Shown here: in pieces, positions 1 through 64,000 of the stretch
How the letters are laid out: every line of letters begins with the position of its first letter
How positions within the stretch are numbered: position 1 is the stretch's first letter
Origin: a virus
Lineage: Duplodnaviria > Caudoviricetes
DNA: 64,000 bases
Strand: one strand, 5' to 3'
Virus record (IMG/VR): IMGVR_UViG_2974682767_000001
Span: 5,898-69,897 of that record
Made by a program: the position numbers and the translations under genes
The notes under the pieces: model-generated
Told to the model about the DNA's origin: nothing
The model's database searches: none
What the model saw: the letters and a program-made list of their open reading frames with translations, nothing else

Positions 1-38
1 TGGAGTCCCAGCGCGAGGTCGTCGCCCGGCCCCCGGCC

Positions 39-2060
39 ATGATCCGCGACCGGGTAGAGGCGGCGGTGCGGGACGCTACCCCCGAGATCGACGCCTCCCC
101 GGTCGCACAGGTCGCGCCGCCGACGCCGGACCCGGTGCCCGACATCGAGGTGGTCGTGGTCAACCAGCGCCAGGCGGCGGCGAGCGTCCTGACGCCGGGC
201 AGCGAGGCTGTGCGCGACGTGGCCCGGCTGTCGGGCTACCAGGCGGCGGGCGTGCAGAACGCGGCGGTTATCCGCGCCGCGATGCTGTCCGAGGACGAGC
301 TGGAGAAAACGTGGATTGCCACGATTGACGGCAAGACGCGCAACACCCATTTCGCCGCCGACGGCCAGCGCGCACCCTTGGCCGGTACTTTCACGGTGGG
401 CGGCGCATCGCTGCGTTTCCCCGGCGACCCCGACGGGCCACCCGATGAGGTCGCCAACTGCCGGTGTCGCGTGGGCGTGCTGGCACCCGACGAGGAGCTG
501 CCCGATGAGGTTGACCGCCACACCGAACGCCTCAACGGGCGCGACTCGGTGCAGCGCAACCGCGTCGGCAGCCAGGCCGACGAGATCAACCGGCGGGCGG
601 CGGATGGCGTCGTCCGCGCCCGCGACGAGGTGGACCAGCAGGGGCGGGTCACCGCTGCGGGCGGATGGACCGCCCCGAGTGAACAGGAGTACGACATGCC
701 AGGCCAGCGCGTAGTCAACACCGAGCAGGGCGGCAGCACCGTGGTGCTTGCCGACGGGTCGGGCGAGTCCGAGACGTTCCGCACGTTCACCGACCAGCCC
801 ATCGCATTCATCGGCATCGAGACGAGCGACGGGCGGATGCTCCAGGACGGCATTGACCTGTCGTTCCGCGATTTCCCGCTGCCGGTCATGTGGTGCGAGC
901 AGTCGTCCGGTGGCCACTACGACAGCTACACCGTGGGCGTGTGCGAGTCGGCCAAGGTGGACGGCGACACCGTGCGCGGGTCCGGCTACTGGCTGAACAC
1001 CGACAAGGCCAACGACTCGTTCGAGACGGCGGGCAAGTTGGTCAGCCGCCCCTCGGTGGACCTGGCAGCCACCGAGTGGATGCTGACCGACGAGAACGGC
1101 AAAGAGATCACCGAGGAGGAGTGGTGGGACCTGCCCATCGACGCCAAGGTCATCCAGTGCATCACCAAGGCCGAGCTGATCGGTTTCACGATGGTGGCCA
1201 CGCCCGCGTTCGGCGATACCCGTATCGAGTTCAACCCCGAGCGCGAGAGTCGAGACGCCGCCATCGTCGCCAGCGCCGCCGATGAGTTCCGGCCCCGCGT
1301 CTACCCGGCGGGCATGTTCGCCGACCCCGGCCTGACCGAGCCGACCGAGATTCACATGCGCGAGGACGGGCGCATCGTCGGTCATCTGGCGTGCTTCGGT
1401 GCCTGCCACCGCAGCATCCAGTCGGCGTGTGTCATGGCCCCGCGCTCGCCGTCGCAGTACAGCCAGTTCCTCACGTCGCCCTCGGTGGCCCTGGACAACG
1501 GCAGCCGCCAGCGCGTCGGTCGGCTGACCGTCGGCACCGGCCACGCGCCGGACACCGCGAGCGCGGCGGTGGCGATGGCCCACTACGACAACACCGGGGC
1601 GTGCTTTGCCCTCGTCAACGTCGGCGAGGACAGCCACGGCATCTGGGTGTCGGGCGTGGCCGCGCCGTGGGCGACGGCGGAACAGATCGAGATGGGTCTG
1701 GCCGCACCGCTGTCGGGCGACTGGCGCGATTTCGGCCAGGGGTTGGACCTCATCGCCGCCCTGGCCGTCAACACGCCGGGGTTCGCCGTGCGTGGCCGCG
1801 ACGACGCGCAGGGCCGTCCGGTCGCCCTGGTCGCCAGCCTCGGCCCCGCGCCGACCGGCGAGCGCGGCAAGTCCGGCGCGGCGCTGTCGGCGTCGGCCAT
1901 CGAGGACATCGTGACGCGGGCCGTCACCGCCGCGCTGGCGCAGCGCGACACCGACGCCGAGGTGGCCAGCCTGCTGGCTGCCGTCCCGGCCAAGGCTGGC
2001 CCGGCACCCACGCCGCCGTCGCCCGAGGACGAGGTGGCCGAGCTGCTGGCGCGCATCTGA
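39..2060 (+). CDS. MuF-like minor head protein fused to capsid maturation protease (5' end probably outside window)
   Basis: Frame is open back to base 3. MuF-like C-terminal motif KTWIAT-DGKTR-TH...FPGDP...EVANCRC, then a long domain upstream of the capsid gene in the position of the protease. Confidence 0.8.
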   Translation: MIRDRVEAAVRDATPEIDASPVAQVAPPTPDPVPDIEVVVVNQRQAAASVLTPGSEAVRDVARLSGYQAAGVQNAAVIRAAMLSEDELEKTWIATIDGKTRNTHFAADGQRAPLAGTFTVGGASLRFPGDPDGPPDEVANCRCRVGVLAPDEELPDEVDRHTERLNGRDSVQRNRVGSQADEINRRAADGVVRARDEVDQQGRVTAAGGWTAPSEQEYDMPGQRVVNTEQGGSTVVLADGSGESETFRTFTDQPIAFIGIETSDGRMLQDGIDLSFRDFPLPVMWCEQSSGGHYDSYTVGVCESAKVDGDTVRGSGYWLNTDKANDSFETAGKLVSRPSVDLAATEWMLTDENGKEITEEEWWDLPIDAKVIQCITKAELIGFTMVATPAFGDTRIEFNPERESRDAAIVASAADEFRPRVYPAGMFADPGLTEPTEIHMREDGRIVGHLACFGACHRSIQSACVMAPRSPSQYSQFLTSPSVALDNGSRQRVGRLTVGTGHAPDTASAAVAMAHYDNTGACFALVNVGEDSHGIWVSGVAAPWATAEQIEMGLAAPLSGDWRDFGQGLDLIAALAVNTPGFAVRGRDDAQGRPVALVASLGPAPTGERGKSGAALSASAIEDIVTRAVTAALAQRDTDAEVASLLAAVPAKAGPAPTPPSPEDEVAELLARI

Positions 2061-2296
2061 TGGGGTGCTCATGCGGCGGCAAGACGAGCGCCAACAGCAG
2101 CGACACCCTCGGGTACTACGTCGTGCTGCCCAACGGCGGCGGCATCCTGCCCGAGGGGTTCGACCCGGCGACGTTCGACCCCGAGGACCGCACGGCGGTC
2201 GCGCCGTATTTCGGCGTCTACGAGGCCAACGCGCAGGTGACCCTCAACCGGGGCGGCACCATCAAGCGCCTCAAGCGCAAACCGGCAGCCGCCTAA
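2060..2296 (+). CDS. small hypothetical head-region protein beginning MGCSCGG
   Basis: ATG overlaps the previous TGA; 78 aa; GC3-biased codons. Confidence 0.75.
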   Translation: MGCSCGGKTSANSSDTLGYYVVLPNGGGILPEGFDPATFDPEDRTAVAPYFGVYEANAQVTLNRGGTIKRLKRKPAAA

Positions 2297-2336
2297 ACGA
2301 CCGAACCCCCGACCGCGAGGCCGGGGGTTCGTCGTT
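2296..2336. terminator. probable bidirectional intrinsic terminator
   Basis: AACGACCGAACCCCCG...CGGGGGTTCGTCGTT inverted repeat between convergent stops. Confidence 0.75.
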
Positions 2337-2343
2337 GGTGGGG

Positions 2344-2652
2344 TCAGGCGTGGTTCTTGCCGTGGTTCTCGCCGCCGCAGGAACAATCGCAGCTCGCGCC
2401 GACCGCGCCCATGCAGACCCCGTTGCACACTTTCTCGGGGGCCAGCGTTGCCTCAAGCTGGTTCCAGGTCAGGTGGCGGGTGTGCTCGGTGCAGAACAGC
2501 CCGGCGGCGACCAGCGCGTCACCGTTGTAGCCGCCGTAGAAGATGGGCATACCGTTGGCCAGGTAGGGCGCGCCGTCGATGACCCGGCGAGTCTTGCACC
2601 CGCGAGTGGTGCAGCGTCCGAAATAGCGGTCCAGCTTGATCTTGGTGGCCAT
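2344..2652 (-). CDS. Cys/His-rich hypothetical protein (102 aa) inserted antisense in the head module
   Basis: AGGAG RBS before ATG 2652; C-terminal CNGVCMGAVGASCDCSCGGENHG. Confidence 0.8.
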   Translation of the reverse strand: MATKIKLDRYFGRCTTRGCKTRRVIDGAPYLANGMPIFYGGYNGDALVAAGLFCTEHTRHLTWNQLEATLAPEKVCNGVCMGAVGASCDCSCGGENHGKNHA

Positions 2653-2671
2653 GTCTGTCTCCTGCGGCGAG

Positions 2672-2727
2672 GGCGGGCCATTCCCGCCGAACAAGAACGA
2701 CAATACCGTAAAACTCGGGATTGTCAA
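2672..2727 (-). promoter_or_regulatory. conserved promoter cassette (TTGACA-16-TATTGT plus stem)
   Basis: TTGACA ATCCCGAGTTTTACGG TATTGT, then GGCGGG-AATGG-CCCGCC. Confidence 0.85.
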
Positions 2728-2747
2728 ACCCAGCTCGCCAGGAGTTT

Positions 2748-2767
2748 GCACACCCGTCGTCTACGGT
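2748..2767 (+). promoter_or_regulatory. candidate GCAC-N10-TAnnnT promoter for the capsid gene
   Basis: GCAC acccgtcgtc TACGGT; same geometry at four other structural/lysis genes. Confidence 0.55.
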
Positions 2768-2854
2768 TCGGCAGCAGAGGGAACCTGCCCGGTTGTGTAC
2801 CGAGGGACGCTCACCGCAGACCAACGAGTTAGTGACCGAACCGAGGAGTTCGCA

Positions 2855-4726
2855 GTGACCATCCTGACGCCGACGGCCCCGGCCCGTCGCATCATCCGCC
2901 TCCACGGCGTGGGCCAGTTCACCGCCGCCGTCGGGTTCCAGATGCCCGACGCGGACGCCATCGCCGCCATGAGCGTGGCCGAGCTGGACGCCCTGCTGGA
3001 GGCCGCACGCGCCGAGGCGCATGTGTTCGAGGCACAGCACGCCGCTGGCCGCACCCTGTCCGCCGACGACATCAGCGCGCTGCGTGCGCTCGTCGGTGAG
3101 GGCGAGGCCATCGACACCCTGGAGGCCGCGCGGGCAACCGCCGTCGCCGCCGAGGCCGACCACAGCGCCGAGCTGGGCGACCTGCTGTCCCGTGCCGCCG
3201 GTCGGCGCGCACCCGAGGCACCGGCTGGCACCCCAGCCAACGGTGGCCCCGAGGGCGAGCAGAACGACGACGAGGACGGCAACGCCGACGGCGCGACCGA
3301 CACCGGCCAGGCCGGTACCGGCGAGCAGCCGCCCGCCGCGTCCGCGCCGGGTGACGCCGCACCGCAGACCGATGCCGTGGCCGCGAGCGCGGGCACGACC
3401 GGCGCGCAGCGCGGTGTCAATTTCGGCAACACCGGCACCGACGCCCCGCCCGCTGGCGGGGGCGATGCGCCCGAGCCGGGCTGGGAACTGAACCCCAGCG
3501 TTCCCGGCTACACCTCGGGCCAGTCGCGCGTCGGGTTCGCGGGCATCGCCCAGCGACTCGATGCCATCCGGCCCGGCAGCCGTGCCGCGCGCAACGGCAA
3601 GCCGCGCACGATGGACGGCCAGTCGTTCACTGCGCAGGTGGTCGCCGCGCTGTCCCGCGACATGCCGGTGGTGGACGACCCGCACGCGCTGGTCGCCGCC
3701 ATCAACACCGCCACCAGCCAGGTGAACGGCCAGCGCGTCACCGCGCAGGCGCTCACGGCTGCCGGTGGCTGGTGCGCGCCGTCGGAACAGCTCTACGACT
3801 TCTGCGATGTGCCGGACGCGACTGACCTGCTGTCGCTGCCGGAAATCGCCATCAACCGGGGCGGCGTCCGCTGGCCGCGCGAACCCGACCTGTCCGGCAT
3901 CTTCGAGGACTTCGAGTGGTTCTTTACGGAACCCGAGCTGGAGGCCACCGACGCCGAGGGCAACCCCACCGCCGTCAAGACGTGCGTGGAGGTCCCGTGC
4001 CCCGAGGACTTCGATGAGATCCGTCTCAACGCGGTCGGCTGGTGCGTGGAGGCGGGCATCCTCCAGGAGCAGGGCTGGCCCGAGCTGATCGAGTGGTTCA
4101 TGCGCTCGCTGACGCAGGAGCACCTGCGGGCGCTGTCCCGCCGGTCCATCCTCAACATCGTCGCCGGTTCGGGTGCCGCCAAGGTCATCCCGCCCGCCTC
4201 GGTGCTGGGGTCGGTCGCCTCGGTGCTCAACAGCCTCGCGCTGGTCGCCACGAACATCCGCCTCAAGCGGGGTCTGTCGCGCACGGCGACCATCGAGGGC
4301 ATCGCGCCGTCGTGGTTCTTCGAGGTCCTGCGCGCTGACCTGGCGTTCCGCGAGGGCACCGACACGTTCGCCGTCACCGACGCCCAGATTCTCGGGTGGC
4401 TGACGGCGCGCAACATCGCGCTCCAGTTCGTGGGTGACTGGCAGACCCGTTCGGCGGGGCTGCCCGGTCACATGGACACCCTCAAGTGGCCGACCACGGT
4501 GGACATCGTGATGTACCCGGCGGGCACCTGGTTCCGTTCGATGTCCAACGTCATCGAGCTGGGCGTCATGTACCCCAAGGAACAGCTCCAGGTCAACCGC
4601 TTCACCCGCATGTTCACCGAGGACGCCATCGCGGTGGGCAAGCGGTGCGGTGAGTCCGCCCTGGTGCGGGTCCCGCTGGACGTGAACGGTGCCATCGGCG
4701 AGCGGCTGGCAGCCAGCAACGCCTAA
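2855..4726 (+). CDS. major capsid protein with N-terminal fused scaffold region
   Basis: GAGGAG RBS before GTG 2855; acidic Ala-rich helical/low-complexity N-terminal half followed by a ~320 aa shell domain starting near AAGGWCAPSEQLYD; position after protease. Confidence 0.85.
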   Translation: MTILTPTAPARRIIRLHGVGQFTAAVGFQMPDADAIAAMSVAELDALLEAARAEAHVFEAQHAAGRTLSADDISALRALVGEGEAIDTLEAARATAVAAEADHSAELGDLLSRAAGRRAPEAPAGTPANGGPEGEQNDDEDGNADGATDTGQAGTGEQPPAASAPGDAAPQTDAVAASAGTTGAQRGVNFGNTGTDAPPAGGGDAPEPGWELNPSVPGYTSGQSRVGFAGIAQRLDAIRPGSRAARNGKPRTMDGQSFTAQVVAALSRDMPVVDDPHALVAAINTATSQVNGQRVTAQALTAAGGWCAPSEQLYDFCDVPDATDLLSLPEIAINRGGVRWPREPDLSGIFEDFEWFFTEPELEATDAEGNPTAVKTCVEVPCPEDFDEIRLNAVGWCVEAGILQEQGWPELIEWFMRSLTQEHLRALSRRSILNIVAGSGAAKVIPPASVLGSVASVLNSLALVATNIRLKRGLSRTATIEGIAPSWFFEVLRADLAFREGTDTFAVTDAQILGWLTARNIALQFVGDWQTRSAGLPGHMDTLKWPTTVDIVMYPAGTWFRSMSNVIELGVMYPKEQLQVNRFTRMFTEDAIAVGKRCGESALVRVPLDVNGAIGERLAASNA

Positions 4727-4826
4727 GCGCGCCGCGTAGCAGACTGGAGGCGGTAATCGTGGTCAACCCGAGGCCGACCACGATTGCCGCCTCCTCCACG
4801 TTCACCCCCAGGAGGGACCGACCGAC

Positions 4827-5621
4827 ATGACCGCCCCCGTTCTCGATGCCGTGCAGTTCACCGCGCCGCCGCTGAACCCCGCCGTTCCCGGCCTGTTCGC
4901 CGCGACCGACTGGCAGAACGACCCAGACAATCGGTTCCTCCACGGTGTCGTCATCCGTGGGGCGAACTACGGCGGCGACGAGGCCGCAGGCGTGTGGCAT
5001 GCGCCCTGGTGCGCGCCGCCGCCCATCGACCAGGATGAGCGCAAGTTCGGCGAGCGCCCCGACATCCACGACCGTTTCGACCCCATCACCGTGTGGGCAT
5101 ACGACGAGTGCGACCTGACCGAGCCGTCCCGGCGCGAGGTCGAGGCACGCGCGGCGCAAATCCTGCGGCTGGAGGAACAGCCGATGGTGGAGCGCGAGTT
5201 CGCCGCCCGGCTGCTGCTGGACGCTGGCGACCCCGACGTGGCCGACGCCACCGGCATCGAGACTCGGCCCAACCTCAAGGCGGCGGTGGCCTACCTGGAG
5301 GGCGAGATCGCCAAGACGAACACGATGGCGTTTCTGCACGTCGCCGCCGACCTGGTGGCGACCGAGGCCGGGCTGTTCGTCAAGTCCGGCACCCAGCGGG
5401 TCAGCCCGTCCGGCCATACGTGGATCATCGGCGGCGGCTACGTGGACGGCCTGGAGAACGTCATCGTGGCCACGTCGCAGCCGTTCGGCTGGCGGGACGC
5501 GCCGACCACGCGGACGGCCATTGACGAGCGCCACAATCTCTACGCTGCCGTTGCGGAGCGTAGCGTCACCATCGGTTACGAGGCACTGATTGCCGCCGTC
5601 GCCGTCGTCCCGGCACCGTAG
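4827..5621 (+). CDS. putative minor capsid/decoration protein
   Basis: Directly follows the capsid gene; GGAGG RBS; 264 aa. Confidence 0.6.
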   Translation: MTAPVLDAVQFTAPPLNPAVPGLFAATDWQNDPDNRFLHGVVIRGANYGGDEAAGVWHAPWCAPPPIDQDERKFGERPDIHDRFDPITVWAYDECDLTEPSRREVEARAAQILRLEEQPMVEREFAARLLLDAGDPDVADATGIETRPNLKAAVAYLEGEIAKTNTMAFLHVAADLVATEAGLFVKSGTQRVSPSGHTWIIGGGYVDGLENVIVATSQPFGWRDAPTTRTAIDERHNLYAAVAERSVTIGYEALIAAVAVVPAP

Positions 5622-5634
5622 GAGGAACAGGACC

Positions 5635-6633
5635 ATGCCCGAGGGAATCATCGCCACCGACCACGGTGACGGGTTCGTCACCCTGGATTTCGTGGACAAG
5701 GCGCTGCGTGGCCCGGCACTGGCCGAGCTGGTGGAGATCGGCGGTGCCGCGAGCATCGAGACGATTTCGCGCGTCGGCCCGCGCCGCCAGTACCGCGTGC
5801 CGCTGGGCAACGCCACCGAGGCGGGGCTGGTGGACGACGAGAACACCGTGGAGGGTGTGCGCTCGGCGGGCCAGGACACCGGGCGCGCCGCTGCCCTCAA
5901 GGCGGCGGACCCGAACGTCAACCCCGGCGCGGACAATGCCGATTGGCACACCCCCGTGGCCGAGCACACCAGTGCCAACGCCTACGTGGGCCAGGTGCCC
6001 AACAGCCAGGTGTTGGACCGTGCGCAGGTGTTCACCGGGGACGCGGGCAGCTACGGCGGCAGCGGCAAGGCCACCACCCACCGCGACCTCATCGAGCACG
6101 TCAAGGCGAACAGCTCGGTGCTGGCCGTCGGCGGCGTGCAGCCCGCCACCGAGGGGTTCGCCCCGATGGCGATGCGGGCGTCCGAGATCAGTGGCGCGCT
6201 GGCCGACCAGACCGCCGCGCTGGGGTCCGACCCCGGCGCGTGGGGTGAGCCGGGCGGCGAGGCGCTGGCCGAGGATTACACCAGCGTCCAGGCCACCCGC
6301 GAGGGCGAGTCCGCGCAGGGCGAGGACCAGACCGGCGATGCCGTCATCACCAACGACCCCGGTGTGTCGGACAGCCCGACGCCGCCGACCATCGTGGAGG
6401 GCGGCGACCCGACGACCGGCGACCCCGGCACGCAGGGCGGCGACGAGCCGACCACGCTGGAGCCGACCCCGGCACCGGCCACGCAGCCGTATCCCGAGGG
6501 CACGCCGACCGAGGACTGGAAGCGTGCCGAGCTGGACGCCTACGCCCTCGCGGTCAAGGGCATCGACACCACCCAGGAACCGAACAAGGCGGCGGTGGTC
6601 GCGGCCATCCAGAACGCCCCGACGCCGACGTGA
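5635..6633 (+). CDS. hypothetical virion-region protein with acidic Pro/Thr linker and short C-terminal helical domain
   Basis: GGAGG RBS; C-terminus PTEDWKRAELDAYA...NKAAVVAAI resembles HeH/SAP-like bihelical modules. Confidence 0.7.
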   Translation: MPEGIIATDHGDGFVTLDFVDKALRGPALAELVEIGGAASIETISRVGPRRQYRVPLGNATEAGLVDDENTVEGVRSAGQDTGRAAALKAADPNVNPGADNADWHTPVAEHTSANAYVGQVPNSQVLDRAQVFTGDAGSYGGSGKATTHRDLIEHVKANSSVLAVGGVQPATEGFAPMAMRASEISGALADQTAALGSDPGAWGEPGGEALAEDYTSVQATREGESAQGEDQTGDAVITNDPGVSDSPTPPTIVEGGDPTTGDPGTQGGDEPTTLEPTPAPATQPYPEGTPTEDWKRAELDAYALAVKGIDTTQEPNKAAVVAAIQNAPTPT

Positions 6634-6663
6634 TGACCAGTCATTACAACCGGGGATGAGCAG

Positions 6664-7137
6664 ATGAACCAGGCCGACCGCCTGGCGCTGGCCGACAAGC
6701 TGGCAGCCGAGCACACGCGCTACGTCGATTTCGTGCGAACAGCCACCGTGCTGCTCGGCCTGCTGCCGATGATGTATGGAGGTCTGACGTGGGTCTACGG
6801 CGACCGCCTGTGGGCGGGCAACGCGGTGTACGGGACCGCGATGGGGGTGCCGGGCGCACCGCAGTCGTGGGGCGTCCTGTTCGTAACGCTGGGGGTGGGC
6901 GTCATCGCGTCGGCCCGGCTGGGGCGGCGGCGCTGCATCGCGGGGTTTACCCTCGCCTCGGCCTTGATGCTGGCCATGTTCATGGTCACGTTTCTCACCG
7001 AGGTGGTTGGCAACGGCCAGGTCCAGGCGCTACCGCCCGCCCTGGTCTATGGCATCGTTTCGCTGCTGTTCTTGTCCCGGTCCCGCATGGCGTGGGTCGG
7101 TCGCCGTCCTCGGCGGCAGAAAGGGTCGGCTGGCTGA
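6664..7137 (+). CDS. membrane protein (about 4 TM)
   Basis: Four hydrophobic segments and a basic C-terminus. Confidence 0.75.
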   Translation: MNQADRLALADKLAAEHTRYVDFVRTATVLLGLLPMMYGGLTWVYGDRLWAGNAVYGTAMGVPGAPQSWGVLFVTLGVGVIASARLGRRRCIAGFTLASALMLAMFMVTFLTEVVGNGQVQALPPALVYGIVSLLFLSRSRMAWVGRRPRRQKGSAG

Positions 7138-7628
7138 TGGCCGTTACTTCACGGGTGGGGCGCTGGCTCGCTCACACCCGGTTCGTTCCTACCCCGCTGT
7201 ACCGCCTGGTGCTGCTCGCCGCTGGCGTCTCGGCGGTGCTCCAGCTCGTCTACGGCGCACCCGAGTCGGTCACGGCCACCAGCCAGGCCGGGTGGTTTGA
7301 CTGGCTGTTCGTGGGGTTCCAGCTCGTCGGCGCGGTGTGCGCCATCTGGGGGCTGTACCTGGTGGAGGGTGAGAACGCGCCCCCGTGGGTGGAGTCGCCC
7401 GGCGACCCGCACACCATCGACCCCGAGAAACTACAGCGGTCGTTGACGCTGGAGCTGTTCGGCCTGATCCTGCTGCAAACGTGCATGGCCATCCAGATCG
7501 TGGCGACCATCGCCTACAACGGGCGGGTGCCGTCGGCGCTGTCCACATGGGTGGTCATCGTGTTCTGGCTATGGTCGTTTTTCCGTGACCGCGACATCAT
7601 CCGCGCCGTTCGGCGGCTGACCCGATGA
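7137..7628 (+). CDS. membrane protein (about 4 TM)
   Basis: ATG overlaps the prior TGA; hydrophobic segments. Confidence 0.75.
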   Translation: MAVTSRVGRWLAHTRFVPTPLYRLVLLAAGVSAVLQLVYGAPESVTATSQAGWFDWLFVGFQLVGAVCAIWGLYLVEGENAPPWVESPGDPHTIDPEKLQRSLTLELFGLILLQTCMAIQIVATIAYNGRVPSALSTWVVIVFWLWSFFRDRDIIRAVRRLTR

Positions 7629-7957
7629 CTGCCGCCCTGGTGCTCCAGATGATCGGCGGGGCTGGATTCCTCGCCGGGGTGGCGGCGCTGCTGCACTTTC
7701 TCAACACCCGCAAGTCCACCAAGACCAAGGGCAGCGCCGAGGCGTACCAGGCGTACCGCACGTTCGTCGCCGGGGCGTTCGAGGACGCCGCCGGGGTGAC
7801 TAGTCGAGTGACCGCCGACCGCGACAAACTCGGGGTCATCCGCACGGTGCTCATCGAGCTGGTCCAGGACGTGATGAGTCTGGCCCGGCGCAAGGGCGCA
7901 ACCCCCGACGAGCTGGAGCCGTACCAGGACCGACTCGATGAGGTGCGCAGCCGGTAG
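7625..7957 (+). CDS. single-TM membrane protein with soluble helical C-terminus
   Basis: ATGA overlap; N-terminal hydrophobic helix. Confidence 0.75.
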   Translation: MTAALVLQMIGGAGFLAGVAALLHFLNTRKSTKTKGSAEAYQAYRTFVAGAFEDAAGVTSRVTADRDKLGVIRTVLIELVQDVMSLARRKGATPDELEPYQDRLDEVRSR

Positions 7958-7959
7958 CT

Positions 7960-7979
7960 GCACGGTCCTGGCCTATGGT
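7960..7979 (+). promoter_or_regulatory. candidate GCAC-N10-TAnnnT promoter for the major tail gene
   Basis: GCAC ggtcctggcc TATGGT. Confidence 0.55.
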
Positions 7980-8042
7980 CGGGGCAACCTCGGAACACGA
8001 CCCCCGGCGCGTAGCGCCACCTGATCCAGGAGGAACGACCAG

Positions 8043-8843
8043 ATGGCTGGCAGCTTTCCGCTCGTCAAGGGCACGCGCGCCCGCTTCACCAAGGTCAACG
8101 GCTGCGGTATGCCCGTGGCCGGGCCACGCAACCGGCTGGTCACCAGCGGCTATGTGTCGCTCGGTCTGACCGCCGTCATGCGTGAGGCCACCGACCTCAC
8201 GCAGGACAACGCCGAGGGCAAGGAATGCGTGCAGGACCGCACCGAGCCGGAACGCCGCTGGTACACCCCGGCGCTGGAGCTGTGCCAGGTGGACCCCGAC
8301 GTGGTGACCATGTTCACCGGCTGGGAGACGATCCTGGACGCCGACGGCAAGGTCATCGGGTTCCAGGACGACAAGAAAATCGAGTCCGACTACGCCATCG
8401 CGATGGAGCTGTGGACCTCGGGCAAGTCGGCGGACGACTGCCCCGACCTCCCCGAGTCCGACGCCATCCTGACGGCGACCGGCAGCGGTCGGCAGTACGG
8501 GTATTTCCTGTTCGCCGGTACCGAGTGGGTCCCCGGTGACATCACCATCTCGGCGTCGGTGGCCACCCTCACCCTGACGGGGCGCACCATCGCGCTGCCG
8601 CACTGGGGCAAGGGGCCGTACAACGTCCAGGCCGACGGCGACGGCGATGCCGTGCGCCTGCTGACCCCGATGAACAAGACGGCGCACCTGCGCGTGTTCC
8701 GCACGCCCATCGCGCCGCCCGAGGTCACCGACGGCGCTGTGGCGCTGGCGACCTCCACGGTGTTCACCGGGACCAACTACTACTACGGCGGTCCCGCCGA
8801 CGAGGCACCCATCGCGGTCGCACCCGCGCAGGTGGCCGCGTAA
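8043..8843 (+). CDS. major tail protein
   Basis: GGAGG RBS; beta-rich 266 aa; followed by a terminator; cluster-B-like position. Confidence 0.8.
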   Translation: MAGSFPLVKGTRARFTKVNGCGMPVAGPRNRLVTSGYVSLGLTAVMREATDLTQDNAEGKECVQDRTEPERRWYTPALELCQVDPDVVTMFTGWETILDADGKVIGFQDDKKIESDYAIAMELWTSGKSADDCPDLPESDAILTATGSGRQYGYFLFAGTEWVPGDITISASVATLTLTGRTIALPHWGKGPYNVQADGDGDAVRLLTPMNKTAHLRVFRTPIAPPEVTDGAVALATSTVFTGTNYYYGGPADEAPIAVAPAQVAA

Positions 8844-8865
8844 GCTCGGCGCATCAGCGAAGCGA

Positions 8866-8899
8866 CAACCGCCCTCGGCCCTCGGGTCGGGGGCGGTTG
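8866..8899 (+). terminator. intrinsic terminator after major tail gene
   Basis: CAACCGCCCTCGGCC-CTCG-GGTCGGGGGCGGTTG stem. Confidence 0.7.
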
Positions 8900-8909
8900 C
8901 CGTTGATGA

Positions 8910-8929
8910 GCACTGCTGGGCGGTAGCCT
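8910..8929 (+). promoter_or_regulatory. candidate GCAC-N10-TAnnnT leaderless promoter
   Basis: GCAC tgctgggcgg TAGCCT; GTG start 6 nt downstream; no SD. Confidence 0.6.
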
Positions 8930-8935
8930 GGCCCC

Positions 8936-9676
8936 GTGACGTTCTCCTGGCCAGTGGACCGCAGCGGGTTCGGCGAGCTACCCGCCGAGGGGCAGCCCGA
9001 CCACGCCCGCAAGCTCGCCGAGCAGCAGGCGGCGGCGCAGCTCGCGGTCAGCATCATGTGGGCGCTGTCGGGTCGCCAGTTCGGCCTCACCGACGCCATT
9101 GCCCGCCCGTGCCGGGGACCCCTGCGCAACCACCACGGCCCCGGCCCCGTGACGAGCTACGTGCTGTCGTGGGAGGGGTACGGCTGGATTACCCCGCCGT
9201 GCGGCTGTGCGGGCGCGTGCCGCCTCACTGGCCCCAACGCCATCCATCTGCCCGGCCCGGTCCACCGCGTGCTCAAGGTGGAGCTGGCGGGCGTGGAGCT
9301 GCCCGCCAACGTCTGGGTGGCCGAGGGCAACATCCTGTACCGGCGCGAGGGGCCGTGGCCGTCGCAGGACCTCAACCGCCCACTCGGTGACGCGGGGACG
9401 TGGGGCGTCTACTACGAGCGCGGCATCCCGGTGCCCATCGGCGTGGACCAGCTCACCGGCACGCTGGCCAAGGAAATGCTGACCGCGATTGCCGACGACC
9501 CTGGCCGCTGCCGACTGCCGCGCACCGTCACCACGGTGAGCCGTCAGGGCGTCACCTACCGCGCCTACGACCCCGCCGCCATCTATGCCTCGGGCAAGAC
9601 GGGACTGGCCGAGGTGGACATGTGGCTGGCCTCGGTCAACCCGCACGCGCTCATGGCCAGCCCCACGGTCATCTGA
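8936..9676 (+). CDS. putative head-to-tail adaptor
   Basis: Motifs LWALSGRQFG, CRLP..V..V.RQGV and TG..EVD.WL..VNP recalled from actinophage adaptors. Confidence 0.65.
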   Translation: MTFSWPVDRSGFGELPAEGQPDHARKLAEQQAAAQLAVSIMWALSGRQFGLTDAIARPCRGPLRNHHGPGPVTSYVLSWEGYGWITPPCGCAGACRLTGPNAIHLPGPVHRVLKVELAGVELPANVWVAEGNILYRREGPWPSQDLNRPLGDAGTWGVYYERGIPVPIGVDQLTGTLAKEMLTAIADDPGRCRLPRTVTTVSRQGVTYRAYDPAAIYASGKTGLAEVDMWLASVNPHALMASPTVI

Positions 9677-10185
9677 TGCCGGACAACGTGCGCGAGATCA
9701 TCGGCACCGCCCAGGCGGTGGTGCTGGAGTTCTTTGGCCCCGACGCCGCCGTCAAGGCCAAGGTGGGCACCGTCCCCGAGGTGCGGCTGTTCGCAGGCGA
9801 CGGCATCCCGCTGGCGGCGTGGAACAGCATTGGCGGGTGCGGCGACGTGTTCGCATGGGTGCGCGTCGTCCGGCGCTATCGCACGCGGACGTTCCCCACG
9901 CCGACCATCGACGCCAGCCCGTGCTCGCTGACCAAGGCCGTGGCCCTGGAGATCGGCGTGGCGTCGTGCGCGTCGATGGAGGAGACGCCCCGCTGGGAGG
10001 ACTACGCCCGCGAGGCCGACGAGTCGATGGACACCGCCTGGCGGCTGGAGGAGGCGCTGTGCGTGCTGTCCAAGCGCCTCAAACGCGACGACAGCGAACG
10101 GCAGACCGGCACCGACACGGTGACCCCGTATGGTCCAGATGGCGGCGTGCTGGCGTGGACCGGCGTGCTTTACGCGACGTACTGA
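9676..10185 (+). CDS. putative tail terminator/head-tail joining protein
   Basis: Overlapping start; position in neck module. Confidence 0.5.
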   Translation: MPDNVREIIGTAQAVVLEFFGPDAAVKAKVGTVPEVRLFAGDGIPLAAWNSIGGCGDVFAWVRVVRRYRTRTFPTPTIDASPCSLTKAVALEIGVASCASMEETPRWEDYAREADESMDTAWRLEEALCVLSKRLKRDDSERQTGTDTVTPYGPDGGVLAWTGVLYATY

Positions 10186-10198
10186 CGAGGAGCGAGAC

Positions 10199-10528
10199 AT
10201 GGCCACCATCACCATCGAGGGCAGCATCACCCCGGCGTCCGACCTGCCGCGCGGGCAGCGCCGCAAGGTCCAGGACAGCGCCGAGGTGCGCAAGTTCGTC
10301 GCCGCTGGGTTCGCCAACGTGGTGGACGAGGACGGCGAGCCGGAACCCGCCCCGCTGCCCGAGCCGGTCAAGGCACCCGCCAAGTCGGCCAGCCGCGAGG
10401 ACTGGGCCGAGTTCCTGGCCGAGCACACCGACGTGGTGACCGAGGGCCGCAACCGTGACCAGCTCGTCGGCGACTACGAGGTGTGGCTGGAGACGCACGA
10501 CGCGCCGGGCACGCCCGCCAGCGAGTAG
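10199..10528 (+). CDS. hypothetical protein with C-terminal HeH-like module
   Basis: GAGGAG RBS; PAKSASREDWAEFL...NRDQLV. Confidence 0.7.
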   Translation: MATITIEGSITPASDLPRGQRRKVQDSAEVRKFVAAGFANVVDEDGEPEPAPLPEPVKAPAKSASREDWAEFLAEHTDVVTEGRNRDQLVGDYEVWLETHDAPGTPASE

Positions 10529-10531
10529 CCG

Positions 10532-10948
10532 ATGGCCCGCGTGACGGCGCGCGTCGAGATTGACGACGCCGCCCTGGAACGCGAGTCGGGCACGCACCTG
10601 CGGCGCAAGCACCGCAGCATCACCCGGCGCATCGCCAACCAGGCGCGGGCCGACGTGCCCGTCCGCACCGGCAACCTCGGTCGGACCATCGGCGAGCTGC
10701 CGCAGGTCTACACCCCGTACCACGTCAGCGGCGGCGTGGAGGCGACGGCGGACTACGCGGCGGCGGTCCATGAGGGCAGCCGACCGCACTACATCCGCGC
10801 CCGCGCTGGCGGCGCGCTGCGCTTCATGTGGAACGGCCAGGAGACGTTCCGCCGGTCGGTCTGGCACCCCGGCACCCGGTCGCGCCCGTTCCTGCGCAAC
10901 GCCGGGCAGCGCATCATCCTCACCGACCCCGACGTGCGGATGACGTGA
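10532..10948 (+). CDS. HK97 gp10-like tail completion/neck protein
   Basis: PVRTGNL.RTI...ADYAAAVHEG...PFLR motif. Confidence 0.65.
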   Translation: MARVTARVEIDDAALERESGTHLRRKHRSITRRIANQARADVPVRTGNLGRTIGELPQVYTPYHVSGGVEATADYAAAVHEGSRPHYIRARAGGALRFMWNGQETFRRSVWHPGTRSRPFLRNAGQRIILTDPDVRMT

Positions 10949-10972
10949 GTATCCCGAGCTGTCCGGTAGAGT
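10945..10972 (+). promoter_or_regulatory. spacer-palindrome promoter family member upstream of tail chaperone
   Basis: GTGAGT ATCCCGAGCTGTCCGG TAGAGT. Confidence 0.6.
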
Positions 10973-11000
10973 CGCGCCCGTAGCCTCGGGAAGGACCCAC

Positions 11001-11636
11001 ATGACTCAGCCGCAGATGACGCCGCCCAACGACGGCGCAACGCCCACCCCCGTCCAGCCACTCACCGACGCCGAGCGCGCCGCCGCCACCGCGCAGGTCG
11101 CCGGGACCGCGATGCCGTCGCAGCCCGAGCAGCCGACCCCGGTGGCCCCGCCCGCCCAGCCGACGCAGCCGACACCGCCCGCGCAGCCGACCCCGGTGGC
11201 CGACCCGCCCCCGGCCCCGAGCGACAGCCAGGTGGTCAACGAGGTCGCATCGGACGAGCCGGGCACCGAGGTGGCGGCGGTGGAGGACGGCAACGTCGTC
11301 GCGCTCGCCGACCGTTTCGACGTGGCGACCTCGGGCGAGCTGTGGCCGCACGGCACGGTGGAGTTCAAGGGCGACACCCTCGGCATCCGGCTGCCGACCC
11401 GCCAGGCGCTCGCGGCGTTCTCGCTGGCGTCGTCCAAGTACGTCAGCCTCCAGGTCAAAAACGACCTCACCGGCCTGTTCATCGCCCGGCACCTGTCGCC
11501 CGAGTCGTATGGCCGGGTGTTCTCGCGGCTGATGGACCCCGATGAGGACAGCTACGACGTGGAGACGGTCGGCGAGCTGTTCAACGTCATCGTGATGGCA
11601 GCCGTGGACGCGGACAAGGCCGACGACGCCGGGTAA
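11001..11636 (+). CDS. tail assembly chaperone (no frameshift partner visible)
   Basis: Immediately upstream of tape measure; Pro/Gln-rich N-terminus. Confidence 0.65.
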   Translation: MTQPQMTPPNDGATPTPVQPLTDAERAAATAQVAGTAMPSQPEQPTPVAPPAQPTQPTPPAQPTPVADPPPAPSDSQVVNEVASDEPGTEVAAVEDGNVVALADRFDVATSGELWPHGTVEFKGDTLGIRLPTRQALAAFSLASSKYVSLQVKNDLTGLFIARHLSPESYGRVFSRLMDPDEDSYDVETVGELFNVIVMAAVDADKADDAG

Positions 11637-11655
11637 TCACTGCACGGTGCGATAG

Positions 11656-18048
<6,393 letters not shown>

Positions 18049-18058
18049 GAGGTAGCCC

Positions 18059-19495
18059 GTGGCGTTCCGTGGGTACTTTGCCCTCAACGGCGTCGAGATC
18101 GCCAACAGCAGCCGCGTCGTTGCACATCTGGGCATGGACATCCCCACCAACGACCTCGGTCTGCTCGGGGCGTCCGAGGACTGCACGCTGGCCCCGTCCC
18201 CGGCTGGCCCGCTGCTGGCGGTGCCGTCGGCGTCGATGGTGCCGACCGCGCCCGGCTCACTGCTCGCCACGCCGCCGGACGGGTCCCGGCTGTACGGCCC
18301 CGGCCTCGCGCTCGTCGGCGACTGCTGGACGCCGGACAACTTGTGTTTCGGCTGCCGGGGCTGGGTCGGCTATGACGACTCCTGGCCCGGCCTCACCGAC
18401 CTGCTCGGGGACGGCAACGTCTACCGGCCCGAGCTGGCCCCCTGGTACACCACCCGCGTGCCCGAGTCCGCCGAGTTCGGCGGCATCTGGGTCATGGATG
18501 TCAAGGGGCTGGACGTGACGCCGACGACGCGCGAGGTCATCGAGATGGCCGGGGACGGCGGTGCGCCCGGCCCGGCGCGGAACCCGTCGCGCAAGGTGCA
18601 GTTTGACGCCCTCCTGCTGGCCTGTTCCAACGCCGGGCTGACCTACGGCCTCCAGTGGTTGGCCACGCAGCTCCAGTCCACCGAGGGCCGCAGCGACAGC
18701 ACCCTGCGGTACCTCGCCGCGCACCCCGAGCACAGCGCCGCCGACCCCGAGACGCTGATGCGCGAGGCGCACGGCGTCGTGCTCACGTCGGGGCCGGACA
18801 TCACCCAGCAGACCAACAACGGGCGCGGCGACCACCACCAAGCCACGATGTACCGGGTGAGCTGGGAACTGACGGTGACCCGCCCCCACGCCTACAGCCC
18901 GCCCCGGCCCGTGCCGGTGGTCTGGGACGAGGTGGCCGTGGAACCCATCAAGTGGGTCCACGCCGCCGACTGCACCCCGGCGCTGGCGTGCAGCGACGAC
19001 GCGCCGCTGTTCAGCGAGACGTGCGAGGTGGAGCGCATCGAGGTCGTCAACACGCCACCGCCGACGTGCGGCGGCTGCCTGCCGGTCTGCGCCCTCACCA
19101 CGCGCACGTTCGAGGTGCCGACGATGGACTGGCCGGTACGCGGGCGCGAGACGGCGGCGACCATTCGCGTGCTCAACACCGGGGCGCGGGCGCTGACCCT
19201 CCAGTTGTGGTGGCGGCGGTGCAACGCCCTGGAGTCCTGTGATGACCACCGCTGGCCCATCCAGGTGTCCGGCCTGCCGCCGCACGCCGAGCTGGTCCTG
19301 GACGGCATTAGCGGGCGCTACTGGGTGAACCACCAGGGCCACCGCCGCCGACCGTTCGGCATCGTCGGCACGCCGTCGGGCGCGCCGTGGCGTCCGGCCC
19401 TCATCGACCGCGCCCTGTGCTGGGAACTGGTCGCGCAGTCCGACGGTGACGCCTCGTTCGACGTGGGCATGGTGCTGACCGACCGGGAGGCGTAG
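18059..19495 (+). CDS. minor tail protein (distal tail-like)
   Basis: First gene after tape measure; GGAGG RBS. Confidence 0.75.
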   Translation: MAFRGYFALNGVEIANSSRVVAHLGMDIPTNDLGLLGASEDCTLAPSPAGPLLAVPSASMVPTAPGSLLATPPDGSRLYGPGLALVGDCWTPDNLCFGCRGWVGYDDSWPGLTDLLGDGNVYRPELAPWYTTRVPESAEFGGIWVMDVKGLDVTPTTREVIEMAGDGGAPGPARNPSRKVQFDALLLACSNAGLTYGLQWLATQLQSTEGRSDSTLRYLAAHPEHSAADPETLMREAHGVVLTSGPDITQQTNNGRGDHHQATMYRVSWELTVTRPHAYSPPRPVPVVWDEVAVEPIKWVHAADCTPALACSDDAPLFSETCEVERIEVVNTPPPTCGGCLPVCALTTRTFEVPTMDWPVRGRETAATIRVLNTGARALTLQLWWRRCNALESCDDHRWPIQVSGLPPHAELVLDGISGRYWVNHQGHRRRPFGIVGTPSGAPWRPALIDRALCWELVAQSDGDASFDVGMVLTDREA

Positions 19496-19497
19496 CC

Positions 19498-20565
19498 GTG
19501 CCGGTCGTGACCGATGACCAGATCATCAGCCTCCACACCGCGCGGGGCGTGACGCTATACCAGTTCCTCCCCGAGCACTACTCGGACTCCACCTGGTCCC
19601 GCGACCAGCGCGACACCAGCCGGTCCACCATCGTGCTGCCACCCCAGGACGGCCTCAACGAGCTGCCCGACATCATGCCGTGGCTGCACCACGTCACCGT
19701 GTTCGACGGCGAGCGAGACACCGTGCTGTGGACCGGCCCGATTCAGAAAGCCAGCAGCAACCGCGCCGGGCTGACGCTGACGTGCCGAGATCATGCCGCC
19801 TACCTCCAGCGCACCCGCGACCCCATCACCAAGCGGTGGGACGCCGCCGACCCGGCCCACATCGCCGCCGAGCTGTGGCGGCTGATGGCTGACCAGCAGG
19901 CCATCACCACGCGGGTCATCGAACGCCCCGACCCCGAGGGCGAGCGGTTCGATTTCGCCATCGAGGCCGACGAGCAGATGTTGGACCAGACCATCAGCAG
20001 CCTGGTGGACAAGGGGCTGCGGTGGACGGTCGTGTCCGGCGCGGCCATCATCGGCCCCGTCGGGCTGGACCCCATCGCCACGCTCGGGGAGGACGATTTC
20101 CTCGGCGACGGCATCACGCTGGTGCGCGACGGCGGGGCCGTCTACAACGACGTGATGGTGCGCGGGGCCGACGTGCGCCACCGCGAGCGCGTGGACTACT
20201 ACGGCCAGAACCTCCAGACCATCCACAACGTGGACGACATGTTCGGCCTGTCGAACGTCAAGCGCGCCGCCCAGCAGTACGTCAAGCACACCGGCACGGT
20301 GCGCACCCGGCTGGAGCTGCCGCCGAGCACGGTGCTGCACCCCGACGCCCCGGTGTCGATTGACGAGCTGATGCCCTCCACCCGGTTCATCATCGAGGCG
20401 CACGGCATCCGCCAGCTCATGGAGCTGACCGGCGTGGAGGTGGCCCGCCGCGCCGGGGCCGCTAGCGTGTCGGTCAGCATGGAGTCGGTCGAGGAGGACA
20501 TCGAACTGCTCAAGAAACAGGGCGAGAACATGCCCACGCAGACGTTGGGAGGCCGGGCGCTGTGA
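19498..20565 (+). CDS. minor tail protein (baseplate hub-like)
   Basis: Second gene after tape measure. Confidence 0.7.
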   Translation: MPVVTDDQIISLHTARGVTLYQFLPEHYSDSTWSRDQRDTSRSTIVLPPQDGLNELPDIMPWLHHVTVFDGERDTVLWTGPIQKASSNRAGLTLTCRDHAAYLQRTRDPITKRWDAADPAHIAAELWRLMADQQAITTRVIERPDPEGERFDFAIEADEQMLDQTISSLVDKGLRWTVVSGAAIIGPVGLDPIATLGEDDFLGDGITLVRDGGAVYNDVMVRGADVRHRERVDYYGQNLQTIHNVDDMFGLSNVKRAAQQYVKHTGTVRTRLELPPSTVLHPDAPVSIDELMPSTRFIIEAHGIRQLMELTGVEVARRAGAASVSVSMESVEEDIELLKKQGENMPTQTLGGRAL

Positions 20566-23018
20566 CCGCAACGCTGCCGGGCCGCGCACCGGCCAAGGAC
20601 GACGAGCTGGTCCGGTCGTTCCATGACCGCATCCGCAAACTGGAGTACGCCCGCACGCTGCGCGTGGGGCCGTGGGTGCTGTCCACCGAGGCCGAGACGG
20701 GCAACCTCATCGCCACGCGCCCCGGCCAGTCGGTGGTCATCGACGGCCAGGGCGCGACCGAGGTAGCACCGGCCAAGGTCAACCTGGCCGGGCTGGTCAC
20801 TGACGACCAGCTCGCGCTCGCCCTGGAGGGCATCCCGTCCGGCGGCGGCAGCGGCGTGGAGTCGCTGTTCGCCGAGCTGTACGAGATGCTGACCGGCACC
20901 GGCATCGACCCCCTCGGCGCGCTCGGGAAGCTGGCCGAGTTTTTCAAGCTGGAGCTGGGCGGACCCATCGACCTGGTGCGGCTGCCGCTGCTGCCGCTGG
21001 CGCACATCCGCAACATCGTCACCGAGCTGCTGGGTGACCCGTTCTTTGACAACCCGCTGACGCTGGCCAACGTCGCGGACTGGGACTGGTTCGACGGCGA
21101 CACCGCCGGGGCCAAGCCAGGGGTGGCGCAGACCACCGCCGACGGCCTCACGCACACCATCTATTCCGACCCGGTGCCGGTCGCGCTCGGCGACAAACTC
21201 AACGTGCTGGCCAAGGCAAAGTGGTTGGGGCTGGCGACATCTGGGGCCAACCCCATCCGCATGTTGGTGTCGTTCTACGACGAGGACGACGCCATGATCG
21301 GCGCGCCGGTCCAGGTCGGCCAGACCGGCGCGGCGGGGTCGTCCATCGGCTGGGTGACCATGAGCGCCACCGAGGTCGATGTCCCGGTGGAGGCGGCATA
21401 CGCCATCCAGGAGCTAACCGTCACCACGGCGGCGACGGCGGGCACCGTGCGGTTCGGCCAGGGGTCGGTCACCAAGGCCGGGCTGATGCCGCAGGGCTAC
21501 GTCTCGGGGCTGACCACCGCACTGGAGGGGCTGTGGTCGGGCATCCAGGCACGCATCGCCGAGTGGGCCGACCTGCTGGACGTGTTCGGCGGGTTCGCCG
21601 TCGGCAGCGGCCAGGGCCAGCTCACCGACGTGTTCAACCGCATCAAGAATCTCAACCCCCTCAACGGCCTGTTCGACGCCAGCAAGCTCGCCAACATGGC
21701 CGGGCTGCCGAACATCCCCGACGGCCTCACCAAGGTCGGCGACCTCGGCACCCTGGTGGACAAGGCCACGGGCGCGCTGTCGGGCGCGTTCCAGGCCGGG
21801 GATGTCATCGTGGGCGCGGGGCTGACCGCCGCCGAGCAGACGATGGCCAACCTGTTCGAGATGATTACCGCGACCACCCGCAAGGTCCAGGCACTCGAAA
21901 CGGCGGCGACGGCCAACAGCGTCGGCGGTCGCCAGTTCAACATCAATTTCTCGGACTACCCTGACGGCGCGTTCCCGGCGGGGCTGTTCGACATCACGTA
22001 CTCGGGGCCGGGCACCTCGGTGCTGGGCATCCGTGGCGGCAATGCCGTGTGGAACATGGTGAACAACGGCTACCGCCGGGCCATCATGCGGTACCCCACG
22101 CCCACCCTCACCTCGTTCCAAGTGGTGCGCGGCACGATGGCCACGCCGCCGACGCAGGGCACCAACGTGCGCATCTGGTCGCTCGGGCGGATGAACGCGG
22201 CCAAGACGGATTACGTGTTCGCTCGCGGTTACTGCACCGGGTTCCTGTCGTACAAGGGCGATATTGGCATCGTGCGCAACGGCGTCGAGTACATCTGGGC
22301 GTCGGGCATCTCGCTCACCTGGTCGCTGGACCTGCGCGTCATCATGGGCGTCGGCAACAACCCCCGCCGCCACATGGTGCTGTCCGGCGACACCGTGGTG
22401 TGGGACGGCATTGAGCCGGTGGACAAACAGTCCTACCTTGACGCGGACCACATGTACTGGGGCGCGCTGTCGGAAACGTCCGGCGCGCAGCACCCCGGCG
22501 AGATCGCGGGCGCGAGCACCGTGGACAACGCGCCGCCCGCCGTCGTCGGCACCACGTTCCGCGCCAGCAAGCGCACGGGCGGCGATATGTCCATCGCGGC
22601 GGGCAACACCCAGGTGCCCAACAATTTCTACGAGACGGTGGACTACATCTCGCCGGACTTGATCTATCGTCCGGCCAACCGCTGCGAGATCGAGGTGTCC
22701 AAACAGGGCACCTACATCGTGCAGTGGCGCGCCTATCACGGCATCTATGCCACCAACACGGGCGGGCACGGCGTGCTGTTCAAGAACGGGGTGCCGTTCT
22801 CGAAATGGACGTGGGGAGACACCCCGTTCGTCGTCGGGTTCGCCGTGATGACCTCGAACACCAACGCCACCACCGGGTCGTGTCTGGTGCCGCTGAACCC
22901 CGGCGACAAGATCACCGTGGGGTTCTATTTCTCGGCGAACATGGCCAACACGGGCGACAACGTACTGCTGGCCGACGGCAGTGAGTCGTGGTTCGCCCTC
23001 GCGCGTCTGGGCATCTGA
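20562..23018 (+). CDS. large minor tail protein, probable carbohydrate-binding/receptor-binding
   Basis: 818 aa, beta-rich, GTGA overlap. Confidence 0.75.
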   Translation: MTATLPGRAPAKDDELVRSFHDRIRKLEYARTLRVGPWVLSTEAETGNLIATRPGQSVVIDGQGATEVAPAKVNLAGLVTDDQLALALEGIPSGGGSGVESLFAELYEMLTGTGIDPLGALGKLAEFFKLELGGPIDLVRLPLLPLAHIRNIVTELLGDPFFDNPLTLANVADWDWFDGDTAGAKPGVAQTTADGLTHTIYSDPVPVALGDKLNVLAKAKWLGLATSGANPIRMLVSFYDEDDAMIGAPVQVGQTGAAGSSIGWVTMSATEVDVPVEAAYAIQELTVTTAATAGTVRFGQGSVTKAGLMPQGYVSGLTTALEGLWSGIQARIAEWADLLDVFGGFAVGSGQGQLTDVFNRIKNLNPLNGLFDASKLANMAGLPNIPDGLTKVGDLGTLVDKATGALSGAFQAGDVIVGAGLTAAEQTMANLFEMITATTRKVQALETAATANSVGGRQFNINFSDYPDGAFPAGLFDITYSGPGTSVLGIRGGNAVWNMVNNGYRRAIMRYPTPTLTSFQVVRGTMATPPTQGTNVRIWSLGRMNAAKTDYVFARGYCTGFLSYKGDIGIVRNGVEYIWASGISLTWSLDLRVIMGVGNNPRRHMVLSGDTVVWDGIEPVDKQSYLDADHMYWGALSETSGAQHPGEIAGASTVDNAPPAVVGTTFRASKRTGGDMSIAAGNTQVPNNFYETVDYISPDLIYRPANRCEIEVSKQGTYIVQWRAYHGIYATNTGGHGVLFKNGVPFSKWTWGDTPFVVGFAVMTSNTNATTGSCLVPLNPGDKITVGFYFSANMANTGDNVLLADGSESWFALARLGI

Positions 23019-23021
23019 CCG

Positions 23022-24197
23022 ATGGCCTGGCACGGCACCCGGCCCGGCCTCCCCCAGCTCGCCGTCCCACGGCCCGGCTGGCACGCAGAACGGCCCGCCC
23101 CCGAGCACCTGGTGACCCGGCCCGTCGGCTGGTGGGCGGTGCTCGCGCTGGACAACGCGGTGACGCTGCACTGGCTGTCCGAGCTGGAGCTGGAGTTCAT
23201 CCGCGCCGTCGGCATCGAGGTGCTGGCGGTGACGGCGAGCCGGTCGCTGGCGCTCCAGAAAATCGGCATGGTCACGATGCAGCGGAACATCGCCGTGGGC
23301 AGCACGCTGGCGCTCCAGGGCATCTATATGACCAGCCTGTCCCTCAACATCGCGCTCCAGCGCGCCCTCACGTTCGCCCGCATCGGCGTGCTGTCGCTGC
23401 CCGCCGCGCTGGACCTCGCGCCCACCCTCGGGCTGCTAGCCGTCCGGCCCCTGGACGTGCCCGCCGTCTGGGCCGTGACACCCTCGCTGGGGTTCACCCC
23501 GGTGCGCCCCATCGACGTGTCGGCGGCGGTGACCCTCACGCCCAGCCTCCAGCTCGGCACCATCCAGACCCTCGCCCTGGACCGCACCATCGCGCTGTCC
23601 TCGCCGCTGGCGTTCGGGTTCCCGCCGACCGCCGAGGTGACCGACAGCTACGGCACCACCGGCACGACGGGGACGCAGAACTACACCCACACCATCCGGC
23701 GGTGGTGCGACTGGCAGGACATCATCGCGCTCGGGGGCGGCGGCGGTGGCCAGGCGTCGGCGGCGTTTTTCAACCAGGGCCAGCCGGGGCAGCCGGGCGA
23801 GTGGGCGAGCACGTCGCTGCGCCGAGGGATTGACTACCCGTGGTCCGAGCTGTCGTGGGCGGTCAAGGTCGGCGGCGGCGGGGCCGGTGGCCCTGGCCCG
23901 ACCATCGCGCCGGGGTCTGCCGGTGCCACCAGCGAGGTCGCCGCGTCCATCGGCACCCTGGTGGCCAACGCGGGCACGGGCGGGCTGGGGTGGACGACCG
24001 ACACGCGCGGGTTCGCGCCGAACCCGTCCACCTACGTGCTCAACGGCAAGAGCTACGTGGCACCCTCGGGGCGCACCGGGTCAGGTATGAACGGCCCTGC
24101 TGGGCGGTGGCCCGGCGGCAGCGGTGCGGGGTCCACCGGGTTCGGCAGCGGCGGCGCTGGTGCGCGTGGCCAGGTGTGGGTCCGGTCGTATCAGTGA
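23022..24197 (+). CDS. minor tail protein with Gly-rich C-terminus
   Basis: GGGGGG...PGQPGEW and G.G..GQVWVR motifs typical of actinophage tail fibres. Confidence 0.75.
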   Translation: MAWHGTRPGLPQLAVPRPGWHAERPAPEHLVTRPVGWWAVLALDNAVTLHWLSELELEFIRAVGIEVLAVTASRSLALQKIGMVTMQRNIAVGSTLALQGIYMTSLSLNIALQRALTFARIGVLSLPAALDLAPTLGLLAVRPLDVPAVWAVTPSLGFTPVRPIDVSAAVTLTPSLQLGTIQTLALDRTIALSSPLAFGFPPTAEVTDSYGTTGTTGTQNYTHTIRRWCDWQDIIALGGGGGGQASAAFFNQGQPGQPGEWASTSLRRGIDYPWSELSWAVKVGGGGAGGPGPTIAPGSAGATSEVAASIGTLVANAGTGGLGWTTDTRGFAPNPSTYVLNGKSYVAPSGRTGSGMNGPAGRWPGGSGAGSTGFGSGGAGARGQVWVRSYQ

Positions 24198-24210
24198 CAT
24201 GATGGAGGCC

Positions 24211-24531
24211 ATGACGCAACCGGACCCCTCGGACCCCACGTTTGACCCCGCCGAGTTCGAGTGGGCACTGGGTTACGAGTACACCAGCGACCCCCTCGGC
24301 CTGGCCGATGACTGGGAGTTCATCTATCAGTCCATGCCCTACGAGCTGGCGCTGGAGAACTACCGCGCCACGTCGTCGGCCATCGAGAACACCCCCGGCG
24401 GCATCCCCAACATCCGCAACCTCGGGGTGTACTTCACCCCGCCCGTGACGTGGCAGCCGTTCGACGTGCCGCCCGCCCCGGCTGCCGAGGTCGTCGCCGA
24501 CGAGCGGCCTGCGGACACCCCCAACCAGTAA
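24211..24531 (+). CDS. hypothetical tail-region protein (paralog of 24934..25335)
   Basis: GGAGG RBS; shared motifs with 24934 gene. Confidence 0.7.
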   Translation: MTQPDPSDPTFDPAEFEWALGYEYTSDPLGLADDWEFIYQSMPYELALENYRATSSAIENTPGGIPNIRNLGVYFTPPVTWQPFDVPPAPAAEVVADERPADTPNQ

Positions 24532-24540
24532 GGTCGAGAC

Positions 24541-24924
24541 GTGCCCGAGGGAATCAGCCCATACCTGGCCAACGCGCTGCTGAACGAGGTCTGCCGCGCG
24601 GTCAACTGGGTGCCGCCCACCGTCGTGTATTTCCAGGCGCACACCGCTGCGCCGGGGGCGGCGATGACGGCCAACGTCGCGGCGAACGCCGCCCGCGTGG
24701 CGGTGTCGTTCTCGGCAGCCGCCTCGGGCGTCATCAACATCAGCAACGCGCCCGAGCACATTCTGGGCGGCACGCAGACCATCACCCACGGCTCGTTCTG
24801 GGACGCGGCGAGCGGCGGTAACCCGCTGTGGTCGTCGGCGGCGTCCATCAGCAAGGGCGGCATTGCGGGCGACATCATCCGCGTGTCCACCGCCGGGCTG
24901 AGTCTCGGCCCGATTGCGTCGTAA
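24541..24924 (+). CDS. small tail-fibre-associated protein
   Basis: FWDAASGGNPLW motif. Confidence 0.65.
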   Translation: MPEGISPYLANALLNEVCRAVNWVPPTVVYFQAHTAAPGAAMTANVAANAARVAVSFSAAASGVINISNAPEHILGGTQTITHGSFWDAASGGNPLWSSAASISKGGIAGDIIRVSTAGLSLGPIAS

Positions 24925-24933
24925 GGTGACCCC

Positions 24934-25335
24934 ATGACACAACCACCTGACACCACCGCGCCCGAGGATGACGGCTACGTCTACGCCGTCGGGTTCGAGG
25001 TCGCCGACATCCCCGGCGAGACGCTGCCCCCGCAGCCGCAGGAACCGTTGCCGCCGTCGCCGGACGCGGGCACCGCCGAGCAGGCGGCATACGCCGACGC
25101 CGTGGCCGCGCACCTGGAGGCGATGCGGGTCTACAACGGCAACATCGCCGCGATGCTCGCCAGCGAGGCGTATTGGCGCTACGTGCGCACCGAGATGCCC
25201 ACCCGCGAGGCTGCCGAGGCGCAGGTGCGCGAGGTTCTGGCGGTCCACACGGCCAACCCGCTGGTGCGCAACATCGGCCTGGACCGCGTGGAGCGCCCCG
25301 AGTGGGAACGGGTCGCCCTGACGCCCACGACGTAG
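24934..25335 (+). CDS. hypothetical tail-region protein
   Basis: Tight packing and GC3 codon bias. Confidence 0.7.
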   Translation: MTQPPDTTAPEDDGYVYAVGFEVADIPGETLPPQPQEPLPPSPDAGTAEQAAYADAVAAHLEAMRVYNGNIAAMLASEAYWRYVRTEMPTREAAEAQVREVLAVHTANPLVRNIGLDRVERPEWERVALTPTT

Positions 25336-25344
25336 GCTGACGGG

Positions 25345-25989
25345 GTGACCGCCACCGTCTGCGTTGCCGAGAATCTGGTTATCGGGCCAGACGGTCAGCT
25401 ACGCCTCGCCCCGTGGTCGCGCCCGCGCCTCGTCGTGGACGTGCTCGCGCCGTCGGGCGCGGACACCACCAAGCTGCTCGCCACCGAGACGCTGCCGGGT
25501 CGGCTGCTCATCGACCGGCGCGTGGAGTGGATGAACGACAGCCCCGTGGATCACATGGTGCGCGTGCTCGTCACCCGGCGGTGGCGGCGGTGGGTCACCT
25601 CGAATCCCAACGCTATCGAGTTCCGCGACCGCTGGTCCTCGGCCATCACGCCCGCCGACGCCACGCAGGCCATCGAACCCGCCGAGCCGGTCGTGTCCGG
25701 CTACTACAACAGCCAGACCGGCAGCGCCGGGGACATCGGCACCAACAGCGTGGCCGAACCCCAGCCGGGCAAGTTCTGGCACTGGTGGGGCACCAACACC
25801 GCCGAGGAGTGGCTGGGGCCGGTCGCGCCGGGTGCCACGCTGCGGCTGTGGTATCGCGGCTACGTGTGGACGCCGGGGCCGTTCTCGGACAACGCCAACA
25901 AGAACAGCCCCGCCCATGAGGCCGAGGCCGGTTGGTCGCGCATCCAGCTCATGGCGTTCCCCGACCAGGGCAAGGCGGTGACCGGGTGA
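25345..25989 (+). CDS. minor tail protein, paralog 1 of 3
   Basis: TAGGCT 6 nt before GTG; N-terminal Cys motif shared with next two genes. Confidence 0.7.
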   Translation: MTATVCVAENLVIGPDGQLRLAPWSRPRLVVDVLAPSGADTTKLLATETLPGRLLIDRRVEWMNDSPVDHMVRVLVTRRWRRWVTSNPNAIEFRDRWSSAITPADATQAIEPAEPVVSGYYNSQTGSAGDIGTNSVAEPQPGKFWHWWGTNTAEEWLGPVAPGATLRLWYRGYVWTPGPFSDNANKNSPAHEAEAGWSRIQLMAFPDQGKAVTG

Positions 25990-26585
25990 GCGTGAAAGTC
26001 TGCACCGCCGAGTACATGATTTCCGACGTGCGCGGCCTCGGCGTGGCGCGCACCTGGCTGCCGCGCATCGTCAGCGAGCAATTCCTGGAGTCCACCAAGG
26101 ACGGCGAGATCAAGCTGTCCCCCGACCCCGTGACGATGATCGACGGTGACCTGACGTGGTTCAACAACAGCCGGGACCCGCAGCGCATCGGCGTCTCGGT
26201 CCACCGCGCCCCGCGCATGATCGTGGCGCAGTCGCCCAGCACCGTGGTCATCCACGACGCCTGGTCCCACCAGGTCGGCGTCAGCCCCGAGGCGGACTAT
26301 CCCTCGGTCATCGCCGACACGTTTGGCGGGCGCATCCAGATCGACCGCGCCAGCGTTGCGGCCAATGACATCCAGTTCGGTCGTTACATCCTGATCGGCG
26401 ACGACAGCACGCGGTGGGTGGACCTCGGCGTGGTGCCGCCCCGGCAGTCGTTCCATTTCCGCTACATCGCCGCCGTGCAGACGCCGGGCACCTGGACGCT
26501 GCCCGGCACCGACAGCGACGTGGTGGGCCGGTGGGAAGCACATGCGCGCTGGACGCGCCTGACGGCGATGGCGGTGCCCGCATGA
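25986..26585 (+). CDS. minor tail protein, paralog 2 of 3
   Basis: GTGA overlap; MSVKVCTAEY. Confidence 0.7.
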   Translation: MSVKVCTAEYMISDVRGLGVARTWLPRIVSEQFLESTKDGEIKLSPDPVTMIDGDLTWFNNSRDPQRIGVSVHRAPRMIVAQSPSTVVIHDAWSHQVGVSPEADYPSVIADTFGGRIQIDRASVAANDIQFGRYILIGDDSTRWVDLGVVPPRQSFHFRYIAAVQTPGTWTLPGTDSDVVGRWEAHARWTRLTAMAVPA

Positions 26586-27343
26586 CGAACCCGACCCCCT
26601 GCGTGGACCCGCTGCATTTCGAGGTCACCGAGGACGGGGCCATCCGGCCACAGCCGTGGATGCAGTGGCGGCAGGTGGACTCGGCCAGCGTGCCGTCCAA
26701 GGCGGGCAGCTACGGCGTGACGCTCCAGTCGGCGGGCGTCGGCGGCGTGGAGGTGTTCGGCACCCTCGGGTCGCTGTTCGGTTCGCTGTTCTCGTTCATC
26801 CCCGGCATGTTCGGCTCGTCGTCCATCCTGGCCGGGCTGGTGTCCTCGGCGTCGGCGGGCGGCAACAAGAACGACCTGTTGCACCAGTTGACGCGCACCT
26901 GGACCAACGACACGCCCGTGGCCCAGGACGTTTACGGCCTCATCACGCGCGGCGGCTGCCGGGTGTCGCTCCAGGCGCGCAGCCGTGGCGGGCTGGTGCT
27001 GTCGTCCGGCTACAAGGTCGGCGTGCTCGGCGACCCCGGCCCGCTGGTCCCGGCGTCCATGTTCGGCGTCGGGGCCGACCTCGGGCGCGGCGGCACCCTG
27101 GCCATCGGTACGACGTTCTGCGTGGCCGAGGAGCGCATGAACAGCGTCACCATCCCCCTCGCGCCCGAGCGCACCGGCTGGGCGCGGCTGCTGCCCGGCC
27201 AGTCCATCACCGCTCGGGTGGAGCTGCGGTTCGTGTCCGAGTTCTGGGAGAACACCACGATTGACGGCGGCGACACGGGGTCCGAGTCCAGCTATGAGAC
27301 GGGCGACACGCGCCTGGACCTGTACGCCGTGCCGGTACTGTAG
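26582..27343 (+). CDS. minor tail protein, paralog 3 of 3
   Basis: ATGA overlap; MTNPTPCVDP. Confidence 0.7.
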   Translation: MTNPTPCVDPLHFEVTEDGAIRPQPWMQWRQVDSASVPSKAGSYGVTLQSAGVGGVEVFGTLGSLFGSLFSFIPGMFGSSSILAGLVSSASAGGNKNDLLHQLTRTWTNDTPVAQDVYGLITRGGCRVSLQARSRGGLVLSSGYKVGVLGDPGPLVPASMFGVGADLGRGGTLAIGTTFCVAEERMNSVTIPLAPERTGWARLLPGQSITARVELRFVSEFWENTTIDGGDTGSESSYETGDTRLDLYAVPVL

Positions 27344-27372
27344 CGGTCACAACCCCGACCTCGGAGGGTAAT

Positions 27373-27741
27373 TTGTACGACCCCACACCCGGCTATATCG
27401 ACTGTGAGTCCGACGGCGAGGACCACCCCACGCCGCCCGGCCACCCGTACCGCGAGCTGGATGTGCCGGGCGTCGGCGTCATCCATGCGCGCAAACCGCT
27501 GCCCAACGCCATCCCCGCGCTGGCCGGTGCCGCCAACGCCAAGGTGACGCCGGGCACCCGCATCGACCAGTTGGACATCTTCATCCAGAACCACGTCGCT
27601 GACGGCGAGTTCGAGGCGCTACTGGCGCGGATGATGGACCCCGACGAGGAGATGCCGCCGGACACCATGCTGCGCGTCAGCCGGGCGATTGCAACGGCGG
27701 GTACCGCCCGCCCTACACGGCGGTCATCAACCTCGCGCTGA
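27373..27741 (+). CDS. tail-assembly-chaperone-like protein (gpG-like), paralog of 11001..11636
   Basis: GGAGG RBS, TTG start; LLARMMDPDEE vs FSRLMDPDED. Confidence 0.65.
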   Translation: MYDPTPGYIDCESDGEDHPTPPGHPYRELDVPGVGVIHARKPLPNAIPALAGAANAKVTPGTRIDQLDIFIQNHVADGEFEALLARMMDPDEEMPPDTMLRVSRAIATAGTARPTRRSSTSR

Positions 27742-28049
27742 TGGCCGCGCACAACTGGCGGGCGTTGCGCACCCGCGCGCTGGACAAGGGCATCGCCGAC
27801 CTGATGGCGGTGTCCTCCATGCACGTCGTGCTGGACCTCATGGAGCAAATCGGCTTGGAGTCGGTCACGGTGGACGCCAAGACCAAGGCCGAGGCGATGG
27901 GCAAGGTGCGCAGCTACTACGACAAGCTGTATAAGCCAGACCCCACCGCAATCGCCGTCAACGGCGGCGAGGTCGGCCCGCCGCCGGGCTGGTCCGACGA
28001 GGAGGTGGAGGCGTCGTTTGATGCGTTCCTGTCGGCAGGTGGCGGCTAG
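27741..28049 (+). CDS. gpT-like ORF in the -1 frame, candidate frameshift extension of 27373 gene
   Basis: Frame open and GC3-biased from at least 27711; ends PPPGWSDEEVEASFDAFL. Confidence 0.6.
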   Translation: MAAHNWRALRTRALDKGIADLMAVSSMHVVLDLMEQIGLESVTVDAKTKAEAMGKVRSYYDKLYKPDPTAIAVNGGEVGPPPGWSDEEVEASFDAFLSAGGG

Positions 28050-28078
28050 TTGCGCCCGAGCACGATACCCTGACCACT

Positions 28079-28486
28079 ATGGCCATCGTCGCCGTCCTGA
28101 TGGACACCAACGCCGAGCCGGGGGAGAAGCTGGACCCCGCGCTGCGGGCCGAAATCGAGAAACTGGCCCCCGGCCTGGAAATCGGCGAGGTCGGCGAGTC
28201 CGAGCTGGCCGACAACGCCGTCACGTCGCCCAAGATCAAAGAGGGCGCGGTCCACACCGAGCACATCGCCGAGGCCGGGGTGGAGGCCGTCAACATCAAG
28301 GCGGGCGCGGTCGGCACCGCCGCGCTGGCGGGCGACTCGGTGACCGGGGCCAAGGCCGGGGCGGGCGTCGTCACCGCCAAGGACCCCGCAGGCAACTACA
28401 TCGAGTCCGAGGAGTGGCACGGCACCGCCGCCCAGTTCGCGCAGATCAACCCCCGCAACCCCAACGTCACGTACTACGTCACCTAG
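28079..28486 (+). CDS. minor tail protein with 10-aa AV/GAV repeats
   Basis: NAVTSPKIKEGAVHTEHIAEAGVEAVNIKAGAVG; TACCCT 7 nt upstream. Confidence 0.7.
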   Translation: MAIVAVLMDTNAEPGEKLDPALRAEIEKLAPGLEIGEVGESELADNAVTSPKIKEGAVHTEHIAEAGVEAVNIKAGAVGTAALAGDSVTGAKAGAGVVTAKDPAGNYIESEEWHGTAAQFAQINPRNPNVTYYVT

Positions 28487-29617
28487 ATGCCGGTCTATCG
28501 CGGCACGGGTCCGCTGGTCAAACAGGTGTACCGGGGCGACACCCCGGTGCGCCAGATTTACCGTGGCAACACCCTGGTGTGGCAGCGGTCGGTCGTGTCC
28601 GACGGGTTCGACTGGGATGGCTGGCTGGACAATTGGATTAACGAGCTGTGCAGCGGCGAGGACCTTGGCGACCTCATCAGCGACGGCCTCGGTGGCATCG
28701 TGGACGGCATCGGCAACGTCGTCGGTCAAACCGTCTCGTTCGTAGAGGGCGGGGCCAACGGCGTCGGCACCCTGGTGGCCCGCACCGGCACCACGCTGGT
28801 GGACGCCTACTGCGGCGCGTGGGGCGGCACCTCGCCGCCGGACGGCCTCATCGGTCTGGTCAACGGCATCCCCATCATCGGCGGGTTCCTCGCCGACTGG
28901 CTGGAGGGTGACCTGGACATCACCAGCATCATCGGCAAGCTGCCGGTGGTCGGCAACATCGCCAAGCAAATCGGCCTCATCCCCGACGACCTCGGCAACC
29001 TGCTGGACCCCATCAACTACGTGATTGACGAGGCGGGCAACGTCCTCGGGACCATCACCTGCGGGAAGTACAAGAACATCGGCGGTGGTGCCCTGGAGGG
29101 CATCTGCTACGTCATCGGCGTGGTCAACCACGCGGCGCGGATGATGGTGCCGGACGGCCTGCTGAACCTGGACCGCCAGGTGGGCCGGATGCGCCACCCC
29201 AACCTGTTGCCCTCGGACGACGGCTGGCTGGAGGTCCAGGTGGCCGAGGCAGGCAGCCCCGGCATGGCCACGCAGGTGTACCGGCGCTACGCCAACGACG
29301 GCAGCGGCGCGCGGGGCGTCGGCATCCACATGGTGGACAACATGGCGGGCATCGTGCGCCGCGTCGGCGGCGTCGAGACGGTCGTGGCCCCCAACCTCGG
29401 CGGGTTCGGCCCGTCCTCGCGGCTGCGGCTGGAACAGCTCGGCAACGTCCACACGCTGCTACGCGACGGCAACCCCATCGGGTCGTGGCCGGACAACACC
29501 GGCACCGCCGCCTCGGGCGCGAACAACCGCAGCGTGGCGATGGTGATGAACGGGGCTAAGGAACTGTGGGGCGCTCGGCGTTTCTCGCCGTCGCTGAACT
29601 ACCTGGAGGCGGGCTGA
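28487..29617 (+). CDS. minor tail/receptor-binding protein
   Basis: VYRG...QIYRG...VWQ N-terminus typical of fibre tips; last gene of tail operon. Confidence 0.7.
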   Translation: MPVYRGTGPLVKQVYRGDTPVRQIYRGNTLVWQRSVVSDGFDWDGWLDNWINELCSGEDLGDLISDGLGGIVDGIGNVVGQTVSFVEGGANGVGTLVARTGTTLVDAYCGAWGGTSPPDGLIGLVNGIPIIGGFLADWLEGDLDITSIIGKLPVVGNIAKQIGLIPDDLGNLLDPINYVIDEAGNVLGTITCGKYKNIGGGALEGICYVIGVVNHAARMMVPDGLLNLDRQVGRMRHPNLLPSDDGWLEVQVAEAGSPGMATQVYRRYANDGSGARGVGIHMVDNMAGIVRRVGGVETVVAPNLGGFGPSSRLRLEQLGNVHTLLRDGNPIGSWPDNTGTAASGANNRSVAMVMNGAKELWGARRFSPSLNYLEAG

Positions 29618-29783
29618 CCAGGCGGCAGACGCCGTAGCCGACCATCCCGCCGCCGACGAGCATGGCACCCCAGCCCGACACCGCCGTCAGCACCACGCAG
29701 CCCGCGACGATGACGAGCACCGCCGACAACGGGAACGGGTGACGCGGCAGCGGTGCCGGGCGTCCGAGGCGAAACACGAACAT
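29556..29783 (-). CDS. small membrane protein (2 TM)
   Basis: Start overlaps upstream stop; hydrophobic; overlaps convergent gene by ~60 nt. Confidence 0.55.
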   Translation of the reverse strand: MFVFRLGRPAPLPRHPFPLSAVLVIVAGCVVLTAVSGWGAMLVGGGMVGYGVCRLVSPPPGSSATARNAERPTVP

Positions 29784-29989
29784 CAGCGCCCGCCGTGCCA
29801 GCCACGGCCCGGTCGCTCGGCGTGCCAGGCGTCAATCGTCTCGGGGAACCAACCCCGGTGGATGCCCACCTCCACGTCGTGCGGGGGCAGCTTGATGCCC
29901 GACAGGCTGCGGGCGGACTTCATGCCGAGGCGCTTGGCCACCTGGTCGGTGGACAGCGCCACGATGGTGGTCTGGGTCGTCGCGGTCAT
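29783..29989 (-). CDS. small helix-turn-helix DNA-binding protein (AlpA/excisionase-like)
   Basis: LSTDQVAKRLG...GWFPETIDAW; TAACAT 7 nt upstream (leaderless). Confidence 0.75.
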   Translation of the reverse strand: MTATTQTTIVALSTDQVAKRLGMKSARSLSGIKLPPHDVEVGIHRGWFPETIDAWHAERPGRGWHGGR

Positions 29990-29999
29990 GCAGCACATG

Positions 30000-30473
30000 T
30001 TACCCGACTTGTGCGGGTTTGTGTGAGTCGGTGACGTGGAGGCTGATGGGGTGGCCGTCGGTGGCCTCCACCGCCGCGCGCCCGGCGACCAGGCGCAGCC
30101 ACTCGTCGGCGGCGTTGCCGTCGGTGACCACGGCCAGGGGCAGCGGGCCGTCCTCGGGGTCCCGGCGGTCGGCCTCGTCCAGGACCATCTCCACCTCATG
30201 GGCGAACTGGTCGGCCAGGTCCTCCACCGCGCCGAGCAGCCCCGGCGGGCAGGCGTCACGGCCCGACTCGATGCGCTGGTAATCGCGCCGGTCGCGGTTC
30301 AGCCTCGCGGCCATGTCGCGCTGTGACAGGCCGATGAACAGGCGGTGGGCGCGGATGACCTCGCCGAGGCCGTGGGTGTACTCGGGCGGCGACAGCGGCG
30401 GCGTGGGGGTGCGTGGGGCCATCACGGCGGGCAACGGGCCGTTCGGATGGATGACGGGCAGGTCGGCGGACAT
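30000..30473 (-). CDS. XRE-family HTH DNA-binding protein
   Basis: IRAHRLFIGLSQRDMAARLN...YQRIESG; GAGGAG RBS. Confidence 0.8.
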   Translation of the reverse strand: MSADLPVIHPNGPLPAVMAPRTPTPPLSPPEYTHGLGEVIRAHRLFIGLSQRDMAARLNRDRRDYQRIESGRDACPPGLLGAVEDLADQFAHEVEMVLDEADRRDPEDGPLPLAVVTDGNAADEWLRLVAGRAAVEATDGHPISLHVTDSHKPAQVG

Positions 30474-30502
30474 GGTGTTCTCCTCGGGGTTGTGATGGGG
30501 AT

Positions 30503-30530
30503 GGCCCCGGCGCGGTGGTGCGCCGGGGCC
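30503..30530 (-). terminator. intercistronic 11-bp hairpin (terminator or processing stem)
   Basis: GGCCCCGGCGC...GCGCCGGGGCC. Confidence 0.5.
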
Positions 30531-30547
30531 GGTGGAGCTGGGGCGGG

Positions 30548-31312
30548 TTACCACCCGGCCTTGGCGGCGCAGATGGGGCCGATGCCCCGCGCCCTGGACT
30601 CGTCGTTCGTGAGGGTGCGACCGCACAGCCCGCACTCGCCGAGTTCGTGGCCGTAGCGCGCGGCTGCTGCCTCGGCACCGACGGCGGCGATCTTGCGCAG
30701 GATGGCGTCCCCGGCTGCCCGGCTCATCCGCTGCTCGTCGTCGGACACCATCAGCTTGACGAACACGAACCCGGCCCACTTGCCCTCGGTCGGGCGGTCC
30801 ACCTTGTAGAACGCGGTGGCGTTGACCGCGCCGTCCTCGGTGTCGATGGCGTAGCGCCCGGCGGGGACGACCTCGGCGGACGGGCGGTCGCCCGTGACCG
30901 GCAGCTCGGCGTCGGCCTTGGGGCTGCCGGGGGTCAGGTCGAACAGCCAGGAGATGAGCTTGGACGCGCCGTCCTTGGTCAGCGGGGCGTACCAGAACGC
31001 GATGGTGGCGTCATCGGTGCGCTCGGCCATGTGGGCGAGGATGGCGTTGACGCGCTCGCCGTAGGACGCCGACCGGCCCACGGTGCCGTTGATGACCCGG
31101 CTGATTTCCGCCGGGGTGGCGTCGTTCATCGGGGCCAGCGCCCAGCCGATGACGGTGTTGAGCACCGCGCACCGCTCCACGTACTTGCGGGCGGACTCGG
31201 GCTGGTCGCGCCACACGCCGCGCTCCAGCGCCGGGACGATGGCCCGCACGATCTGGGCGTCGGTGGCGACGGCGGCGGGGCGAGGGGCGGGGGTGTTGAA
31301 CGGTGAACCCAT
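30548..31312 (-). CDS. hypothetical protein with C-terminal DUF6011-like Zn motif
   Basis: CGLCGRTLTNDESRARGIGPIC. Confidence 0.75.
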   Translation of the reverse strand: MGSPFNTPAPRPAAVATDAQIVRAIVPALERGVWRDQPESARKYVERCAVLNTVIGWALAPMNDATPAEISRVINGTVGRSASYGERVNAILAHMAERTDDATIAFWYAPLTKDGASKLISWLFDLTPGSPKADAELPVTGDRPSAEVVPAGRYAIDTEDGAVNATAFYKVDRPTEGKWAGFVFVKLMVSDDEQRMSRAAGDAILRKIAAVGAEAAAARYGHELGECGLCGRTLTNDESRARGIGPICAAKAGW

Positions 31313-31333
31313 GATCTGGTCCTATCTGGTGAG

Positions 31334-31389
31334 GGCGGGCCATTCCCGCCGAACAAGGACCACAATACCGACTTATGCGGGATTGTCAA
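31334..31389 (-). promoter_or_regulatory. conserved promoter cassette
   Basis: TTGACA ATCCCGCATAAGTCGG TATTGT, then GGCGGG-AATGG-CCCGCC. Confidence 0.85.
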
Positions 31390-31398
31390 ACCCGAGCT

Positions 31399-31418
31399 GC
31401 ACGGGGTAGTCGTACAGT
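31399..31418 (+). promoter_or_regulatory. candidate GCAC-N10-TAnnnT leaderless promoter for lysin A
   Basis: GCAC ggggtagtcg TACAGT; ATG 6 nt downstream. Confidence 0.6.
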
Positions 31419-31424
31419 CGGGGC

Positions 31425-32945
31425 ATGGCACTCGGGGCACCGATGGAGAACGGCTGGCCGGAATGCGACCTGTCCGACACCCAGCGGCTCACCATTCCCG
31501 GCACGCCGCTGTCGCTGCCCATCCGCGAGGGCCAGCCGCACGCCATCCTCCAGGCGTTTTTCCGCGATGTCGATGCGTTCATCGAACCGGCGAACAACAG
31601 CCGGGGGTACACCGACGAGGGGTCCTGGACCGACAACAACAGCGTCTACACGTCGAACCACAAGGGCGCGACGGCTGTGGACTGGAACTGGGACGACCAC
31701 CCGCTGGGCGTCAAGGACGGCGGCTGGAACGGCTCGGTGCTCATCACCGGCAGCCAGGTCCCCGCGATGCGCGACCTGCTCGCCTGGTACGAGGGCATGG
31801 TGTTCTGGGGCAACGACTGGCGCAGCCCCATCGACTCGATGCACTTTCAGATGGGCTACAACACCTACGGCGCGGCCAACGTCGCGCGGGTGCAGAACTT
31901 CATCGACCGCAAGATACGGGCCGACGGCTACAGCACCTACCGGCGCGGCGGCGTCCCGCGCGGCGGTGGCCCGGCGCAGGCACCGAGCACCCCGGCCAAC
32001 CCCATCCCGCCCAAGTCCGGCCTGACCGCCGAGGTGCTGTGGAACATCGCCGGGCGTCCGGCGCGGATGCCGCTGGATCGGTACCGCGAGCTGCTGCCGA
32101 TTTTCGTGCAGATGCTCCACGACATGGACGCCAACACCATCGACCGCCGCGCGATGGTGATTGCCCAGCTATTCCATGAGTCCGGCGCGCTGTTCTACAA
32201 GCGCGAGATTGCCGACGGCAGCGCCTACGAGGGGCGCGCCGACCTCGGCAACACCCAGCCCGGCGACGGGCGGCGGTTCCGTGGCCGTGGCTGGATTCAG
32301 TTGACGGGCCGGGCGCACGCCGCCGGGTTCTCGCGCTGGATGTTCAGCCGGGGCAAGTGCCCCACGCCGACGTTCTACGTGGACCATCCCGAGCAGATGG
32401 AGACCGACGAGAACGCCGCGCAGGTCGCCGTCTACTACTGGACGGTGAGCCGTCCGCAGCTCAACGCGCTCGCCGACGCGCGCAACCTGGAGGGCGCTAC
32501 GCGCGCCATCAATGGCGGCACCAACGGCCTGGCCGACCGCCGGATGTTCTACGACCGCGCCCTGGCGGTCAATGCCGACTTGCTGGATGGCAGCGGCACC
32601 GCCGCCCCGACCGACCCATTCGAGGAGCTGATGATGTCGGACGCCACGTTCCGTTCCACGTCGCACTACCGCACCGACGACGAGGCCAACCTGACGTTCG
32701 GCCATCTGCTGCGGTCGGTGGACGCAATGACCCATGAGCAGATGGTGGAGCTGGCCGCGCTGCGCGGCGAGGTCTGGGCCATCCAGTTGCTCGCCAAGCT
32801 GGCCAACCGGCAGTTGCCGGGGGCCAACGACCCTGACGGCGCGTTCTGGGTGGCGCGTGCGGTCAGTCTGCTCAACGCCATCCAGACCACCCGTCCCGAC
32901 TGGATTACCGCCGCCACCGAGGCGGCGCGAGGAGGCACCGCATGA
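31425..32945 (+). CDS. lysA: lysin A: N-terminal M15-like peptidase plus GH19 glycosidase domain
   Basis: SNHKGATAVDWNW...DSMHFQ and QLFHESG...YEGRADLGN...GRGWIQLTGR. Confidence 0.92.
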   Translation: MALGAPMENGWPECDLSDTQRLTIPGTPLSLPIREGQPHAILQAFFRDVDAFIEPANNSRGYTDEGSWTDNNSVYTSNHKGATAVDWNWDDHPLGVKDGGWNGSVLITGSQVPAMRDLLAWYEGMVFWGNDWRSPIDSMHFQMGYNTYGAANVARVQNFIDRKIRADGYSTYRRGGVPRGGGPAQAPSTPANPIPPKSGLTAEVLWNIAGRPARMPLDRYRELLPIFVQMLHDMDANTIDRRAMVIAQLFHESGALFYKREIADGSAYEGRADLGNTQPGDGRRFRGRGWIQLTGRAHAAGFSRWMFSRGKCPTPTFYVDHPEQMETDENAAQVAVYYWTVSRPQLNALADARNLEGATRAINGGTNGLADRRMFYDRALAVNADLLDGSGTAAPTDPFEELMMSDATFRSTSHYRTDDEANLTFGHLLRSVDAMTHEQMVELAALRGEVWAIQLLAKLANRQLPGANDPDGAFWVARAVSLLNAIQTTRPDWITAATEAARGGTA

Positions 32946-33466
32946 CCACGCAGACGCCCATCTACACCGCCACCGCTGGCCCGGCGGACCCCAAGGCACC
33001 GCTGGCAGCCAAGGCGTACACCGTCGTGTCGGGTCTGCTCGGCCTCGTCGCCGTGGCGTCCACGTTCGGCGTCATCACCGCCGAGCAGGGCGCGGCGCTC
33101 GGTGGCCTCGGGACTGCGGCCACCGGCCTCGTCGGCGCGGCCATCACCGCCGTCGCCGCGTTCCGCACCAACAAGCAGGTCAAGAACGGCACGTTTGACC
33201 CGGCACCGCCGCCGGTCATCGTCGCGCCCATCGACGCGCCCCTGGAGAACCTGGTGCAGCTCCAGAAAGCTGCCAACGACGCCGTGGACCAGGTACAGGC
33301 CAAGGTCGCCGACGGCCTCAACTTCATCCAGGCAGCGGCGTCGATCATCCCCGGCGGCGCACCGGCCAACGTCGGCACGCTGCTGCCCGGCCTGACCGAG
33401 CTGGCCGACCTCATGCGCACCCGGCCCGCGCCGCAGGTGCCCCACCCGGCCCCGCCCGCATCGTGA
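32942..33466 (+). CDS. holin
   Basis: Two N-terminal TM helices; between lysin A and lysin B. Confidence 0.75.
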   Translation: MTTQTPIYTATAGPADPKAPLAAKAYTVVSGLLGLVAVASTFGVITAEQGAALGGLGTAATGLVGAAITAVAAFRTNKQVKNGTFDPAPPPVIVAPIDAPLENLVQLQKAANDAVDQVQAKVADGLNFIQAAASIIPGGAPANVGTLLPGLTELADLMRTRPAPQVPHPAPPAS

Positions 33467-34470
33467 CCGAGCTGGCGCTGGGGTCCTCGGGCATCCTGCC
33501 CGCCGCGTGGTCGGCGCTGATGCGGCTGCGGTTCAAGGGCTACGCACTGAACCGGGACGGCTCGCCGCTGGGCATCGACGGCTATTTCGGCTACGACGAG
33601 GAGGCCGTCCAGGTCACCTATCAGCGCAAGACGGGCCAGGACCCCACCGGGCGCGTCAGCGAGCACGACCTACACGTCCTCGGCCTGCTGCCCACGCTCA
33701 TCACCACGCACGGCAGCGGGCAGCCGGACCCGTTCGGCATCGGCTACCCCGCCGACATGGCGCGCCGTCTGCTGCACCTGTACCACTGGCAGCCGACGGG
33801 GAACTACCCGGCGACCTCGGTGCCGATGAACAAGTCCGCCGACCAGGGCGAGCGCGAAATCATGCGGTTCCTCGCCGACGCGGGCATCGTGCCGGGGCCG
33901 ACGGCGTGGATTGACTACAGCCAGGGGTCCATCTGCGGCGGTCGGGCGCGCAACGCCATCCGGCGCGGCGACGTGCGCGATGGCGTCACCATCATCGGCG
34001 GCGTCACGTTCGGCAACCCGATGCGCCCCGGCGGCAGTTACGCGGGCAACAAGGACCCCGGCGGCGAGGGCATAGACCCCACGCTGGAGACGGCCACCGA
34101 GCCGGGGCTGATCCACATGGCCGCGCCGGGCGATCTCTACACCACCTGCCCCGGCGGGCAGCAGGGCGAGTATGAGCGCGCGGTGTTCAACATGGTGTTC
34201 TCGCGCTTCACCGGGCGCGACAGCATCCTGGAACAGGTCGGCGAGCTGCTGTCCGGCAACCCGTGGGAACTCATCGCCGCCGGGCGCGCGATCCTGCGCG
34301 GCGGCATGTTCCTGGTGCGCGGCACCGGCCCGCACGTCCAGTACCACACGCGGCTGCTGCCGGGCAGCAACCAGACGTACTACGAGGCGGGCATCAGCCA
34401 CCTGGAACGGGTCGCCACGACGCGCCTGGAGGGCATTGTGGCCCGCGCGCAGGCGGGCGGCGTAATCTGA
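33463..34470 (+). CDS. lysB: lysin B (cutinase-like mycolylarabinogalactan esterase) with N-terminal PG-binding-like region
   Basis: YSQG nucleophile elbow, TFGNPMR, GDLY, terminal H; N-terminal IDGYFGY. Confidence 0.88.
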   Translation: MTELALGSSGILPAAWSALMRLRFKGYALNRDGSPLGIDGYFGYDEEAVQVTYQRKTGQDPTGRVSEHDLHVLGLLPTLITTHGSGQPDPFGIGYPADMARRLLHLYHWQPTGNYPATSVPMNKSADQGEREIMRFLADAGIVPGPTAWIDYSQGSICGGRARNAIRRGDVRDGVTIIGGVTFGNPMRPGGSYAGNKDPGGEGIDPTLETATEPGLIHMAAPGDLYTTCPGGQQGEYERAVFNMVFSRFTGRDSILEQVGELLSGNPWELIAAGRAILRGGMFLVRGTGPHVQYHTRLLPGSNQTYYEAGISHLERVATTRLEGIVARAQAGGVI

Positions 34471-34500
34471 CCAGCGGTACCGCGTGGTTGTGGACCTAGC

Positions 34501-34543
34501 ACAGCGCCCCGGCCCGTCGTGGAGACGGTAACCGGGGCGCTGT
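34501..34543. terminator. bidirectional terminator between lysis and replication arms
   Basis: ACAGCGCCCCGG...CCGGGGCGCTGT. Confidence 0.8.
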
Positions 34544-34555
34544 CTTGGTCAGGCG

Positions 34556-35155
34556 CTACTTGGCAGCAGCGGCCTGCTGCCGCCACGCCTCGAAAATCGC
34601 CTTGTCCTCCTCGGTCGCCGCGACCAGGATGACCGGCGCGTCCTGCCCCTCCTTGCGCTGACCCTTCTGGATGCGACCGAGCACCCAGGCGATGTTGCGG
34701 TCCAGCGCCCGCTTGCCCTCGCGGACCAGCGGCTTGTTGAAGAACAGGTTGTCATCCAGGCGCTCGCCGACCTCGAACGGGTCGCACTCCTCGTACTCGC
34801 CGTACTTGTTGGTGAACCCGAACTCATCGGGCAGCGTCAGCGGGATGAGGTCCACGCGGGTGAACGGCGATTTGCCGTCCTCCTCGTTGCCGCTGTTGAC
34901 CGTTTTCATGCGCCCCACCTCGGTGAAGTGCATGAGGACGAGCTGCCCCATGAAGTGGCCCGGCTTGTAGCCGCCCGAGCCACCGGGGTCGGCGACCCCG
35001 CCCGCGAACGGGTCGCCCTTGATGGGGGTGTCACCGCCCACGCTGGTCACGTCCGCCTTGGTGGGGTCGTCGCTGGCGTCCTTGGCGGCAGCGGCGGGGG
35101 CGGACTTGGTGGCGGTGGCAGCGCCCCCGCCTTTCTTGTTGAACGGGCTGGACAC
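34556..35155 (-). CDS. hypothetical replication-arm protein, possibly ssDNA-binding
   Basis: GAGGAG RBS before GTG; adjacent to exonuclease; function inferred from context only. Confidence 0.6.
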   Translation of the reverse strand: MSSPFNKKGGGAATATKSAPAAAAKDASDDPTKADVTSVGGDTPIKGDPFAGGVADPGGSGGYKPGHFMGQLVLMHFTEVGRMKTVNSGNEEDGKSPFTRVDLIPLTLPDEFGFTNKYGEYEECDPFEVGERLDDNLFFNKPLVREGKRALDRNIAWVLGRIQKGQRKEGQDAPVILVAATEEDKAIFEAWRQQAAAAK

Positions 35156-35213
35156 GGTAGTGGTTCTCCTCGGTGTTGGTGTTGGTGCTGGTTGTGTTAC
35201 TGGTCGGGACTGG

Positions 35214-36599
35214 TTACTGCTCCAGCAGCGCCGCGACACGCGCGGCGTGCTCACCCAGGTCGTCGTCCCAAACGTCCTGGTACTCCTCGTAGACCGCCTG
35301 GCCCTGGTCCAGGTCGGTGATGGCCGACAGCTCGCACCGAGCCGTCGCGTAGCGGATGGCCTCGTCCGACGGCACCGGGACCGCGTGCTGCGGCACCTTG
35401 GCCGGGGCGTCCTTGCGGATGCCCTTGACCTTGGCCGACTCCACCAGCGCCTCGCCGCCGAACCACTTGTCAATCGTGATGGCGGCGGTGCCCGCCGGGT
35501 TGTTGCTCGGGACGTGGATGAGGATGGCGAAATCGTCGCGGATGTCGGGCATGGCCTCCCACCCGGTGCCGTCCAGGGTCAGCACGCGCTCGGCCCACCC
35601 GTAGACCCCGCCCACCTGGACGGCGAACGACAACCACGAATACTTGAGGTCCTTGGACGTTTTCACGTCGCCCAGCACCAGCTCGCCCGTGGTGACGATG
35701 CGGAACACCCGGTCAATCTTCCCGGCGACCGATAGGCCGTGTTCCTCCTCGCACTGGGTGTTGAGCACGGTGCGCTCCACGTAGTCCGGCAGCGCGACGA
35801 TGCCCCGGTGGGCCAGCGTGCGGTAGTACGCATCGACGTGCGGGCGCACCAGCTCGGGCACGTCCTTGCGCAGCACGATGCCCATGTCGATGGCCTCACA
35901 CCAGGCGTGGACGCACTCGCCCAGCTCGCGGGCGTGCGCGCCGCCCATCATGTTGTCGATCATGTCCAGGACGGCATCCACCGCCGTCACCTTGTCCGAC
36001 TCGGTGGCCGCGAGCAGCGCGCCGAGGGCACTGCTGGCCGTCGTCTCGAACAGCGGGTTGAGCCGGGTGTCCGGCGGCAGCTTGGCCAGCTCCATGACGC
36101 GCAGCGCCGTCTCGCGCCGTCCCCACTTGGCCAGCCCCTCGCGGTCGTCAATCGTCTTGGCGATGGTGGTGGCGCGCGGGAACAGCGTGGGCCGTCCCGT
36201 CTCGGGGTGCGGCAGCTTGTACCAACCCCACTGGCCGAACACCGACGGCGGGCGCGGCGTCTCGGGTGGCAGCGGGTAGCCCTGGTACTCGGTCGTGCGC
36301 GGTGCCGGGGTCATGTCGGCGCTGATGTCCATGCGGTCGTTCTCCTCGGTGGTTGTGGAAACGGGCTGAGAGGCGCTGTGCGCCTCGCTGACGCTATCCG
36401 GCGGCACTGACACGGCGGACCCGCCGTTCGGCTGCGTGGGCGGCAGCGGGGCCGGTGCGCCGGGCAGGAAATAGTCGGGGTGTGCGCGCTCGGGGTTGTC
36501 GGTCCAGCCGTCGCCCAGTTTCCCGTCGTGGTCCACGGGTCGGCGGTACACCCGGCCATCGGGCTGGGTGCGCGCGGGGAACTGGTGCGCGACGGTCAC
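35214..36599 (-). CDS. PD-(D/E)XK exonuclease (RecE/Cas4-like); alternative start 36332
   Basis: VAGKIDRV...LVLGDVKTSK. Confidence 0.8.
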   Translation of the reverse strand: MTVAHQFPARTQPDGRVYRRPVDHDGKLGDGWTDNPERAHPDYFLPGAPAPLPPTQPNGGSAVSVPPDSVSEAHSASQPVSTTTEENDRMDISADMTPAPRTTEYQGYPLPPETPRPPSVFGQWGWYKLPHPETGRPTLFPRATTIAKTIDDREGLAKWGRRETALRVMELAKLPPDTRLNPLFETTASSALGALLAATESDKVTAVDAVLDMIDNMMGGAHARELGECVHAWCEAIDMGIVLRKDVPELVRPHVDAYYRTLAHRGIVALPDYVERTVLNTQCEEEHGLSVAGKIDRVFRIVTTGELVLGDVKTSKDLKYSWLSFAVQVGGVYGWAERVLTLDGTGWEAMPDIRDDFAILIHVPSNNPAGTAAITIDKWFGGEALVESAKVKGIRKDAPAKVPQHAVPVPSDEAIRYATARCELSAITDLDQGQAVYEEYQDVWDDDLGEHAARVAALLEQ

Positions 36600-36958
36600 G
36601 ATGCCACCGCCGTGAACTGGCCGGTGCGGTCGTGGCCGGTGCGCAGGAACACCCACTCATCGGCGTCGGACTCGCGCAGGTCGAACAGCCCCGCCAGGTC
36701 GTCCTCGTTGTGCATCAGCAGCCGGGCGTAGTAGGCGGTGAAATCGTTGGACAGCCGATAGACCTCCTCGGGGGCGTCGGTGGCCAGGCCGAGGGTCCAG
36801 CGCGCCCCCTCAAACAGCGCCTTGACGCCCAGTTTCGTCTTGCCGGTGGCCATCCACTGGCGCGACAGCTCGCACAGCACGGCGTAGACGTGCGGGTTGC
36901 GAGCGTGGAACGACTCGAACCGGATGGCGATGGGCAGGTGCGGCGGCAGGTCGGTCAT
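36596..36958 (-). CDS. conserved phage hypothetical protein
   Basis: FHARNPHVY...FEGARW...SNDFTAYYAR; overlapping start/stop. Confidence 0.75.
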   Translation of the reverse strand: MTDLPPHLPIAIRFESFHARNPHVYAVLCELSRQWMATGKTKLGVKALFEGARWTLGLATDAPEEVYRLSNDFTAYYARLLMHNEDDLAGLFDLRESDADEWVFLRTGHDRTGQFTAVAS

Positions 36959-37365
36959 GTGCGGTTCCTGATGCCGTTGGTGCCGTTCGGGTGCGTGCTG
37001 TTGCCGTTGTAGCCGGGCAGCTTGGACCGCAGCGTGTGCTCGCTGACCTTGTGGCGGCGGTGGACCTCGCGGTACGACAGCCCGCGTTCCAGGTCGGCGC
37101 GCCACGCGGCCACGTCCTCGGGCGTGTAGACGCGCGGGGCCGGGCGCTTGGGCACGTCGGGCAGCCGGACGGTGAACTGCTCGCACGGGCAGGAGAACGG
37201 CCCCTGGCCCCGGTTGTGGCGGCAGCCCTCGCCGCGCGGGTGCGCGGCGCGGTCGTGGTTGCACCCCGGCGTATCGCACAGCGTGTACTTGGTGATTTTG
37301 ACCGGGCGCAGGCGGGCGGGACCGAGGAACGCACCGGCCCGCGCCTGGCGGGTGGACTCGCGCAT
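36955..37365 (-). CDS. Cys/His-containing protein with C-terminal HTH
   Basis: GLSYREVHRRHKVSEHTLRSKL. Confidence 0.65.
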   Translation of the reverse strand: MRESTRQARAGAFLGPARLRPVKITKYTLCDTPGCNHDRAAHPRGEGCRHNRGQGPFSCPCEQFTVRLPDVPKRPAPRVYTPEDVAAWRADLERGLSYREVHRRHKVSEHTLRSKLPGYNGNSTHPNGTNGIRNRT

Positions 37366-37607
37366 CAGTGCGCCCCCAGTGCAATCTCCAGGTGCCACTC
37401 GCCCGGCGTGCCGAACGAGGTGGTGCCCTCGCACCAGGACACCCGGTCAACGTGCCACGCCAGGCTGTCGTCGTCGTTGCCGGTGGTGCTGTAGTGGATG
37501 ACCTGGCCGACCGCCGGGGCGGCGGGGAACCGCCCCAGGTCGTGGGTCTGGTTGTCGGCGGCGTCCCCGCGCCGGTACGTCGTGGCGTACACCCTCACGG
37601 TGCCCAT
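37365..37607 (-). CDS. hypothetical protein
   Basis: Coupled start/stop overlaps on both sides. Confidence 0.7.
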   Translation of the reverse strand: MGTVRVYATTYRRGDAADNQTHDLGRFPAAPAVGQVIHYSTTGNDDDSLAWHVDRVSWCEGTTSFGTPGEWHLEIALGAH

Positions 37608-39331
37608 CAGTTCTCGATGAGACGGTCGAGGCACCGGCTGACGAACTTGATGGAGATTTCGTCAGACAGGCGCGCCTTGGTCATGTCGGCGTACCCGACG
37701 ATGCGCAGGCTGCGGGCGAGCTGCTGCTGGGCGTCCGACGGCGGGGCGTTGCGCCGCCACTTGGCCCCACGGTCGGGGAGGTCCTGGCCGGACTCCACGA
37801 TCCACACCTCGGCACCCTCCAGCGCCTCGGGCAGGTCCACGTACTCGGGGCTGTCGGTCTGGAACCGGCCCGACCCGGTGACGCTGATGACGCGCCCCGT
37901 CTTGGTGTTGAGCTGGCCAATGGCCCACTTGGTGGACTCGATGACCTCGCCGTCGGGGCCGGGGCGACCGGGGCGGTAGCCGTCCTCGGGCCACAGGAAC
38001 ACGACCTCGTTGGCCCCCATCAGGCTGATGAACGGCACGCCCTTGGGCGTCTCCAGCCACAGCGTGGTGTCGTTGGCCAGCAGGTCGATGGTGACCATAT
38101 CGACCGGACCCTGGCGCACCATCTTGATGGCGTCCTCGCCACCGCCCATGCTGTCGTCCAGCGGCACCTCGGGCAGCAGGTCAACCAGCTCGTTGCCCTC
38201 GGTGTCCACGTCCTTGACCTCGGCACCCGGCAGCAGTTGCGTCAGGCTGACCAGCTTCATGGAGCGCGCGGACCCGGCGAGGTCCAGCACCAGGGCGTCA
38301 GTCTTGCCGGGGTGCAGCCGCAGGGCACGGCCCACCATCTGGGAAAACAGGTTCTTGCTGCGGGTCGGGCGGGCGAGCACCACGGTGTCGCACATCGGGA
38401 AGTCCGCGCCCTCGGTGAGCACCTGGACGGTGACCAGCGCCCGCGCCTCGCCCGAGCGGTAGGCGGCGTAGACCGGCTGGCGCGCCTCGTAGCTCATCGC
38501 GCCGGTCACGGCCACCGCCGGATAGTCGGCCTCGGTCAGCGCGTCGGCGATGTGGTGGGCGGCGTCCACGCTGGCGGCAAAGATGATCGGCGTGCGGTCG
38601 GCGGCGTGCAGCTTGATGGCGTCCACGACGTACTCGGTCGCGGCCTCCATGACCTCGGCGAGGTCGCCCTGGTGGAAATCACCGGCGACGTTGCGCACGT
38701 CGTCCAGGGCGTCCAGCCCGGCCACGCGCACCGTCTTGCCGTGGGGCTGCACCAGGAACCCCTTGCGGATGGCCCACGCGATGTCTTTCTCGTAGGCGAT
38801 GTTCTCGATGACATCGCCGAGGCCGATGACGCCGCGCTCGTTGCGGTACATCGTGGCGGTGAGTCCGCACATGCGGGCGTCGTCGTAGCCGCCCAGCTCG
38901 CGGAACGTGGTGTGGAACCCCTCGGCCCCGGCGTGGTGTACCTCGTCCCACAGGATGACATCGCGGCGACCGAGCGCCTGGCGACGGTGAGCGGTGGCGA
39001 GGGTCTGGAGCGTGGCGAACACGACCGGCGCGTGGTGGTCGTCCTCCTCGGCGCGCACGATGCCGGTGTCCCCGGCCATGTCCGGCGCGACGGCGATGAA
39101 GTCCCGGCGCATCTGGTCCAGCAGCTCGCCGCGATGCGCGAGGGCCACCACGCGGTCGCCACGAACGCGGGCGCGGCGGATGAGTTCGCCGATAACGGTG
39201 GACTTGCCCGAGCCGGTGGGGAGGACCACGCCAGTGCGGCGGGTGCCGTTCGCCCAGCGGCGTTCGACGGCGTTGGCGGCGTCAGTCTGGTACTGGCGCA
39301 GCTCGCGCGGTGCGAGTGGGGTGGTGGTCAT
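37607..39331 (-). CDS. superfamily 2 DNA helicase
   Basis: LPTGSGKS, DEVHH, LTAT, LTEGADFP, QMVGRALR. Confidence 0.92.
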   Translation of the reverse strand: MTTTPLAPRELRQYQTDAANAVERRWANGTRRTGVVLPTGSGKSTVIGELIRRARVRGDRVVALAHRGELLDQMRRDFIAVAPDMAGDTGIVRAEEDDHHAPVVFATLQTLATAHRRQALGRRDVILWDEVHHAGAEGFHTTFRELGGYDDARMCGLTATMYRNERGVIGLGDVIENIAYEKDIAWAIRKGFLVQPHGKTVRVAGLDALDDVRNVAGDFHQGDLAEVMEAATEYVVDAIKLHAADRTPIIFAASVDAAHHIADALTEADYPAVAVTGAMSYEARQPVYAAYRSGEARALVTVQVLTEGADFPMCDTVVLARPTRSKNLFSQMVGRALRLHPGKTDALVLDLAGSARSMKLVSLTQLLPGAEVKDVDTEGNELVDLLPEVPLDDSMGGGEDAIKMVRQGPVDMVTIDLLANDTTLWLETPKGVPFISLMGANEVVFLWPEDGYRPGRPGPDGEVIESTKWAIGQLNTKTGRVISVTGSGRFQTDSPEYVDLPEALEGAEVWIVESGQDLPDRGAKWRRNAPPSDAQQQLARSLRIVGYADMTKARLSDEISIKFVSRCLDRLIEN

Positions 39332-39389
39332 GGTGTAGGTACCTGCCAAGGTGTCGGTGGTGGTTGAGGGTGCGGTGCTGGTGGAGGTT

Positions 39390-39461
39390 GGTGGCCCGGT
39401 CGCTCGGGGTCGCCGCGCGACCGGACCACCCAGACTTTACCGAAAATCTCGGGATTGTCTA
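39390..39461 (-). promoter_or_regulatory. promoter family variant with long leader hairpin upstream of helicase
   Basis: TAGACA ATCCCGAGATTTTCGG TAAAGT; 14-bp stem 39390-39430. Confidence 0.7.
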
Positions 39462-39938
39462 GTCCGCCACGCCGTTGGCCGCAGCCGCCGCGCGGAACAG
39501 CGCCTCCAGGTCGCTGTACCCGAACAACTTGAGCTGATTGGCCGTGATGGTGTCCTCGGTGTTGGCCTCCAGCATGGCGATGAGGCCACGGTACGACGAC
39601 ACGCGCGTGGGGTTCAGCCAGCCGTCCGGCTTGGCCACGTTGTTGCGCACGTCGCGGTCGTCGGGCACGTTGACGTACATGTTCCGCAGGTAGTCGTTGT
39701 CCCCGGTGGCGGCGCGGAACCGGCGGGCGTCGTCCGCCGTCGGTTGCTTGCCCGTCTTGAGGAACTTGGTCAGCTCGTCGCGCAGCGCCCGCAGGGCGGG
39801 CAACTTGTCCTGATCCGCGACGATGCGGCGGCGGTACTCGGCGGCGTCCTCCTGGAACTTGGCGTCCGCCTTGTCGTGCGCGGTCAGCGCCGCCTTGGCC
39901 GCGTCGATCAGGGCCGACTTGTTGAACGTGATGGACAT
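39459..39938 (-). CDS. hypothetical protein
   Basis: GAGGAG RBS; strong codon bias. Confidence 0.8.
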   Translation of the reverse strand: MSITFNKSALIDAAKAALTAHDKADAKFQEDAAEYRRRIVADQDKLPALRALRDELTKFLKTGKQPTADDARRFRAATGDNDYLRNMYVNVPDDRDVRNNVAKPDGWLNPTRVSSYRGLIAMLEANTEDTITANQLKLFGYSDLEALFRAAAAANGVAD

Positions 39939-40004
39939 GGGTATCTCCTCGGGTTGTGGTTGTGAACCGTTTGCGCGTGGAGGTATGCGCGCCCCACCTG
40001 GTGC

Positions 40005-42881
40005 TTAGTCGCTGTCGGTGATCTCGGCAGCGGCGGCGGCGCGGGCCATCTCGGGGGTGACGGTCGGGTCGGGGATGTACCGAGCGCCCGACGGCGTGCC
40101 GGTGAGCGTGACGATGAGGCCGTAACGCAGGCCACGGTCCACCGCCAGGCTGATCCGCTGTTTCCAGTACGCCGCCGTGTCGCTGCGGCTGTTGGCGTAG
40201 GCGTCGGGCCGGATGGCCGCGACCAGCTCGGCGCGCGTTGCGCCCTGCTGGGTCAGGTCGTCCAGGTAGTGCCGGACCCGCACAGCCGTCTCCACGACCG
40301 GCTCGGGCAGTGCGCGAGCGAGCACGATGTCCCCCTGCATCGGGTCCACGTCACCGTTGATGCCGGTGATGATGGGCGCGTTGATGTCGTTGCCCGGCCA
40401 GTTGAGCATCCGCAGCGGGATGGCGTCGTCCAACTGCTCGGCGTTCTTTTGCTTGGTCGTCCACAGCTCGATGGCCTTGCCCTCGATGTGGCCGTCAGCG
40501 TCGGTGATGTCGGTGGTGTCCCAGGTGGCGTGGCGGATGAGCAGTTCGCTGTCCAGCGCCGCGTTGAGGGCCGAGCTGCCGCGCCCCACGGTGGGGTCGT
40601 GCTTGCCGGTGTGGTGGACCACGCAGACGCCCGCGTTGGTGAGCGCCTTGAGCTTGTCGAACCGGCGCACCGCGATGCCGACATCGGTGGCGCTGTTCTC
40701 CTCCAGCCCCGAGGACATGCGGGCGAACGTGTCGAAGATGACCAGGCCGATGCCCTTGCGCGCGATGTACGCCGCGATGTCGCCCCACGCCTCGTTCTCG
40801 GCCTTGACCAGGATGATGCTGTCACCCAGCAGCAGGTCGTCCGACAGGTCGATGCCGTGGGCGTCCTCCCACGCGCGCAACCGCTGCACCGCGCCGGACA
40901 GCCCCTCGCCGGGCAGGTAGAGCACGGGCGTCTTGAGGGTCCGGCGACCTTGCCAGGACTTGCCGGTGGCGATGTGGCAGGCCATGTCCAGCACCACGGT
41001 GGACTTGCCCAGCCCCGGCGGGCCGACGACGCACGACAGGCCACCGTGCTCGATCAGGCCGTCGATGATGTACTCGGGCGGCGGCATGTGACGCCAGTGC
41101 GAGAACGGCGCGATGCGGGGCACGCCCGCGTGCTCGCTGTCGAACACGTCGGGGTCGGGGTCCTCCACCCGGTCGGGGTACGGGCTGGCGTCCGCAGGCG
41201 GCGGCGTGGACCCGGCGTCGGCCTTGCCGAAATCGGCGGGCAGCCCGGCCAGCAGCTCGTCGGCGGTCGGCGGCGGGGTCGGCTCGGGGGCCGGGTCGCC
41301 GTACTCCTCGCGGCTGTCCATCGGCGCGTCGTCGGCGCTGGTGGTCTGGGCGTCGGACCCGTCGGCGCGGTGGCCCCCGTCGTCGGCGTCGTTCTCGTCC
41401 ACCGCGTGCCACAGGATGCCCTCGTCGTCGGTGACGAACAGGCCGTCCCGGCTCATGCACTGCTCGCACATCGGCGCGGCCTCGGGGGTAGCTGCTGGCG
41501 GGGTATCCACTGGCGGCTGGTCCTCGGTCACCGGCAGGCTGAAATCGCCGTCAGTCGGCGCGGTGTCCTCCTGGCCCGCGCGGGGGTTGATGTCGGGGTC
41601 CACGCTGACCACGGGCGTGACGCCCATGTCGTCCATCGCCTCGCCGACGTTGCCGCCGTAGTGGATGAGCGCGACGGCCTGGAGCTTGGAGAACGTCGCC
41701 GACCACCCCGGCTCGCCGATGCGGTCGGTGAACGGCGGCGCGTCGTGGTCGGTCCACAGGTGGAGAGGCGCGTTCGTCTCGGTGTACCGGCCCAGCGAGC
41801 AGCCGGGGTCATGCGCGGTGGCCGACTTGGGGCTGGCGTGCTCGCCCGGCGCGGTCCACACGGGGCAGCCGCAGGCGTCGGCGCGCGGTGCCGGGACCCA
41901 GCCGAGGGGTTCCAGAATCTCGCGCCAGGAGACGTTCGCCGCCCACTGGTCCACCAGGTCGGCCAGCTCGGTGTTGTCGGTGTGCTGGTCGCCCTCGCGG
42001 GCGCGCACGATGCGTTTCTCCCCGGCCTTGATGATCTCGTCAGCCAGCCACTCGGGCAGCTCGTAGACGTGGCCGAGCTGTTCATACTTGCCCTCGGGCC
42101 GGGTGCTCGGCGGGATGAGCACATATCGGCGGTCCCACAGGACGGCGAACCCGTTGTCCCCGCCCCACGTCATGGCCCCGAGGTGGCGCGGCAGCACCGG
42201 CATCAGCTCGTCGGGCACCGTGAAGTAGAAATGACCGCCGTCGCTGTGCGACCAGGTGGACGGGTCCTCGGGGTCGGCGTCCTTGCCCATGTGGCCCGGC
42301 GTCAGCACCGTCGGCGCGGGCAGCTCGGGGTCGTCGGGGTCCAGCTCGTTGGCCTCGAACCAGCGCCGCGTCTGGGCGGCGGTGTCGCAGTCGATGACGA
42401 CGATGCCGGACCCGCCGACCTCGATGGCCAGGTTGACCGCGACCGGCTGGGACATCACGATCTCGCCCGCGTCGGCGCGTTTCTTGTTGTAGGGCACCAC
42501 GTCGCCGGTCACCACAGCGCCGCCGTCGGTGGTCACACCGTCGGTCACGACCTCGCGCCACTCGCTGAACAGCTCCACGTACCGCTTGAGGTAGCGGTCC
42601 AGCGTGGCCTTGTCCGAGGTGGCCAGCGCCAGCCCGCCCGGCGACTTGATGGCGCGCCAGTCCTTGCGCCCGGCCTCGCGCGCCGCCTCCTGCGCGGCCT
42701 TGTCGTCCTTGTTCCGCGCGACCGTGGTGCGCAGGTCGGCGGGAACCTTGCTGTTCGGGAGGATGAACAGCAGCGACAGCCCGAGGTCGGCGGCGCTGCG
42801 GATGTACGCCCGCACGGCGTCGTGGTCGGTGTTGTCGATGCCGGTGCCCAGTACGGCCTCCAGCGGTTTAGCGCCCAGCAT
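40005..42881 (-). CDS. primase-polymerase fused to AAA (RepA-like) helicase
   Basis: IVVIDCD and GGHFYF prim-pol motifs; GPPGLGKS Walker A; LVIFDTFARM; VVHHTGK. Confidence 0.9.
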   Translation of the reverse strand: MLGAKPLEAVLGTGIDNTDHDAVRAYIRSAADLGLSLLFILPNSKVPADLRTTVARNKDDKAAQEAAREAGRKDWRAIKSPGGLALATSDKATLDRYLKRYVELFSEWREVVTDGVTTDGGAVVTGDVVPYNKKRADAGEIVMSQPVAVNLAIEVGGSGIVVIDCDTAAQTRRWFEANELDPDDPELPAPTVLTPGHMGKDADPEDPSTWSHSDGGHFYFTVPDELMPVLPRHLGAMTWGGDNGFAVLWDRRYVLIPPSTRPEGKYEQLGHVYELPEWLADEIIKAGEKRIVRAREGDQHTDNTELADLVDQWAANVSWREILEPLGWVPAPRADACGCPVWTAPGEHASPKSATAHDPGCSLGRYTETNAPLHLWTDHDAPPFTDRIGEPGWSATFSKLQAVALIHYGGNVGEAMDDMGVTPVVSVDPDINPRAGQEDTAPTDGDFSLPVTEDQPPVDTPPAATPEAAPMCEQCMSRDGLFVTDDEGILWHAVDENDADDGGHRADGSDAQTTSADDAPMDSREEYGDPAPEPTPPPTADELLAGLPADFGKADAGSTPPPADASPYPDRVEDPDPDVFDSEHAGVPRIAPFSHWRHMPPPEYIIDGLIEHGGLSCVVGPPGLGKSTVVLDMACHIATGKSWQGRRTLKTPVLYLPGEGLSGAVQRLRAWEDAHGIDLSDDLLLGDSIILVKAENEAWGDIAAYIARKGIGLVIFDTFARMSSGLEENSATDVGIAVRRFDKLKALTNAGVCVVHHTGKHDPTVGRGSSALNAALDSELLIRHATWDTTDITDADGHIEGKAIELWTTKQKNAEQLDDAIPLRMLNWPGNDINAPIITGINGDVDPMQGDIVLARALPEPVVETAVRVRHYLDDLTQQGATRAELVAAIRPDAYANSRSDTAAYWKQRISLAVDRGLRYGLIVTLTGTPSGARYIPDPTVTPEMARAAAAAEITDSD

Positions 42882-43164
42882 TGTCGTCAGTCTCCTCGGT
42901 GGTTGTGGGGTGGGTGTCGCCGTACTCGTCCACGATGCCGATGCGGCAGCGGGGGTGAGCGCACAGGAACGTGGCGGCGGCGGTGGTGCAGCGGTCCAGG
43001 TACTCGGGGTCCAGGTCGGCGGCGGCGATGAACGTGTCCCGCTTGCCGATCAGCTCGCGCACCTTGGGCAGGTCGGACAGCCGGTGCCCGACCTCGCCGC
43101 CGTGCCAGTACGACGACAGCGGCGGGTCGTGGTCCAGGCAGGTCAGATACAGCGCGTTGCTCAC
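42868..43164 (-). CDS. hypothetical protein
   Basis: GTGA overlap with upstream gene. Confidence 0.7.
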   Translation of the reverse strand: MSNALYLTCLDHDPPLSSYWHGGEVGHRLSDLPKVRELIGKRDTFIAAADLDPEYLDRCTTAAATFLCAHPRCRIGIVDEYGDTHPTTTEETDDNAGR

Positions 43165-43973
43165 CGGGGGCGCTGCGCGATCTCGCCGCCGAGCGCGGCG
43201 TACCCGGCGATGTCCACCCATGAGTCCTCATGCGTGGGCGACACGACCAGGCGGCTGACCTTGAGCTGGACCAGGCACAACGCCACCTGCTCGGGCGTCA
43301 CCTCCATCCCCAGCACCTCGGACCACAGCCGCCCGAGGCGGGCGAACGACTCGGTGGCGTCCCCGTAGCTGGCCTGGCGGTCGCCGCAGATCAGCGAGGC
43401 AGCGGTGGTCAGCACCTGCTCGCGGGGCTGCTGGTAGCTCGCCGGGTTGTTCGGGTCCAGCACCGGGGGCACCTGCGGCATGGTGTACCCCACGGTGTCG
43501 GGGTGGTCGGGGTCGGTCCAGGCCGGGTGGACGCGCAGCTCGTCGGCCTGCTGTTCCAGACTCGGCGGCGCGAGGTAGGCGCACCCCTGGACCGCCGTCT
43601 GCGGGCACGGGTCGCCGGGCGGGCGCGGGCAGCGGTAGCAGTGATCTGTCCGGCGCGGCACGTCGGGGTCGGGGACCTCGGCGTCCACCAGCGGGCGCAC
43701 GGTGTCGGCGGTGGCCCGGCCCTCGTTGCACGGGTGGCCGTCGCTGTGGGTGTGCGGCAACACCTGGCCGGACGGCAGCGTGGGGCACGGGCTGACCGGC
43801 TCGGCGGGGCGCACCTCGGCGGCGTCGGTCAGGGTGTGCGTCCGCGCCGGGCAACCGGCCTTGATGAGGGGGCTGTGCGGGTCGCAGATGCACGGGCGAC
43901 GGTTGTGGTGCTGGCCGTCGGCGGCGCGTTTGACGGCCTCCACGTCGGCGGCGATGTTGGTGCCCTCGGGCAT
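43161..43973 (-). CDS. protein with Cys/His-rich linker and C-terminal DUF6378-like domain
   Basis: GDRQASYGDATESF...LKVSR...HEDSWVDIAGYAA. Confidence 0.75.
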   Translation of the reverse strand: MPEGTNIAADVEAVKRAADGQHHNRRPCICDPHSPLIKAGCPARTHTLTDAAEVRPAEPVSPCPTLPSGQVLPHTHSDGHPCNEGRATADTVRPLVDAEVPDPDVPRRTDHCYRCPRPPGDPCPQTAVQGCAYLAPPSLEQQADELRVHPAWTDPDHPDTVGYTMPQVPPVLDPNNPASYQQPREQVLTTAASLICGDRQASYGDATESFARLGRLWSEVLGMEVTPEQVALCLVQLKVSRLVVSPTHEDSWVDIAGYAALGGEIAQRPR

Positions 43974-44085
43974 GTGGTTCTCCTGGTACTCGGGTGGTTG
44001 TGGAGTCAAGACTGGCCAGCCTAGACCCTTGTGGGCCAACGTGTTTCGACCCGCTAGATGTTGTGGTGGGTGTTCGTGTCGGCTA

Positions 44086-45951
44086 CTAGACCTTGGCCCA
44101 GTGCGACCCCATGTCCGCCCGGTCGGTGCGCAGGACCGGCGTGCGCCGGGACCACTCCACCAGGAACGGCGGCGGGGTGAGCATGATCTGTTGCACCTCC
44201 TCGGCCACCTCGGTGTCCACCACCACCTCGTCGTGCATGGCGAGCTGGAGGTGGTTGGCCAACCCCTGGCGCTCCATCTCGGTGATGGTGTGGGCCAGCA
44301 CGTCGTAGGCCGACCCCTGGATGGTGTAGTTGACCGACTTGAACACCCCACCCTCGTCCACCGGCAGGATGCGCCCGCCGACGGTGATGGTGCGCCCGTG
44401 CATGTAGGCGACCTCCTGCACGCGGGCCATCCACGCCTCGCACCGCTTCATCGCCTCGAACATCTGCCGCCTGATCTGGGCGGCGGACTCCTCGGTGTGG
44501 CCGATGGTGGCGGCGAGCTTGGCGATGCCGGACCCGTACATCGTGGACAGCAGCACCACCTTGGCGGTGTCGCGGTCGCAGCCACACGACCGCATGATGG
44601 GGCCGTAAAGGTCCTGGCCCGCCTCGTAGGGCGCGAGGAACGCGGTGTCCCCGGCCATGTTCGCCATCGTGACGGGTTCGATCTGGGACCAGTCGATGGA
44701 CGTGAGTCCCTGGCCGTCGTCGCAGATGATGGGGCGCGCCTCGGCCTTGAACTGCTGTAGCTCGGGGGACCCGTAGCTCATCCGGCCCGTCGCCGACGCG
44801 CCGAGGACGGCGACCTGCGGGTGGCACCGCCCGGTGACCGCCGACTGCCGTTCGACTTTCTCCAGGTACCCCATGACTTTCTCGATGGTGGCGAGTTTGC
44901 GCTGCGCACCTGCCAGGCTGTTGACCTCGGCGAGCGCGTCCAGGTCGGCCTTGGTCGCACGTAGCGCGCCCTTGGGGGTGCGCGGCCACGGCTGCGGCAG
45001 CTCGCCCCGAGCGTCGAGATACTTGACCAGCGCCGCGCCCTTGCCGGTGCCGCCCTCCAGGCCGTGGACCGCCAGCTCGGCGATGGCCAGGTTGCGCTCC
45101 ACGTCCACCTCCTCCTGGTACCGGGTGAGGTAATCGCGGTCCACATTGAGGCCGACCGCCGACCGGCGCAGCATGACGCGGTGGACCGTCTCCTGCTCGC
45201 CCAGCTTGGCCTCGGCCTCGCCCCGCGTGCTGGCGGCGGCGACGGTGTTGACGAACGGGTGGTCCAGGGTCCAGGCCACCGCCATCTCGCGCACCACCGG
45301 CTCAAGGCGCAGCGTGGCCACGGTGTCGGCCATCGCCCCGAACCGATAGATGGGCGCGTCGATGTCCATGCCCTCGAACCCGTCGGCGTTCGTCTTGTAC
45401 CCGGCAGCCTTGAACGCGCGCTCCATGCCGCCCTTGCTGTCGGTCCAGCCGAGGAACTTGGTGGCGAGCTGTTCGAGTTTCTTGCCCTGGCCGTATGGCG
45501 GCGGCTCGGGGAGGGCGAACCGCGCGATGACCACCGTGTCGATGATGCGGGCGATGTCGGCATCGGTGAGCAGCGCGGCGTGGTACAGCGGCGGGGTGTC
45601 GAACGCGGCGTTGTGGAACACGATGGCCCGCGCCAGCGACAGCAGCGACCGGGCGGCGTCGTGCTGCGTCTCGTCGCGCGCCGGGTCCAGCAGGATGGCC
45701 TCGGTGCCCGACCCGTCCGGCCAGTCCCACGCGGCGGTGAGGCAGTTGATCTCAAACGACCGCTCCAGGCCGGGCGTCTCGATGTCGGCGGCGATGGTGA
45801 TGGTGCGCCGGTCGGCCCGCTGGAACCGCTCCACGGCCTCCAGCGCCTTGGCCCCGGTGTTGAGGTTGGCCCCCAGCACCGGGTCAAACCAGCGGCGTGA
45901 CGGCACCCGAGGGGCGCGGACGTTGAGGTCGGCGACAGCGTGTCCCGTCAC
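44086..45951 (-). CDS. family A DNA polymerase with 3'-5' exonuclease
   Basis: ADIET, VFHNAAFD, ATGRMS, DWSQIE, K...MYG, IQGSAYD, HDEV. Confidence 0.93.
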   Translation of the reverse strand: MTGHAVADLNVRAPRVPSRRWFDPVLGANLNTGAKALEAVERFQRADRRTITIAADIETPGLERSFEINCLTAAWDWPDGSGTEAILLDPARDETQHDAARSLLSLARAIVFHNAAFDTPPLYHAALLTDADIARIIDTVVIARFALPEPPPYGQGKKLEQLATKFLGWTDSKGGMERAFKAAGYKTNADGFEGMDIDAPIYRFGAMADTVATLRLEPVVREMAVAWTLDHPFVNTVAAASTRGEAEAKLGEQETVHRVMLRRSAVGLNVDRDYLTRYQEEVDVERNLAIAELAVHGLEGGTGKGAALVKYLDARGELPQPWPRTPKGALRATKADLDALAEVNSLAGAQRKLATIEKVMGYLEKVERQSAVTGRCHPQVAVLGASATGRMSYGSPELQQFKAEARPIICDDGQGLTSIDWSQIEPVTMANMAGDTAFLAPYEAGQDLYGPIMRSCGCDRDTAKVVLLSTMYGSGIAKLAATIGHTEESAAQIRRQMFEAMKRCEAWMARVQEVAYMHGRTITVGGRILPVDEGGVFKSVNYTIQGSAYDVLAHTITEMERQGLANHLQLAMHDEVVVDTEVAEEVQQIMLTPPPFLVEWSRRTPVLRTDRADMGSHWAKV

Positions 45952-46691
45952 TGCTCGTTCTCCCACCACACCTGGTCTACCGCGTACATCAGCGCGGCGC
46001 GCGAGACGCCGACCGACTTGAGGGCGCGCAGGCGCTCGGCCAGGTCGCCGAGGCTGGGTTCCTGGTCCTCGCCCTGCGCCAGCAACGCGGTGGGGACGCC
46101 CTCGGCGTTGCCCTCGCGGTCGGCCTCCCACGCCCGATACGCGGCCACGGCGGCGTCGGCCTGCGCCTGGTACTCGGGCGACTCGGGGTCCGGCAGCTCA
46201 ATGCACGTCTTGATGCCGTCGTTGAGCGCGTCGGCCAGCGGGTCGCGGTTCAGCCATTCCAGGTAGCGGTCGGCGTCGATCAGCACCGCCTCGGCGTCCA
46301 CCCAGTCCCGAGAATTGACCGCGTTGCCAGCGGCCACACGGGCGGCGGCGTCGAGTGCCGAGGCGCGGTTGTACGCCCCGCCCCGGTCCAGCGTCTCCAC
46401 CAGGGCGGGCACCTCGTCGCCCACCAGCAGCTCGGTGGACACGTCGCCCCAGCGGATGACGTGCGCCGGGTAGGTGACCCCGGCCTGCTCGATGGTCATG
46501 GGGTCCCAGCCGCCGGGGCTGATCCACACGTCCACGCGCGGGCTGCCGTCGTCGTAGCGGTCCACCTCGCGCCGGACGAACGCCACGGCCTCGCTGGTGG
46601 GGTCCCCGACGATGCGCCGCCAGGTGATGATGGTGCCGTCCGGCACGACGGCCAGGTGGTGCTCGTCCACCAGCACGCGGTCGTGGTTCAT
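45948..46691 (-). CDS. hypothetical protein
   Basis: ATGA overlap; codon bias. Confidence 0.75.
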   Translation of the reverse strand: MNHDRVLVDEHHLAVVPDGTIITWRRIVGDPTSEAVAFVRREVDRYDDGSPRVDVWISPGGWDPMTIEQAGVTYPAHVIRWGDVSTELLVGDEVPALVETLDRGGAYNRASALDAAARVAAGNAVNSRDWVDAEAVLIDADRYLEWLNRDPLADALNDGIKTCIELPDPESPEYQAQADAAVAAYRAWEADREGNAEGVPTALLAQGEDQEPSLGDLAERLRALKSVGVSRAALMYAVDQVWWENEQ

Positions 46692-47167
46692 CGGTGCGCC
46701 CCCGGTGCCGGGTGGCTGCTGGCGACCGCCACGGCCATCTCGTAGGAGGCGAGACGGTCGGCGATGACGCGCGGCAGGCGCACGTCGTAGCTGCTCGTCA
46801 GCTCGGCGTCGGTGGCGTCGGGGTTCATCGACCGGCCCCGCCACTCCTGCTCGCGGGACTCGGCGTGTCGCATCTCGCCGGGCTGCTGGACCTTGCCGGA
46901 CTTGAGGCGGCGCGGGCCGGTGGCCTTGATCTCGTCCAGCTTGCCGTCCACCCACCGGGCGGTGACGAACAGCGGTGCGAACGGCTGCGAACCATAGCGG
47001 TGTACCTGGTCGGGGATGACGCCCTCGGGGGCGGCGAACCGGGCGACGTGGGTGACGCTGATTTCGGTGTCCCCGCTGGCGTTCGTCTCCACGCGGGTGG
47101 TCGTGGTGGAACGCAGGAACGTGATGCGCCCCGCCTCCCCCGCGTCCAGGTCGGTCGTGTCGGTCAT
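46688..47167 (-). CDS. hypothetical protein
   Basis: GGAG RBS with CACAACC element. Confidence 0.75.
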   Translation of the reverse strand: MTDTTDLDAGEAGRITFLRSTTTTRVETNASGDTEISVTHVARFAAPEGVIPDQVHRYGSQPFAPLFVTARWVDGKLDEIKATGPRRLKSGKVQQPGEMRHAESREQEWRGRSMNPDATDAELTSSYDVRLPRVIADRLASYEMAVAVASSHPAPGAHR

Positions 47168-47202
47168 GGTGCTCCAGTTCGTGGTTGTGGTCTGGTGGGT
47201 GT

Positions 47203-47236
47203 GGCCGGTGGGGCTGGGTGCTCAACCCCACCGGCC
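47203..47236 (-). terminator. intercistronic 11-bp hairpin
   Basis: GGCCGGTGGGG...CCCCACCGGCC; no U-tract. Confidence 0.45.
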
Positions 47237-47262
47237 CCGCGCCTGGCAGGCGGCGCGGTTGT

Positions 47263-47661
47263 CTACTTGGCGTCGATGTCGGGGACGATGGTCTGCGGGC
47301 GGAAATAGACCTTGTAGTGGTCCTGGCTCACCGCGATGGGGCTGACCTGCTCCACGAAGTACGAGACGCCCACGTCCAGGCCGAGGAAATGCTTTTTGTC
47401 GCCCTCGGGGGTGCGGCAGGTCACCTCCAGTTGGCCGCGCCCGTCGCCGTCGGCGGCGATGTCGCACCGGCCCTCGATGGCCAGCAGGTACTCGTTGGTG
47501 AACGTGTTGACGAACACGACCCGGCGGGCCACCTCGAAATTACCCGAGGCGCGGCTGATGTTCTCGGACACGGTGTCGGCGGGGGCCGAGCAGCCGACGA
47601 GGCCGAGGGCGGCACCGCCGACGGCGAGCGCGGCGGCGGTGTTGCGGATGGTGCGGTTCAT
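47263..47661 (-). CDS. putative lipoprotein
   Basis: Basic N-terminus, hydrophobic core, LVG-C lipobox. Confidence 0.75.
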   Translation of the reverse strand: MNRTIRNTAAALAVGGAALGLVGCSAPADTVSENISRASGNFEVARRVVFVNTFTNEYLLAIEGRCDIAADGDGRGQLEVTCRTPEGDKKHFLGLDVGVSYFVEQVSPIAVSQDHYKVYFRPQTIVPDIDAK

Positions 47662-47704
47662 GCTGGTGTTCCTCCTGGTTGTGGTGATACGGGTGGTGCG
47701 GGTG

Positions 47705-48016
47705 TTACTTGGCCGACTGCTGCCTGGTCTGCTCGCTGTCGTACAGCGCGAGCGTGGCCACGTCGTTGTAGTGCTCGGTCGGGCGCAGCGTCACCGGCTG
47801 GTCGTGGCGCAGCGTCTCCTCGCGCTCGGCACCGATGCCGTAGGTGACGTGGACATCCACGCTGTTCGCGCTGATCTGGCGCAGCTCGCCGGTGATGACG
47901 GTGGCCGTCTCGCGCAGGCTGTCCCACTGGCGGAACCGGATGATGGTGCCGATGTCCTTGGGGCGCAGGTCCCCGGCCACGATCATCGTGTTGCCGTCCA
48001 GGCCGTCGCGGCTCAT
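47705..48016 (-). CDS. hypothetical protein
   Basis: ATGA overlap. Confidence 0.7.
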   Translation of the reverse strand: MSRDGLDGNTMIVAGDLRPKDIGTIIRFRQWDSLRETATVITGELRQISANSVDVHVTYGIGAEREETLRHDQPVTLRPTEHYNDVATLALYDSEQTRQQSAK

Positions 48017-48573
48017 CGGGCCACGCCCTGACGCCCGCCGAGGCGCTGCGGCAGCCGCATCCCGTGGAGGTTGGCCGTGCAGCGCAGCACGTCGTCGGCG
48101 TGGGTGCCGACACGGTAGACGCCGTTGGCCTTGACCCCATCGACGTGGTTGACGGCGAACACGCGCCGCGAGTCCTCGCCCCAGTGCGGGTGCATCACCT
48201 GCGTGTAGTCGTCCCACATCGCCTGGTACTCGGGCAGCAGCTCGGTGAGCATCCCGAGGTCGGGCGACTTCACCCAGACGTGCTCGGCGGGCTGGTACAC
48301 CCGCGCGCTGCGGGGGTCCCGGTTGAGGTTGGGCGACTCGAACACCTCCACGATGCAGGGGAACCCCGGCGGCAGGACGAACCGCAGGCGGCTGCGCAGG
48401 TGCTCGGCCCGTACCCGGTCCTGCCAGTCGTCGCTCATCGCCAGGGCGCGCAGGTCGGTCACGTCCATGTCGGCCACGATGTCGCCGCGCCAGTACCAGG
48501 CCAGCCCGTCGGTGTCGTAGCGGTGGCTGTCCCCGGCGGTGCCGGGGTCAAACACCAGGCTGTGGTCGCTCAT
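48013..48573 (-). CDS. hypothetical protein
   Basis: ATGA overlap; codon bias. Confidence 0.75.
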   Translation of the reverse strand: MSDHSLVFDPGTAGDSHRYDTDGLAWYWRGDIVADMDVTDLRALAMSDDWQDRVRAEHLRSRLRFVLPPGFPCIVEVFESPNLNRDPRSARVYQPAEHVWVKSPDLGMLTELLPEYQAMWDDYTQVMHPHWGEDSRRVFAVNHVDGVKANGVYRVGTHADDVLRCTANLHGMRLPQRLGGRQGVAR

Positions 48574-48875
48574 CGCAGCACCGCCGGGGCGGTGTTGTCG
48601 ATGACCAGCGCGGACGACTCGCCCGTGCTGAACCACCAGTTGCCGGTGTCGGTGTCCAGCCACATGCCGATCTGGCCGGGCTGGTCCGAGCAGTCCTCCA
48701 CCGCGCACACCGGGATGGCCTCGGGGTGCGGGATGTCGGCGAGGTCGATGGTGGCCGGGCCGGGGTCCGCGCTCGCCTGCGCGGTGATCCATCCCCCGGC
48801 GGGGACGCCGATGGCCAGCCCGAGGGCGAGGCCGGTGCCGAACGCGATGCGCTTGGCGGCTGTGGTTGTGGGCAT
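48570..48875 (-). CDS. secreted/membrane-anchored protein
   Basis: Signal-peptide-like N-terminus ending AQASA-DP. Confidence 0.7.
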   Translation of the reverse strand: MPTTTAAKRIAFGTGLALGLAIGVPAGGWITAQASADPGPATIDLADIPHPEAIPVCAVEDCSDQPGQIGMWLDTDTGNWWFSTGESSALVIDNTAPAVLR

Positions 48876-48950
48876 GTTGCTCCAATCGGTGCCCGGCGGG
48901 TCCATCCCGTCGCGGGTTAGTCATGTATACCCCAGCGCGTGCCGGGCTGT

Positions 48951-49316
48951 CTAGCTGTTCCCCGAAACGGTCGGGTTTGTGCCGTGCCGCCGACCCGTCG
49001 CCGCCCACCGCTGGCCGCGCTGCGCCTGGTACAGCATGGCGATGCGCCGGGCCATGTCGTGCGGCAGCAAACCCATGATGACCCCGAACTCGGTGCGCAT
49101 GTCGTAGCCACCGACGGGGCCGGGGTCGGTGACGCCGGGGCGCACGCGGCTCATCAGTTCCTCCACCATCGCGCAGAACGGGCCGAACTGGTTGGCGTCC
49201 ACGGGACGGCTCACCGCCGCGCCGAGGGCGAACGCGAGCACCGCCGTGGGGGCAGCGGACAGGGGTACGTCGGTCGCGCCGAACCGGGGGCCGGGCGCGG
49301 GCAGGTTGTCGGTCAT
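48951..49316 (-). CDS. hypothetical protein (leaderless)
   Basis: TACTCT 6 nt upstream of ATG 49316. Confidence 0.7.
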   Translation of the reverse strand: MTDNLPAPGPRFGATDVPLSAAPTAVLAFALGAAVSRPVDANQFGPFCAMVEELMSRVRPGVTDPGPVGGYDMRTEFGVIMGLLPHDMARRIAMLYQAQRGQRWAATGRRHGTNPTVSGNS

Positions 49317-49322
49317 CCCCGC

Positions 49323-49350
49323 AGAGTACCCCGAACCCGTCGGGATTGTG
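49323..49350 (-). promoter_or_regulatory. spacer-palindrome promoter family variant
   Basis: CACA ATCCCGACGGGTTCGG GG TACTCT. Confidence 0.55.
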
Positions 49351-49644
49351 GCCTGCGTCGTGCGCGCGGGCGGGCGCGTGCGCGCGTCATCCAACACCAT
49401 CGCCCCATACATTGTCAAATGCGAATATGTGCATGAATCGGGGACCTTGACAAGGTGGTGTAATGTCTGCGCCAGCGACAGACATCACCATCCCCCTCGT
49501 CTGCGGTCAGGACTTGGACGAAAAATCGACCGAGTGAGTGACCCGGCCAGGGTCCAGGGGACCCGGCTGCCCGCCCTTGACGGGCACCCTCCCATTGACG
49601 GGGGCAGCCGTCCGACCACATCGAGACGGTCGTGGGATATGAGG

Positions 49645-49673
49645 TTTACGAACTAACCTCGGGGGCGTAGAGT
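49645..49673 (+). promoter_or_regulatory. sigma-A-like leaderless promoter of rightward operon
   Basis: TTTACG-17-TAGAGT; ATG 7 nt downstream. Confidence 0.65.
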
Positions 49674-49680
49674 TCGCACG

Positions 49681-50439
49681 ATGACCACAACCACGAAACG
49701 CGCAGCCGCCCGAGGCAAGAAAGCCAGCACGCCCGCCGTCGAGATCATGGACGAGACGCTGGAGGAGTTCGCCGCCCAGATGGACGCCCACCTCGGGCGC
49801 ACCACCGGGGTCGCCGAGGCCGTCAAGAACTGGCGCAAACACACCGACGAGGCCAACGCACTGGCGAGCCGGGGGCCGTACCGCCAGGCCATCCACGACA
49901 AGCTGGACGCCTACATCGCCGCCGACTCGGCAGCGGTGGAGGGCCAGCCCCTCGGTCACCGTCGGGTGGGCGGTGGGACGAGGACCGTGCTGCGGTCGGC
50001 GGCGGTGAGCAAGGCGCACCCCGAGCTGTGGGCAGCGGCGCGCCCCGTCATGCGCATCATGGCCGTCAAGCATCACCTGGCCGTGCCCCCGACGCTGCGG
50101 GTGCCCAGGATGCGGACGGCAGCCGAGGCGTGGGCGGCGCTGAAACTGGCCCAGACCAGGGCGACCAAGGCCAAGGCGGCGGCGAACGAGGCGCGCGAGC
50201 TGTTCCTGGCGGCGGTGGACGAGTGCGCCGATGTGTGGGACGGCAGCGCCCGGCTGACCGCCGACGGCTGGACCGTGGGCGTCACCGAGCAGCAGCGGTT
50301 CAGCGAGGCGGTGTGCCGCCAGCTCGCGCAGCAGCGGGGCATTGACCTGTCGGCGGTGGAGGAGGAGACGCACAGCGATGGGCGGCTGGTCTACGCGCTG
50401 GGCGACATCCTGGCGATGGACGAGGACGCAGGTGACTAA
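49681..50439 (+). CDS. hypothetical protein
   Basis: 252 aa, codon bias. Confidence 0.8.
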   Translation: MTTTTKRAAARGKKASTPAVEIMDETLEEFAAQMDAHLGRTTGVAEAVKNWRKHTDEANALASRGPYRQAIHDKLDAYIAADSAAVEGQPLGHRRVGGGTRTVLRSAAVSKAHPELWAAARPVMRIMAVKHHLAVPPTLRVPRMRTAAEAWAALKLAQTRATKAKAAANEARELFLAAVDECADVWDGSARLTADGWTVGVTEQQRFSEAVCRQLAQQRGIDLSAVEEETHSDGRLVYALGDILAMDEDAGD

Positions 50440-50461
50440 CCCGACGATTTCGGGTTAGCAT
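50432..50461 (+). promoter_or_regulatory. promoter with perfect palindrome CTAACCCGA-N5-TCGGGTTAG
   Basis: GTGACT-18-TAGCAT; ATG 7 nt downstream. Confidence 0.65.
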
Positions 50462-50468
50462 GATGACC

Positions 50469-50726
50469 ATGAGTACCCGTAGCCGCACCCGCATCGCCTC
50501 GCCGGGCAAGGTCCTGACCGTGCTGCTGCCCATCAAAATCGCCCCTGACCAGCGGCAACGCTTCAAGGTCAAGGCGGCGCAGCACGGCAAGACATACGCC
50601 GAGATGCTGCAAACGTGGATGGACCAGGACGACGCCCGGCTGGAGCGAGCGCAGCGGGCGCAGGCGCATCCGCTCCACCGACCCAACGAGGCCAAGAGCA
50701 TTTACCCAGGAGGCGGCACCCGATGA
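50469..50726 (+). CDS. ribbon-helix-helix DNA-binding protein
   Basis: VLLPIKIAPDQRQRFKVKAAQHGKTYAEML. Confidence 0.75.
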   Translation: MSTRSRTRIASPGKVLTVLLPIKIAPDQRQRFKVKAAQHGKTYAEMLQTWMDQDDARLERAQRAQAHPLHRPNEAKSIYPGGGTR

Positions 50727-50938
50727 ACCAACCGATGCACCCGCCCCGGCCCGCGCCGCCCGAGGGCACCCCGGTGTGGACCGGCGACCCCGTGCGCTGC
50801 GGCGAGTGCCGAGGCATGGGCCGACCCGTCCACACCCATGACGGCTGGCGGCTGCCGGTCCACGCATGGGGCAAGGGCGGCAAGGTGGCATGTCCCAACA
50901 GCCTGGCGGCAGTACCCGTCACCGGGGTGCCGACATGA
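50723..50938 (+). CDS. small Cys/His protein
   Basis: ATGA overlap; CGEC...H...C. Confidence 0.65.
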   Translation: MNQPMHPPRPAPPEGTPVWTGDPVRCGECRGMGRPVHTHDGWRLPVHAWGKGGKVACPNSLAAVPVTGVPT

Positions 50939-51249
50939 GCGCGACCGAGATGCACGACGACGAGGTGCGCGCCCGGCTCGGCCTGGAACCCCTCGGGCGT
51001 CCGATGACGATGGAGGAACGCATCACCATGCTCAACCTGCGGGCGATGCCGGAACCCCACGACGAGGCCGAGCTGGTCGAGACGGTGGCCGCGCAGCTCA
51101 ACCCCGACGCCGACGCGCCGCAGTGCGGCGAGGCGTTCGACCATGACGAGGATGTCGTGTACGAGGACGCCACGCTGGTCCAGTGGGTGTGTCGGCGCTG
51201 CGGTGCCGAGGGCTGGAGCGACAAGGACCTGGAGGACGACGACCGATGA
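50935..51249 (+). CDS. acidic protein with CxxC motifs
   Basis: ATGA overlap. Confidence 0.7.
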   Translation: MSATEMHDDEVRARLGLEPLGRPMTMEERITMLNLRAMPEPHDEAELVETVAAQLNPDADAPQCGEAFDHDEDVVYEDATLVQWVCRRCGAEGWSDKDLEDDDR

Positions 51250-51410
51250 TCCTGCTGATACTCGCCGCCATGTTCATCGGCGGGCTGGTCCTGCTGGACG
51301 AGGGCGGGCGCAAGTGGACCCCGCAGTCGGTCGTCGGCGGGCTGCTGGTGCTCACCGTCGCGGCCATCGTCGTGGCGGCGGTGTTCGACCTGGCCAAGGT
51401 CTGGACGTGA
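51246..51410 (+). CDS. small 2-TM membrane protein
   Basis: ATGA overlap; hydrophobic. Confidence 0.65.
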   Translation: MILLILAAMFIGGLVLLDEGGRKWTPQSVVGGLLVLTVAAIVVAAVFDLAKVWT

Positions 51411-51643
51411 ACATCACCGAGGCCATGACCCGGCCCGACCGCTGGCAGCCGATGCAGACCGACTCGGGCAACTGGCGGGTGGGCCGCATCGTGGACGCCT
51501 CGGGGTCCATCGAGTGGCACCGGGGTATGCCTCGGTTCGGCCATCGGTACAACCGGGGCGGCATCATCACGCTGCGCCGTCACGACCATGCGATGGCCCG
51601 CGCCGGGGCACTCAACCGGGCCGACGCCGAGGCCAGCCGATGA
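51407..51643 (+). CDS. hypothetical protein
   Basis: GTGA overlap. Confidence 0.65.
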   Translation: MNITEAMTRPDRWQPMQTDSGNWRVGRIVDASGSIEWHRGMPRFGHRYNRGGIITLRRHDHAMARAGALNRADAEASR

Positions 51644-51900
51644 CCGCCGTGGGCACGCTGTGCCCCGAGCTGGGTGCCGACGAGCGCGACGGCACCGTGT
51701 GGGCCGATGTCAACCTGGCCCTGTGGTCGCCCATCCCCGACCAGTGGGGCGGCGGCTGGGTCGTGGTCATGCGCGAACCGTTCAGCATCACCCAGTGCCA
51801 CATGGCGCAGGCAACCCGTGAGTTCGGCCCTTACGTGGCCGTGCTCGAACCACCGAACACCGAGGAGGCGCAGGATGGGGGTGGACTACGTGGCGATTGA
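51640..51900 (+). CDS. hypothetical protein
   Basis: ATGA overlap. Confidence 0.65.
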   Translation: MTAVGTLCPELGADERDGTVWADVNLALWSPIPDQWGGGWVVVMREPFSITQCHMAQATREFGPYVAVLEPPNTEEAQDGGGLRGD

Positions 51901-52093
51901 GCACGACCGTGGCGGCAAACCCGTGGTCCGCGCCCGCCAGGACCGGGCAACGGCGTGCTACTACCCCGGCAGCCACCGGGTGGTGCTCGTCGCCGACAAG
52001 GGCGACATTGACGCGGCGTTCGCCGCGCTCACCGAGCTGCGCGACCACCTGGCCGCGCAGGGACGAGGCGATGGGGGTACCCCGACACCATGA
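51875..52093 (+). CDS. hypothetical protein
   Basis: GAGGAGG RBS. Confidence 0.65.
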   Translation: MGVDYVAIEHDRGGKPVVRARQDRATACYYPGSHRVVLVADKGDIDAAFAALTELRDHLAAQGRGDGGTPTP

Positions 52094-52794
52094 CCACCGC
52101 ACTGGCTGACCCCGCCGACGACGGGGAGGACGACGAGCTGGCCCGCCAGCGCGAGCGCCTGATGATCCGACGCACCACCGTGATGTTCATGCGCAACGCC
52201 GGTAGCACCTGGCCGACCATCGCCGCCGAGGTCGGCGTCAGCGAGGCCACCTGCCGCAAGGACTACGCGGTGGTGTGCCGCGACATCAACGCCGAGCAAC
52301 CGGCCAACATCGTGGCCCGGCACCGCGCGGTCATATTCGACATCCAGCGCGCCAACTATCCGGCCATGATGCGGGGCGACAAGGACGCCGCGCAGACCAT
52401 CCTCAAGGCGCTGGACCGCGAGGCCAAACTGCTCGGCCTGGACGCGCCCACGCGCATCCTGGCCAACGTCTCGGGCGAGGAGTTCGCCAACGAGGCGGCG
52501 CGGCTCATCGCGCGCATCAACGAGCTGGACCCCACAACCATGAAGGGACTGACCCGTGTCCGACCAGAAAACCCCGACATCATCGACGCCGAGGCCGTTG
52601 ACCAACCTGATGGCCTACCGGCTGCGCAAGGCGGCGAGGACGGCAGCCTCGCGGGTGGGGCTGGCCCCGCCGACGACGCCGCCGATGCCAGCGCAGGACA
52701 TGAGGCCGGACGTGCCCGAGGCGTACAAGGACACGCTGGCGACCCCATCGACCCCACCGACCTCGGCGGTTGGTCCAACATCGAGGACGACTGA
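52090..52794 (+). CDS. HTH protein, candidate terminase small subunit
   Basis: TWPTIAAEVGVSEATCRKD HTH; REAKLLGLDAP; acidic tail. Confidence 0.65.
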   Translation: MTTALADPADDGEDDELARQRERLMIRRTTVMFMRNAGSTWPTIAAEVGVSEATCRKDYAVVCRDINAEQPANIVARHRAVIFDIQRANYPAMMRGDKDAAQTILKALDREAKLLGLDAPTRILANVSGEEFANEAARLIARINELDPTTMKGLTRVRPENPDIIDAEAVDQPDGLPAAQGGEDGSLAGGAGPADDAADASAGHEAGRARGVQGHAGDPIDPTDLGGWSNIEDD

Positions 52795-53389
52795 CCAACC
52801 GGCGGGCACCGTGCGCGAGGGCGTCAGCCACACGGCCACGCTGCTGGAGCGCCACCACATCACCATCCCGGTGGGCGCGACCAACGACAACGTGGCCGTG
52901 GCCCGGCTGCACGCCGAGGCGTGGGCGCGGGCGCACGGGTTCGACATTGCCGCCGGGTCGTTCCAGGTGCTCCAGACCCGTGGCGCTCGGCCCGGCCCGG
53001 TCAGCCAGTACGTCGGGGTGGCGTTCGATGTCGTGGTGGGCAAGGGCGACATATGCCTGGACCAGCGCGAGCCGGGCAGCCGGGACACCTGGACGTGGAG
53101 TCAGGGCCACGCCGAGCGCGTCTGGCGGCTGCTCAACGGCGTCGTGGCCAAGGCCGGGGCGCGGGTCATCCGCCCGCGCGCTGACGGCCTGGCCTCGGTC
53201 ACCGAGCTGCCCGGCGCGTCGTTCGGCAACCCCCTGCGCCACCCGAGCGCCGAGTGGCTGGGCGGCGGTGCGTTGCGCGGCGAGGGCATCAGCCCCGGCC
53301 CCATCCCCGGCGCGGGTCCGCAGTCCGGCACCGGCCAGTTGCCCCCGTGGTTCCGCCGTGGCACCGACGAGGACCCCGATGCGACGTAG
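52556..53389 (+). CDS. hypothetical protein overlapping upstream gene by up to 239 nt
   Basis: GAAGGGA before GTG 52556; coding bias in both frames; start uncertain. Confidence 0.6.
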   Translation: MSDQKTPTSSTPRPLTNLMAYRLRKAARTAASRVGLAPPTTPPMPAQDMRPDVPEAYKDTLATPSTPPTSAVGPTSRTTDQPAGTVREGVSHTATLLERHHITIPVGATNDNVAVARLHAEAWARAHGFDIAAGSFQVLQTRGARPGPVSQYVGVAFDVVVGKGDICLDQREPGSRDTWTWSQGHAERVWRLLNGVVAKAGARVIRPRADGLASVTELPGASFGNPLRHPSAEWLGGGALRGEGISPGPIPGAGPQSGTGQLPPWFRRGTDEDPDAT

Positions 53390-53585
53390 CCGCCAGCGTC
53401 CCGCCCGCACCCCGTACCAGCTCGGGTGTGCGGTCGGGGCGTGGCTGTTCCTGCTCGCCGCCGTGGCGTTCGCGCTGTCGGGCTGCACGGCCCACGACCG
53501 GGGCGACGTAGTGGGCGCGGTGGCCGGTGTCGTCGTGGCCCTGCTCGGCGCGCTGGCGTGCGCCAGGACGGCGCGGACGGGCTGA
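53379..53585 (+). CDS. small membrane protein
   Basis: Two hydrophobic segments; GAGGA RBS. Confidence 0.55.
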   Translation: MRRSRQRPARTPYQLGCAVGAWLFLLAAVAFALSGCTAHDRGDVVGAVAGVVVALLGALACARTARTG

Positions 53586-53809
53586 TGGGCCGGGGTGGTC
53601 GCCGCGCGATGGCGCGCAACCGGGCGATGCGCAAGGCGATGGGGTCGGTGCGGACGGCGGGCTGTCTGACGCCGGACAAACGCCGGTACCGCACCCTCGG
53701 CGAGGCGGTGGCCGACGCCGCGCGCCTGGTCCTGGAGGGGCGCACCGGCCTGACCCCGTACCCGTGCGGTCGCCACTACCATCTGACCTCATCGGCCCGG
53801 CGGGGGTAG
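53585..53809 (+). CDS. small basic Cys/His protein
   Basis: C.TPDKRRY...YPCGRHYHLTS. Confidence 0.65.
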   Translation: MGRGGRRAMARNRAMRKAMGSVRTAGCLTPDKRRYRTLGEAVADAARLVLEGRTGLTPYPCGRHYHLTSSARRG

Positions 53810-53826
53810 TCGGCTATCCTGCGGTC

Positions 53827-54150
53827 ATGGCCTTGACCCGTGACCAGCGCCGCGCGATGGAGCGCAGCATGGCCAGGATGCGCGAACGGCAGCACGCCGC
53901 CGCCATCCGGCCCACCAGCCCCGTGCCCGCCGACGCGCCGGTCCTGACGCCGGACGCCAACGAGGGGTTCGCCCCCGAGGGCGTCATGCGCGAGGAGGCA
54001 CCGGCCCCGGCGGGTCCGCCGCCGGACAAGGTGCGCCGGGTCGCTGGCACGATGTGGTGGGCGGCGCAGTCCCCGGCCATCGCCGACGACCAGCGCGAGC
54101 GCATCCTGGAGGCGCGGGACGTGGTGCTCCAGGAGGCTGCCTCGGCATGA
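53827..54150 (+). CDS. hypothetical protein (leaderless)
   Basis: TATCCT 6 nt upstream of ATG. Confidence 0.65.
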   Translation: MALTRDQRRAMERSMARMRERQHAAAIRPTSPVPADAPVLTPDANEGFAPEGVMREEAPAPAGPPPDKVRRVAGTMWWAAQSPAIADDQRERILEARDVVLQEAASA

Positions 54151-54242
54151 CCCCGCACTGCTGGGCGGCTGTGCTCATCTCCTGCCTCGCCCTCGGGTTC
54201 GCCATCGCCGCGTTCTCGCTGGCCCTGGCGGCGATGCCATGA
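54147..54242 (+). CDS. 31-aa single-TM peptide
   Basis: ATGA overlaps both ends; AGGAGG RBS. Confidence 0.55.
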   Translation: MTPHCWAAVLISCLALGFAIAAFSLALAAMP

Positions 54243-54781
54243 CCTCGGCGGACATCCCCAAGTGGCAGCCCGACGAGCTGCTGGTACCGGCCATCCTGGC
54301 GGGCAGCCCCACCACGATGGACGACCTGACGCTGGCTGACCAGGCGTGGGTCGTGCTCCAGCTCAAGGACCTCGGCCACACCGCCGAGTACACCGCCGAA
54401 CGCCTCGGGTGCTCGGTGCGGCTGGTGCGGGCGCGCATCAGCGACGACCTCGGCCAGGTCATGCGGCGATACATGGACACCGCCGAGCATTTCGACCGCG
54501 AGCACGCGATGGCCCACAGCGAGGTCCAACGCCTGGCCCGCGCCCTCGGCGAGGCCGAGCGCGACCGGGACCGATACCTCGGCGAGCGCAACCGGCTCAT
54601 CGACCGGGCGATGTCCGGCGAGGGCGGGCCGGTGTTCCGGTGCGGGTGCCCGCAGACTCGATACAACACCTACGTGGCCCCCAAGACGGGCAAGCGAGGG
54701 TGTCGGCATCACCGCACCCTCGCCCAGCAGCGTTACCGCGAGCGACGGGCCGGGGCGCGGCGCACGCCGGTCACGACGTAG
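54239..54781 (+). CDS. HTH protein with coiled coil and C-terminal Cys/His motif
   Basis: GHTAEYTAERLGCSVRLVRAR; CGC...NTY...GCRHHR. Confidence 0.7.
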   Translation: MTSADIPKWQPDELLVPAILAGSPTTMDDLTLADQAWVVLQLKDLGHTAEYTAERLGCSVRLVRARISDDLGQVMRRYMDTAEHFDREHAMAHSEVQRLARALGEAERDRDRYLGERNRLIDRAMSGEGGPVFRCGCPQTRYNTYVAPKTGKRGCRHHRTLAQQRYRERRAGARRTPVTT

Positions 54782-54984
54782 GCGCTGGCCTGGTCGCCGT
54801 TGTGGCAGTAGCCAACGCCCCACTTGGCCTCATAGCCCTTGGCGAATCGCACCATTGCGCGGGGTCCCTCGATGGCGGCGGCAGCCTTGTCGGCGGCGGT
54901 CACGGTGACCTTGCCGCCGGTACGGCCTCCATTCATGGTGAACGTGACGACGAACTGGGTGGCGGGGCTGGTCTGCGTGGTCAT
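54733..54984 (-). CDS. hypothetical protein (leaderless, family promoter)
   Basis: TATTGT 7 nt upstream of ATG. Confidence 0.75.
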   Translation of the reverse strand: MTTQTSPATQFVVTFTMNGGRTGGKVTVTAADKAAAAIEGPRAMVRFAKGYEAKWGVGYCHNGDQASAYVVTGVRRAPARRSR

Positions 54985-54991
54985 GCAGATG

Positions 54992-55020
54992 ACAATACCG
55001 TAGAAGTCGGGAAACTACAA
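54992..55020 (-). promoter_or_regulatory. conserved promoter, stem-less leaderless variant
   Basis: TTGTAG TTTCCCGACTTCTACGG TATTGT. Confidence 0.75.
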
Positions 55021-55028
55021 CCCGAAAC

Positions 55029-55073
55029 GAGAACACCCCCGACCTGGTGGCCGGGGGTGTCGGGGGTGTTCTC
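55029..55073 (-). terminator. intrinsic terminator
   Basis: Perfect 15-bp arms GAGAACACCCCCGAC/GTCGGGGGTGTTCTC followed by GTTT on minus strand. Confidence 0.8.
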
Positions 55074-55079
55074 GGTGTC

Positions 55080-55253
55080 TCAGACGCGCCGCCCGTTGTG
55101 GGCCAGGTTGAACGCGATGACCTCGTTGAGGTGGGCGGTGGCTGCCTCCTCGGTGGGGCCGTAGCCGCTGGCGCTGGCACCGTGCTCGGTGATGGTGGCG
55201 CGGACGCGGGCGTCGGCGGGGCTGAAACGGTCGGTGGTGAAAACGATGTCCAT
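55080..55253 (-). CDS. 57-aa hypothetical protein (below ORF track cutoff)
   Basis: MDIVFTTDRFSPADARVRATITEHG...; between a family promoter and a terminator. Confidence 0.75.
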   Translation of the reverse strand: MDIVFTTDRFSPADARVRATITEHGASASGYGPTEEAATAHLNEVIAFNLAHNGRRV

Positions 55254-55280
55254 GAACGTCTCGATTCTCTATTTAGGTCC

Positions 55281-55335
55281 GGCGGGTCTGTCCCGCCTAC
55301 AAGAACCACAATACCGTATAAGTCGGGATTGTCAA
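55281..55335 (-). promoter_or_regulatory. conserved promoter cassette
   Basis: TTGACA ATCCCGACTTATACGG TATTGT, then GGCGGG-ACAGA-CCCGCC. Confidence 0.85.
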
Positions 55336-55344
55336 ACCCGGCGC

Positions 55345-55364
55345 GCACCCTCGGGGCATAGCCT
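55345..55364 (+). promoter_or_regulatory. candidate GCAC-N10-TAnnnT leaderless promoter
   Basis: GCAC cctcggggca TAGCCT; ATG 6 nt downstream. Confidence 0.6.
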
Positions 55365-55370
55365 GACGGC

Positions 55371-55670
55371 ATGGCATCACGCGGCGGACGTTCCAGCGGC
55401 TCACTCAAGGGCGGGCGCAAGTCGGTGGCCCGGCGCGGCCACGGCGGACCCCGACTCAACCGACGGCTCGGCGGTCATGCGACGTTCGCGCGCTCGGGCA
55501 CCACGACCCCATACGGGCCGGGCACGCCGAGCGTGAAGCGCCGCGACGTGTACGACGCGCTGCGCCGCAAGGGGTACAGCAAGGAAAAGGCAGCCCGCAT
55601 CGCCAACGCCACGGCCAACGGCACCAACAGCGGCAACCGAGGGCGCAAGGGTCCGCGCGGACGCCGCTGA
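55371..55670 (+). CDS. very basic Arg/Gly/Lys-rich protein
   Basis: VYDALRRKGYSKEKAARIANA core flanked by RG-rich tails. Confidence 0.75.
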   Translation: MASRGGRSSGSLKGGRKSVARRGHGGPRLNRRLGGHATFARSGTTTPYGPGTPSVKRRDVYDALRRKGYSKEKAARIANATANGTNSGNRGRKGPRGRR

Positions 55671-55685
55671 GTCATCACCGGGTCA

Positions 55686-56405
55686 TCACAACCCGTAGCC
55701 GTTCAGCATCTCGCGGGCGTCGGCCTCGGCCTGCTCGTCGTCCTCGGTGTCGCAGCACATCGCGCAGACGATGGCCGGGTCCCCGTGGTTCCCGCGCCGC
55801 CCGTCGCACTCCACCGGGCGCTCGGTGTGGAACGCATCGAACTCGGCGAATATCCCCTCCAGGCTGGGTTCGGTGGGCCAGCGCACCGGCACCGTGGCCA
55901 CGATGGGCACCAGCGCCGCGCCAGGTGCCTCGGCGACGGCCTCCAGCAGCTCGGCCACGCCGGTCGCGGGCTGCTCGGGCAGCGTCCCGTCCACCGTCCG
56001 GCAGTCGCGGCAGCGGTACAGCCCGGCCTCGGTGTAGGCCATCAGGCGGCGGTTGGGCGTGCGGTTGCACCCCTGGCACCAGTCGTAGGTCTGGCCGTCG
56101 CCGCGCCAGGGCGTGTCCAGCTCCAGGATGGCGCGAGGGACCAGCGGGCGGCATGAGCATCCCGGCGTATCGCACAGCTCGGCGTGGCCGGGCGCAGGCG
56201 TCACCGGGGCCGGGCGGCGTGGGGTGTCCGCCGTCGGCCAGGACCGGCCCACGTCGGCGACGAACGCCTGGTACGCGCTCGCCGCCTCGCGGGCGACCTC
56301 GGCGCGGATGCGGGTGCGGTCGTGGGTGTACTGGAACACCCCCGCCGCACCGGCCAGCGCCCCGGCCCCGCCGATCAGTTGCAATATCAGCTCGGTCGTC
56401 ACCAC
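55686..56405 (-). CDS. N-terminal TM protein with Cys-rich segments; N-terminus paralogous to 7625..7957
   Basis: LILQLIGGAGALAG; several CxxC. Confidence 0.7.
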   Translation of the reverse strand: MVTTELILQLIGGAGALAGAAGVFQYTHDRTRIRAEVAREAASAYQAFVADVGRSWPTADTPRRPAPVTPAPGHAELCDTPGCSCRPLVPRAILELDTPWRGDGQTYDWCQGCNRTPNRRLMAYTEAGLYRCRDCRTVDGTLPEQPATGVAELLEAVAEAPGAALVPIVATVPVRWPTEPSLEGIFAEFDAFHTERPVECDGRRGNHGDPAIVCAMCCDTEDDEQAEADAREMLNGYGL

Positions 56406-56794
56406 TCCACCTCCACGACGGTGCAGCCGACGGCGTGGCCGTTTCGGCGGCTGAACCAGAACTCAACGCCGCACGTCTTGCACATCCCGTCCTCGGTGAA
56501 CGGGTCGGACTCGGCCCGCTGCTCGGCGCGTTCCCGTGGGCCGGACTTGTGCGAGCACGTCGCGCACTGCGGGCGGATGTTGGACCGCACGTAGCGCCCG
56601 CCCTTGTAGCCGGGCACGATGCGGTCGCTGACCACCTCGTCCTCGGTGAGCAGCTTGCCGCACTCCCAACACGGCACCTTGACGCCATCGCCGCCGAACC
56701 CGGCGCGCTCGCTGACCAGCCACGCGCGGCGCGCCCGGCGGTCGTAGCTGTTGCCTCGCTTGTCGTCGCCCGTGAACTGGCGGGACACCCCCAT
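56399..56794 (-). CDS. HNH endonuclease-like protein
   Basis: CWECG...DRIVPGYKGG.Y..SNIRPQCATCS. Confidence 0.8.
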   Translation of the reverse strand: MGVSRQFTGDDKRGNSYDRRARRAWLVSERAGFGGDGVKVPCWECGKLLTEDEVVSDRIVPGYKGGRYVRSNIRPQCATCSHKSGPRERAEQRAESDPFTEDGMCKTCGVEFWFSRRNGHAVGCTVVEVEW

Positions 56795-56967
56795 CAGCGC
56801 ACCTCCTCGCGGTCGTGCTGCGGGGCGCACAGGTCGGCGCGGCGGTGCATTGGCTGCCAGCACGCCGGGCATTGCCACAGGTCGGGGTACATCGGGTCCG
56901 GCGTCGTCAGCTTGGTGCCCGACCCGATGCACGGCACCCGGTACCGGCGGCGTCTCCAGCGTGGCAT
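56794..56967 (-). CDS. small Cys-rich protein
   Basis: Coupled overlaps. Confidence 0.65.
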   Translation of the reverse strand: MPRWRRRRYRVPCIGSGTKLTTPDPMYPDLWQCPACWQPMHRRADLCAPQHDREEVR

Positions 56968-57134
56968 CAGTCCAGCCTCCCATCGGTGGCGCTGGGCGGG
57001 TCGAACACCAGCCGCCAGCCCTGCGGCGTGGCGAGCACGACCCAGTGCCAGCGCGGTGCCCACTCGGGGCAGCGGATGGCCACGTCGGCGTCGAACAGCG
57101 CCCGCACGCCCTCGTAGGTCGGCATCGCGGTCAC
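56967..57134 (-). CDS. 55-aa hypothetical protein (below ORF track cutoff)
   Basis: GTGA overlap; MTAMPTYEGVRALFDADVAIRCPEW... Confidence 0.65.
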   Translation of the reverse strand: MTAMPTYEGVRALFDADVAIRCPEWAPRWHWVVLATPQGWRLVFDPPSATDGRLD

Positions 57135-57349
57135 TCCACCGTCCCGTCGTAGGTGAACCGCCCGAACCAGGTGCGGGACTTCACGTAGCGGTGTTTGAGG
57201 ATGGGCACCTCGCGGTCGCCGGTCACGTCGTCCCAGATGTCCGGCGGGGCGGCGTACTGGGCGATGGTGATGGCCGACAGCGTGTCCGGCACCTCGCGGC
57301 GCTCGCCGTCCAGCGGGCCACCGAACAGGACCACCTCCACCGTGCTCAC
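57131..57349 (-). CDS. hypothetical protein
   Basis: LFGGPLDGE motif; GTGA overlap. Confidence 0.7.
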   Translation of the reverse strand: MSTVEVVLFGGPLDGERREVPDTLSAITIAQYAAPPDIWDDVTGDREVPILKHRYVKSRTWFGRFTYDGTVE

Positions 57350-57552
57350 CTCGGCACCGTCCCGGCTCGGCGTCGGCGGGCGTCCAGGCTGGCGCACGTC
57401 GGCGTGTGGTCCTCGTCGTCGTGGGTGTTGCAACACCGCCGGATGGCCCCGCGCGCCGTCTCGGTGGGCACGGGCGCGCCGCAGATGACGCACGACGGCC
57501 ACCCGAACCCGCCCGAGGGGTCGGCGTAGTAGCAGCGGTGTCCGGCGGTCAT
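57346..57552 (-). CDS. small Cys/His-rich protein
   Basis: ATGA overlap. Confidence 0.6.
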   Translation of the reverse strand: MTAGHRCYYADPSGGFGWPSCVICGAPVPTETARGAIRRCCNTHDDEDHTPTCASLDARRRRAGTVPR

Positions 57553-57971
57553 CGTCGGCCCGGCCTGGTCAGGTTGGTGGCGCACGTCCCCGGCTCGGGC
57601 TGCATCCGGTACACGTCCCCGGTGAAGTGGCCGACGTAGACCATGCCGCCGGGGTACTGACGGCGCGCACCCTGCTCGGGGCGGCGGTGCCGACCGGCGT
57701 AGTTCCAGTGGCTCACCGGGCGGGGTATCCGCATGTGGAACAGCAGCACCTCGCCGTCGCGGGTGAACCGACGCCAGGGAATCGGCCCGGTCACCGTGGT
57801 GTAGCCGTCGCGGGCGGTGATGTTGCGCTCGGCGAACATCAGCTCCATGTCGTGGCGCGGGGCGCGGTGCTTGGCCCGCTGGTGGGCGGGTTCGCGCGAG
57901 GTCCCCGTCCAGTGCCGTCCCTCGTCGCCGTAGCCGTACCGGCTGGAGAACGTCCGGCGGTCGGCCCTCAT
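57549..57971 (-). CDS. hypothetical protein
   Basis: ATGA overlap. Confidence 0.65.
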   Translation of the reverse strand: MRADRRTFSSRYGYGDEGRHWTGTSREPAHQRAKHRAPRHDMELMFAERNITARDGYTTVTGPIPWRRFTRDGEVLLFHMRIPRPVSHWNYAGRHRRPEQGARRQYPGGMVYVGHFTGDVYRMQPEPGTCATNLTRPGRR

Positions 57972-58249
57972 CGGTCGCACACTCCAGGGCGGTGGACCAG
58001 GAAACAGTCCAGGCACACGACCTCGCCGGGGTGGACCTCCAGCTCGGCGGCGGTGATGGTGTCGGCCTGCGTCGTCTTGCCCGCCCAGCCCTCGCCCGGC
58101 TCGCGCGGGTCGAACGGGCCGTTTCCGGCGTGCTGGTCGTCATGCCAGTGGGCAATGGCCTCCAGGCTGGCCGGGTCCCCCTCCTCGCCGAACAGGGCGA
58201 GGAGGTCGGCCTGGCCCTCGCACACGCCGCAGCGCAGCCCCGGCATCAC
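57968..58249 (-). CDS. hypothetical protein with CxxC motifs
   Basis: GTGA overlap. Confidence 0.65.
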   Translation of the reverse strand: MMPGLRCGVCEGQADLLALFGEEGDPASLEAIAHWHDDQHAGNGPFDPREPGEGWAGKTTQADTITAAELEVHPGEVVCLDCFLVHRPGVCDR

Positions 58250-58596
58250 CGCGTGCCGCCCTCGGTCAGGTCCATGCCGACGCCGAGCACGCCGTCCCGC
58301 AGGTCGGCGTCGGTCGGGTCGCCGACGGCGCAGGCGGGGCACGACGAGCGCGGGGCGCTGTGGCCGGGCGCGGCGACACCGACCGGCAGGCCGTCGCGGT
58401 CCTCGGTGGTGCGGTCGCGGGCCATGCGCTCGCGGCTGGTGCGCCCGAGGCGGTCCAGGACGCTGTTGCGGTTGGCCTCGCGCTGTTCCTCCAGCAGCTC
58501 GGTCAGTTTGCCGTCGATGGACTTGAGGGTGGACAGGAACTCGCCGACGGTGGCCGGGATGTCCAGGTTGCCGATGTTGATGCCGGGCAGCTTCAT
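58246..58596 (-). CDS. hypothetical protein
   Basis: ATGA overlap. Confidence 0.7.
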   Translation of the reverse strand: MKLPGINIGNLDIPATVGEFLSTLKSIDGKLTELLEEQREANRNSVLDRLGRTSRERMARDRTTEDRDGLPVGVAAPGHSAPRSSCPACAVGDPTDADLRDGVLGVGMDLTEGGTR

Positions 58597-58868
58597 GGTG
58601 CGTAACGTCCTTTGCTGTCGATGTTGAGTCCGCCCCGCCGTAGCCGGGCGATGTCGTTGGCGCGGGCGCGCCAATCGCTGGGGGTCCCGGCGATGCCGCC
58701 GAGGTATTCGCCGTCCAGGTAGACCTTGTAGTGTCCATCCTTGCCACGGTGGGGCCGGACTTCACCGCCCGCCGCGCGGATGGCGTCCAGCAGCTTGCGG
58801 GTGTCCTTGTTGGACCCCCGGCACCCGGCGGCGCGCTTGCTGCCGGGCTGGGGTTCGGGGCGGGTCAT
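58593..58868 (-). CDS. HicA-like toxin/RNA-binding protein
   Basis: RKLLDAIRAAGGEVR...GHYKVYLDG...IAGTPSDWRA...RLRR.G. Confidence 0.65.
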   Translation of the reverse strand: MTRPEPQPGSKRAAGCRGSNKDTRKLLDAIRAAGGEVRPHRGKDGHYKVYLDGEYLGGIAGTPSDWRARANDIARLRRGGLNIDSKGRYAP

Positions 58869-59143
58869 TGGCCCGTGGCCTGCCACTCGCCGGTACGCCG
58901 CGAGCGCATCGCCAGCGTCTCGCCGCTGATGCGGTAGACGCTGCCGAGGACCCCGGTGTCCACGATGACGACCTCGGGCGCATAGGGCGGGTGTCCGAGG
59001 CGGTGCTGGGGCGGTCGGATGCCCTCGGCGGCGAGCACGGCCAGCCACTCCTCGCTGGTGCCGCTGAACTGGTCCGAGTCCGGCTGGTTGGCGTCCTCCC
59101 ACGTCTCGCCGTCGATGCGGACCCACTCGGGCTGGTGCGTCAT
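58865..59143 (-). CDS. hypothetical protein
   Basis: ATGA overlap. Confidence 0.7.
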   Translation of the reverse strand: MTHQPEWVRIDGETWEDANQPDSDQFSGTSEEWLAVLAAEGIRPPQHRLGHPPYAPEVVIVDTGVLGSVYRISGETLAMRSRRTGEWQATGQ

Positions 59144-59364
59144 CGGGCACCTCCACGCGCGAGGTAGCCCCGGTAGACCATGACGGCCAGGTCAATGTCG
59201 CTGTTGGCGGCGACCTCGGCCAGGCTGCGGATGTCGCCGTTGTCGAACTGCTCGGGGACGAACGTGCCGACCGCGACGGCGCAGTGGACGTAGTGCGGGA
59301 ACTCATGGGCGTCCCGCGTGAGGCAGGTGCAACGGTCGTCGTCGCCTGCGTTCCAGTGGTTCAT
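59140..59364 (-). CDS. hypothetical protein driven by cassette
   Basis: GAGGAGG RBS directly after conserved stem. Confidence 0.8.
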   Translation of the reverse strand: MNHWNAGDDDRCTCLTRDAHEFPHYVHCAVAVGTFVPEQFDNGDIRSLAEVAANSDIDLAVMVYRGYLARGGAR

Positions 59365-59377
59365 CGTGACCTCCTCG

Positions 59378-59432
59378 GGCGGGTCGTTCCCGCCTACACC
59401 AAGGACAATACCGTACAGCTCGGGATAGTCAA
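59378..59432 (-). promoter_or_regulatory. conserved promoter cassette
   Basis: TTGACT ATCCCGAGCTGTACGG TATTGT, then GGCGGG-AACGA-CCCGCC. Confidence 0.85.
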
Positions 59433-59446
59433 GCCTTGCACGCTGG

Positions 59447-59680
59447 TTATTTCTGGGTGATGACCCGGCCAGCGCGCGGCAAAGGTGCCGACTTGGCGGG
59501 TACCGACTTGGCGGGTGTCGGCCTCGCCGGTACCGCGTGCTTGCGGGCCACCCCGTCCTTGCGCGGGGCCAGGCGCTTGCCGCAGACGGCGCAGGCCACG
59601 GCGGCGGCGTAGCGGACACCCCCGTGGGGTCCCGTCCACCAGACGGGCAATGTCCGCTCGCCGACGCCGGGGCACTGCAC
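59447..59680 (-). CDS. small basic Cys-containing protein
   Basis: Start overlaps upstream TAG; CAVCGK...RKH. Confidence 0.6.
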   Translation of the reverse strand: MQCPGVGERTLPVWWTGPHGGVRYAAAVACAVCGKRLAPRKDGVARKHAVPARPTPAKSVPAKSAPLPRAGRVITQK

Positions 59681-59934
59681 TACTCGCCCCCGTGCTCGGC
59701 AGCCGACCCGCCGAACCCGCCGTTGTGGAACCCGCCGTGTTTGGCTTTGGCCGAGAACAGCGGGCGGCGCGAGGACTGCCACGCCACGGGCATGAACCCG
59801 CCCGCCGACATGAAGCTGTCCAGCCCCTCGAACAGCTCGGCACCGCGCTCCACGTCGGCCTGGCTGATGCGCTGCTCGCTGCGCACCCTGGCGACCAGGG
59901 CACGCAGCTCGCGCAGCGTCTCGTCGGGGTCCAC
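59680..59934 (-). CDS. conserved actinophage hypothetical protein
   Basis: MDPDETL...FEGLDSFMSAGGFMPVAW. Confidence 0.7.
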   Translation of the reverse strand: MDPDETLRELRALVARVRSEQRISQADVERGAELFEGLDSFMSAGGFMPVAWQSSRRPLFSAKAKHGGFHNGGFGGSAAEHGGE

Positions 59935-60443
59935 TACGGCCTGTCCTGCGCGTCGTAGACCGGCACGGTGCGCCGCACGCGCCCGTAGCGCGCCATCTCC
60001 TCGGCCACGGGCGGCTCGGCCCCGGCTGGCATCAAGGACCGGCTGTCGGTGAACTGGTACAGCGTGTGCCAATTGGCCTCGCCGATGAAGTTGAGCAGGC
60101 CGGGCCAGTTGAAACGGCGCGTCTCCTGGCCGGTGACGGCCCACCGCGTCACGCGGGTGCGGCCACGGCCCTCCTGCCAGCCAATCGCGGCGTAGGTGTA
60201 GACCCGCCCCGACTCGTACCGGCTGAACATGACGAACTCGGGCAGACCGGCCTCCACGGCGGGTTCCTGCGGACGGCGTGCCGCCTCCTCGGCCTGGCGG
60301 GCGGCGAGCGCCTGCTGTGCCAGCTCGTCGGCGATGGCCCGCGCCCGGCGCGCCTCGGCGTCGATTTCGGCGGACGTGCGCACGCCGGACAGCCGCGAGG
60401 GGTTCGGCAGCGCGTCGGCCTCGGGCGTTTCGGAAAATGACAT
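59934..60443 (-). CDS. hypothetical protein
   Basis: AGGAGG RBS with CACAACC element. Confidence 0.8.
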   Translation of the reverse strand: MSFSETPEADALPNPSRLSGVRTSAEIDAEARRARAIADELAQQALAARQAEEAARRPQEPAVEAGLPEFVMFSRYESGRVYTYAAIGWQEGRGRTRVTRWAVTGQETRRFNWPGLLNFIGEANWHTLYQFTDSRSLMPAGAEPPVAEEMARYGRVRRTVPVYDAQDRP

Positions 60444-60580
60444 GGGTACCTCCTGGTGGTTGTGGTTGTCGTGCGCTCCTCGCGGTGGTCCCGACCCACC
60501 CCCGCCACCCTGCGCGGGGCGGCGGCGCTCCATGCGCTACGAGGACTGCGCGCGTTGGCCGGTCGCGCCCCCGGTGCAGC

Positions 60581-60964
60581 CTAGTCGGGCAGCTTGGCCC
60601 CCTCGATGTGGTTGACCCAGTTGATGACCTTGAGAACGTCCAGGCCGTTGGCGTTGTCCAGGTCGATGACCGCCACGCGGTCGGTGGTGCCGTAGGACAG
60701 GTTGGCCACGGTGCCCGCCACCCAGTTCGGGGTCAGCTTGTGCCAGGTGACGCCGCTGCGCTGGTCGTTCTCGTTGCCCTCAAACGGCGGGCGGATGCTG
60801 CCGTCGGTCAGGCCGATCATCATGTCGAACAGGATGGCCTCGCCGGACTCCACCCGGTCGCTGCTGCTCATCTTGCCGGGAATGGTCGGGTAGGTGCTGC
60901 CGCCGTCGGTGCTGGGTCCCTTGCGGTCGGGGGTGCCGGTGACGATGGCGATGGTGGCGGACAT
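60581..60964 (-). CDS. hypothetical protein driven by cassette
   Basis: GAGGAG RBS. Confidence 0.85.
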   Translation of the reverse strand: MSATIAIVTGTPDRKGPSTDGGSTYPTIPGKMSSSDRVESGEAILFDMMIGLTDGSIRPPFEGNENDQRSGVTWHKLTPNWVAGTVANLSYGTTDRVAVIDLDNANGLDVLKVINWVNHIEGAKLPD

Positions 60965-60984
60965 GGGGTTCTCCTCGCGGTCGG

Positions 60985-61039
60985 GGCGGGTCGTTCCCGC
61001 CTACAAGAAAGACAATACCGTATCGGTCGGGATTGTCAA
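60985..61039 (-). promoter_or_regulatory. conserved promoter cassette
   Basis: TTGACA ATCCCGACCGATACGG TATTGT, then GGCGGG-AACGA-CCCGCC. Confidence 0.85.
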
Positions 61040-61058
61040 ATCGCCTGGTTGCAAGCGG

Positions 61059-61211
61059 TCACAGCGTGCCCATCAGCCAGCCGACGGGCAGCGCCAGGAA
61101 CGGCGCGACGACCAGAATGGCCCCCATCTCGGTCAGGAACGAGCTGCCCCAGCGGTCGCCGAGCAGGACGAGCACCAGGCCGATGAGCACCAGCACGCCG
61201 AGACTCACCAT
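61059..61211 (-). CDS. small 2-TM membrane protein
   Basis: Hydrophobic ~50 aa. Confidence 0.6.
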   Translation of the reverse strand: MVSLGVLVLIGLVLVLLGDRWGSSFLTEMGAILVVAPFLALPVGWLMGTL

Positions 61212-61465
61212 TGCCGAGGCACCCCCACCACGATGTCCTGGCCGAGACGCCGGGCGTCGGCGGCGATGGCCAGCATGTCCCGTTGCCACGGGGCCAGCCC
61301 CGTGCCGCCCAGCGCCTCGTATGTGGTCGCCAGCTCCAGCCAGCGGCGGCGCTCGCGCTCGGGGGCCAGGATGGCGTCCAGCTCGCCGAGGGACCACCGT
61401 GTGGCGAGCCGGGCGACCCTGCGCGCCCGCAGGCGGTGGCGCTGGAGGCGTAGACGGCGCATCAC
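61205..61465 (-). CDS. hypothetical Arg-rich protein
   Basis: GTGA overlap. Confidence 0.6.
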   Translation of the reverse strand: MMRRLRLQRHRLRARRVARLATRWSLGELDAILAPERERRRWLELATTYEALGGTGLAPWQRDMLAIAADARRLGQDIVVGVPRQW

Positions 61466-61815
61466 GGGACCACCAGCCGGAACTCGCTGCGGAGGAGGCA
61501 ATGGCGCTTGCCGCGCGTGGTGCGCAGGCAGAACAGCGGCGTGCCGTCGCCGGTCGTGGTGGCCATCGTGATGGTGGCCCGCATCCCGGCGTACTCCACG
61601 ACATCGCCCACGACGACATCGGCGCGGAACGGGTCGCCCACACGCGCCAGGATGGCCTCAAACGCCGCGTGCTGGGCGCTGGCCTTGGTCGTGTGCCCGG
61701 CGGTCGCCACGCACGGCCCGAGGGCGCGCCAGGCGGGTCCGGTGACCGGCCCACGCTCCACGGTGTACGCCCCGGCGCGGTACTGGCTGTCCTGGTCGCC
61801 CCGGTGCCACTTCAT
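61462..61815 (-). CDS. hypothetical protein
   Basis: ATGA overlap. Confidence 0.7.
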   Translation of the reverse strand: MKWHRGDQDSQYRAGAYTVERGPVTGPAWRALGPCVATAGHTTKASAQHAAFEAILARVGDPFRADVVVGDVVEYAGMRATITMATTTGDGTPLFCLRTTRGKRHCLLRSEFRLVVP

Positions 61816-62054
61816 CGGGCCACGCCGTCCTGATAGAACACGTCCCGGCCCTGCTGGCTGTAGTACGCCCTGATGCGGGCCGATAGCGTGGCGATGGGCC
61901 GGTTGAGTGCCTTGGCGGCGTCGTGCTCGCCGGACGCGGTGAGGATGGCCTGCGCGGTGGCGAGGGTCTGCCGCGTCTTGCTCGCGCGGTTCACCCCCGA
62001 CCGGCTGGTGATGGGTTTGGCCACATCGGCGACGTGGCTGGCGGTGATGCTCAT
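61812..62054 (-). CDS. hypothetical protein
   Basis: AGGAGG RBS with CACAACC element. Confidence 0.75.
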   Translation of the reverse strand: MSITASHVADVAKPITSRSGVNRASKTRQTLATAQAILTASGEHDAAKALNRPIATLSARIRAYYSQQGRDVFYQDGVAR

Positions 62055-62078
62055 GGGGGTCCTCCTGGTGGTTGTGGG

Positions 62079-62252
62079 TTACAGCAGTCGGCTGATGCCG
62101 GTGGGGATGCGGGCCGAGCCGCCACACCCGCACAGCGTGCGGGCGGCGTACTCGGGCGAGGGGCAGCAGGCGTTTGCGTGGAACTCGTCCCACCACTCCT
62201 CGCGGGTCATGGCCTCGGCGAACGCCTGGCCGAGGTTGGCCGGGCGCGCCAT
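62079..62252 (-). CDS. small Cys-containing protein
   Basis: Start overlaps upstream TGA. Confidence 0.65.
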   Translation of the reverse strand: MARPANLGQAFAEAMTREEWWDEFHANACCPSPEYAARTLCGCGGSARIPTGISRLL

Positions 62253-62455
62253 CAGCCGCACGCCTTGGCCATGCGCAGGTACTCCCACCCCTGCGCGATG
62301 AGGTCGGCCTGGATGTCCTCGCCAGCGAACAGCTCGGCGCGGTCGGCCATGTCCTGCGCCGCCTGGAGCAGGATGGACTTGCGCTCGGCGAGCTGCACCC
62401 GCGCCTCGGCGGCGTTGCGGGCGGTGAGCCGGGGGAGAGTGAGCGTGGTGTCCAT
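62252..62455 (-). CDS. small hypothetical protein driven by cassette
   Basis: GAGGAGG RBS. Confidence 0.75.
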   Translation of the reverse strand: MDTTLTLPRLTARNAAEARVQLAERKSILLQAAQDMADRAELFAGEDIQADLIAQGWEYLRMAKACG

Positions 62456-62478
62456 GTGGACCTCCTCGGGGTCAGGGC

Positions 62479-62537
62479 GGCGGGGCGGTCCCGCCTGCTG
62501 ATGAGAACTACTTTACCGTAAAACTCGGGATTGTCAA
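62479..62537 (-). promoter_or_regulatory. conserved promoter cassette
   Basis: TTGACA ATCCCGAGTTTTACGG TAAAGT, then GGCGGG-ACCGC-CCCGCC. Confidence 0.85.
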
Positions 62538-62671
62538 ACCGGCACCACCACGCTGCCGGTCATCTTGTGTTCGCGCTGGTAGGCGCGTGCCTCGTCGTAG
62601 CTGTCGAACGGCCCGTAATCGCCCATGTCCCACTCGATGACGTGGGGGCGGGCGTCCGCCGCGCCGGTCAT
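62534..62671 (-). CDS. 45-aa hypothetical protein (below ORF track cutoff)
   Basis: ATGA overlap; MTGAADARPHVIEWDMGDYGPFDSYDEA...; stop lies in next -35. Confidence 0.65.
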   Translation of the reverse strand: MTGAADARPHVIEWDMGDYGPFDSYDEARAYQREHKMTGSVVVPV

Positions 62672-62940
62672 CGGCGTGCGGCGTAGCGCCGCCAGTTGCC
62701 GTTACCGCTGCCCTGGACGAACATGCCCCGCGCGTCCAGGTAGTCCAGGACGCTGCGCACGTCGTGGCTGTCGGCCTTGACGATGCGGGCGAGCTGGCTG
62801 GGGCTGTAGTCGCCGCCGCGCTCGGTCAGGGCGGCGTCGATCTTGCCGACGAGCCGGTTGCCCTCGGGGGTCAGCAGGCTGTAGACGCGGCGTCCGCCGA
62901 TGACCTCCACCGGGCTGGTCTGGTCGATGACGTTGCTCAT
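62668..62940 (-). CDS. winged-helix-like DNA-binding protein
   Basis: YSPSQLARIVKADSHDVRSVLDYLDARG...WRRY. Confidence 0.7.
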   Translation of the reverse strand: MSNVIDQTSPVEVIGGRRVYSLLTPEGNRLVGKIDAALTERGGDYSPSQLARIVKADSHDVRSVLDYLDARGMFVQGSGNGNWRRYAARR

Positions 62941-62957
62941 GGTGTTCCTCCTGGTCC

Positions 62958-63013
62958 GGCGGGTCGTTCCCGCCTCACATGAACCACAATACCGTAAAAG
63001 TCGGGAAAGTCAA
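62958..63013 (-). promoter_or_regulatory. conserved promoter cassette
   Basis: TTGACT TTCCCGACTTTTACGG TATTGT, then GGCGGG-AACGA-CCCGCC. Confidence 0.85.
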
Positions 63014-63055
63014 ACCCTGGCCAGATTATGCGTCTGACCAGGGCCGACGAGTCGT

Positions 63056-63778
63056 CTACCGTGTCTGCGCGATGATCGAGAACCGCAGCCCGCAGACGTA
63101 GCGGCTGACGACCTTGTGCGGGCCGGGGTTCTTGCGCGGGTCCAGCTCGCGCACCTCGGCGGCGACATCCATGAGCGCGGTGGCGCGCTTGAACGCCCAC
63201 AGGTCGCCCTCGTTGGTGACGCTGCGGCCACGGGTCAGGTAGTCCGCCTCATCGCGCACGTACATCTTGAGGGCCGTCTGCGCGGCGGCGAGGTCGGTGC
63301 CCTGGTGGATGCTGACGTGGGCCATTGCGCGGTCCTCGTCGCTGGCCCGGCTGTTGTCGGTGTCCCGCGTGACGTAGAACGTGGTGACCGGCTCGGCCTT
63401 GGCCGGTGCCTCCAGGACCAGCCCGCCGTCGGCGGTGGGGGTGCCCTCGGCCAGGATCGCCTCGGCGGCGTCCACGTCGGCCTGCTCGGTCATCTCGGCC
63501 TCGGCGACAGCGGCGCGCAGCTCGGCCTCGGACACGACCGGCACCACGATGATCTCGAAAAACGTCTTGCCGTCGCAGTACGGGACGCCGACGCGCCACC
63601 GCTTGGATTCCTTGACGGCCAGGTCCTCGCGCCCGTTGAACGACAACTGGCCCCAGGTGGCCGTCTCGCGGGTGTCGCCGTGGAGGCACAGCACCGCGTG
63701 GGTGTAGACGCGGGCGGTGCCGCGCTTGATCTGGGTGCCGTCGGGGGCGGTGGCGATGAAGGTGGTTTTGGTGGCCAT
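63056..63778 (-). CDS. hypothetical protein driven by cassette
   Basis: AGGAGG RBS; 240 aa. Confidence 0.85.
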   Translation of the reverse strand: MATKTTFIATAPDGTQIKRGTARVYTHAVLCLHGDTRETATWGQLSFNGREDLAVKESKRWRVGVPYCDGKTFFEIIVVPVVSEAELRAAVAEAEMTEQADVDAAEAILAEGTPTADGGLVLEAPAKAEPVTTFYVTRDTDNSRASDEDRAMAHVSIHQGTDLAAAQTALKMYVRDEADYLTRGRSVTNEGDLWAFKRATALMDVAAEVRELDPRKNPGPHKVVSRYVCGLRFSIIAQTR

Positions 63779-63796
63779 GTCGGTCCTCCTGCTCGG

Positions 63797-63851
63797 GGCG
63801 GGTCGTTCCCGCCTACAAGAACCACAATACCGTAGAAGTCGGGAAAGTCAA
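63797..63851 (-). promoter_or_regulatory. conserved promoter cassette
   Basis: TTGACT TTCCCGACTTCTACGG TATTGT, then GGCGGG-AACGA-CCCGCC. Confidence 0.85.
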
Positions 63852-63928
63852 ACCCCAATTCCGCGCAGATTTCCTCCAGGTATTTCGGGGTCCCCTGGTA
63901 CCGACCCCGGCGTCCGGCTCTGGTGTCG

Positions 63929-63956
63929 AGAATACCGTAAAAGTCGGGAAAGTCAA
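63929..63956 (-). promoter_or_regulatory. conserved promoter, tandem upstream copy
   Basis: TTGACT TTCCCGACTTTTACGG TATTCT. Confidence 0.8.
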
Positions 63957-63966
63957 CCCCGTTCCC

Positions 63967-63994
63967 GCGAGTTTCCCGAACTGGGCGGTAGACT
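63967..63994 (+). promoter_or_regulatory. family-like promoter pointing out of the window
   Basis: GCGAGT TTCCCGAACTGGGCGG TAGACT, then 6 nt to window end. Confidence 0.5.
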
Positions 63995-64000
63995 GCGGGC

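Follow-up and report, generated by a model that had tools for sequence, protein, structure and literature searches.

A CCG-N7-CGG dyad in the promoter spacers of a Cluster B phage as a candidate repressor operator

Promoters and dyads along the genome

The window is a stretch of 64,000 nucleotides (positions 5,898 to 69,897 of IMG/VR record IMGVR_UViG_2974682767_000001) of a Cluster B mycobacteriophage genome, in which a CCG-N7-CGG motif recurs on both strands inside promoter spacers of 16-18 bp (Table 1). Eight sites share a cassette layout: downstream of the promoter come, in order, a GC hairpin close to where the transcript is predicted to begin, a ribosome-binding site and the start codon. 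The cassette promoter at 31362 has an ortholog in every Cluster B genome examined, and the DUF6011 gene downstream of it (30548-31312) is followed on the same strand by genes for an XRE protein and a winged HTH protein. The variant promoter at 39434 has orthologous sites in Funsized, Knocker and Rinkes.

The motif further occurs where the -35 TTG is lacking, at six leaderless promoters and an SD-led rightward one (10954); the A that stands 5 nt ahead of CCCG is nevertheless present at 52 of 52 sites. The site at 10954 is conserved in Funsized and serves a gene for a 211 aa protein that lies immediately 5' of the tape measure gene. The dyad at 29997-30016 overlaps the final codons of the XRE gene, with the 68 aa MerR/Xis-type winged-helix gene downstream, and the palindrome at 50436 precedes the RHH_10 gene; these two, the strongest dyads, stand before genes for DNA-binding proteins themselves. 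In the central divergent region the first gene to run leftward is the DUF7423 gene, whose promoter has the same arrangement in Funsized and Cooper. Directly after the window end an ATG at genome position 1 opens a P-loop kinase gene, and then comes a long ORF with synteny to the terminase gene; this continuity is seen in a related contig, and the kinase/terminase operon has a leaderless, motif-bearing promoter. Two further dyads lie outside promoter spacers. The one at 31391-31405 overlaps the rightward lysin A promoter in its upstream part and is conserved in this phage's group and in B4, and about 10 bp separate the one at 48962-48976 from the next leftward promoter-like sequence downstream.

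Table 1. Motif-bearing promoters, additional dyads and candidate regulator genes in the window
Feature	Position	Strand	Description
ORF under 2700 promoter	2344-2652		102 aa, Cys-rich; antisense between protease and capsid genes
Cassette promoter	2700-2727	-	-35 TTGACA, CCG-N7-CGG spacer, -10 TATTGT; hairpin 2672-2688
Rightward site	10954-10972	+	TCCCGA-N4-TCCGG, then -10 TAGAGT; SD-led ATG 11001
Winged HTH gene	29783-29989	-	68 aa; phrog_597; MerR/RacA/Xis/BldC-like fold in model
Leaderless promoter	29997-30016	-	ACCCG-N7-CGGGT dyad and -10 TAACAT; ATG 29989
XRE gene	30000-30473	-	157 aa; Pfam HTH_31; Arg-rich recognition helix; top candidate
Cassette promoter	31362-31389	-	Hairpin 31334-31350; upstream of DUF6011 gene
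Second dyad	31391-31405	.	CCCG-N7-CGGG immediately 5' of the 31362 promoter -35
Promoter variant	39434-39461	-	TAGACA, CCGA-N5-TCGG, TAAAGT; other leader; 5' of 580 aa helicase gene
Orphan dyad	48962-48976	.	ACCCGA-N5-TCGGGG; no adjacent -10; final codons of DUF7423 gene
Leaderless promoter	49323-49343	-	TCCCGA-N5-TCGGGG and -10 TACTCT; ATG 49316, DUF7423 gene
Leaderless promoter	50436-50461	+	23 bp perfect palindrome CTAACCCGA-N5-TCGGGTTAG overlapping -10 TAGCAT; ATG 50469
RHH gene (RHH_10)	50469-50726	+	Third candidate
Leaderless motif promoter	54992-55019	-	Degenerate -35; ATG 54984; 83 aa ORF 54733-54984
Cassette promoter	55308-55335	-	Hairpin 55281-55297; 57 aa ORF 55080-55253
Cassette promoter	59405-59432	-	Hairpin 59378-59394; ATG 59364
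Cassette promoter	61012-61039	-	Hairpin 60985-61001; 127 aa ORF 60581-60964
Cassette promoter	62510-62537	-	-10 TAAAGT; hairpin 62479-62495; 67 aa ORF 62252-62455
Cassette promoter	62986-63013	-	Hairpin 62958-62974; 90 aa ORF 62668-62940
Cassette promoter	63824-63851	-	Hairpin 63797-63813; 240 aa ORF 63056-63778
Promoter copy	63929-63956	-	Without standard hairpin; tandem, 105 bp upstream of 63824 promoter
Rightward site	63976-63994	+	TCCCGA-N5-GCGG and -10 TAGACT; 6 nt from window end

Frequency and conservation of the motif

All 16 sites listed in an earlier note on this DNA, eleven on the minus strand and five more degenerate (10954, 30004, 49331, 50441 and 63976), are present as described there. 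The 28 bp pattern TTGACW-N-TCCCGA-N4-TACGG-TATTGT matches ten times with up to three mismatches, always on the minus strand (2700, 31362, 54992, 55308, 59405, 61012, 62510, 62986, 63824 and 63929), and not once in 100 shuffles. The site at 39434 has about four mismatches by manual count and scores well against a weight matrix derived from nine listed sites. The bare CCG-N7-CGG motif is frequent in this 70% GC DNA (175 observed, 120 +/- 11 expected), so only its composite with a -10 box is informative. This composite, CCG-N7-CGG-N0-2-TAnnnT, occurs 17 times in the whole 69,897 bp genome against 1.2 +/- 1.1 expected from 100 Markov-1 simulations, and WWC precedes CCG in all 17; the seventeenth lies beyond the window at genome 3056-3068 (-), 5' of a gene syntenic with the Funsized RuvC-like resolvase gene. 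When 60 kb of the window was scanned for generic sigma-70 promoters, 11 promoter-like sites emerged, ten of them with the motif. Practically every sigma-A-type promoter of the phage bears it, that of the kinase/terminase operon included, and the regulon of early, replication and some structural genes proposed earlier was drawn too narrowly.

The core sits within a longer dyad of 15-25 bp, AC-WWW-CCCG-N7-CGG(G/T)-WWW-GT, that covers the promoter from -35 to -10. The inverted repeat comprises merely 3 bp per arm in the main family and 4-5 bp at the leaderless sites (CCCGA-N5-TCGGG). The arms are near-invariant and the centre variable, both among the copies of one genome and among relatives with unalignable flanks. 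When promoters were selected on the -35 box and hairpin alone, in this phage and the three named relatives nearest to it, the repeat was in register in 20 of 21, about 25 of 30 positions being near-invariant and just three spacer positions varying freely. Copies within one genome are related by descent, and such counts overstate their independence.

The blocks persist in relatives where the flanking DNA no longer aligns: the right arms of this phage and those three relatives are mostly unalignable (11% coverage), and genomes whose best conserved genes have diverged by about 20% keep the same blocks. Metagenomic relatives and the sampled phages of B1, B4 and B5 have the same architecture with 4-5 bp arms, clearer than here and at the same place in the promoter. 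In those B1, B4 and B5 phages it reads ACCCG-N7-CGGGT with variable centres; by our own reading one B1 site has perfect 9 bp arms. The -10 hexamer is displaced by 1 nt in register from B1, whose spacer is 17, to this group, whose spacer is 16, but the outer GT keeps its place relative to the dyad. Dyad symmetry is degenerate in B3 (kept at one of ten sites) and absent from the six B2 sites, where conserved blocks without symmetry remain; XRE and winged HTH homologues are present in both subclusters despite the largely lost dyad.

Across 596 Gb of prokaryote genomes the composite occurs in 41 stretches, about chance level by our own estimate, and its only repeated bacterial occurrences are Saprospiraceae palindromes. 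It is multi-copy in Cluster-B-like viral contigs of about 70 kb and is not a multi-copy trait of bacterial genomes. No published description of a CCG-N7-CGG promoter dyad in this phage group was found in the literature.

Candidate regulators and related systems

Seven genes had been put forward as the regulator. Two of them, 36955 and 62668, are unlikely and were set aside, as homologues were not found in the fetched parts of most motif-bearing relatives. Among the others we infer the XRE protein to be the best candidate, the winged HTH protein the second and the RHH protein the third; the RHH protein may read another box, GGTTA-N6-TAACC. The XRE model (pLDDT 85) and the dimeric repressor Aca2 superpose along both domains (Z 10-11, rmsd 2.4-2.8 Å, 103-108 residues), and its Arg-rich recognition helix would suit G-rich half-sites. 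A B1 preprint independently regards the XRE ortholog as a putative repressor and reports that lysogeny is unstable. The recognition helix differs in Knocker and Rinkes although their promoters bear the same motif, so there is no clean covariation of protein and DNA. The winged HTH protein, 71-96% identical across B1, B4, B5 and this group where the other candidates compared mostly show about 40-55%, is the best conserved of the cluster's candidate regulators.

The Streptomyces phage phiC31, which is temperate and has an integrase, carries multi-copy 17 bp inverted repeats (CIRs) at early promoters that are bound by repressor c, and the small P22 repressor Arc acts on an operator between the -35 and -10 of Pant; sequences and proteins of both systems are unrelated to those described here. 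By analogy, the dyad may be compared with Cluster O palindromes, Cluster A stoperators and Aca operators. Cluster O genomes contain over 30 copies of the 17 bp palindrome TGTTCGG-N3-CCGAACA alongside 8-9 SigA-like promoters, some leaderless (PMC4351075). They too are a multi-copy mycobacteriophage dyad with invariant arms and a variable centre, but are described as scattered over the genome, between or inside genes, and are not assigned there to promoter spacers (PMC4351075); arms, spacing and sequence differ. In Cluster A the L5 repressor gp71 recognises an operator and stoperators scattered over the genome (PMC9262239). These are likewise many copies of a short motif, one of which overlaps an early lytic promoter; however, stoperators are asymmetric, 13-14 bp long, mostly in short intergenic regions, in one orientation, and block elongation (PMC9262239), whereas the motif here is symmetric, on both strands and inside the spacer. 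Aca2, an autoregulated XRE-type protein from the anti-CRISPR operons of phage ZF40, represses as a homodimer a strong early-firing promoter through inverted repeats (IR1-IR2) with 4 bp cores and N6/N8 spacing that lie within it (PMC6765145). The modelled fold of the XRE protein is alike, but the two sequences share only about 19-20% identity, the cores here are CCCG/CGGG instead of TTCG/CGAA, and the predicted targets are about 17 promoters across the genome where Aca2 controls a single operon. The analysis identified no anti-CRISPR gene here.

Operator, promoter element or mobile cassette

In the leading interpretation of the sequence, CCG-N7-CGG may well be the core of a dyad-symmetric operator and a candidate site for a phage dimeric repressor. 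The earlier proposal of an operator for one phage regulator is compatible with the pattern, the regulator and its binding being putative. In its favour are the invariant arms around a variable centre within the genome and across relatives, the clearer inverted repeats at the same place in B1, B4 and B5 phages, the presence of the motif in leaderless promoters without a good -35 (including those of two DNA-binding genes), the extra copies outside promoter spacers, the outer GT that keeps register with the dyad and the Aca2 match of the XRE model. Against it count the 3 bp arms of the main family and the loss of symmetry in B3 and B2 despite their XRE homologues; moreover, the phage offers no motif-free sigma-A-type promoter as an internal control, which makes the motif inseparable from the promoter class.

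The blocks could instead be an intrinsic part of the promoter that is contacted by the host RNA polymerase holoenzyme or mycobacterial accessory factors, a possible but rather doubtful explanation. The GG just 5' of the -10 could act like an extended -10 element and ACWWWCCCGA could extend the -35 box, tuning strength or open-complex kinetics. This would account for the fixed position of the blocks relative to both boxes at every site, their presence in all sigma-A-type promoters, their retention in B2 without symmetry and the B3 right block, which is mostly GTGG before TATTGT and thus a TGn extended -10 rather than a half-site. However, the leaderless sites lose the -35 TTG, the part best read by SigA region 4, and keep AC-WWW-CCCG, while 4-5 bp arms in relatives are unexpected for polymerase contact; a GT that tracks the dyad rather than the -10 and dyads away from any -10 box also count against it, and we are not aware of any CCCG-specific polymerase contact around -27 to -24.

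It is improbable, in our view, that the dyad is the binding site of the 68 aa MerR/Xis-type winged-helix protein, perhaps together with the XRE protein. Instead of simply repressing, this winged-helix protein would modulate or switch in two directions, dampening sigma-A-type promoters and helping adjoining back-to-back 'late' promoters. MerR-family operators are GC-rich dyads between -35 and -10, as here, in promoters with 19-20 bp spacers that are activated by DNA distortion. The conservation of the protein, the 5 bp arms in its own leaderless promoter and the second dyad at the lysin A promoter region fit such a role, as does its C-terminal tail, RPGRGW where the dyad is canonical and RPGRGNW in the dyad-less B2, B3 and TPA2; yet these three may form one clade and the correlation reflect a single event. 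Its model (pLDDT 76) matches MerR N-terminal domains, RacA, RdfS, Xis and BldC weakly (Foldseek E 0.07-2.4), the spacers of 16-18 bp are shorter than in MerR-activated promoters, and the protein is devoid of the effector part and the coiled-coil dimerisation helix. Highly improbable is a spacer without function of its own, in which a promoter-hairpin cassette of about 65 bp spreads with morons and is homogenised by recombination, identity reflecting recent descent. Cassettes do flank small unrelated genes at positions that differ among relatives, the 2344-2727 unit is missing from that position in Funsized, copies are more alike within a genome than between subclusters, and a B1 genome has one copy of this group's type. 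Homogenisation would not, however, spare three central positions yet fix both flanks, and the blocks persist in the 20% diverged genomes and in non-cassette promoters with other leaders and no hairpin.

Read as a repressor operator, the dyad would act after host RNA polymerase and SigA have read the promoters on the incoming naked DNA. A phage-encoded dimeric protein, putatively the Aca2-fold XRE protein encoded on the same strand as the 31362 cassette promoter and 3' of it, would build up, occupy the dyad and block polymerase at all of the about 17 promoters, its own among them, which would provide negative feedback. Simple shut-off of early genes only does not fit the motif 5' of the terminase operon, and the outcome could be either that these genes are shut off or that the whole genome is silenced in a carrier or unstable-lysogen state. 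If this is true, a single phage repressor could turn off all host-type promoters jointly.

Promoter architecture and site statistics

Promoters of the SigA (sigma-70) type carry a -35 element near TTGACA and a -10 element TAnnnT that are separated by a spacer of 16-19 bp, and transcription starts 6-8 nt past the -10. In the phage promoters, which are named here by their -10 coordinate, the spacer contains a CCG-N7-CGG inverted repeat. The earlier note had claimed that some 16 promoters share this palindrome, and its 28-bp pattern returns ten matches at three or fewer mismatches, all on the minus strand and where they had been placed, against none in 100 shuffles; an eleventh site, 39434, is present as a weaker variant and the five sites it called degenerate are all there as written. 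The bare repeat is uninformative in such DNA, which has a G+C content of about 70% along the whole genome (175 observed versus 120 +/- 11 expected). Over the whole genome there are 17 copies of the composite of the repeat, 0-2 nt and TAnnnT, versus 1.2 +/- 1.1 in Markov simulations, the motif copies, here as in all site counts, not being independent of one another. WWC precedes the repeat in all 17 composite sites, the seventeenth of which lies beyond the window (genome 3056-3068, minus strand). A generic sigma-70 scan over 60 kb of the window (at least 9/12 matches, with A second and T sixth in the -10) yielded 11 promoter-like sites where about 0.6-1.1 are expected per 20 kb; the motif is found in ten of them and is therefore co-extensive with the host-type promoters of the phage. 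The spacer is 16 bp long in this phage and its nearest relatives (hereafter this group) according to the same scan, and 17 bp in subcluster B1 and 18 bp in B4 by the author's count on the sequences.

The cassette sites share a unit of about 65 bp that runs from a G-rich stretch through TTGACW, the 16-bp spacer WT-CCCGA-N4-TA-CGG and TATTGT to a GGCGGGA-N4-CCCGCC hairpin about 10 nt past the -10, beyond which lie a Shine-Dalgarno sequence and, 41-55 nt past the -10, an ATG. The hairpin, with a folding energy of about -12 kcal/mol, does not involve the ribosome-binding site. Every Cluster B subcluster sampled has kept the cassette together with its hairpin, and the hairpin copies of Cooper and Apex (AGCGGG...CCCGCT) are changed on both sides with pairing preserved. 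A start about 7 nt past the -10 would put the hairpin 3-5 nt from the 5' end of the transcript, a placement which to the author suggests a role as a 5'-end mRNA stabiliser.

Six sites without a hairpin form a leaderless class with the ATG 6-7 nt past the -10; these retain TAnnnT and combine a poor -35 with a better inverted repeat (CCCGA-N5-TCGGG), the best being a perfect 23-bp palindrome. The distances from the -10 to the ATG in both classes agree with a transcription start 6-8 nt past the -10; a search for sequencing runs over 54700-63990 listed none. Site 63976 points at the end of the record and the first bases of the genome are ATG. A related contig has the same promoter running directly into the same kinase gene, and 63976 would therefore drive the kinase gene and the next long ORF, which is syntenic with the Funsized terminase gene.

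Between the protease and capsid genes lies an antisense insertion on the minus strand, made up of a cassette and a 102-aa Cys-rich ORF, and this unit behaves in a moron-like manner. At the same gap Funsized has another small forward gene, and its own cassette and two reverse genes lie elsewhere (record 19296-20128). Three cassette promoters stand back-to-back with rightward GCAC-N10-TAnnnT sites, two of which, those before lysin A and before a 99-aa ORF, are spaced like leaderless promoters. These sites look like a second promoter class that lacks a -35 and is possibly late. The site at 31392 (plus strand), before lysin A, belongs to this GCAC-N10-TAnnnT class and was rejected as a member of the CCG-N7-CGG class, its -10, TACAGT, being 6 nt farther away. 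In the central divergent intergenic region a conserved promoter of the TTGACAAAATGGGG type precedes a tract of alternating GCGCGCACGCGCGC, an arrangement that is clear in Funsized, Cooper and Oline and partial in Knocker, Phaedrus and Rosebush, and which may be the main early promoter or an origin.

Coordinates of promoters, operator-like elements and candidate regulator genes (window positions unless marked genome or record)
Feature	Strand	Position	Remarks
Cassette site	-	2700	hairpin 2672-2688
Cassette site	-	31362	hairpin 31334-31350
Cassette site	-	55308	hairpin 55281-55297
Cassette site	-	59405	hairpin 59378-59394
Cassette site	-	61012	hairpin 60985-61001
Cassette site	-	62510	hairpin 62479-62495
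Cassette site	-	62986	hairpin 62958-62974
Cassette site	-	63824	hairpin 63797-63813
Leaderless site	-	genome 3068 (3056-3068)	precedes gene syntenic with Funsized RuvC-like resolvase
Leaderless sites		30004, 49331, 50441, 54992, 63976	
Perfect palindrome, 23 bp		50436-50458	best repeat among leaderless sites
Remaining site		39434	helicase
Remaining site		63929	
Remaining site		10954	before tape-measure region
Orphan dyad		48962-48976	
Inserted antisense unit	-	2344-2727	cassette and 102-aa ORF
GCAC-N10-TAnnnT site	+	2748-2767	before capsid gene
GCAC-N10-TAnnnT site	+	31398-31420	before lysin A
GCAC-N10-TAnnnT site	+	55340-55370	before 99-aa ORF
Central divergent region		49350-49460	record: Funsized ~23980-24100; Cooper ~26210-26320; Oline ~25790-25900
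GGTTA-N6-TAACC region		50454-50468	records: L024 (Funsized) 25110-25140; L026 24245-24275; L027 22780-22810
68-aa winged HTH gene	-	29783-29989	
XRE gene, 157 aa	-	30000-30473	
RHH gene	+	50469-50726	

Symmetry and conservation across Cluster B

The closest named relatives of the phage are Funsized, Rinkes and Knocker of Cluster B (Bclasvirinae), which is one of the two largest mycobacteriophage groups with more than 350 isolates (PMC9262239). The record of 69,897 bp, of which the window takes up bases 5898-69897 and whose completeness is estimated at 99%, is similar in length and G+C to a B13 phage of 70,230 bp and 70.1% GC (PMC12352112). Its structural arm aligns with the nearest named relatives across 64-72% at about 80% identity and its right-hand 10 kb is just 11% alignable. 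Most relatives were covered by their right-hand 36-42 kb, and the subclusters by the right-hand ~40 kb of one genome each for B1, B2, B3 and B5 and of two for B4, with gene calls that are the author's own and based on ORFs and GC3.

The extent of the repeat was compared over 52 sites from this phage, Funsized, Knocker, Rinkes and contigs of IMG/VR sample 3300044899. An A stands 5 nt before CCCG in 52/52 sites and is followed by C in 46/52, and this A(C) is kept even in sites without the TTG of the -35. In a second set of 21 promoters that were picked solely by their -35 and hairpin, the repeat is in register in 20, three spacer positions are free and the -10 ends in GT in 20. Going by these sequences, the promoter as a whole can be read as a dyad of the form AC-WWW-CCCG, seven bases, CGG(G/T)-WWW-GT. 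The arms measure 3 bp in the 11 main sites, 4-9 bp in the leaderless sites and at least 5 bp in B1, B4 and B5, and symmetry is largely absent from B3 and B2.

Across copies and relatives the arms are conserved and the centre is free. ACCCG-N7-CGGGT with a variable centre occurs in B1 (Oline), B4 (Cooper, Apex), B5 (Acadian) and several metagenome contigs, with perfect 9-bp arms at one B1 site. The repeat stands in register in 5/7 promoters of B1, 8/8 of B4 and 3/4 of B5, as against 1/10 of B3 (Phaedrus, the right block being mostly GTGG) and 0/6 of B2 (Rosebush). One promoter, located before a DUF6011 gene and divergent from lysin A, is orthologous in all genomes; its centre is different in each phage while the arms persist, and in this group and B4 a second CCCG-N7-CGGG lies immediately upstream of its -35. 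Amid the B1-type promoters of Oline there is one leaderless promoter of this group's type (TACCGA-N4-TACGG-TATTGT; record 61363-61394, minus strand), which suggests cassette exchange between subclusters. Tsukamurella phage TPA2 (IMG/VR 651703110) keeps the XRE and 68-aa gene pair and the promoter-hairpin cassette with a spacer that contains no CCCG/CGGG, making it a useful outgroup in covariation tests.

Being a short query, one 67-bp cassette recovered no more than single copies in a blastn search of named phages, in Knocker, Funsized and Briakila, and weight-matrix and regex scans of genomes were used instead. Most single matches to the exact 21-bp core in IMG/VR fall in contigs of 29-47% GC without any cassette context; these were set aside and only contigs of sample 3300044899 were treated as relatives. 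The 28-bp composite matches 41 stretches in 596 Gb of prokaryote genomes, mostly singly and with about 35 estimated by chance, and 56 stretches in 2.9 million IMG/VR viral contigs, mostly several per ~70-kb Cluster-B-like record. A host regulon was therefore rejected, the near-chance prokaryote matches and multi-copy viral matches marking the motif as a phage feature. Repeated prokaryote matches are Saprospiraceae palindromes only, which match both strands. Perfectly palindromic repeats of this kind are found in Saprospiraceae and Ohtaekwangia MAGs, recur in several Saprospiraceae contigs and constitute an unrelated family. A single composite match in a Mycobacterium sp. MAG (contig 427-454) sits between two Xis-like HTH genes beside a tyrosine integrase; it is probably due to chance because its proteins are unrelated to the 68-aa protein of the phage.

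Candidate readers of the dyad

Seven HTH or RHH proteins had been put forward as the regulator. Pfam and PHROG searches single out the XRE protein (HTH_31, 157 aa), the 68-aa DNA-binding protein (phrog_597) and the RHH_10 protein as candidate readers, and motif sites lie near their genes (31362, 30004 and 50441). Those encoded at 36955 and 62668 are unlikely readers, since no homologue occurs in the examined parts of most motif-bearing relatives. Two larger 'DNA binding' proteins, encoded at 52090 and 54239, have just weak matches to HTH or sigma region 4. The latter (54239-54781, plus strand) is a 180-aa 'DNA binding protein' present in 9/9 relatives sampled, with a weak Sigma70_r4_2 match (E 0.04), and might act as a sigma-like or late-gene factor.

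The XRE protein is the leading candidate repressor. In its model (pLDDT 85) the HTH and the dimerisation domain both align with those of Aca2 (residues ~27-148), at Z 10.2-11.0 to five Aca2 entries as opposed to about 6 for HTH-only matches; the protein is therefore predicted to combine an N-terminal HTH with an Aca2-type C-terminal dimerisation domain, as in Aca2. The recognition helix is Arg-rich, and where it differs, in Knocker and Rinkes, the operator does not change with it. A B1 preprint independently calls the orthologous XRE protein a putative repressor and reports unstable lysogens. The XRE and 68-aa genes come after the DUF6011 gene, which lies upstream of XRE, downstream of the 31362 cassette, and the 68-aa gene has a dyad promoter of its own. 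The 68-aa protein is unusually conserved (71-96% identity across B1, B4, B5 and this group) and its model (pLDDT 76) bears a weak likeness to MerR N-terminal domains, RacA, RdfS, Xis and BldC. The tail of this protein and the β-strand of the RHH protein differ in B2, B3 and TPA2, whose genomes also show the greatest overall divergence. In Funsized, Knocker and Rinkes the RHH promoter carries GGTTA-N6-TAACC over the -10 and start instead of the CCCG dyad, and the RHH protein may thus read that box instead; these boxes probably form an operator set of their own, perhaps one that serves the RHH protein. The promoter of the 49681 gene likewise has CTAACC in its spacer (49652-49658).

Operator model, alternatives and significance

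MerR-activated promoters have an over-long spacer of 19-20 bp that carries a dyad. Unlike these, the spacers measure 16 bp here and 17-18 bp in B1 and B4, and a MerR-like modulator or two-way switch acting on the repeat, for which the resemblance of the 68-aa protein would offer a candidate, is judged improbable. Cluster A stoperators, a Cluster O 17-bp palindrome and the Aca operators are clear precedents for the concept. The L5-type stoperators are asymmetric, 13-14 bp long, oriented with transcription and mainly outside promoters (PMC9262239), unlike the present sites which are symmetric, within spacers and on both strands. The geometry of CCCG-N7-CGGG is very close to that of the operators of Aca2, which acts as a homodimer on inverted repeats with 4-bp cores and N6 or N8 spacing to repress its own strong phage promoter (PMC6765145). 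No description of the motif was found in the literature searched, nor was any study of Cluster B gene regulation; the B1 preprint notes only at least 10 high-scoring SigA-like promoters at the right end.

That the dyad is the operator of a dimeric phage repressor, which would occlude both the -35 and the -10, is considered to have an even chance of being correct. A repressor bound there would exert negative feedback and shut off or silence all host-type promoters in a coordinated way. The main rival holds that the conserved blocks are an intrinsic promoter element. The -10 hexamer, however, is shifted by one base between B1 (spacer 17) and this group (spacer 16) with the outer GT-to-CGG distance unchanged, which suggests that the constraint follows the dyad and not the register of the polymerase, and this rival is regarded as rather unlikely. 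Pure homogenisation of cassette copies, which would account for the similarity of repeated units, is contradicted by arms that stay fixed around a free centre and by the occurrence of the motif in non-cassette sites, and is thought very improbable. Two further readings were discarded. An RNA hairpin formed from the spacer dyad in read-through transcripts would by inspection have a stem of just 3-5 bp and a 7-nt loop. Deazaguanine modification of GA in the half-sites finds no space at the left end for a Funsized-type preQ0/DpdA cluster, as the genome begins at the kinase gene. Over genome 1-5897 the left end opens at this P-loop kinase gene, and the ParB/QueF/DpdA/QueC/QueD/QueE/FolE block (preQ0, deazaguanine DNA modification) of the Funsized left end is absent from that place.

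A bolder form of the repressor model, which is possible but on the doubtful side, is that an XRE dimer of the Aca2 fold reads a dyad of about 25 bp that is the SigA promoter itself and so switches the whole genome via some 17 promoters. The 68-aa MerR-like neighbour would perhaps join the XRE dimer, and the choice of -10, TATTGT here and TAAGTT in B1, would be set by mirror symmetry with the -35 flank. If true, a single protein would toggle a supposedly strictly lytic cluster between expression and silence, which would account for the reports of unstable lysogeny in B1 phages.

With three candidate proteins and one DNA fragment of about 30 bp, the list for direct tests of Cluster B regulation is short. 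The compact cassette, with its consensus promoter, 5' hairpin and ribosome-binding site, might find use in mycobacterial genetics as a repressible expression part, and should the operator idea fail the conserved blocks would indicate an unrecognised mycobacterial promoter element. A conserved operator in every host-type promoter would provide a concrete model for the timing or silencing of phage genes, and bears on whether Cluster B phages are truly obligately lytic, which is relevant to the choice of phages for therapy.

Follow-up and report, generated by a model that had tools for sequence, protein, structure and literature searches.

The window, by which we mean the whole 64,000-nucleotide stretch of DNA analysed here, is the DNA of a cluster B (Bclasvirinae) mycobacteriophage. 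Cluster B is among the largest mycobacteriophage groups and, to our knowledge, next to nothing has been described of how its genes are regulated. On the minus strand the window carries eight SigA-type promoters, each followed by a leader hairpin, together with a promoter of the same family that has no stem and an operon encoding a candidate trans-acting factor of the HTH type. The features are the following:

63824..63851, minus strand: SigA-type promoter (TTGACT, 16 nt, TATTGT) with spacer palindrome ATNCCG-N7-CGGNAT
63797..63813, minus strand: leader hairpin GGCGGG-AACGA-CCCGCC, preceding gene 63056-63778
62958..62974, minus strand: leader hairpin, loop AACGA, preceding gene 62668-62940
62479..62495, minus strand: leader hairpin, loop ACCGC, 14 nt past the -10 box, preceding gene 62252-62455
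60985..61001, minus strand: leader hairpin, loop AACGA, preceding gene 60581-60964 (DUF7280)
59378..59394, minus strand: leader hairpin, loop AACGA, preceding gene 59140-59364
55281..55297, minus strand: leader hairpin, loop ACAGA, preceding gene 55080-55253
31334..31350, minus strand: leader hairpin, loop AATGG, heading the operon of DUF6011 and the HTH protein with predicted Aca2 fold, divergent from lysin A
2672..2688, minus strand: leader hairpin, loop AATGG, preceding reverse gene 2344-2652 within the structural arm
62986-63013, 62510-62537, 61012-61039, 59405-59432, 55308-55335, 31362-31389 and 2700-2727, minus strand: sister promoters
54992..55019, minus strand: stem-less promoter of the same family, leaderless sibling with ATG at nucleotides 8-10 past the -10 box
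30000..30473, minus strand: candidate trans factor, a 157-aa HTH_31 protein with predicted Aca2 fold, second gene of the operon from 31362-31389
29783..29998, minus strand: second small DNA-binding protein (phrog_597), which in relatives always adjoins the HTH gene

The operon of the candidate factor runs from its promoter (31362-31389) through the hairpin (31334-31350) and gene 30548-31312, annotated DUF6011/phrog_636, to the HTH gene (30000-30473).

The motif GGCGGG-N5-CCCGCC has nine exact matches in the window against a shuffle mean of 0.17, nine being reached in 0 of 100 shuffles, and none was found in the remainder of the 69,897-bp genome. Eight of the nine sit 10-14 nt downstream of the -10 box of a minus-strand SigA-type promoter. 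These are the eight stems that an earlier, sequence-only reading of this DNA had listed, and its description holds in detail: every one is an exact copy with identical arms, the loop varies and always starts with A on the minus strand (AATGG twice, ACAGA once, AACGA four times, ACCGC once), and the final T of the -10 box (TATTGT or TAAAGT) lies 10, 10, 10, 10, 11, 11, 11 and 14 nt from the stem. Most stems were said to be followed by a GGAG-type ribosome-binding site, and GGAG or GAGG indeed follows six of the eight, with weaker ribosome sites at 31334 and 55281. The ninth exact match (27696-27712), absent from that list, lies within a plus-strand coding region, has no initial A in its loop on either strand and loses its pairing at the homologous place in Cooper; for these reasons it is not a member of the set and is a coding-sequence coincidence. 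A terminator can likewise be set aside, because each stem lies downstream of its own promoter and lacks a U-tract behind it on either strand.

The promoters with their spacer palindrome give 12 matches where 0.03 are expected, and ATNCCG-N7-CGGNAT occupies the -35/-10 spacer of all eight hairpin promoters. This spacer repeat changes from one subcluster to another, and no such repeat is apparent in TPA2 or Skog. The earlier suggestion that the stem contains an everted form of the spacer palindrome fails as a sequence dependency, because the stem is retained in TPA2 and in Skog-like phages although their spacers are unrelated. The combination of an inverted repeat in the promoter with one in the 5' UTR is nevertheless the published Aca2 architecture. 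Counting from the -10 box, about 92% of modules have a pyrimidine at nucleotide 7 and a purine at nucleotide 8, and in stem-less sibling promoters (window 54992, as had been pointed out, and also Knocker and Oline) the ATG lies at about nucleotides 8-10. From this dinucleotide and the leaderless siblings we infer that transcription starts at nucleotide 8, which, as judged from sequence, would place 3-4 nt ahead of the stem in 80 of 107 modules.

The same module is present in subclusters B1-B4, in Tsukamurella phage TPA2, in Gordonia phages and in IMG/VR contigs, with about 8-16 hairpin-bearing promoters per phage genome (eight in the genome of the window). A scan of 185,579 bacterial genomes matched 104 stretches, scattered singles that are nearly all unrelated; among the 80 stretches inspected there was about one true module. 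Two host-type genomes had two copies each, none of them promoter-linked, so that eight copies in 64 kb of phage stand against two in 4.7 Mb of Mycobacterium genome. The hairpin module is phage-specific and essentially absent from bacterial genomes. Rfam covariance models gave no match at the gathering score across the window and, for the stems, no match at E<=10 either, and the element is not described in the literature found, a search outside which the TPA2 paper and Birkholz 2024 (Nature) fell.

Comparison between phages indicates that the structure is under selection and strand-specific. At sites picked by having at most two differences from the consensus, pairing not being a criterion, double arm changes are compensatory in 10 of 10 cases, the covariation across related phages that the sequence-only reading had proposed to look for, and three of the five single arm changes yield G.U in the sense RNA. 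In an alignment of 108 sites 99.7% of cells are paired, and the observed covariation was reached in 0 of 500 shuffles. The loop has a direction: among 57 sites found with a symmetric pattern, the sense-strand reading has A at position 1 in all 57, T at the mirror position in only four, and G at position 4 in 51; plus-strand copies in Phaedrus retain the sense orientation. Of 97 sites, 95 have a loop of 5 nt; loops of 3 nt occur in two modules of Oline whose promoters are complete. The inner stem pairs are invariant and the CGGG/CCCG core nearly so. Such constraints exceed those of a generic hairpin. Pairs 1, 2 and 5 accept compensated changes. Folding-energy z-scores of the leaders (-0.3 to -1.9) are unremarkable and, at 70% GC, uninformative.

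A member of the HTH family of the 30000-30473 protein is encoded by every complete hairpin-bearing genome searched; in a 66%-complete contig with four modules no homolog was found. The 505 phage records that contain homologs all belong to phages of Mycobacterium, Mycolicibacterium, Gordonia or Tsukamurella. The homologs extend to the 150-kb Skog-like phages, which are not otherwise related, and to two IMG/VR lineages, in every case beside a module. The gene also lies within a module-headed operon in TPA2, G003, Skog, CherryTomatoes, Sour and Yago84. This co-occurrence is largely confounded by common descent among cluster-B-like phages. A tblastn comparison of all window ORFs with partial non-B loci had found no shared protein near the modules, a null result explained by the loci being partial, and a targeted search afterwards found the HTH. 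Two other proteins, one annotated as RNase E (52090-52794) and one gp75-like (54239-54781), are not candidates because both are absent from Skog.

The HTH is conserved and XRE-type with an Arg-rich recognition helix. An AF2 model of the protein (pLDDT 95) has full-length structural matches only to Aca2, SO3848 and YdiL (7ezy, 7b5j, 7vjo-q, 2ox6, 1s4k; Z 9.8-11.2, 103-120 aligned residues, rmsd 2.2-2.7), and on this model the protein is predicted to have the Aca2 fold, an HTH N-domain followed by an Aca2-type dimerisation C-domain. Pfam at E<=1 gave HTH_31, HTH_19 and HTH_3 only, with no match to DUF1870, which we take to be the family of Aca2/YdiL. Stem variants are not mirrored in the recognition helix: xHSYKR is common to Sour and Yago84, yet the stems read ATCGGG in Sour and are near-canonical in Yago84.

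We give about an even chance to the reading that the promoter inverted repeat and the 5'-UTR RNA hairpin make up an Aca2-style switch, multiplied over all early operons. Under the mechanism that we infer, from start site through binding to the effect on translation or stability, host SigA RNA polymerase would initiate about 8 nt past the -10 box, and early mRNAs would therefore begin with 3-4 free nucleotides, followed by a hairpin of 6 bp and a 5-nt loop (about -12 kcal/mol) and, 0-10 nt further, the Shine-Dalgarno sequence. The leader hairpin would be the RNA half of the switch and the promoter-spacer repeat its DNA half. The Aca2-fold HTH protein (30000-30473), itself produced from a hairpin-tagged operon, would accumulate early, bind the promoter repeat and repress transcription, and would also bind the leader hairpin and block ribosome access or alter the fate of the mRNA, the two together shutting down all early operons simultaneously. 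Before it accumulates, the stem near the 5' end may shield the transcript from 5'-end-dependent RNases. Joint control of all early genes by one phage-encoded Aca2-type regulator is the most likely arrangement.

The sequence-only reading had left three options open, namely a 5'-terminal RNA hairpin that stabilises early mRNAs, a second DNA operator and a nut/put-like RNA signal. The compensatory changes, the strand-specific loop conservation and a start site probably 3-4 nt upstream support the RNA hairpin; the other two are poorly supported, and stabilisation by itself is incomplete. In its simplest form the hairpin would be a purely cis-acting 5'-terminal stabiliser or insulator, which keeps RNase E and RNase J off the triphosphate end and upstream structure away from the ribosome site, with no trans factor involved. 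The stem would begin 3-4 nt from the likely 5' end, the Shine-Dalgarno sequence and the AUG are unpaired in every predicted leader fold, outer pairs and pair 5 can be exchanged if compensated, and the stem-less siblings are leaderless, so that the 5' end would always be covered by either hairpin or ribosome; stem-loops at the 5' terminus are well established as stabilisers, and single-stranded 5' UTRs are cleaved by mycobacterial RNase E (PMC10641625). For structure alone, however, the fixed loop length, the invariant A1, the G4 preference and the constrained inner pairs are needless, and the same CGGG/CCCG core recurs in phages of three host genera despite their differing promoter spacers, in an element that host genomes do not use and that travels with one HTH family. 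Because loop, core and HTH co-occurrence are left unexplained, a plain stabiliser seems insufficient, and we consider it doubtful.

An HTH dimer could instead sit on the 17-bp palindrome as double-stranded DNA, at about +4 to +20, and block RNA polymerase, the hairpin being incidental. The 6-5-6 geometry, with half-sites 11 bp apart centre to centre, resembles classic phage repressor/Cro operators, and near-invariant arms, fixed spacing and a co-occurring XRE-type HTH with its Arg-rich helix would all suit such an operator, but a loop asymmetry aligned with transcription (57/57 against 4/57) cannot be accounted for by a symmetric dimer. Nor do the half-sites drift independently, double changes being mirror-compensated in 10/10 against about 0.2 per position expected; the 3-nt Oline loops would misplace the half-sites, and in the ZF40 Aca2 precedent the 5'-UTR repeat is unbound as DNA. 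We judge this reading unlikely. A transcription-level RNA signal, whether nut/put-like antitermination or an element near the promoter that affects pausing or escape of RNA polymerase, is very improbable: the hairpin would arise on nascent RNA just after initiation and boxB-like elements are likewise pentaloop hairpins downstream of early promoters, but the alignment flanks are variable with no conserved boxA-like element, the loop is not GNRA-like, the hairpin occurs at each of the 8-16 promoters instead of only one or two operon starts, a single 17-nt hairpin is far smaller than put elements (two large stem-loops, about 70 nt), and no N-like protein was identified.

If the Aca2-style switch is correct, these lytic phages would co-ordinate their early genes with a single small protein and a single 17-nt RNA hairpin, and RNA binding by HTH regulators would extend from single anti-CRISPR operons to a genome-wide regulon. 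The genes behind tagged promoters, including the DUF6011 gene that adjoins the regulator, would then be candidates for early or anti-defence functions, and mycobacterial genetics would gain a promoter-leader cassette that is compact and portable and may come with an off-switch. More tentatively, the hairpin may be a phage-wide 'early-mRNA tag', one Aca2-fold HTH reading 8-16 leaders as well as the promoter DNA repeat and so timing early shut-off in cluster B and in unrelated Gordonia and Tsukamurella phages; dual DNA and RNA reading by an HTH would then be a general early-to-late switch of lytic actinophages. Should only the cis-acting reading hold, the element would be a clean natural case of mycobacterial 5'-end protection.

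Several known systems share parts of this arrangement. Stabilising 5'-terminal stem-loops of the ompA type are known from Emory, Bouvet and Belasco 1992, here as that work is cited in PMC10641625. They too place a stable hairpin within about 4 nt of the mRNA 5' end (in the window, of the probable end), but they need structure alone, whereas the window hairpin adds a fixed loop length, loop bases and core and is phage-specific. Cluster O mycobacteriophages carry the 17-bp repeat TGTTCGG-N3-CCGAACA (PMC4351075). It is likewise a multi-copy 17-bp dyad with invariant arms in a mycobacteriophage; unlike the window hairpins, its sites are scattered, many of them intragenic, unoriented to transcription and not tied to promoters. 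In phage phiC31 the c repressor binds conserved 17-bp inverted repeats, of which many intergenic copies lie close to early promoters. As multi-copy 17-bp elements near early promoters of an actinophage they resemble those of the window, but they belong to a temperate phage, in which they serve a large repressor as DNA operators, and their sequence is unrelated. Closer is the Aca1 RNA motif, a single 5'-UTR stem-loop that begins immediately past the start site and is the target of an HTH autoregulator, with an effect that may concern mRNA turnover or titration (PMC13551039). The window leaders also have one 5'-UTR stem-loop near the likely start site, whereas Aca1 is a small one-domain HTH and its motif sequence and hosts differ.

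The closest precedent is Aca2. According to PMC13551039 and PMC6765145, Aca2 recognises the inverted repeat of the promoter in DNA form and the hairpins of the 5' UTR in RNA form, with the RNA motif beginning directly after the start site; that of Pectobacterium phage ZF40 has a promoter repeat, IR1, and 5'-UTR IR2 hairpins (Birkholz 2019, PMC6765145), and 'actino-motif' operons have also been described (Birkholz 2024, via PMC13551039). The ZF40 system and the window share an HTH N-domain with an Aca2-type C-domain (Z 10.5-11.2 for the window model), a regulator gene inside the operon that it controls (proposed for the window), an inverted repeat between the -35 and -10 boxes, and a covarying transcribed hairpin just after the start site (for the window, the probable one), beside the ribosome site. 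They differ in that ZF40 Aca2 binds two hairpins whereas each window leader carries one, that the window HTH lacks the DUF1870 sequence match of Aca2, that the window has no known anti-CRISPR and its upstream gene is DUF6011, and that ZF40 Aca2 serves one acr operon whereas the eight window copies, which number up to about 11 in relatives, head nearly all early operons of a lytic phage. Most likely, the phage applies a published kind of switch across its whole genome, over the early operons.

The parent virus record measures 69,897 bp, and the window, with a GC content of 70%, spans bases 5898-69897. Its closest relatives are the Mycobacterium phages Knocker, Funsized and Rinkes (Bclasvirinae, cluster B), with approximately 81% identity across the structural arm. 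Gene order is of the cluster B type, with structural genes on the plus strand and a lysis cassette divergent from a short leftward operon; the replication genes and a right-end array of small genes without assigned function also run leftward in the window.

GGCGGG-N5-CCCGCC was found nine times in the window against 0.17 expected, and the pattern of one promoter family 12 times against 0.03 expected. The promoter consensus is TTGAC(A/T), a 16-nt spacer containing ATNCCG-N7-CGGNAT, and then TATTGT or TAAAGT. The sequence-only reading had placed eight stems just downstream of promoters, and we confirm that each of the eight is on the transcribed side of its promoter, a minus-strand member of this single family. 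In seven of these modules of promoter and stem, 10-11 nt separate the -10 box from the stem; the remaining one has 14 nt. The features discussed here are as follows.

27696-27712 (+), ninth stem copy, left out of the set because it lies within the coding region 27373-27741 (codons A-G-T-A-R-P); the palindrome is identical in Knocker, has another loop in Oline and is broken in Cooper
30000-30473 (-), HTH_31 protein of 157 aa, second gene of the operon from module 31334-31389
30548-31312 (-), 254-aa DUF6011/phrog_636 protein directly upstream of the HTH gene in the same operon; a candidate anti-defence gene by position
39434-39461 (-), family-like promoter in which the upstream gene's stop codon falls within the TAGACA -35 box; approximately 45 nt downstream, a long hairpin (-29 kcal/mol) replaces the 17-nt stem
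52090-52794 (+), phrog_645 protein labelled 'Rnase E', annotated 'DNA binding protein' in Knocker
63929-63956 and 63824-63851 (-), tandem family promoters spaced by 105 bp at the far right genome end; the -10 box of the outer one (63929-63956) reads TATTCT, and another hairpin, GGGGTC...GACCCC, replaces the canonical stem

In Knocker, Funsized, Oline and Rosebush the place homologous to 39434-39461, before the helicase gene, holds a long hairpin different from that of the window, the structure being kept and the sequence not; the hairpin after this promoter may be an attenuator or terminator. The 52090-52794 protein is kept in cluster B, Tsukamurella phage TPA2 and the IMG/VR contig G003 and is absent from Skog, and its 'Rnase E' label is likely to be an artefact of low complexity.

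The module was found in the following phages.

Knocker, Funsized and one IMG/VR relative: present
Phaedrus (B3): 10 canonical and 1 variant in 50 kb, of which two are plus-strand copies
Cooper (B4): 4 canonical and 2 variant
Oline (B1): 7 canonical, plus 2 whose loop is 3 nt
Rosebush (B2): 7 canonical and 1 variant
Tsukamurella phage TPA2: present
Gordonia phages Skog and CherryTomatoes (150 kb, unrelated): present
Gordonia phage Sour: preceding gp45, gp68, gp71, gp75 and gp79
Additional IMG/VR contigs: present, the -35 and spacer sequences differing considerably

A 40-nt query matched 336 phage records, 328 of them Mycobacterium phages. Scanning 185,579 bacterial genomes gave 104 single, scattered matches, and the 80 inspected included one apparent true module, which has a promoter of B1 type and comes from a Frankiaceae MAG. 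One whole Mycobacterium and one whole Nocardia genome contain two hairpins each, none of them promoter-linked, and hairpin density in the window is approximately 300-fold above that of a host-type genome. Given the almost empty bacterial scan and the lack of promoter-linked copies in host-type genomes, the element is therefore phage-specific. Searching Rfam gave no match to the hairpin. The apparent bacterial module is on contig JAFAZI010000136.1 (L134), and an HTH protein 66% identical to that of the window (P0012) likewise has a source named Frankiaceae MAG; the probable explanation is that a contig of a cluster-B-like phage was binned with the MAG.

Start-site bases were counted in the 80 modules in which the stem follows the -10 box by 10 or 11 nt. 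Of these, 73 have a pyrimidine at nucleotide 7 past the -10 box and 74 a purine at nucleotide 8 (G in 64), pyrimidine-purine being the usual composition of -1/+1. Stem-less promoters of this family have an ATG at about nucleotides 8-10 past the -10 box; such apparently leaderless cases occur at 54992-55019 in the window and in Knocker (L005:8512), Oline (L023:43891 and 42563) and Rosebush (L024:37324, ATG at nucleotides 9-11). Because of the pyrimidine-purine pair and the ATG position in the stem-less siblings, we infer that +1 is nucleotide 8. The RNA is predicted to start with G-U-A or G-U-N-N; the stem comes next and, 0-10 nt past it, the Shine-Dalgarno sequence. Stem-less promoters would give leaderless mRNAs starting at the A of ATG, with both kinds of early transcript apparently mixed within each genome. 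Centroid prediction folds each of the eight leaders into the hairpin and nothing else, at about -12 kcal/mol, and leaves the Shine-Dalgarno sequence and AUG unpaired.

A hairpin forming 3-4 nt from the predicted 5' end of the RNA should hinder 5'-end-dependent decay (background in PMC10641625), and that it is solely a stabiliser acting in cis is possible, if doubtful. The constraints go beyond those of a plain hairpin, with a 5-nt loop in 95 of 97 modules and, in an alignment of 108 sites, pairs 4 and 6 invariant and pair 3 varying once. In Sour both outer pairs are switched in all modules (ATCGGG-N5-CCCGAT) and the core CGGG-A-NN-(G/T)-N-CCCG is kept even there, whereas the stems of its congener Yago84 remain (A/G)GCGGG, with an outer-pair A-C mismatch in four. 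Variation is therefore free at the outer pairs, and the CGGG/CCCG inner core and loop A are fixed. Such a fixed loop length and core suggest that some factor reads the hairpin.

Whether it is read as RNA or DNA can be judged from sites collected with up to two differences from the consensus arms, pairing not being required. Canonical arms are present in 92 of the 107 sites, all ten double-change sites are compensated (AGCGGG/CCCGCT, GGCGAG/CTCGCC, GCCGGG/CCCGGC and GACGGG/CCCGTC, from at least six lineages of origin), and three of the five single changes give G.U in the sense RNA. In the 108-site alignment 99.7% of cells are paired, and the 10 both-side changes across three of the six pairs were matched by none of 500 shuffles. 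Template-switch 'perfecting' of palindromes could mimic compensated changes but could not yield the loop asymmetry: all 57 sites collected with the symmetric pattern have A at position 1, against only four with T at mirror position 5, and 51 have G at position 4. Two sites outside that set have G at position 1. The asymmetry tracks the direction of transcription. A DNA operator and nothing else is an unlikely role for the palindrome, as a symmetric DNA-binding dimer accounts for neither the compensation nor the asymmetry, and a transcription-level signal is very improbable. From the compensated changes and the transcription-following asymmetry we conclude, on comparative grounds, that the hairpin functions as RNA.

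The candidate reader of this RNA hairpin is the HTH protein at 30000-30473. Homologs occur in 505 phage records, all from Mycobacterium, Mycolicibacterium, Gordonia or Tsukamurella phages, and in every complete hairpin-bearing genome searched; none was detected in a 66%-complete contig with four modules. Skog gp16 and CherryTomatoes gp186 are each flanked by two modules, the gene is directly 3' of a module in G003, and a further IMG/VR contig (G007) also has a homolog. This co-occurrence is partly owed to shared descent. A structure model from an alignment of 34 homologs (pLDDT 95) has full-length matches only to Aca2 (7ezy, 7b5j, 7vjo-q), SO3848 (2ox6) and YdiL (1s4k), at Z 9.8-11.2 over 103-120 residues, the remaining matches covering the HTH domain alone; these three are the homologs named by the Aca2 structure paper (PMC8434428). 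Sequence search did not match the HTH protein to DUF1870, the Aca2/YdiL family, and recognition-helix residues do not track the stem variants.

An Aca2-type dual switch, to which we give about an even chance, builds on the observed structure, position, distribution, co-occurrence and fold. Early in infection, host RNA polymerase would fire all tagged promoters from the inferred start site. The Aca2-fold protein would build up from one tagged operon and then, by presumed binding to the spacer repeat as DNA and to the hairpin beside the ribosome site as RNA, have the putative outcome of repressing the whole set.

The DNA target of Aca2 in phage ZF40 is IR1, which lies between the -35 and -10 boxes; IR2 in the 5' UTR has the IR1 core bases at a different spacing and is not bound in DNA form (PMC6765145). 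Later studies, which PMC13551039 summarises, found translation to be blocked by Aca2 binding 5'-UTR hairpins as RNA, and Aca1 to bind one 5'-UTR stem-loop. The shared layout, in which a DNA motif overlaps the promoter and an RNA motif begins immediately past the start site, would occur eight times in the window if the predicted start sites hold, with one hairpin per leader whereas ZF40 Aca2 binds two. An Aca2 'actino-motif' has reportedly been published, and the hairpin copy heading the HTH operon may already be known. The kind of switch is already published, and what is distinct here is its scale, with a hairpin at the head of every leadered early operon in a large lytic phage cluster, its setting, common to cluster B and unrelated Gordonia phages, and its motif, one pentaloop hairpin with loop position 1 fixed as A.

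What the first reader, a model, noticed from the sequence alone, without database searches (positions are those of the whole stretch)
2748..55364. Candidate late-promoter class GCAC-N10-TAnnnT without a -35 box
Seen: GCAC lies exactly 10 nt before a TAnnnT hexamer upstream of the major capsid (2748/2762), major tail (7960/7974), head-tail adaptor (8910/8924), lysin A (31399/31413) and basic protein (55345/55359) genes. In three of these the start codon follows 6 nt later. None has a recognisable -35 at normal spacing. Established: phage late/middle promoters often replace the -35 with an activator site (T4 MotA box, Mu Mor/C sites). Inference: this is the late-gene signal of the phage, read by a phage activator acting with host SigA. 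No sigma factor or WhiB gene was recognised in the window.
Basis: partly seen in the sequence, partly recalled or inferred. Interest (0 to 1): 0.8.

Follow-up and report, generated by a model that had tools for sequence, protein, structure and literature searches.

The report
Conserved −35-less late promoters, cluster B phages
A short signal, (T)GCAC exactly 10 bases before a TAnnnT box, marks the starts of virion and lysis transcripts in this mycobacteriophage and in its relatives across cluster B, Dori and MabQ prophages, giving a concrete, testable late-promoter consensus for a large phage group in which few late promoters have been characterised.

Summary
The window is a 70% G+C relative of cluster B mycobacteriophages.

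- **Own genome:** GCAC-N10-TAnnnT occurs 7 times on the structural-gene strand and never on the other. Spacings N8, N9, N11 and N12 give 0 on that strand.
- **Extra copies:** one lies 6 nt before the portal ATG (outside the window) and one inside the MuF/protease gene (372).
- **Relatives:** 528 kb of relatives' loci give 109 plus-strand and 0 minus-strand hits. Other spacings give 0-7.
- **Spread:** the motif is kept upstream of portal, capsid, major tail, adaptor and other late genes in B1-B5, Dori and the temperate MabQ prophage (11/0), and partly in Gordonia phage Sour. It is absent from L5, TM4, Giles and more distant Gordonia and Microbacterium phages.
- **Anatomy:** N10, the inner NNN and everything upstream of -27 vary freely, so there is no -35. 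In 29 of 72 non-redundant sites a start codon follows 6 or 7 nt after the hexamer (leaderless geometry).

Best reading: host SigA-type -10 promoters for late genes, made specific by a phage factor that reads (T)GCAC. The best candidate is the 180-aa HTH/coiled-coil/Cys-His protein at 54239-54781, the only non-structural protein that tracks the motif. Timing and the factor remain inference. I found no prior description. This scan reported an analogous, unrelated promoter-activator pair in a BPP-1-like phage.

The parts
372..391 (+). Intragenic copy GCACCCTTGGCCGGTACTTT inside the MuF/protease fusion gene; likely internal promoter
   Evidence: Exact match. The rare codons xCA (Ala/Thr/Ser) and GGT are kept in 13 of 15 distinct lineages while the amino acids and neighbouring synonymous sites change. 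Exact copies lie at the same place in B2, B3, B5 and Funsized. The only in-frame SD+ATG downstream is AGGAG-N6-ATG at 696, at the MuF/protease junction.
2748..2767 (+). Capsid promoter candidate, tttGCAC-N10-TACGGT; predicted start about 2774, about 80-nt leader to GTG 2855
   Evidence: Exact motif upstream of the capsid gene in 22 of 25 relatives' loci and in B1, B2, B3, B5, Dori, MabQ and Sour, with different N10 sequences.
7960..7979 (+). Major tail promoter candidate, ctGCAC-N10-TATGGT; about 57-nt leader to ATG 8043
   Evidence: Exact motif in 24 of 24 loci. In an unbiased MAFFT alignment of 24 distinct upstream regions, TGCAC and TA..GT are the invariant block.
8910..8929 (+). Head-to-tail adaptor promoter candidate, GCAC-N10-TAGCCT-N6-GTG (8936): leaderless geometry
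   Evidence: GCAC lies exactly 26 nt before the start in 17 of 24 loci, including MabQ-type loci at 44% protein identity. Five of the seven misses are ACAC, TCAC or CCAC variants with the same geometry.
31399..31418 (+). Lysin A promoter candidate, GCAC-N10-TACAGT-N6-ATG (31425), back-to-back with a leftward promoter
   Evidence: Kept in Funsized and L033, with a TCAC variant in L035. MabQ lysin A has GCAC-N10-TACCGT-N7-GTG.
55345..55364 (+). Promoter candidate before the basic DUF7218 gene, GCAC-N10-TAGCCT-N6-ATG (55371)
   Evidence: Same architecture as the lysin A site. Pfam DUF7218; 26 K+R against 3 D+E. Not positionally conserved in relatives.
28052..28071 (+). Degenerate member GCGC-N10-TACCCT-N7-ATG (28079)
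   Evidence: The homologous gene has an exact GCAC motif in leaderless geometry in Akoma, Dori and MabQ.
24515..24534 (+). Possible degenerate member ACAC-N10-TAAGGT-N6-GTG (24541)
   Evidence: Conservation not tested, and an SD-like AAGG is also present, so this is weak.
24908..24927 (+). Possible degenerate member GCCC-N10-TAAGGT-N6-ATG (24934)
   Evidence: Conservation not tested.
54239..54781 (+). Candidate reader of (T)GCAC: 180-aa protein with an N-terminal sigma-4/LuxR-like HTH, a 57-residue helix and a C-terminal Cys/His module
   Evidence: It is the only non-structural protein present in 8 of 8 motif-positive genomes and 0 of 3 motif-negative ones. It is also the only non-structural protein shared with Dori. 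Weak Sigma70_r4_2 match of 15.1 bits. One homologue carries PF04545. Alignment invariants lie in the recognition helix and the Cys/His cluster. Model pLDDT is 92.
2700..2727 (-). Context: leftward TTGACA-N16-TATTGT promoter 21 nt from the capsid GCAC
31362..31389 (-). Context: leftward TTGACA-N16-TATTGT promoter, 10 nt between its -35 and the lysin A GCAC
55308..55335 (-). Context: leftward TTGACA-N16-TATTGT promoter, 10 nt between its -35 and the 55345 GCAC

Best explanation
GCAC-N10-TAnnnT is a class of transcription start signals for the phage's late (virion and lysis) genes. TAnnnT is an ordinary mycobacterial SigA-type -10 hexamer at -12 to -7. Transcription starts 7-8 nt after it, which in many copies is the first base of the start codon, giving a leaderless mRNA. 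There is no -35. Instead, an invariant (T)GCAC at -27 to -23 supplies specificity and is most likely read by a phage-encoded DNA-binding protein that recruits or stabilises host RNA polymerase. The best candidate is the HTH/coiled-coil/Cys-His protein of 54239-54781, made from the rightward SigA-like operon that starts at 49681. Shown: the motif, its spacing, strand, placement and conservation. Inferred: that it is a start site, that it is late, and that a phage factor reads it.
For: Specificity: 7 on +, 0 on - in the genome, with other spacings 0 on +; 109 against 0 in 528 kb of relatives, with other spacings 0-7 and control tetramers 0-16. Conservation with turnover of all other positions: major tail 24/24, capsid 22/25, adaptor 17/24 plus 5 one-mismatch variants, portal 19/19. 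Spread: B1, B2, B3, B5, Dori 9/0, MabQ 11/0. Start-site geometry: in 72 non-redundant sites, a start codon opening at least 60 codons lies 6 nt (20 sites) or 7 nt (9 sites) after the hexamer and never at 5 or 8 nt; there is no information from -71 to -28. This matches the published host rule of TANNNT 7-12 bp upstream of TSSs with no -35 (PMC3898074). Nearly every copy that could be assigned precedes a virion or lysis gene; the exceptions are the DUF7218 and ParB-like genes, and several copies (in Dori, Akoma, Phelemich) are unassigned. Nucleotide-level constraint inside a coding region at 372. For a phage factor: MEME on 50 bp upstream of host TSSs found no such motif. The motif is absent from the L5, TM4 and Giles structural arms. 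It precedes 11 late genes, including lysin A, in a temperate prophage, and prophage late genes are generally silent (PMC8092301). One DNA-binding protein tracks it.
Against: Host DNA could not be scanned, so a host reader of GCAC is not excluded. The phyletic match of the candidate protein rests on 8 against 3 genomes and is confounded by relatedness. Its HTH similarity to sigma region 4 is below threshold, and fold searches gave no significant match. In Dori the candidate gene sits inside the structural arm. Four to five bases is a very short site for a sequence-specific protein. Other leaderless starts in this genome (gene 1, and the gene at -2808) lack GCAC, which shows that -10-only promoters can exist here without it.
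Confidence: 0.6

Rival explanations
1. Host-only promoters. The sites are ordinary -10-driven SigA promoters, active without any phage protein. GCAC is an enhancer read by the host transcription machinery (RNA polymerase, RbpA, CarD or another host protein), or it acts through DNA shape.
For: Mycobacterial promoters generally need only TANNNT and have no -35. Cluster B phages are lytic, so constitutive activity would be tolerable for them. No sigma or WhiB is present in the genome. Other leaderless promoters here work, by inference, without GCAC.
Against: MEME on 50 bp upstream of 1,779 host TSSs found no motif at that position. The motif is absent from the late regions of L5, TM4 and Giles, which use the same host. 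Eleven copies precede late genes, including lysin A, in a temperate prophage, where constitutive activity would be harmful. Strict N10 spacing and invariance of GCAC over deep divergence argue for a dedicated reader.
Confidence: 0.2
2. Negative control. GCAC is the site of a phage repressor or roadblock, in the manner of cluster A stoperators, which keeps -10-only promoters off until late or in lysogens.
For: Short asymmetric sites, in one orientation, many copies in short intergenic gaps, and present in a temperate prophage.
Against: A 4-5 bp site is far shorter than known operators (13-14 bp stoperators, PMC3029335). The strict distance to the -10 and the position between -27 and -23 fit polymerase contact better than a roadblock. 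Most carriers are lytic phages without a known repressor.
Confidence: 0.08
3. A new recognition subunit. An unrecognised phage protein replaces or remodels SigA (a sigma-like or sigma-appropriating factor), so that GCAC acts as a displaced -35 and TAnnnT is read by the phage factor.
For: The 10-nt gap is too short for normal sigma region 2 to region 4 geometry (established knowledge). Two phage proteins have weak region-4-like HTHs.
Against: No sigma region 2 was detected in six frames. TAnnnT and the 7-nt distance to the start match the host SigA rule exactly. The candidate has its HTH at the N-terminus, not in a sigma-like order.
Confidence: 0.09
4. Not a promoter. The motif is an RNA processing, translation or packaging signal, or a chance pattern.
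For: None beyond its closeness to start codons at some sites.
Against: At the capsid and major tail genes it lies 58-110 nt upstream of starts that have their own SD. N10 varies without compensatory pattern. Chance is excluded by the spacing, strand and tetramer controls.
Confidence: 0.03

Closest known systems
   Same: The -35 is replaced by a short asymmetric box at a fixed distance upstream of a host-type -10. There are many dispersed copies, and a phage factor is proposed to redirect host polymerase.
   Different: The box here is (T)GCAC at -27 to -23, exactly 10 nt from the hexamer, not a 9-bp box centred at -30. No MotA or AsiA homologue is known here. The host is an actinobacterium whose promoters already lack a -35. 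Many copies are leaderless.
Mycobacterial SigA -10-only and leaderless promoters (Cortes et al. 2013, PMC3898074; Shell et al. 2015, PMC4633059)
   Same: TANNNT at -12 to -7, no -35, and a start at the first base of ATG or GTG.
   Different: An additional invariant GCAC at fixed spacing, not reported for host promoters, and restricted to late genes of one phage lineage.
Phage late activators with their promoters (P2 Ogr/P4 Delta zinc-finger proteins, Mu Mor/C, RinA/ArpU/Ltr; RinA: PMC3152322)
   Same: A small phage DNA-binding protein, here possibly zinc-binding, is proposed to switch on virion and lysis genes at promoters that are poor for unaided host polymerase.
   Different: Those systems mostly control one or a few operon promoters through larger, often dyad, sites further upstream. 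Here 7-11 promoters per genome carry a 5-bp box inside the spacer. No sequence homology to those families was found.
Cluster A mycobacteriophage stoperators (PMC3029335, PMC9262239)
   Same: Many copies of a short asymmetric site, one orientation relative to transcription, in short intergenic gaps.
   Different: Stoperators are 13-14 bp, bind the immunity repressor and block elongation. This motif is 4-5 bp, locked to a -10 hexamer, and sits at gene starts.

Membership tests
Mycobacterial SigA-type promoter (-10 TANNNT class) | TANNNT hexamer 7-12 bp upstream of the transcription start | tested here: inconclusive
   The hexamer is invariant, and start codons lie 6-7 nt after it in 29 of 72 non-redundant sites, which fits the rule in PMC3898074. 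No 5' ends were measured.
Mycobacterial SigA-type promoter (-10 TANNNT class) | Recognition by SigA holoenzyme | not testable with these tools
   Needs in vitro transcription or ChIP.
Canonical sigma-70 -35/-10 promoter | TTGACA-like hexamer 16-18 nt upstream of the -10 | tested here: not met
   Best matches are 1-3 of 6, as at random positions. There is no information at -71 to -28 in 72 sites. The generic scan calls none of the sites.
T4-type middle promoter (MotA/AsiA) | Upstream box replacing the -35 at fixed spacing to a host -10 | tested here: met
   GCAC is found only at N10.
T4-type middle promoter (MotA/AsiA) | MotA-like activator and AsiA-like sigma-remodelling protein encoded by the phage | not tested
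   No specific search for MotA or AsiA families was run. Pfam scans of ten regulatory candidates showed neither.
Sigma-54 (-24/-12) promoter | GG at -24 and GC at -12 (TGGCAC-N5-TTGC) | tested here: not met
   The downstream element is TAnnnT, not TTGC, and the position before GCAC is mostly T. From general knowledge, mycobacteria lack RpoN.
Phage-encoded sigma factor system | Sigma-70 region 2 domain encoded in the phage | tested here: not met
   The six-frame search of the whole genome with PF04542 gave no match, while the control rang in 11 of 14 genomes. Only sub-threshold region-4-like HTHs were found.
WhiB-dependent promoters | WhiB-like protein encoded in the phage | tested here: not met
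   PF02467 gave no match in six frames. The control exceeded the family cut-off in only one of 14 genomes, so sensitivity is modest.
Stoperator system (cluster A) | 13-14 bp asymmetric repressor site | tested here: not met
   Only (T)GCAC and TAnnnT are conserved; the flanks carry no information.
Late promoter (temporal class) | Activity only late in infection | not testable with these tools
   The genes served are mostly virion and lysis genes, with a few unassigned or of other function. No RNA data were available.

The most novel reading that the evidence does not exclude
The 180-aa HTH/coiled-coil/Cys-His protein family (window 54239-54781; Funsized gp76, Dori gp5, prophiGD79-1 gp68) is a new kind of late-transcription activator. 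It binds (T)GCAC at -25 as a substitute for -35 recognition and recruits mycobacterial SigA holoenzyme to 7-11 dispersed, often leaderless, late promoters. The system would be shared by more than 400 cluster B phages, Dori and temperate MabQ prophages of M. abscessus.
Probability: 0.3. Interest if true: 0.85.

Novelty: new variant of a known kind. Interest (0 to 1): 0.72.

Why it matters

This finding gives a precise consensus with single-base spacing, a list of predicted start sites in a dozen genomes, and one named candidate activator. Together these turn the question of how late genes are switched on into simple reporter, 5'-end mapping and gene-deletion experiments in M. smegmatis.

It would also:
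- correct start-codon annotation for leaderless late genes (portal, lysin A and others in prophiGD79-1 and Dori);
- explain how late genes of MabQ prophages are kept silent in lysogens;
- supply an infection-inducible promoter and activator pair for mycobacterial genetics.

Tried and rejected
- **Host DNA:** the scan of representative bacterial genomes for a related prophage found nothing. The host-promoter question therefore rests on the literature.
- **Literature:** six searches found no description of this motif or of cluster B late promoters. A preprint holding TGCAC was only a qPCR primer.
- **Fold of the candidate:** Foldseek against the PDB gave no match at E <= 0.001, and VIA-align gave Z <= 6.1, mostly generic coiled coils. 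The PDB profile search gave only a weak DevR/DosR HTH match, E 0.036.
- **Other candidate regulators:**
  - The XRE-type HTH (30000-30554) and the small protein 29783-29989 are shared with MabQ but absent from Dori.
  - The 234-aa protein 52090-52794 is absent from Dori and weakly present in motif-negative Arri.
- **Considered and rejected:**
  - That TAG in the hexamers is just an upstream stop codon. It is not: the stop codons lie upstream of or overlap GCAC.
  - That the three sites beside leftward promoters are merely part of that repeat. Their N10 differ, and the tail, adaptor and portal sites have no such repeat.
  - A sigma-54-like -24 element.
Full report
**What the window is.** The window is 70% G+C and about 80% identical in its structural arm to cluster B mycobacteriophages Funsized, Rinkes and Knocker. 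The genome held for it is 69,897 bp, and the window is its last 64,000 bp. Rightward genes from the left end to about 34,470 encode the virion and lysis proteins. They are interrupted by three short leftward cassettes. The right arm holds leftward replication genes and small genes, plus a rightward block at 49,681-54,781 (Funsized annotation).

**The observation.** GCAC-N10-TAnnnT is present at all five stated places, and three are followed by a start codon after 6 nt. The window-wide shuffle test is only suggestive: 6 found against 2.04 expected, and 3 of 100 shuffles reach 6. Since the motif was defined from these sites, I used controls that do not depend on that definition.
- In the whole genome, N10 gives 7 hits on the plus strand and 0 on the minus strand. 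N8, N9, N11 and N12 give 0 on the plus strand.
- None of the sites has a -35. The best match to TTGACA at 16-19 nt spacing is 1-3 of 6, as at random positions.
- A generic sigma-70 scan of 1-12,000 finds only a leftward promoter.

**Comparative evidence.** Funsized has the motif at the orthologous capsid, major tail, adaptor and lysin A positions. I fetched 27 loci through the capsid protein (47-88% identity) and found:

| Gene | Loci with exact motif | Notes |
|---|---|---|
| Major tail | 24 of 24 | |
| Capsid | 22 of 25 | |
| Adaptor | 17 of 24 | always exactly 26 nt before the start |
| Portal | 19 of 19 relatives | (TA)GCAC-N10-TAACCT-N6/7-ATG; Funsized carries ACAC |

Five of the seven adaptor misses are ACAC, TCAC or CCAC variants with the same geometry.

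In an alignment of the major tail upstream region that was not selected by motif, TGCAC and TA..GT are the invariant block upstream of the ribosome-binding site.

Summed over 528 kb of relatives, N10 gives 109 plus-strand and 0 minus-strand hits. Spacings N5-N16 give 0-7, and twelve composition-matched control tetramers give 0-16.

N10, the inner three bases of the hexamer and everything upstream differ between lineages. In many copies the stop codon of the preceding gene abuts or overlaps GCAC, so the -35 zone is unconserved coding DNA.

**Breadth.** Complete genomes give these plus/minus counts:

| Genome | Plus/minus |
|---|---|
| This phage | 7/0 |
| Funsized | 5/0 |
| ShiVal (B1) | 3/2 |
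| Arbiter (B2) | 3/0 |
| Akoma (B3) | 5/0 |
| Phelemich (B5) | 6/0 |
| Dori (singleton) | 9/0 |
| prophiGD79-1 (MabQ, temperate M. abscessus prophage) | 11/0 |
| Gordonia phage Sour | 2/0, plus NCAC variants |
| Gordonia phage Jollymon | 0/1 |
| Gordonia phage Arri | 0/0 |
| Microbacterium phage Scumberland | 0/1 |

The last three share the structural-gene order but are motif-negative. The structural arms of L5, TM4 and Giles, and eight loci from other clusters, have none on the gene strand.

In prophiGD79-1 all 11 copies lie directly before late genes. These are the ParB-like first gene of the rightward block, portal, protease, capsid, major tail, adaptor, a chaperone, the tape measure, two tail-region genes and lysin A. 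Most have a start codon 6-7 nt after the hexamer. Across the 12 genomes, every copy that could be assigned precedes a virion or lysis gene, apart from the DUF7218 and ParB-like genes.

**Anatomy.** I used 72 sites that are less than 70% identical outside the fixed positions. The GCAC and TA...T columns are fixed by selection, so only the flanks are informative.
- Information is below 0.3 bits at every position from -71 to -28.
- T is preferred at -27 (43 of 72), and C is mildly preferred at -13.
- A start codon opening at least 60 codons follows the hexamer after 6 nt in 20 sites and after 7 nt in 9 sites, and never after 5 or 8 nt.

This is the geometry of mycobacterial leaderless genes. In M. 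tuberculosis, TANNNT lies 7-12 bp upstream of 73% of primary start sites. MEME on the 50 bp upstream of the TSSs found no -35 and reported no motif upstream of the extended -10 region (PMC3898074).

The copy at 372 shows constraint at the DNA level. The rare codons xCA (Ala, Thr or Ser) and GGT persist in 13 of 15 lineages, while the amino acids and neighbouring synonymous sites change. The only in-frame SD+ATG downstream is at 696, at the MuF/protease junction. So this copy may serve separate expression of the protease half.

Among the other leaderless-type starts in the late arm, four of six carry one-mismatch variants:
- GCAG before terminase
- ACAC at 24515
- GCCC at 24908
- GCGC at 28052

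The 28052 site is an exact GCAC in Akoma, Dori and MabQ.

**Mechanism.** What the sequence shows is a two-part, strand-specific, spacing-locked signal at the 5' ends of late genes. I infer that it is a promoter whose -10 is read by host SigA holoenzyme and which starts 7-8 nt downstream.

A 10-nt gap is too short for sigma region 4 to reach GCAC in normal geometry (established knowledge). So GCAC needs another reader. Four indirect points favour a phage-encoded one:
- No such element was found in host promoters.
- Unrelated phages of the same host lack it.
- It precedes lysin A and ten other late genes in a temperate prophage, and prophage late genes are generally silent (PMC8092301).
- One phage DNA-binding protein shares its distribution.

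No sigma region 2 or WhiB is encoded.

**The candidate protein.** I profiled all 98 predicted proteins against 11 genomes. Dori shares only the structural module plus one other protein, the 180-aa product of 54239-54781. That protein is the only non-structural one present in all 8 motif-positive genomes and in none of the 3 motif-negative ones.
- It has a weak Sigma70_r4_2 match (15.1 bits, below threshold), and one homologue carries PF04545.
- The confident model (pLDDT 92) shows a four-helix HTH, a 57-residue helix and a small Cys/His module.
- Fold searches gave nothing significant.
- In this phage the gene ends a rightward operon headed by TTTACG-N17-TAGAGT-N7-ATG. In Dori it has its own TACCTT-N7-GTG start without GCAC. 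Both arrangements would allow it to be made before the GCAC genes.

This assignment is a lead only, confounded by relatedness and small numbers.

**Rivals.**
- Unaided host recognition remains possible, because I could not scan host DNA.
- A repressor site is unlikely for a 4-5 bp element locked to the -10.
- A cryptic sigma-like factor cannot be excluded by homology.
- A non-promoter role is unlikely, because at the capsid and tail genes the motif lies 58-110 nt upstream of starts that have their own SD.

**Relation to the rest of the genome.** Three of the five sites sit back-to-back with members of an 11-copy leftward promoter family, TTGACA-N16-TATTGT with a CCG-N7-CGG palindrome and a 5'-UTR hairpin. 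The GCAC class is independent of it, because the portal, protease, tail and adaptor copies have no such neighbour here.

**Novelty.** The 2022 review PMC9262239 says few mycobacteriophage late promoters have been characterised. Six full-text searches found no description of this motif. The architecture resembles T4 middle promoters in logic but differs in box, position, host and likely factor. I therefore class it as a new variant of a known kind. This scan noted an analogous but unrelated late promoter-activator pair in a BPP-1-like phage (e1-3541198).

Noticed in passing
window 2670-2738, 31332-31400, 39433-39473, 54991-55031, 55278-55346, 59375-59443, 60982-61050, 62480-62548, 62956-63024, 63794-63862, 63928-63968: An eleven-copy leftward promoter family. 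Read on the minus strand it is GGGTTTGACA-N16-TATTGT, with a CCG-N7-CGG palindrome in the spacer. In eight copies it is followed by a GGCGGG-N5-CCCGCC hairpin, then SD+ATG of a minus-strand gene.
   Followed up: partly
window 8005-8035 and the aligned leaders in L004-L030: The major tail 5' leader holds a conserved CCTCGG box and a stem-loop just before the SD (GGCGC-nnn-GCGCC). The stem changes on both sides between lineages (GGCAC...GTGCC).
   Followed up: no
window 2775-2800: The capsid leader has a conserved CAGAGAG(T/A)TCC-like box about 10 nt after the predicted start. It is kept in B1-B5, Dori, MabQ and Gordonia phage Sour.
   Followed up: no
window 8862-8902: A G+C-rich hairpin without a T tract lies directly after the major tail gene and before the adaptor promoter. 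Relatives have 1-3 leftward genes at this spot instead.
   Followed up: no
window 678-698: AGGAG-N6-ATG (696), in frame at the MuF/protease junction, is the only strong internal start downstream of the intragenic GCAC site at 372. The protease half may be made separately.
   Followed up: partly
window 63989-63994 with genome base 1; genome 3078-3089: Leaderless-geometry starts without GCAC: TAGACT-N6-ATG of gene 1 across the circular junction, and TACCCT-N6-ATG of the membrane-protein gene after the leftward RuvC-like gene. That leftward gene itself has TAACAT-N6-ATG.
   Followed up: no
window 49645-49683: A rightward SigA-like promoter, TTTACG-N17-TAGAGT-N7-ATG, heads the block 49681-54781. 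That block encodes an RHH_10 protein (50460-50726) and the candidate activator.
   Followed up: no
L044/L045 (prophiGD79-1) 10702, 22359, 29192, 71488; L052 (Dori) 3721, 9974: Annotated starts of several late genes (portal, lysin A, g18 and g24 in prophiGD79-1; capsid and adaptor in Dori) lie upstream of or inside the motif. The leaderless geometry suggests in-frame starts 33-153 nt further downstream.
   Followed up: partly
window 10115-10134: ACAC-N10-TATGGT inside the gene 9676-10185 is kept in B2, B3, B5 and Gordonia phage Sour. This could be protein conservation (..DT....PYGPEGG..) or another internal promoter.
   Followed up: no
window 55371-55670: A 99-aa, very basic protein (26 K+R, 3 D+E) with Pfam DUF7218. 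Its gene is rightward here and in Funsized but leftward in B2 and B3 phages.
   Followed up: partly
window 30548-31312 (-): The first gene of the leftward cassette before lysin A carries a C-terminal DUF6011. The next two genes (30000-30554, an XRE-type HTH, and 29783-29989) are syntenic with prophiGD79-1 g33 and g32 ('excisionase').
   Followed up: partly

Follow-up and report, generated by a model that had tools for sequence, protein, structure and literature searches.

A putative programmed -1 ribosomal frameshift in a displaced pair of tail genes of a Cluster-B-type mycobacteriophage

The gene pair and its surroundings

The stretch of DNA analysed here (the window, 64,000 nucleotides) comprises bases 5898-69897 of a virus record of 69,897 bp. 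Of the 517 phage records that match its region 27000-28500, Knocker is the best, with 82% identity; 493 of them belong to Mycobacterium phages of the Bclasvirinae (Cluster B). Judged from its sequence, the window phage is a Cluster-B-type mycobacteriophage. Two overlapping open reading frames are found on the forward strand of this region. ORF1 (27373..27741, + strand) starts with a TTG, 4 nt downstream of the Shine-Dalgarno sequence GGAGGG (27363..27368, + strand), and its 0-frame product of 122 aa ends in ...GTARP followed by TRRSSTSR, with the TGA stop codon at 27739-27741. ORF2, as it would be annotated (27741..28049, + strand), codes for 102 aa between an ATG and the TAG at 28047-28049. 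When the -1 frame is read from position 27714 (27714..28049, + strand; 111 aa), it yields YTAVINLAL and then the DUF7240 region up to the same TAG, and the predicted fused product (27373-27714 plus 27714-28046) has 225 aa. An earlier note on this DNA had read the pair as a frameshifting tail chaperone pair of the gpG/gpGT type, displaced downstream of the minor tail genes; the codons, frames and ORF coordinates given there all proved correct on rereading of the window. After GCC CGC CCT (27706-27714), the 0 frame continues with ACA CGG CGG TCA TCA ACC TCG CGC TGA, with a GC3 of 5/8, and the -1 frame with TAC ACG GCG GTC ATC AAC CTC GCG CTG ATG, with a GC3 of 9/9. The switch in codon bias described in the note is therefore real, but the distance of 30 nt to the ATG is not, as the T of the slip codon (27714) lies 27 nt before it.

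ORF1 matches the complete model (positions 1-114 of 114) of the Pfam family PF23781, Phage_TAC_16, with an E value of 1.3e-42 and 144.8 bits, as well as PHROG 915, and ORF2 matches PF23888, DUF7240, with an E value of 2e-41 and 140.9 bits; both scores exceed the curated cut-off of 27 bits. PHROG 941, a family of 233 positions, spans both ORFs, with positions 1-117 on ORF1 and 127-227 on ORF2, which was a first hint, at the sequence level, that both might form one protein somewhere. PF23781 ends at ...ARP and PF23888 begins at the annotated Met, and since the latter model starts there, it lacks 9 junction residues. The split annotation has been inherited by both models, and the conserved junction peptide Y.AVI.LAL (27714-27740; fused residues 115-123) is left unmodelled by Pfam even in proteins that are encoded in one frame.

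The gene for the tape measure protein (11665..18048, + strand; 2127 aa) was recognised by homologues annotated as such. The pair at 27373-28049 does not lie between the major tail protein gene and this gene, where a G/GT pair is expected, but among genes of the distal tail that code for DUF7172, tail-fibre-like and minor tail proteins, with neighbouring fibre-like and minor tail protein genes at 28079-29617. This displaced position is common to all relatives. Two to three consecutive DUF7172 genes precede the pair, both in the window (25345-27343) and in the two metagenome relatives with an in-frame gene (947-2972 of loci L003 and L004); this run looks like a conserved paralogous array of minor tail genes.

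A paralogue of ORF1 directly precedes the tape measure gene. This proximal chaperone gene (11001..11636, + strand; 211 aa) codes for a Pro/Thr/Ala-rich N-terminal extension followed by Phage_TAC_16 at residues 90-204, and lacks a T extension. It matches PF23781 (E 8.9e-38, 129.1 bits) and PHROG 1118, 'tail assembly chaperone' (E 1e-59). The likeness of the ORF1 protein to this chaperone, which had been noticed by eye, was borne out, since both match PF23781 and BLASTP aligns them with 27% identity over 85 residues (E 2e-7). Likewise, a T frame is absent from the usual place, as the note had claimed: the stop map of the proximal gene has -1 stops at 11543 and 11666 and +1 stops at 11593 and 11653, which leave no room for it before the tape measure gene starts at 11665. 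The N-terminal extension of the proximal protein (window 11001-11270) consists of about 90 low-complexity residues rich in Pro, Thr, Ala and Gln, with PTQPTP-like repeats. It is not present in the distal paralogue, ORF1. Three lower matches of the protein search (P0119, P0129 and P0153) are built in this way too, with an extension before TAC_16.

Two further observations were made in the proximal region. In Cluster B1 phages, a reverse-strand gene lies between the proximal chaperone gene and the tape measure gene (L036 1826-2203; gene 27 of Quisquiliae), and the corresponding position of the window (~11640-11660) holds only a gap of 28 nt. In addition, the window has a 138-aa gene at 10532-10948 whose homologue in Funsized (gene 28, L035 1108-1524) is annotated as a second 'tail assembly chaperone'. 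The window gene matches PHROG 5, tail completion/Neck1 (E 1e-15), and no chaperone family, and the label on the Funsized gene is probably an annotation slip, as far as the sequence match tells.

Frame switch, slip site and hairpin

Loci of relatives were drawn from GenBank phages, IMG/VR contigs, prophages in Mycobacterium genomes and metagenome contigs. Relatives in which the gene is split as in the window span the subclusters of Cluster B, Gordonia phages of the genus Sourvirus, the M. abscessus prophage prophi79-1, harman, the Rhodococcus phage ReqiPine5 and metagenomes. In about 40 distinct split relatives, conservation of the 0 frame ends with ...G(T/S)ARP and conservation of the -1 frame begins at the very next residue, with Y.AV. 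The stretch ...AIAT.G(T/S)ARP is conserved in every one of them. Beyond the Pro, the 0 frame reaches a stop after 2-10 codons, with unconserved endings such as TRRSSTSR-stop, T-stop, TKP-stop or FGPSR-stop. The -1 frame, unconserved up to this point, shows Y.AV(I/V).L......W-R from the codon right after the Pro. Its Leu codons vary synonymously between CTC, CTT, CTG and CTA, changes which in the 0 frame would give S, L, W or a stop. When 28 distinct split relatives were compared column by column, the T of CCT proved to be the exact point at which third-position variability changes from the 0 frame to the -1 frame. Upstream of it, the three codon positions of the 0 frame have mean column entropies of 0.40/0.47/1.11, and downstream of it, those of the -1 frame have 0.55/0.31/0.76. 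Both halves are under purifying selection down to about 37% identity. Conservation of the overlap across relatives, one of the checks proposed in the note, has thus been confirmed, as the frame switch was found in all split relatives.

Conservation of the -1 frame upstream of any start codon, as expected of overlapping G/GT reading frames, is most evident in OrangeOswald, harman and ReqiPine5. In these three lineages, the -1 frame is open across the slip point and contains no ATG, GTG or TTG for 30-43 codons past it. The conserved block W-R..R...G..DP lies within this start-less stretch and is therefore unreachable from a start codon of its own. The annotated starts of the downstream ORF are placed 30-46 codons past the slip in ReqiPine5 (gp35, L033 1302-1469), OrangeOswald (gene 40, L028 753-989) and harman (L031 720-1004), and for this reason the deposited downstream proteins lack the conserved N-terminal block. 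In the Acadian-type lineage (Acadian, L002 2204-2212; L021; L023), a stop codon ends the 0 frame two codons past the slip (CCT ACC TAG), so that the short product ends in ...ARPT, and an annotated 'intergenic gap' of 20 nt is really coding in the -1 frame.

The slip site itself reads CGC CCT ACA (27709..27717, + strand). In all split forms CGC CCT is invariant, the Arg being always CGC and the Pro always CCT, whereas in-frame relatives use CGC, CGG or AGG, then CCC, CCG or CCA, and then TAC or TAT; the split form is therefore one base shorter. The C that precedes CCT, which would be needed for re-pairing to CCC, is never lost in split forms. In the window, the site (C CCU ACA) does not follow the X XXY YYZ heptamer pattern, just as the note had stated; the only site that forms a canonical heptamer is that of ReqiPine5, C CCU UUC. 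We infer that tRNA-Pro re-pairs from CCU to CCC and that it is the only tRNA able to re-pair. Since an ACN codon in the A site cannot do so, the efficiency of the slip may be low.

Of the two slip candidates that had been proposed, the boundaries of conservation point to CGC-CCT (27709-27714), and GGG-T (27699) was rejected. At the latter (27699-27702), G(T/S)ARP of the 0 frame is conserved beyond the site, and the residues that the -1 frame would encode before PY vary (YRP, QCA, HRP, HCP and others). Transcriptional slippage needs long homopolymers and was considered unlikely because the C run has only 3 nt. As for an upstream stimulator, the G-rich stretch that ends 10 nt before CCT does not differ between split and in-frame forms, since it codes for W/A-G, and a Shine-Dalgarno-like role for it is not supported.

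Downstream of the slip site, a putative stimulatory hairpin (27720..27748, + strand) begins 5 nt after the slip T, with a stem of 12 bp (27720-27731/27737-27748) and a loop of 5 nt; its 3' arm contains both the ORF1 stop and the ORF2 ATG. RNAfold predicts such a hairpin, of 12-13 bp, in every split form. In 25 distinct sequences, 94.7% of the cells are paired, compensatory double changes occur at 6 of the 12 pairs (G-C in 15 and C-G in 10 sequences, for instance), and none of 500 shuffles reached the observed covariation. At least 10 of the 12 pairs are formed in 39 of 39 distinct split forms versus 3 of 17 in-frame forms, the mean being 11.5 versus 8.8 (in-frame range 7-11). The stem of the window by itself is modest, with one A-C mismatch, -16.6 kcal/mol and a z value of -1.7 versus shuffles, and it is on the comparison across relatives, not on this stem alone, that the case rests. 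A covariation-supported structure is thus found within the 5-9 nt downstream that are usual in -1 frameshift cassettes and, if CCU is taken as the A-site codon, the spacer of 5 nt would match the usual geometry. A search against Rfam found no family within 27300-28200.

In-frame relatives and the proposed explanation

A length-relaxed search retrieved two metagenome proteins of 222 and 224 aa in which both Pfam domains are encoded in one frame, with the junctions ...GTARPYTAVINLAL (P0004) and ...GTARPYSAVIQLAL (P0003). The junction peptide that had been the first choice of the note, ...ARPYTAVINLAL, is exactly what these natural in-frame homologues encode. An exhaustive HMMER search of 1.84 billion representatives gave about 50 clusters of ~200-240 aa with the whole query in one frame, together with ORF1-only and ORF2-only clusters. 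In an alignment of 32 in-frame clusters, GTARPY.AV...L....W-R is the most conserved stretch; the frameshift therefore falls inside the core motif of one family of ~220 aa and not in a linker. The pattern used for the metagenomes contained the Tyr and thus returned in-frame forms only.

Split and in-frame forms also differ in their initiation signals. A GGAG/GAGG core within 20 nt upstream of the start is present in 39 of 39 distinct split forms versus 2 of 17 in-frame forms, and many in-frame genes begin right at the stop of the upstream gene with no Shine-Dalgarno sequence. One of the two in-frame exceptions that carry such a core, L003, is nested inside the split clade. Split and in-frame states are intermingled in a maximum-likelihood tree built from 87 full-length sequences; parsimony gives 11 changes of state, at least 7 of which are forced by well-supported branches, and the change always occurs at the same nucleotide. 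In 4-5 phylogenetically independent contrasts, the hairpin and the Shine-Dalgarno sequence always differ in the same direction, with a sign test that is not significant at this number of pairs (p >= 0.125). Five in-frame phages carry two TAC_16 copies, one proximal to the tape measure gene and one distal, 16-23 kb apart. In the one such phage examined, the proximal copy abuts the tape measure gene and no T ORF was found beside it. The conserved architecture is therefore a short proximal chaperone plus a distal long form, which, by analogy, agrees with paralogues that share out the roles of gpG and gpGT.

An AlphaFold2 model of the fused protein, built on a 32-row alignment, is mostly helical (pLDDT 92, pTM 0.82) and has a helix at residues 115-127 that spans the junction. 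When the full-length model was compared with BFVD, it matched annotated tail assembly chaperones of SilentRX (194 aa; TM 0.58/0.65) and Lilbeanie (211 aa; 0.56/0.59), an unnamed 236-aa protein annotated as tail assembly chaperone (E 8e-8) and, more weakly, the long frameshift-type chaperones of Muddy, Bipper, LilSpotty and Kubed. The top matches of the N-domain (residues 17-113) in VIA-align, YqbN (3klu, Z 3.2) and the HK97 chaperone (2ob9, Z 3.1), are weak and lie below the reliable level. Foldseek found no PDB match at E <= 0.001, and the PDB sequence profile search gave nothing relevant. For the C-terminal half, no matching solved structure was found by the PDB profile, Foldseek and VIA-align searches, and the ESM Atlas returned only its own DUF7240 clusters plus the weak leads Phage_Gp15 and DUF5361 (scores 0.81-0.86). 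A function like that of gpG/gpGT is likely, by homology and fold to annotated proteins. The chaperone role is thus suggested by the naming of the family and by the likeness of a predicted fold to proteins whose functions are themselves predictions. As to the analogy with G/GT drawn in the note, the family of the N-terminal domain and the full-length fold match speak for it; it has to be qualified in that the shift would occur inside the core motif and not in a linker, and in that many relatives have the long form only.

We consider a programmed -1 ribosomal frameshift at C-CCU in the 27373-28049 pair to be very probable from the sequence comparison, and an explanation of the whole locus, in which one gene has two forms owing to a -1 slip and a hairpin and the long form resembles gpGT, to be highly plausible too. 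Most ribosomes would start at the TTG at 27373 behind the strong GGAGGG and make the 122-aa protein, which contains TAC_16 only. Some would slip back by one base, tRNA-Pro moving from CCU (27712-27714) to CCC (27711-27713), an event that the 12-bp hairpin 5 nt downstream would promote. These ribosomes would read UAC (27714-27716) next and go on in the -1 frame to 28049, giving a product of 225 aa with the junction ...GTARP-YTAVINLAL.... The long form would be the ancestral full-length member of an actinophage family of ~220 aa (TAC_16 plus DUF7240) and would most likely work like lambda gpGT, with the 11001-11636 gene supplying most or all of the short, gpG-like chaperone. The frameshift and the strong ribosome-binding site would together set a low ratio of long to short form. 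The reading of the pair in the earlier note thus gains support from the frame switch, the slip codons, the hairpin and the in-frame homologues.

Weak initiation appears to keep the long form at a low level in in-frame relatives, which suggests two routes to the same end, strong initiation with a rare slip or weak initiation of an in-frame gene; in this dosage reading, the former also yields much of the short form. We would go one step further only tentatively, since it seems somewhat less than an even chance that C-CCU and a hairpin that begins 5 nt after it form a minimal -1 signal with a single tRNA(Pro) that works in Actinobacteria and that, in this gene family, has been repeatedly exchanged with an in-frame version whose ribosome-binding site is weak, two paralogues 16 kb apart sharing the gpG and gpGT roles. 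Given such repeated exchange, the frameshift would act as an evolvable dosage device.

The frameshift could also be real and its product a paralogue recruited for another part of the tail, for example for the fibre-like and minor tail proteins encoded at 28079-29617. The gene has DUF7172, tail-fibre-like and minor tail genes around it, at a position conserved in every relative, and a dedicated chaperone already adjoins the tape measure gene. However, the N-domain and the proximal chaperone are members of one Pfam family, the full-length fold matches the long forms of tail assembly chaperones of other actinophages, and a gpGT-like function would otherwise be missing because the proximal copy has no T-like part, so that we regard this recruitment as rather unlikely.

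Two separate proteins could, on the other hand, be made with no recoding at all and assemble non-covalently, ORF2 being translated from the ATG at 27741 by termination-reinitiation at TGATG and the hairpin only masking this start until a ribosome translating ORF1 opens it. The ORF1 stop and the ATG overlap in TGATG both in the window and in most Cluster B relatives, and ORF2 could therefore be made independently there, minus only 9 residues. The ATG also lies in the 3' arm of the hairpin in these phages, and all GenBank records annotate two genes. We hold separate translation to be improbable: the -1 peptide before the ATG shows amino-acid conservation and does not differ from that of the in-frame homologues, three lineages offer no start codon over the first 30-43 codons, and the predicted junction is a confident helix. 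Moreover, the 0-frame stop wanders between 2 and 10 codons past the Pro and, in Acadian, lies 20 nt before the ATG, and the invariance of CGC CCT would be left unexplained.

Finally, a tolerated frameshift mutation in a decaying gene or a record that is one C short, which the difference of a single base in a short C run between split and in-frame forms might suggest, can be practically dismissed, since 520 independently sequenced phage records all match in two frames, both halves are under purifying selection to about 37% identity, the split state goes together with the hairpin and the slip codons, and an added C is not all that sets the in-frame forms apart (CCG TAC, CCA TAT, AGG CCC).

Significance and comparison with known systems

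Among the 520 phage-collection records that carry the pair, all of those listed annotate two hypothetical proteins. The literature search found no mention of Phage_TAC_16 (PF23781) or DUF7240 (PF23888), and the text of the PRFect paper contains neither 'cluster B' nor CCCU. Cluster B is among the largest clusters of mycobacteriophages, and recognition of the fused product would correct hundreds of annotations and the boundaries of two Pfam domains. If the proposed frameshift is true, long-tailed phages would have one apparent exception fewer to their near-universal G/GT rule. The locus would also offer a naturally replicated test of recoding, with a non-heptameric Pro slip and a covarying hairpin on one side and in-frame relatives mostly devoid of hairpin and Shine-Dalgarno sequence on the other. 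Nothing fundamental about how tails are built would change; the use for phage annotators is real and the interest for recoding research moderate.

Sites of -1 frameshifting other than heptamers are known, such as CGA AAG in cdd of B. subtilis and in IS1222. There, as proposed here, the shift hangs on the re-pairing of one tRNA, although the codon, the tRNA and the biological context are different. In the -1 cassette of E. coli dnaX, a slippery site is followed by a stem-loop (PMC5009743). The window likewise has a stable hairpin a few nt downstream of the proposed -1 shift. At the dnaX site, which is the heptamer A AAA AAG, re-pairing is in tandem and a Shine-Dalgarno-like stimulator lies upstream, and occupancy by a single tRNA during slippage has been proposed for it (PMC5009743). 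In the window, by contrast, only tRNA-Pro would re-pair, and the G-rich stretch upstream is the same in split and in-frame forms.

In other clusters of mycobacteriophages, -1 or +1 G/GT frameshifts have been annotated, as in Cluster A (PMC3585329) and Cluster F1 (PMC10793310). They share with the pair described here the host range, the assumed role and the expression from two frames, but they are annotated and directly precede the tape measure gene. For phages of Cluster B1, genome announcements report that no tail-chaperone frameshift was found (PMC10793310, 2023; PMC12352053, 2025).

The closest comparison is that with gpG/gpGT of lambda, a frameshift conserved in long-tailed dsDNA phages (Levin, Hendrix and Casjens 1993; Xu, Hendrix and Duda 2004, 2013, 2014; as cited in PMC5009743). 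In both cases, a short and a C-terminally extended chaperone would be produced from overlapping 0 and -1 frames, with a second ORF that needs no start of its own, an N-domain in a family named tail assembly chaperone, and a long form that is expected to be the minor one. Unlike in lambda, the pair of the window is located among distal-tail genes, 16 kb downstream of the proximal chaperone gene, the proposed slip site is C CCU and no heptamer, and the shift would fall within the best-conserved motif of the family. Moreover, the window has a frameshift-less paralogue at the canonical position, and many relatives encode the long form only, in a single frame.
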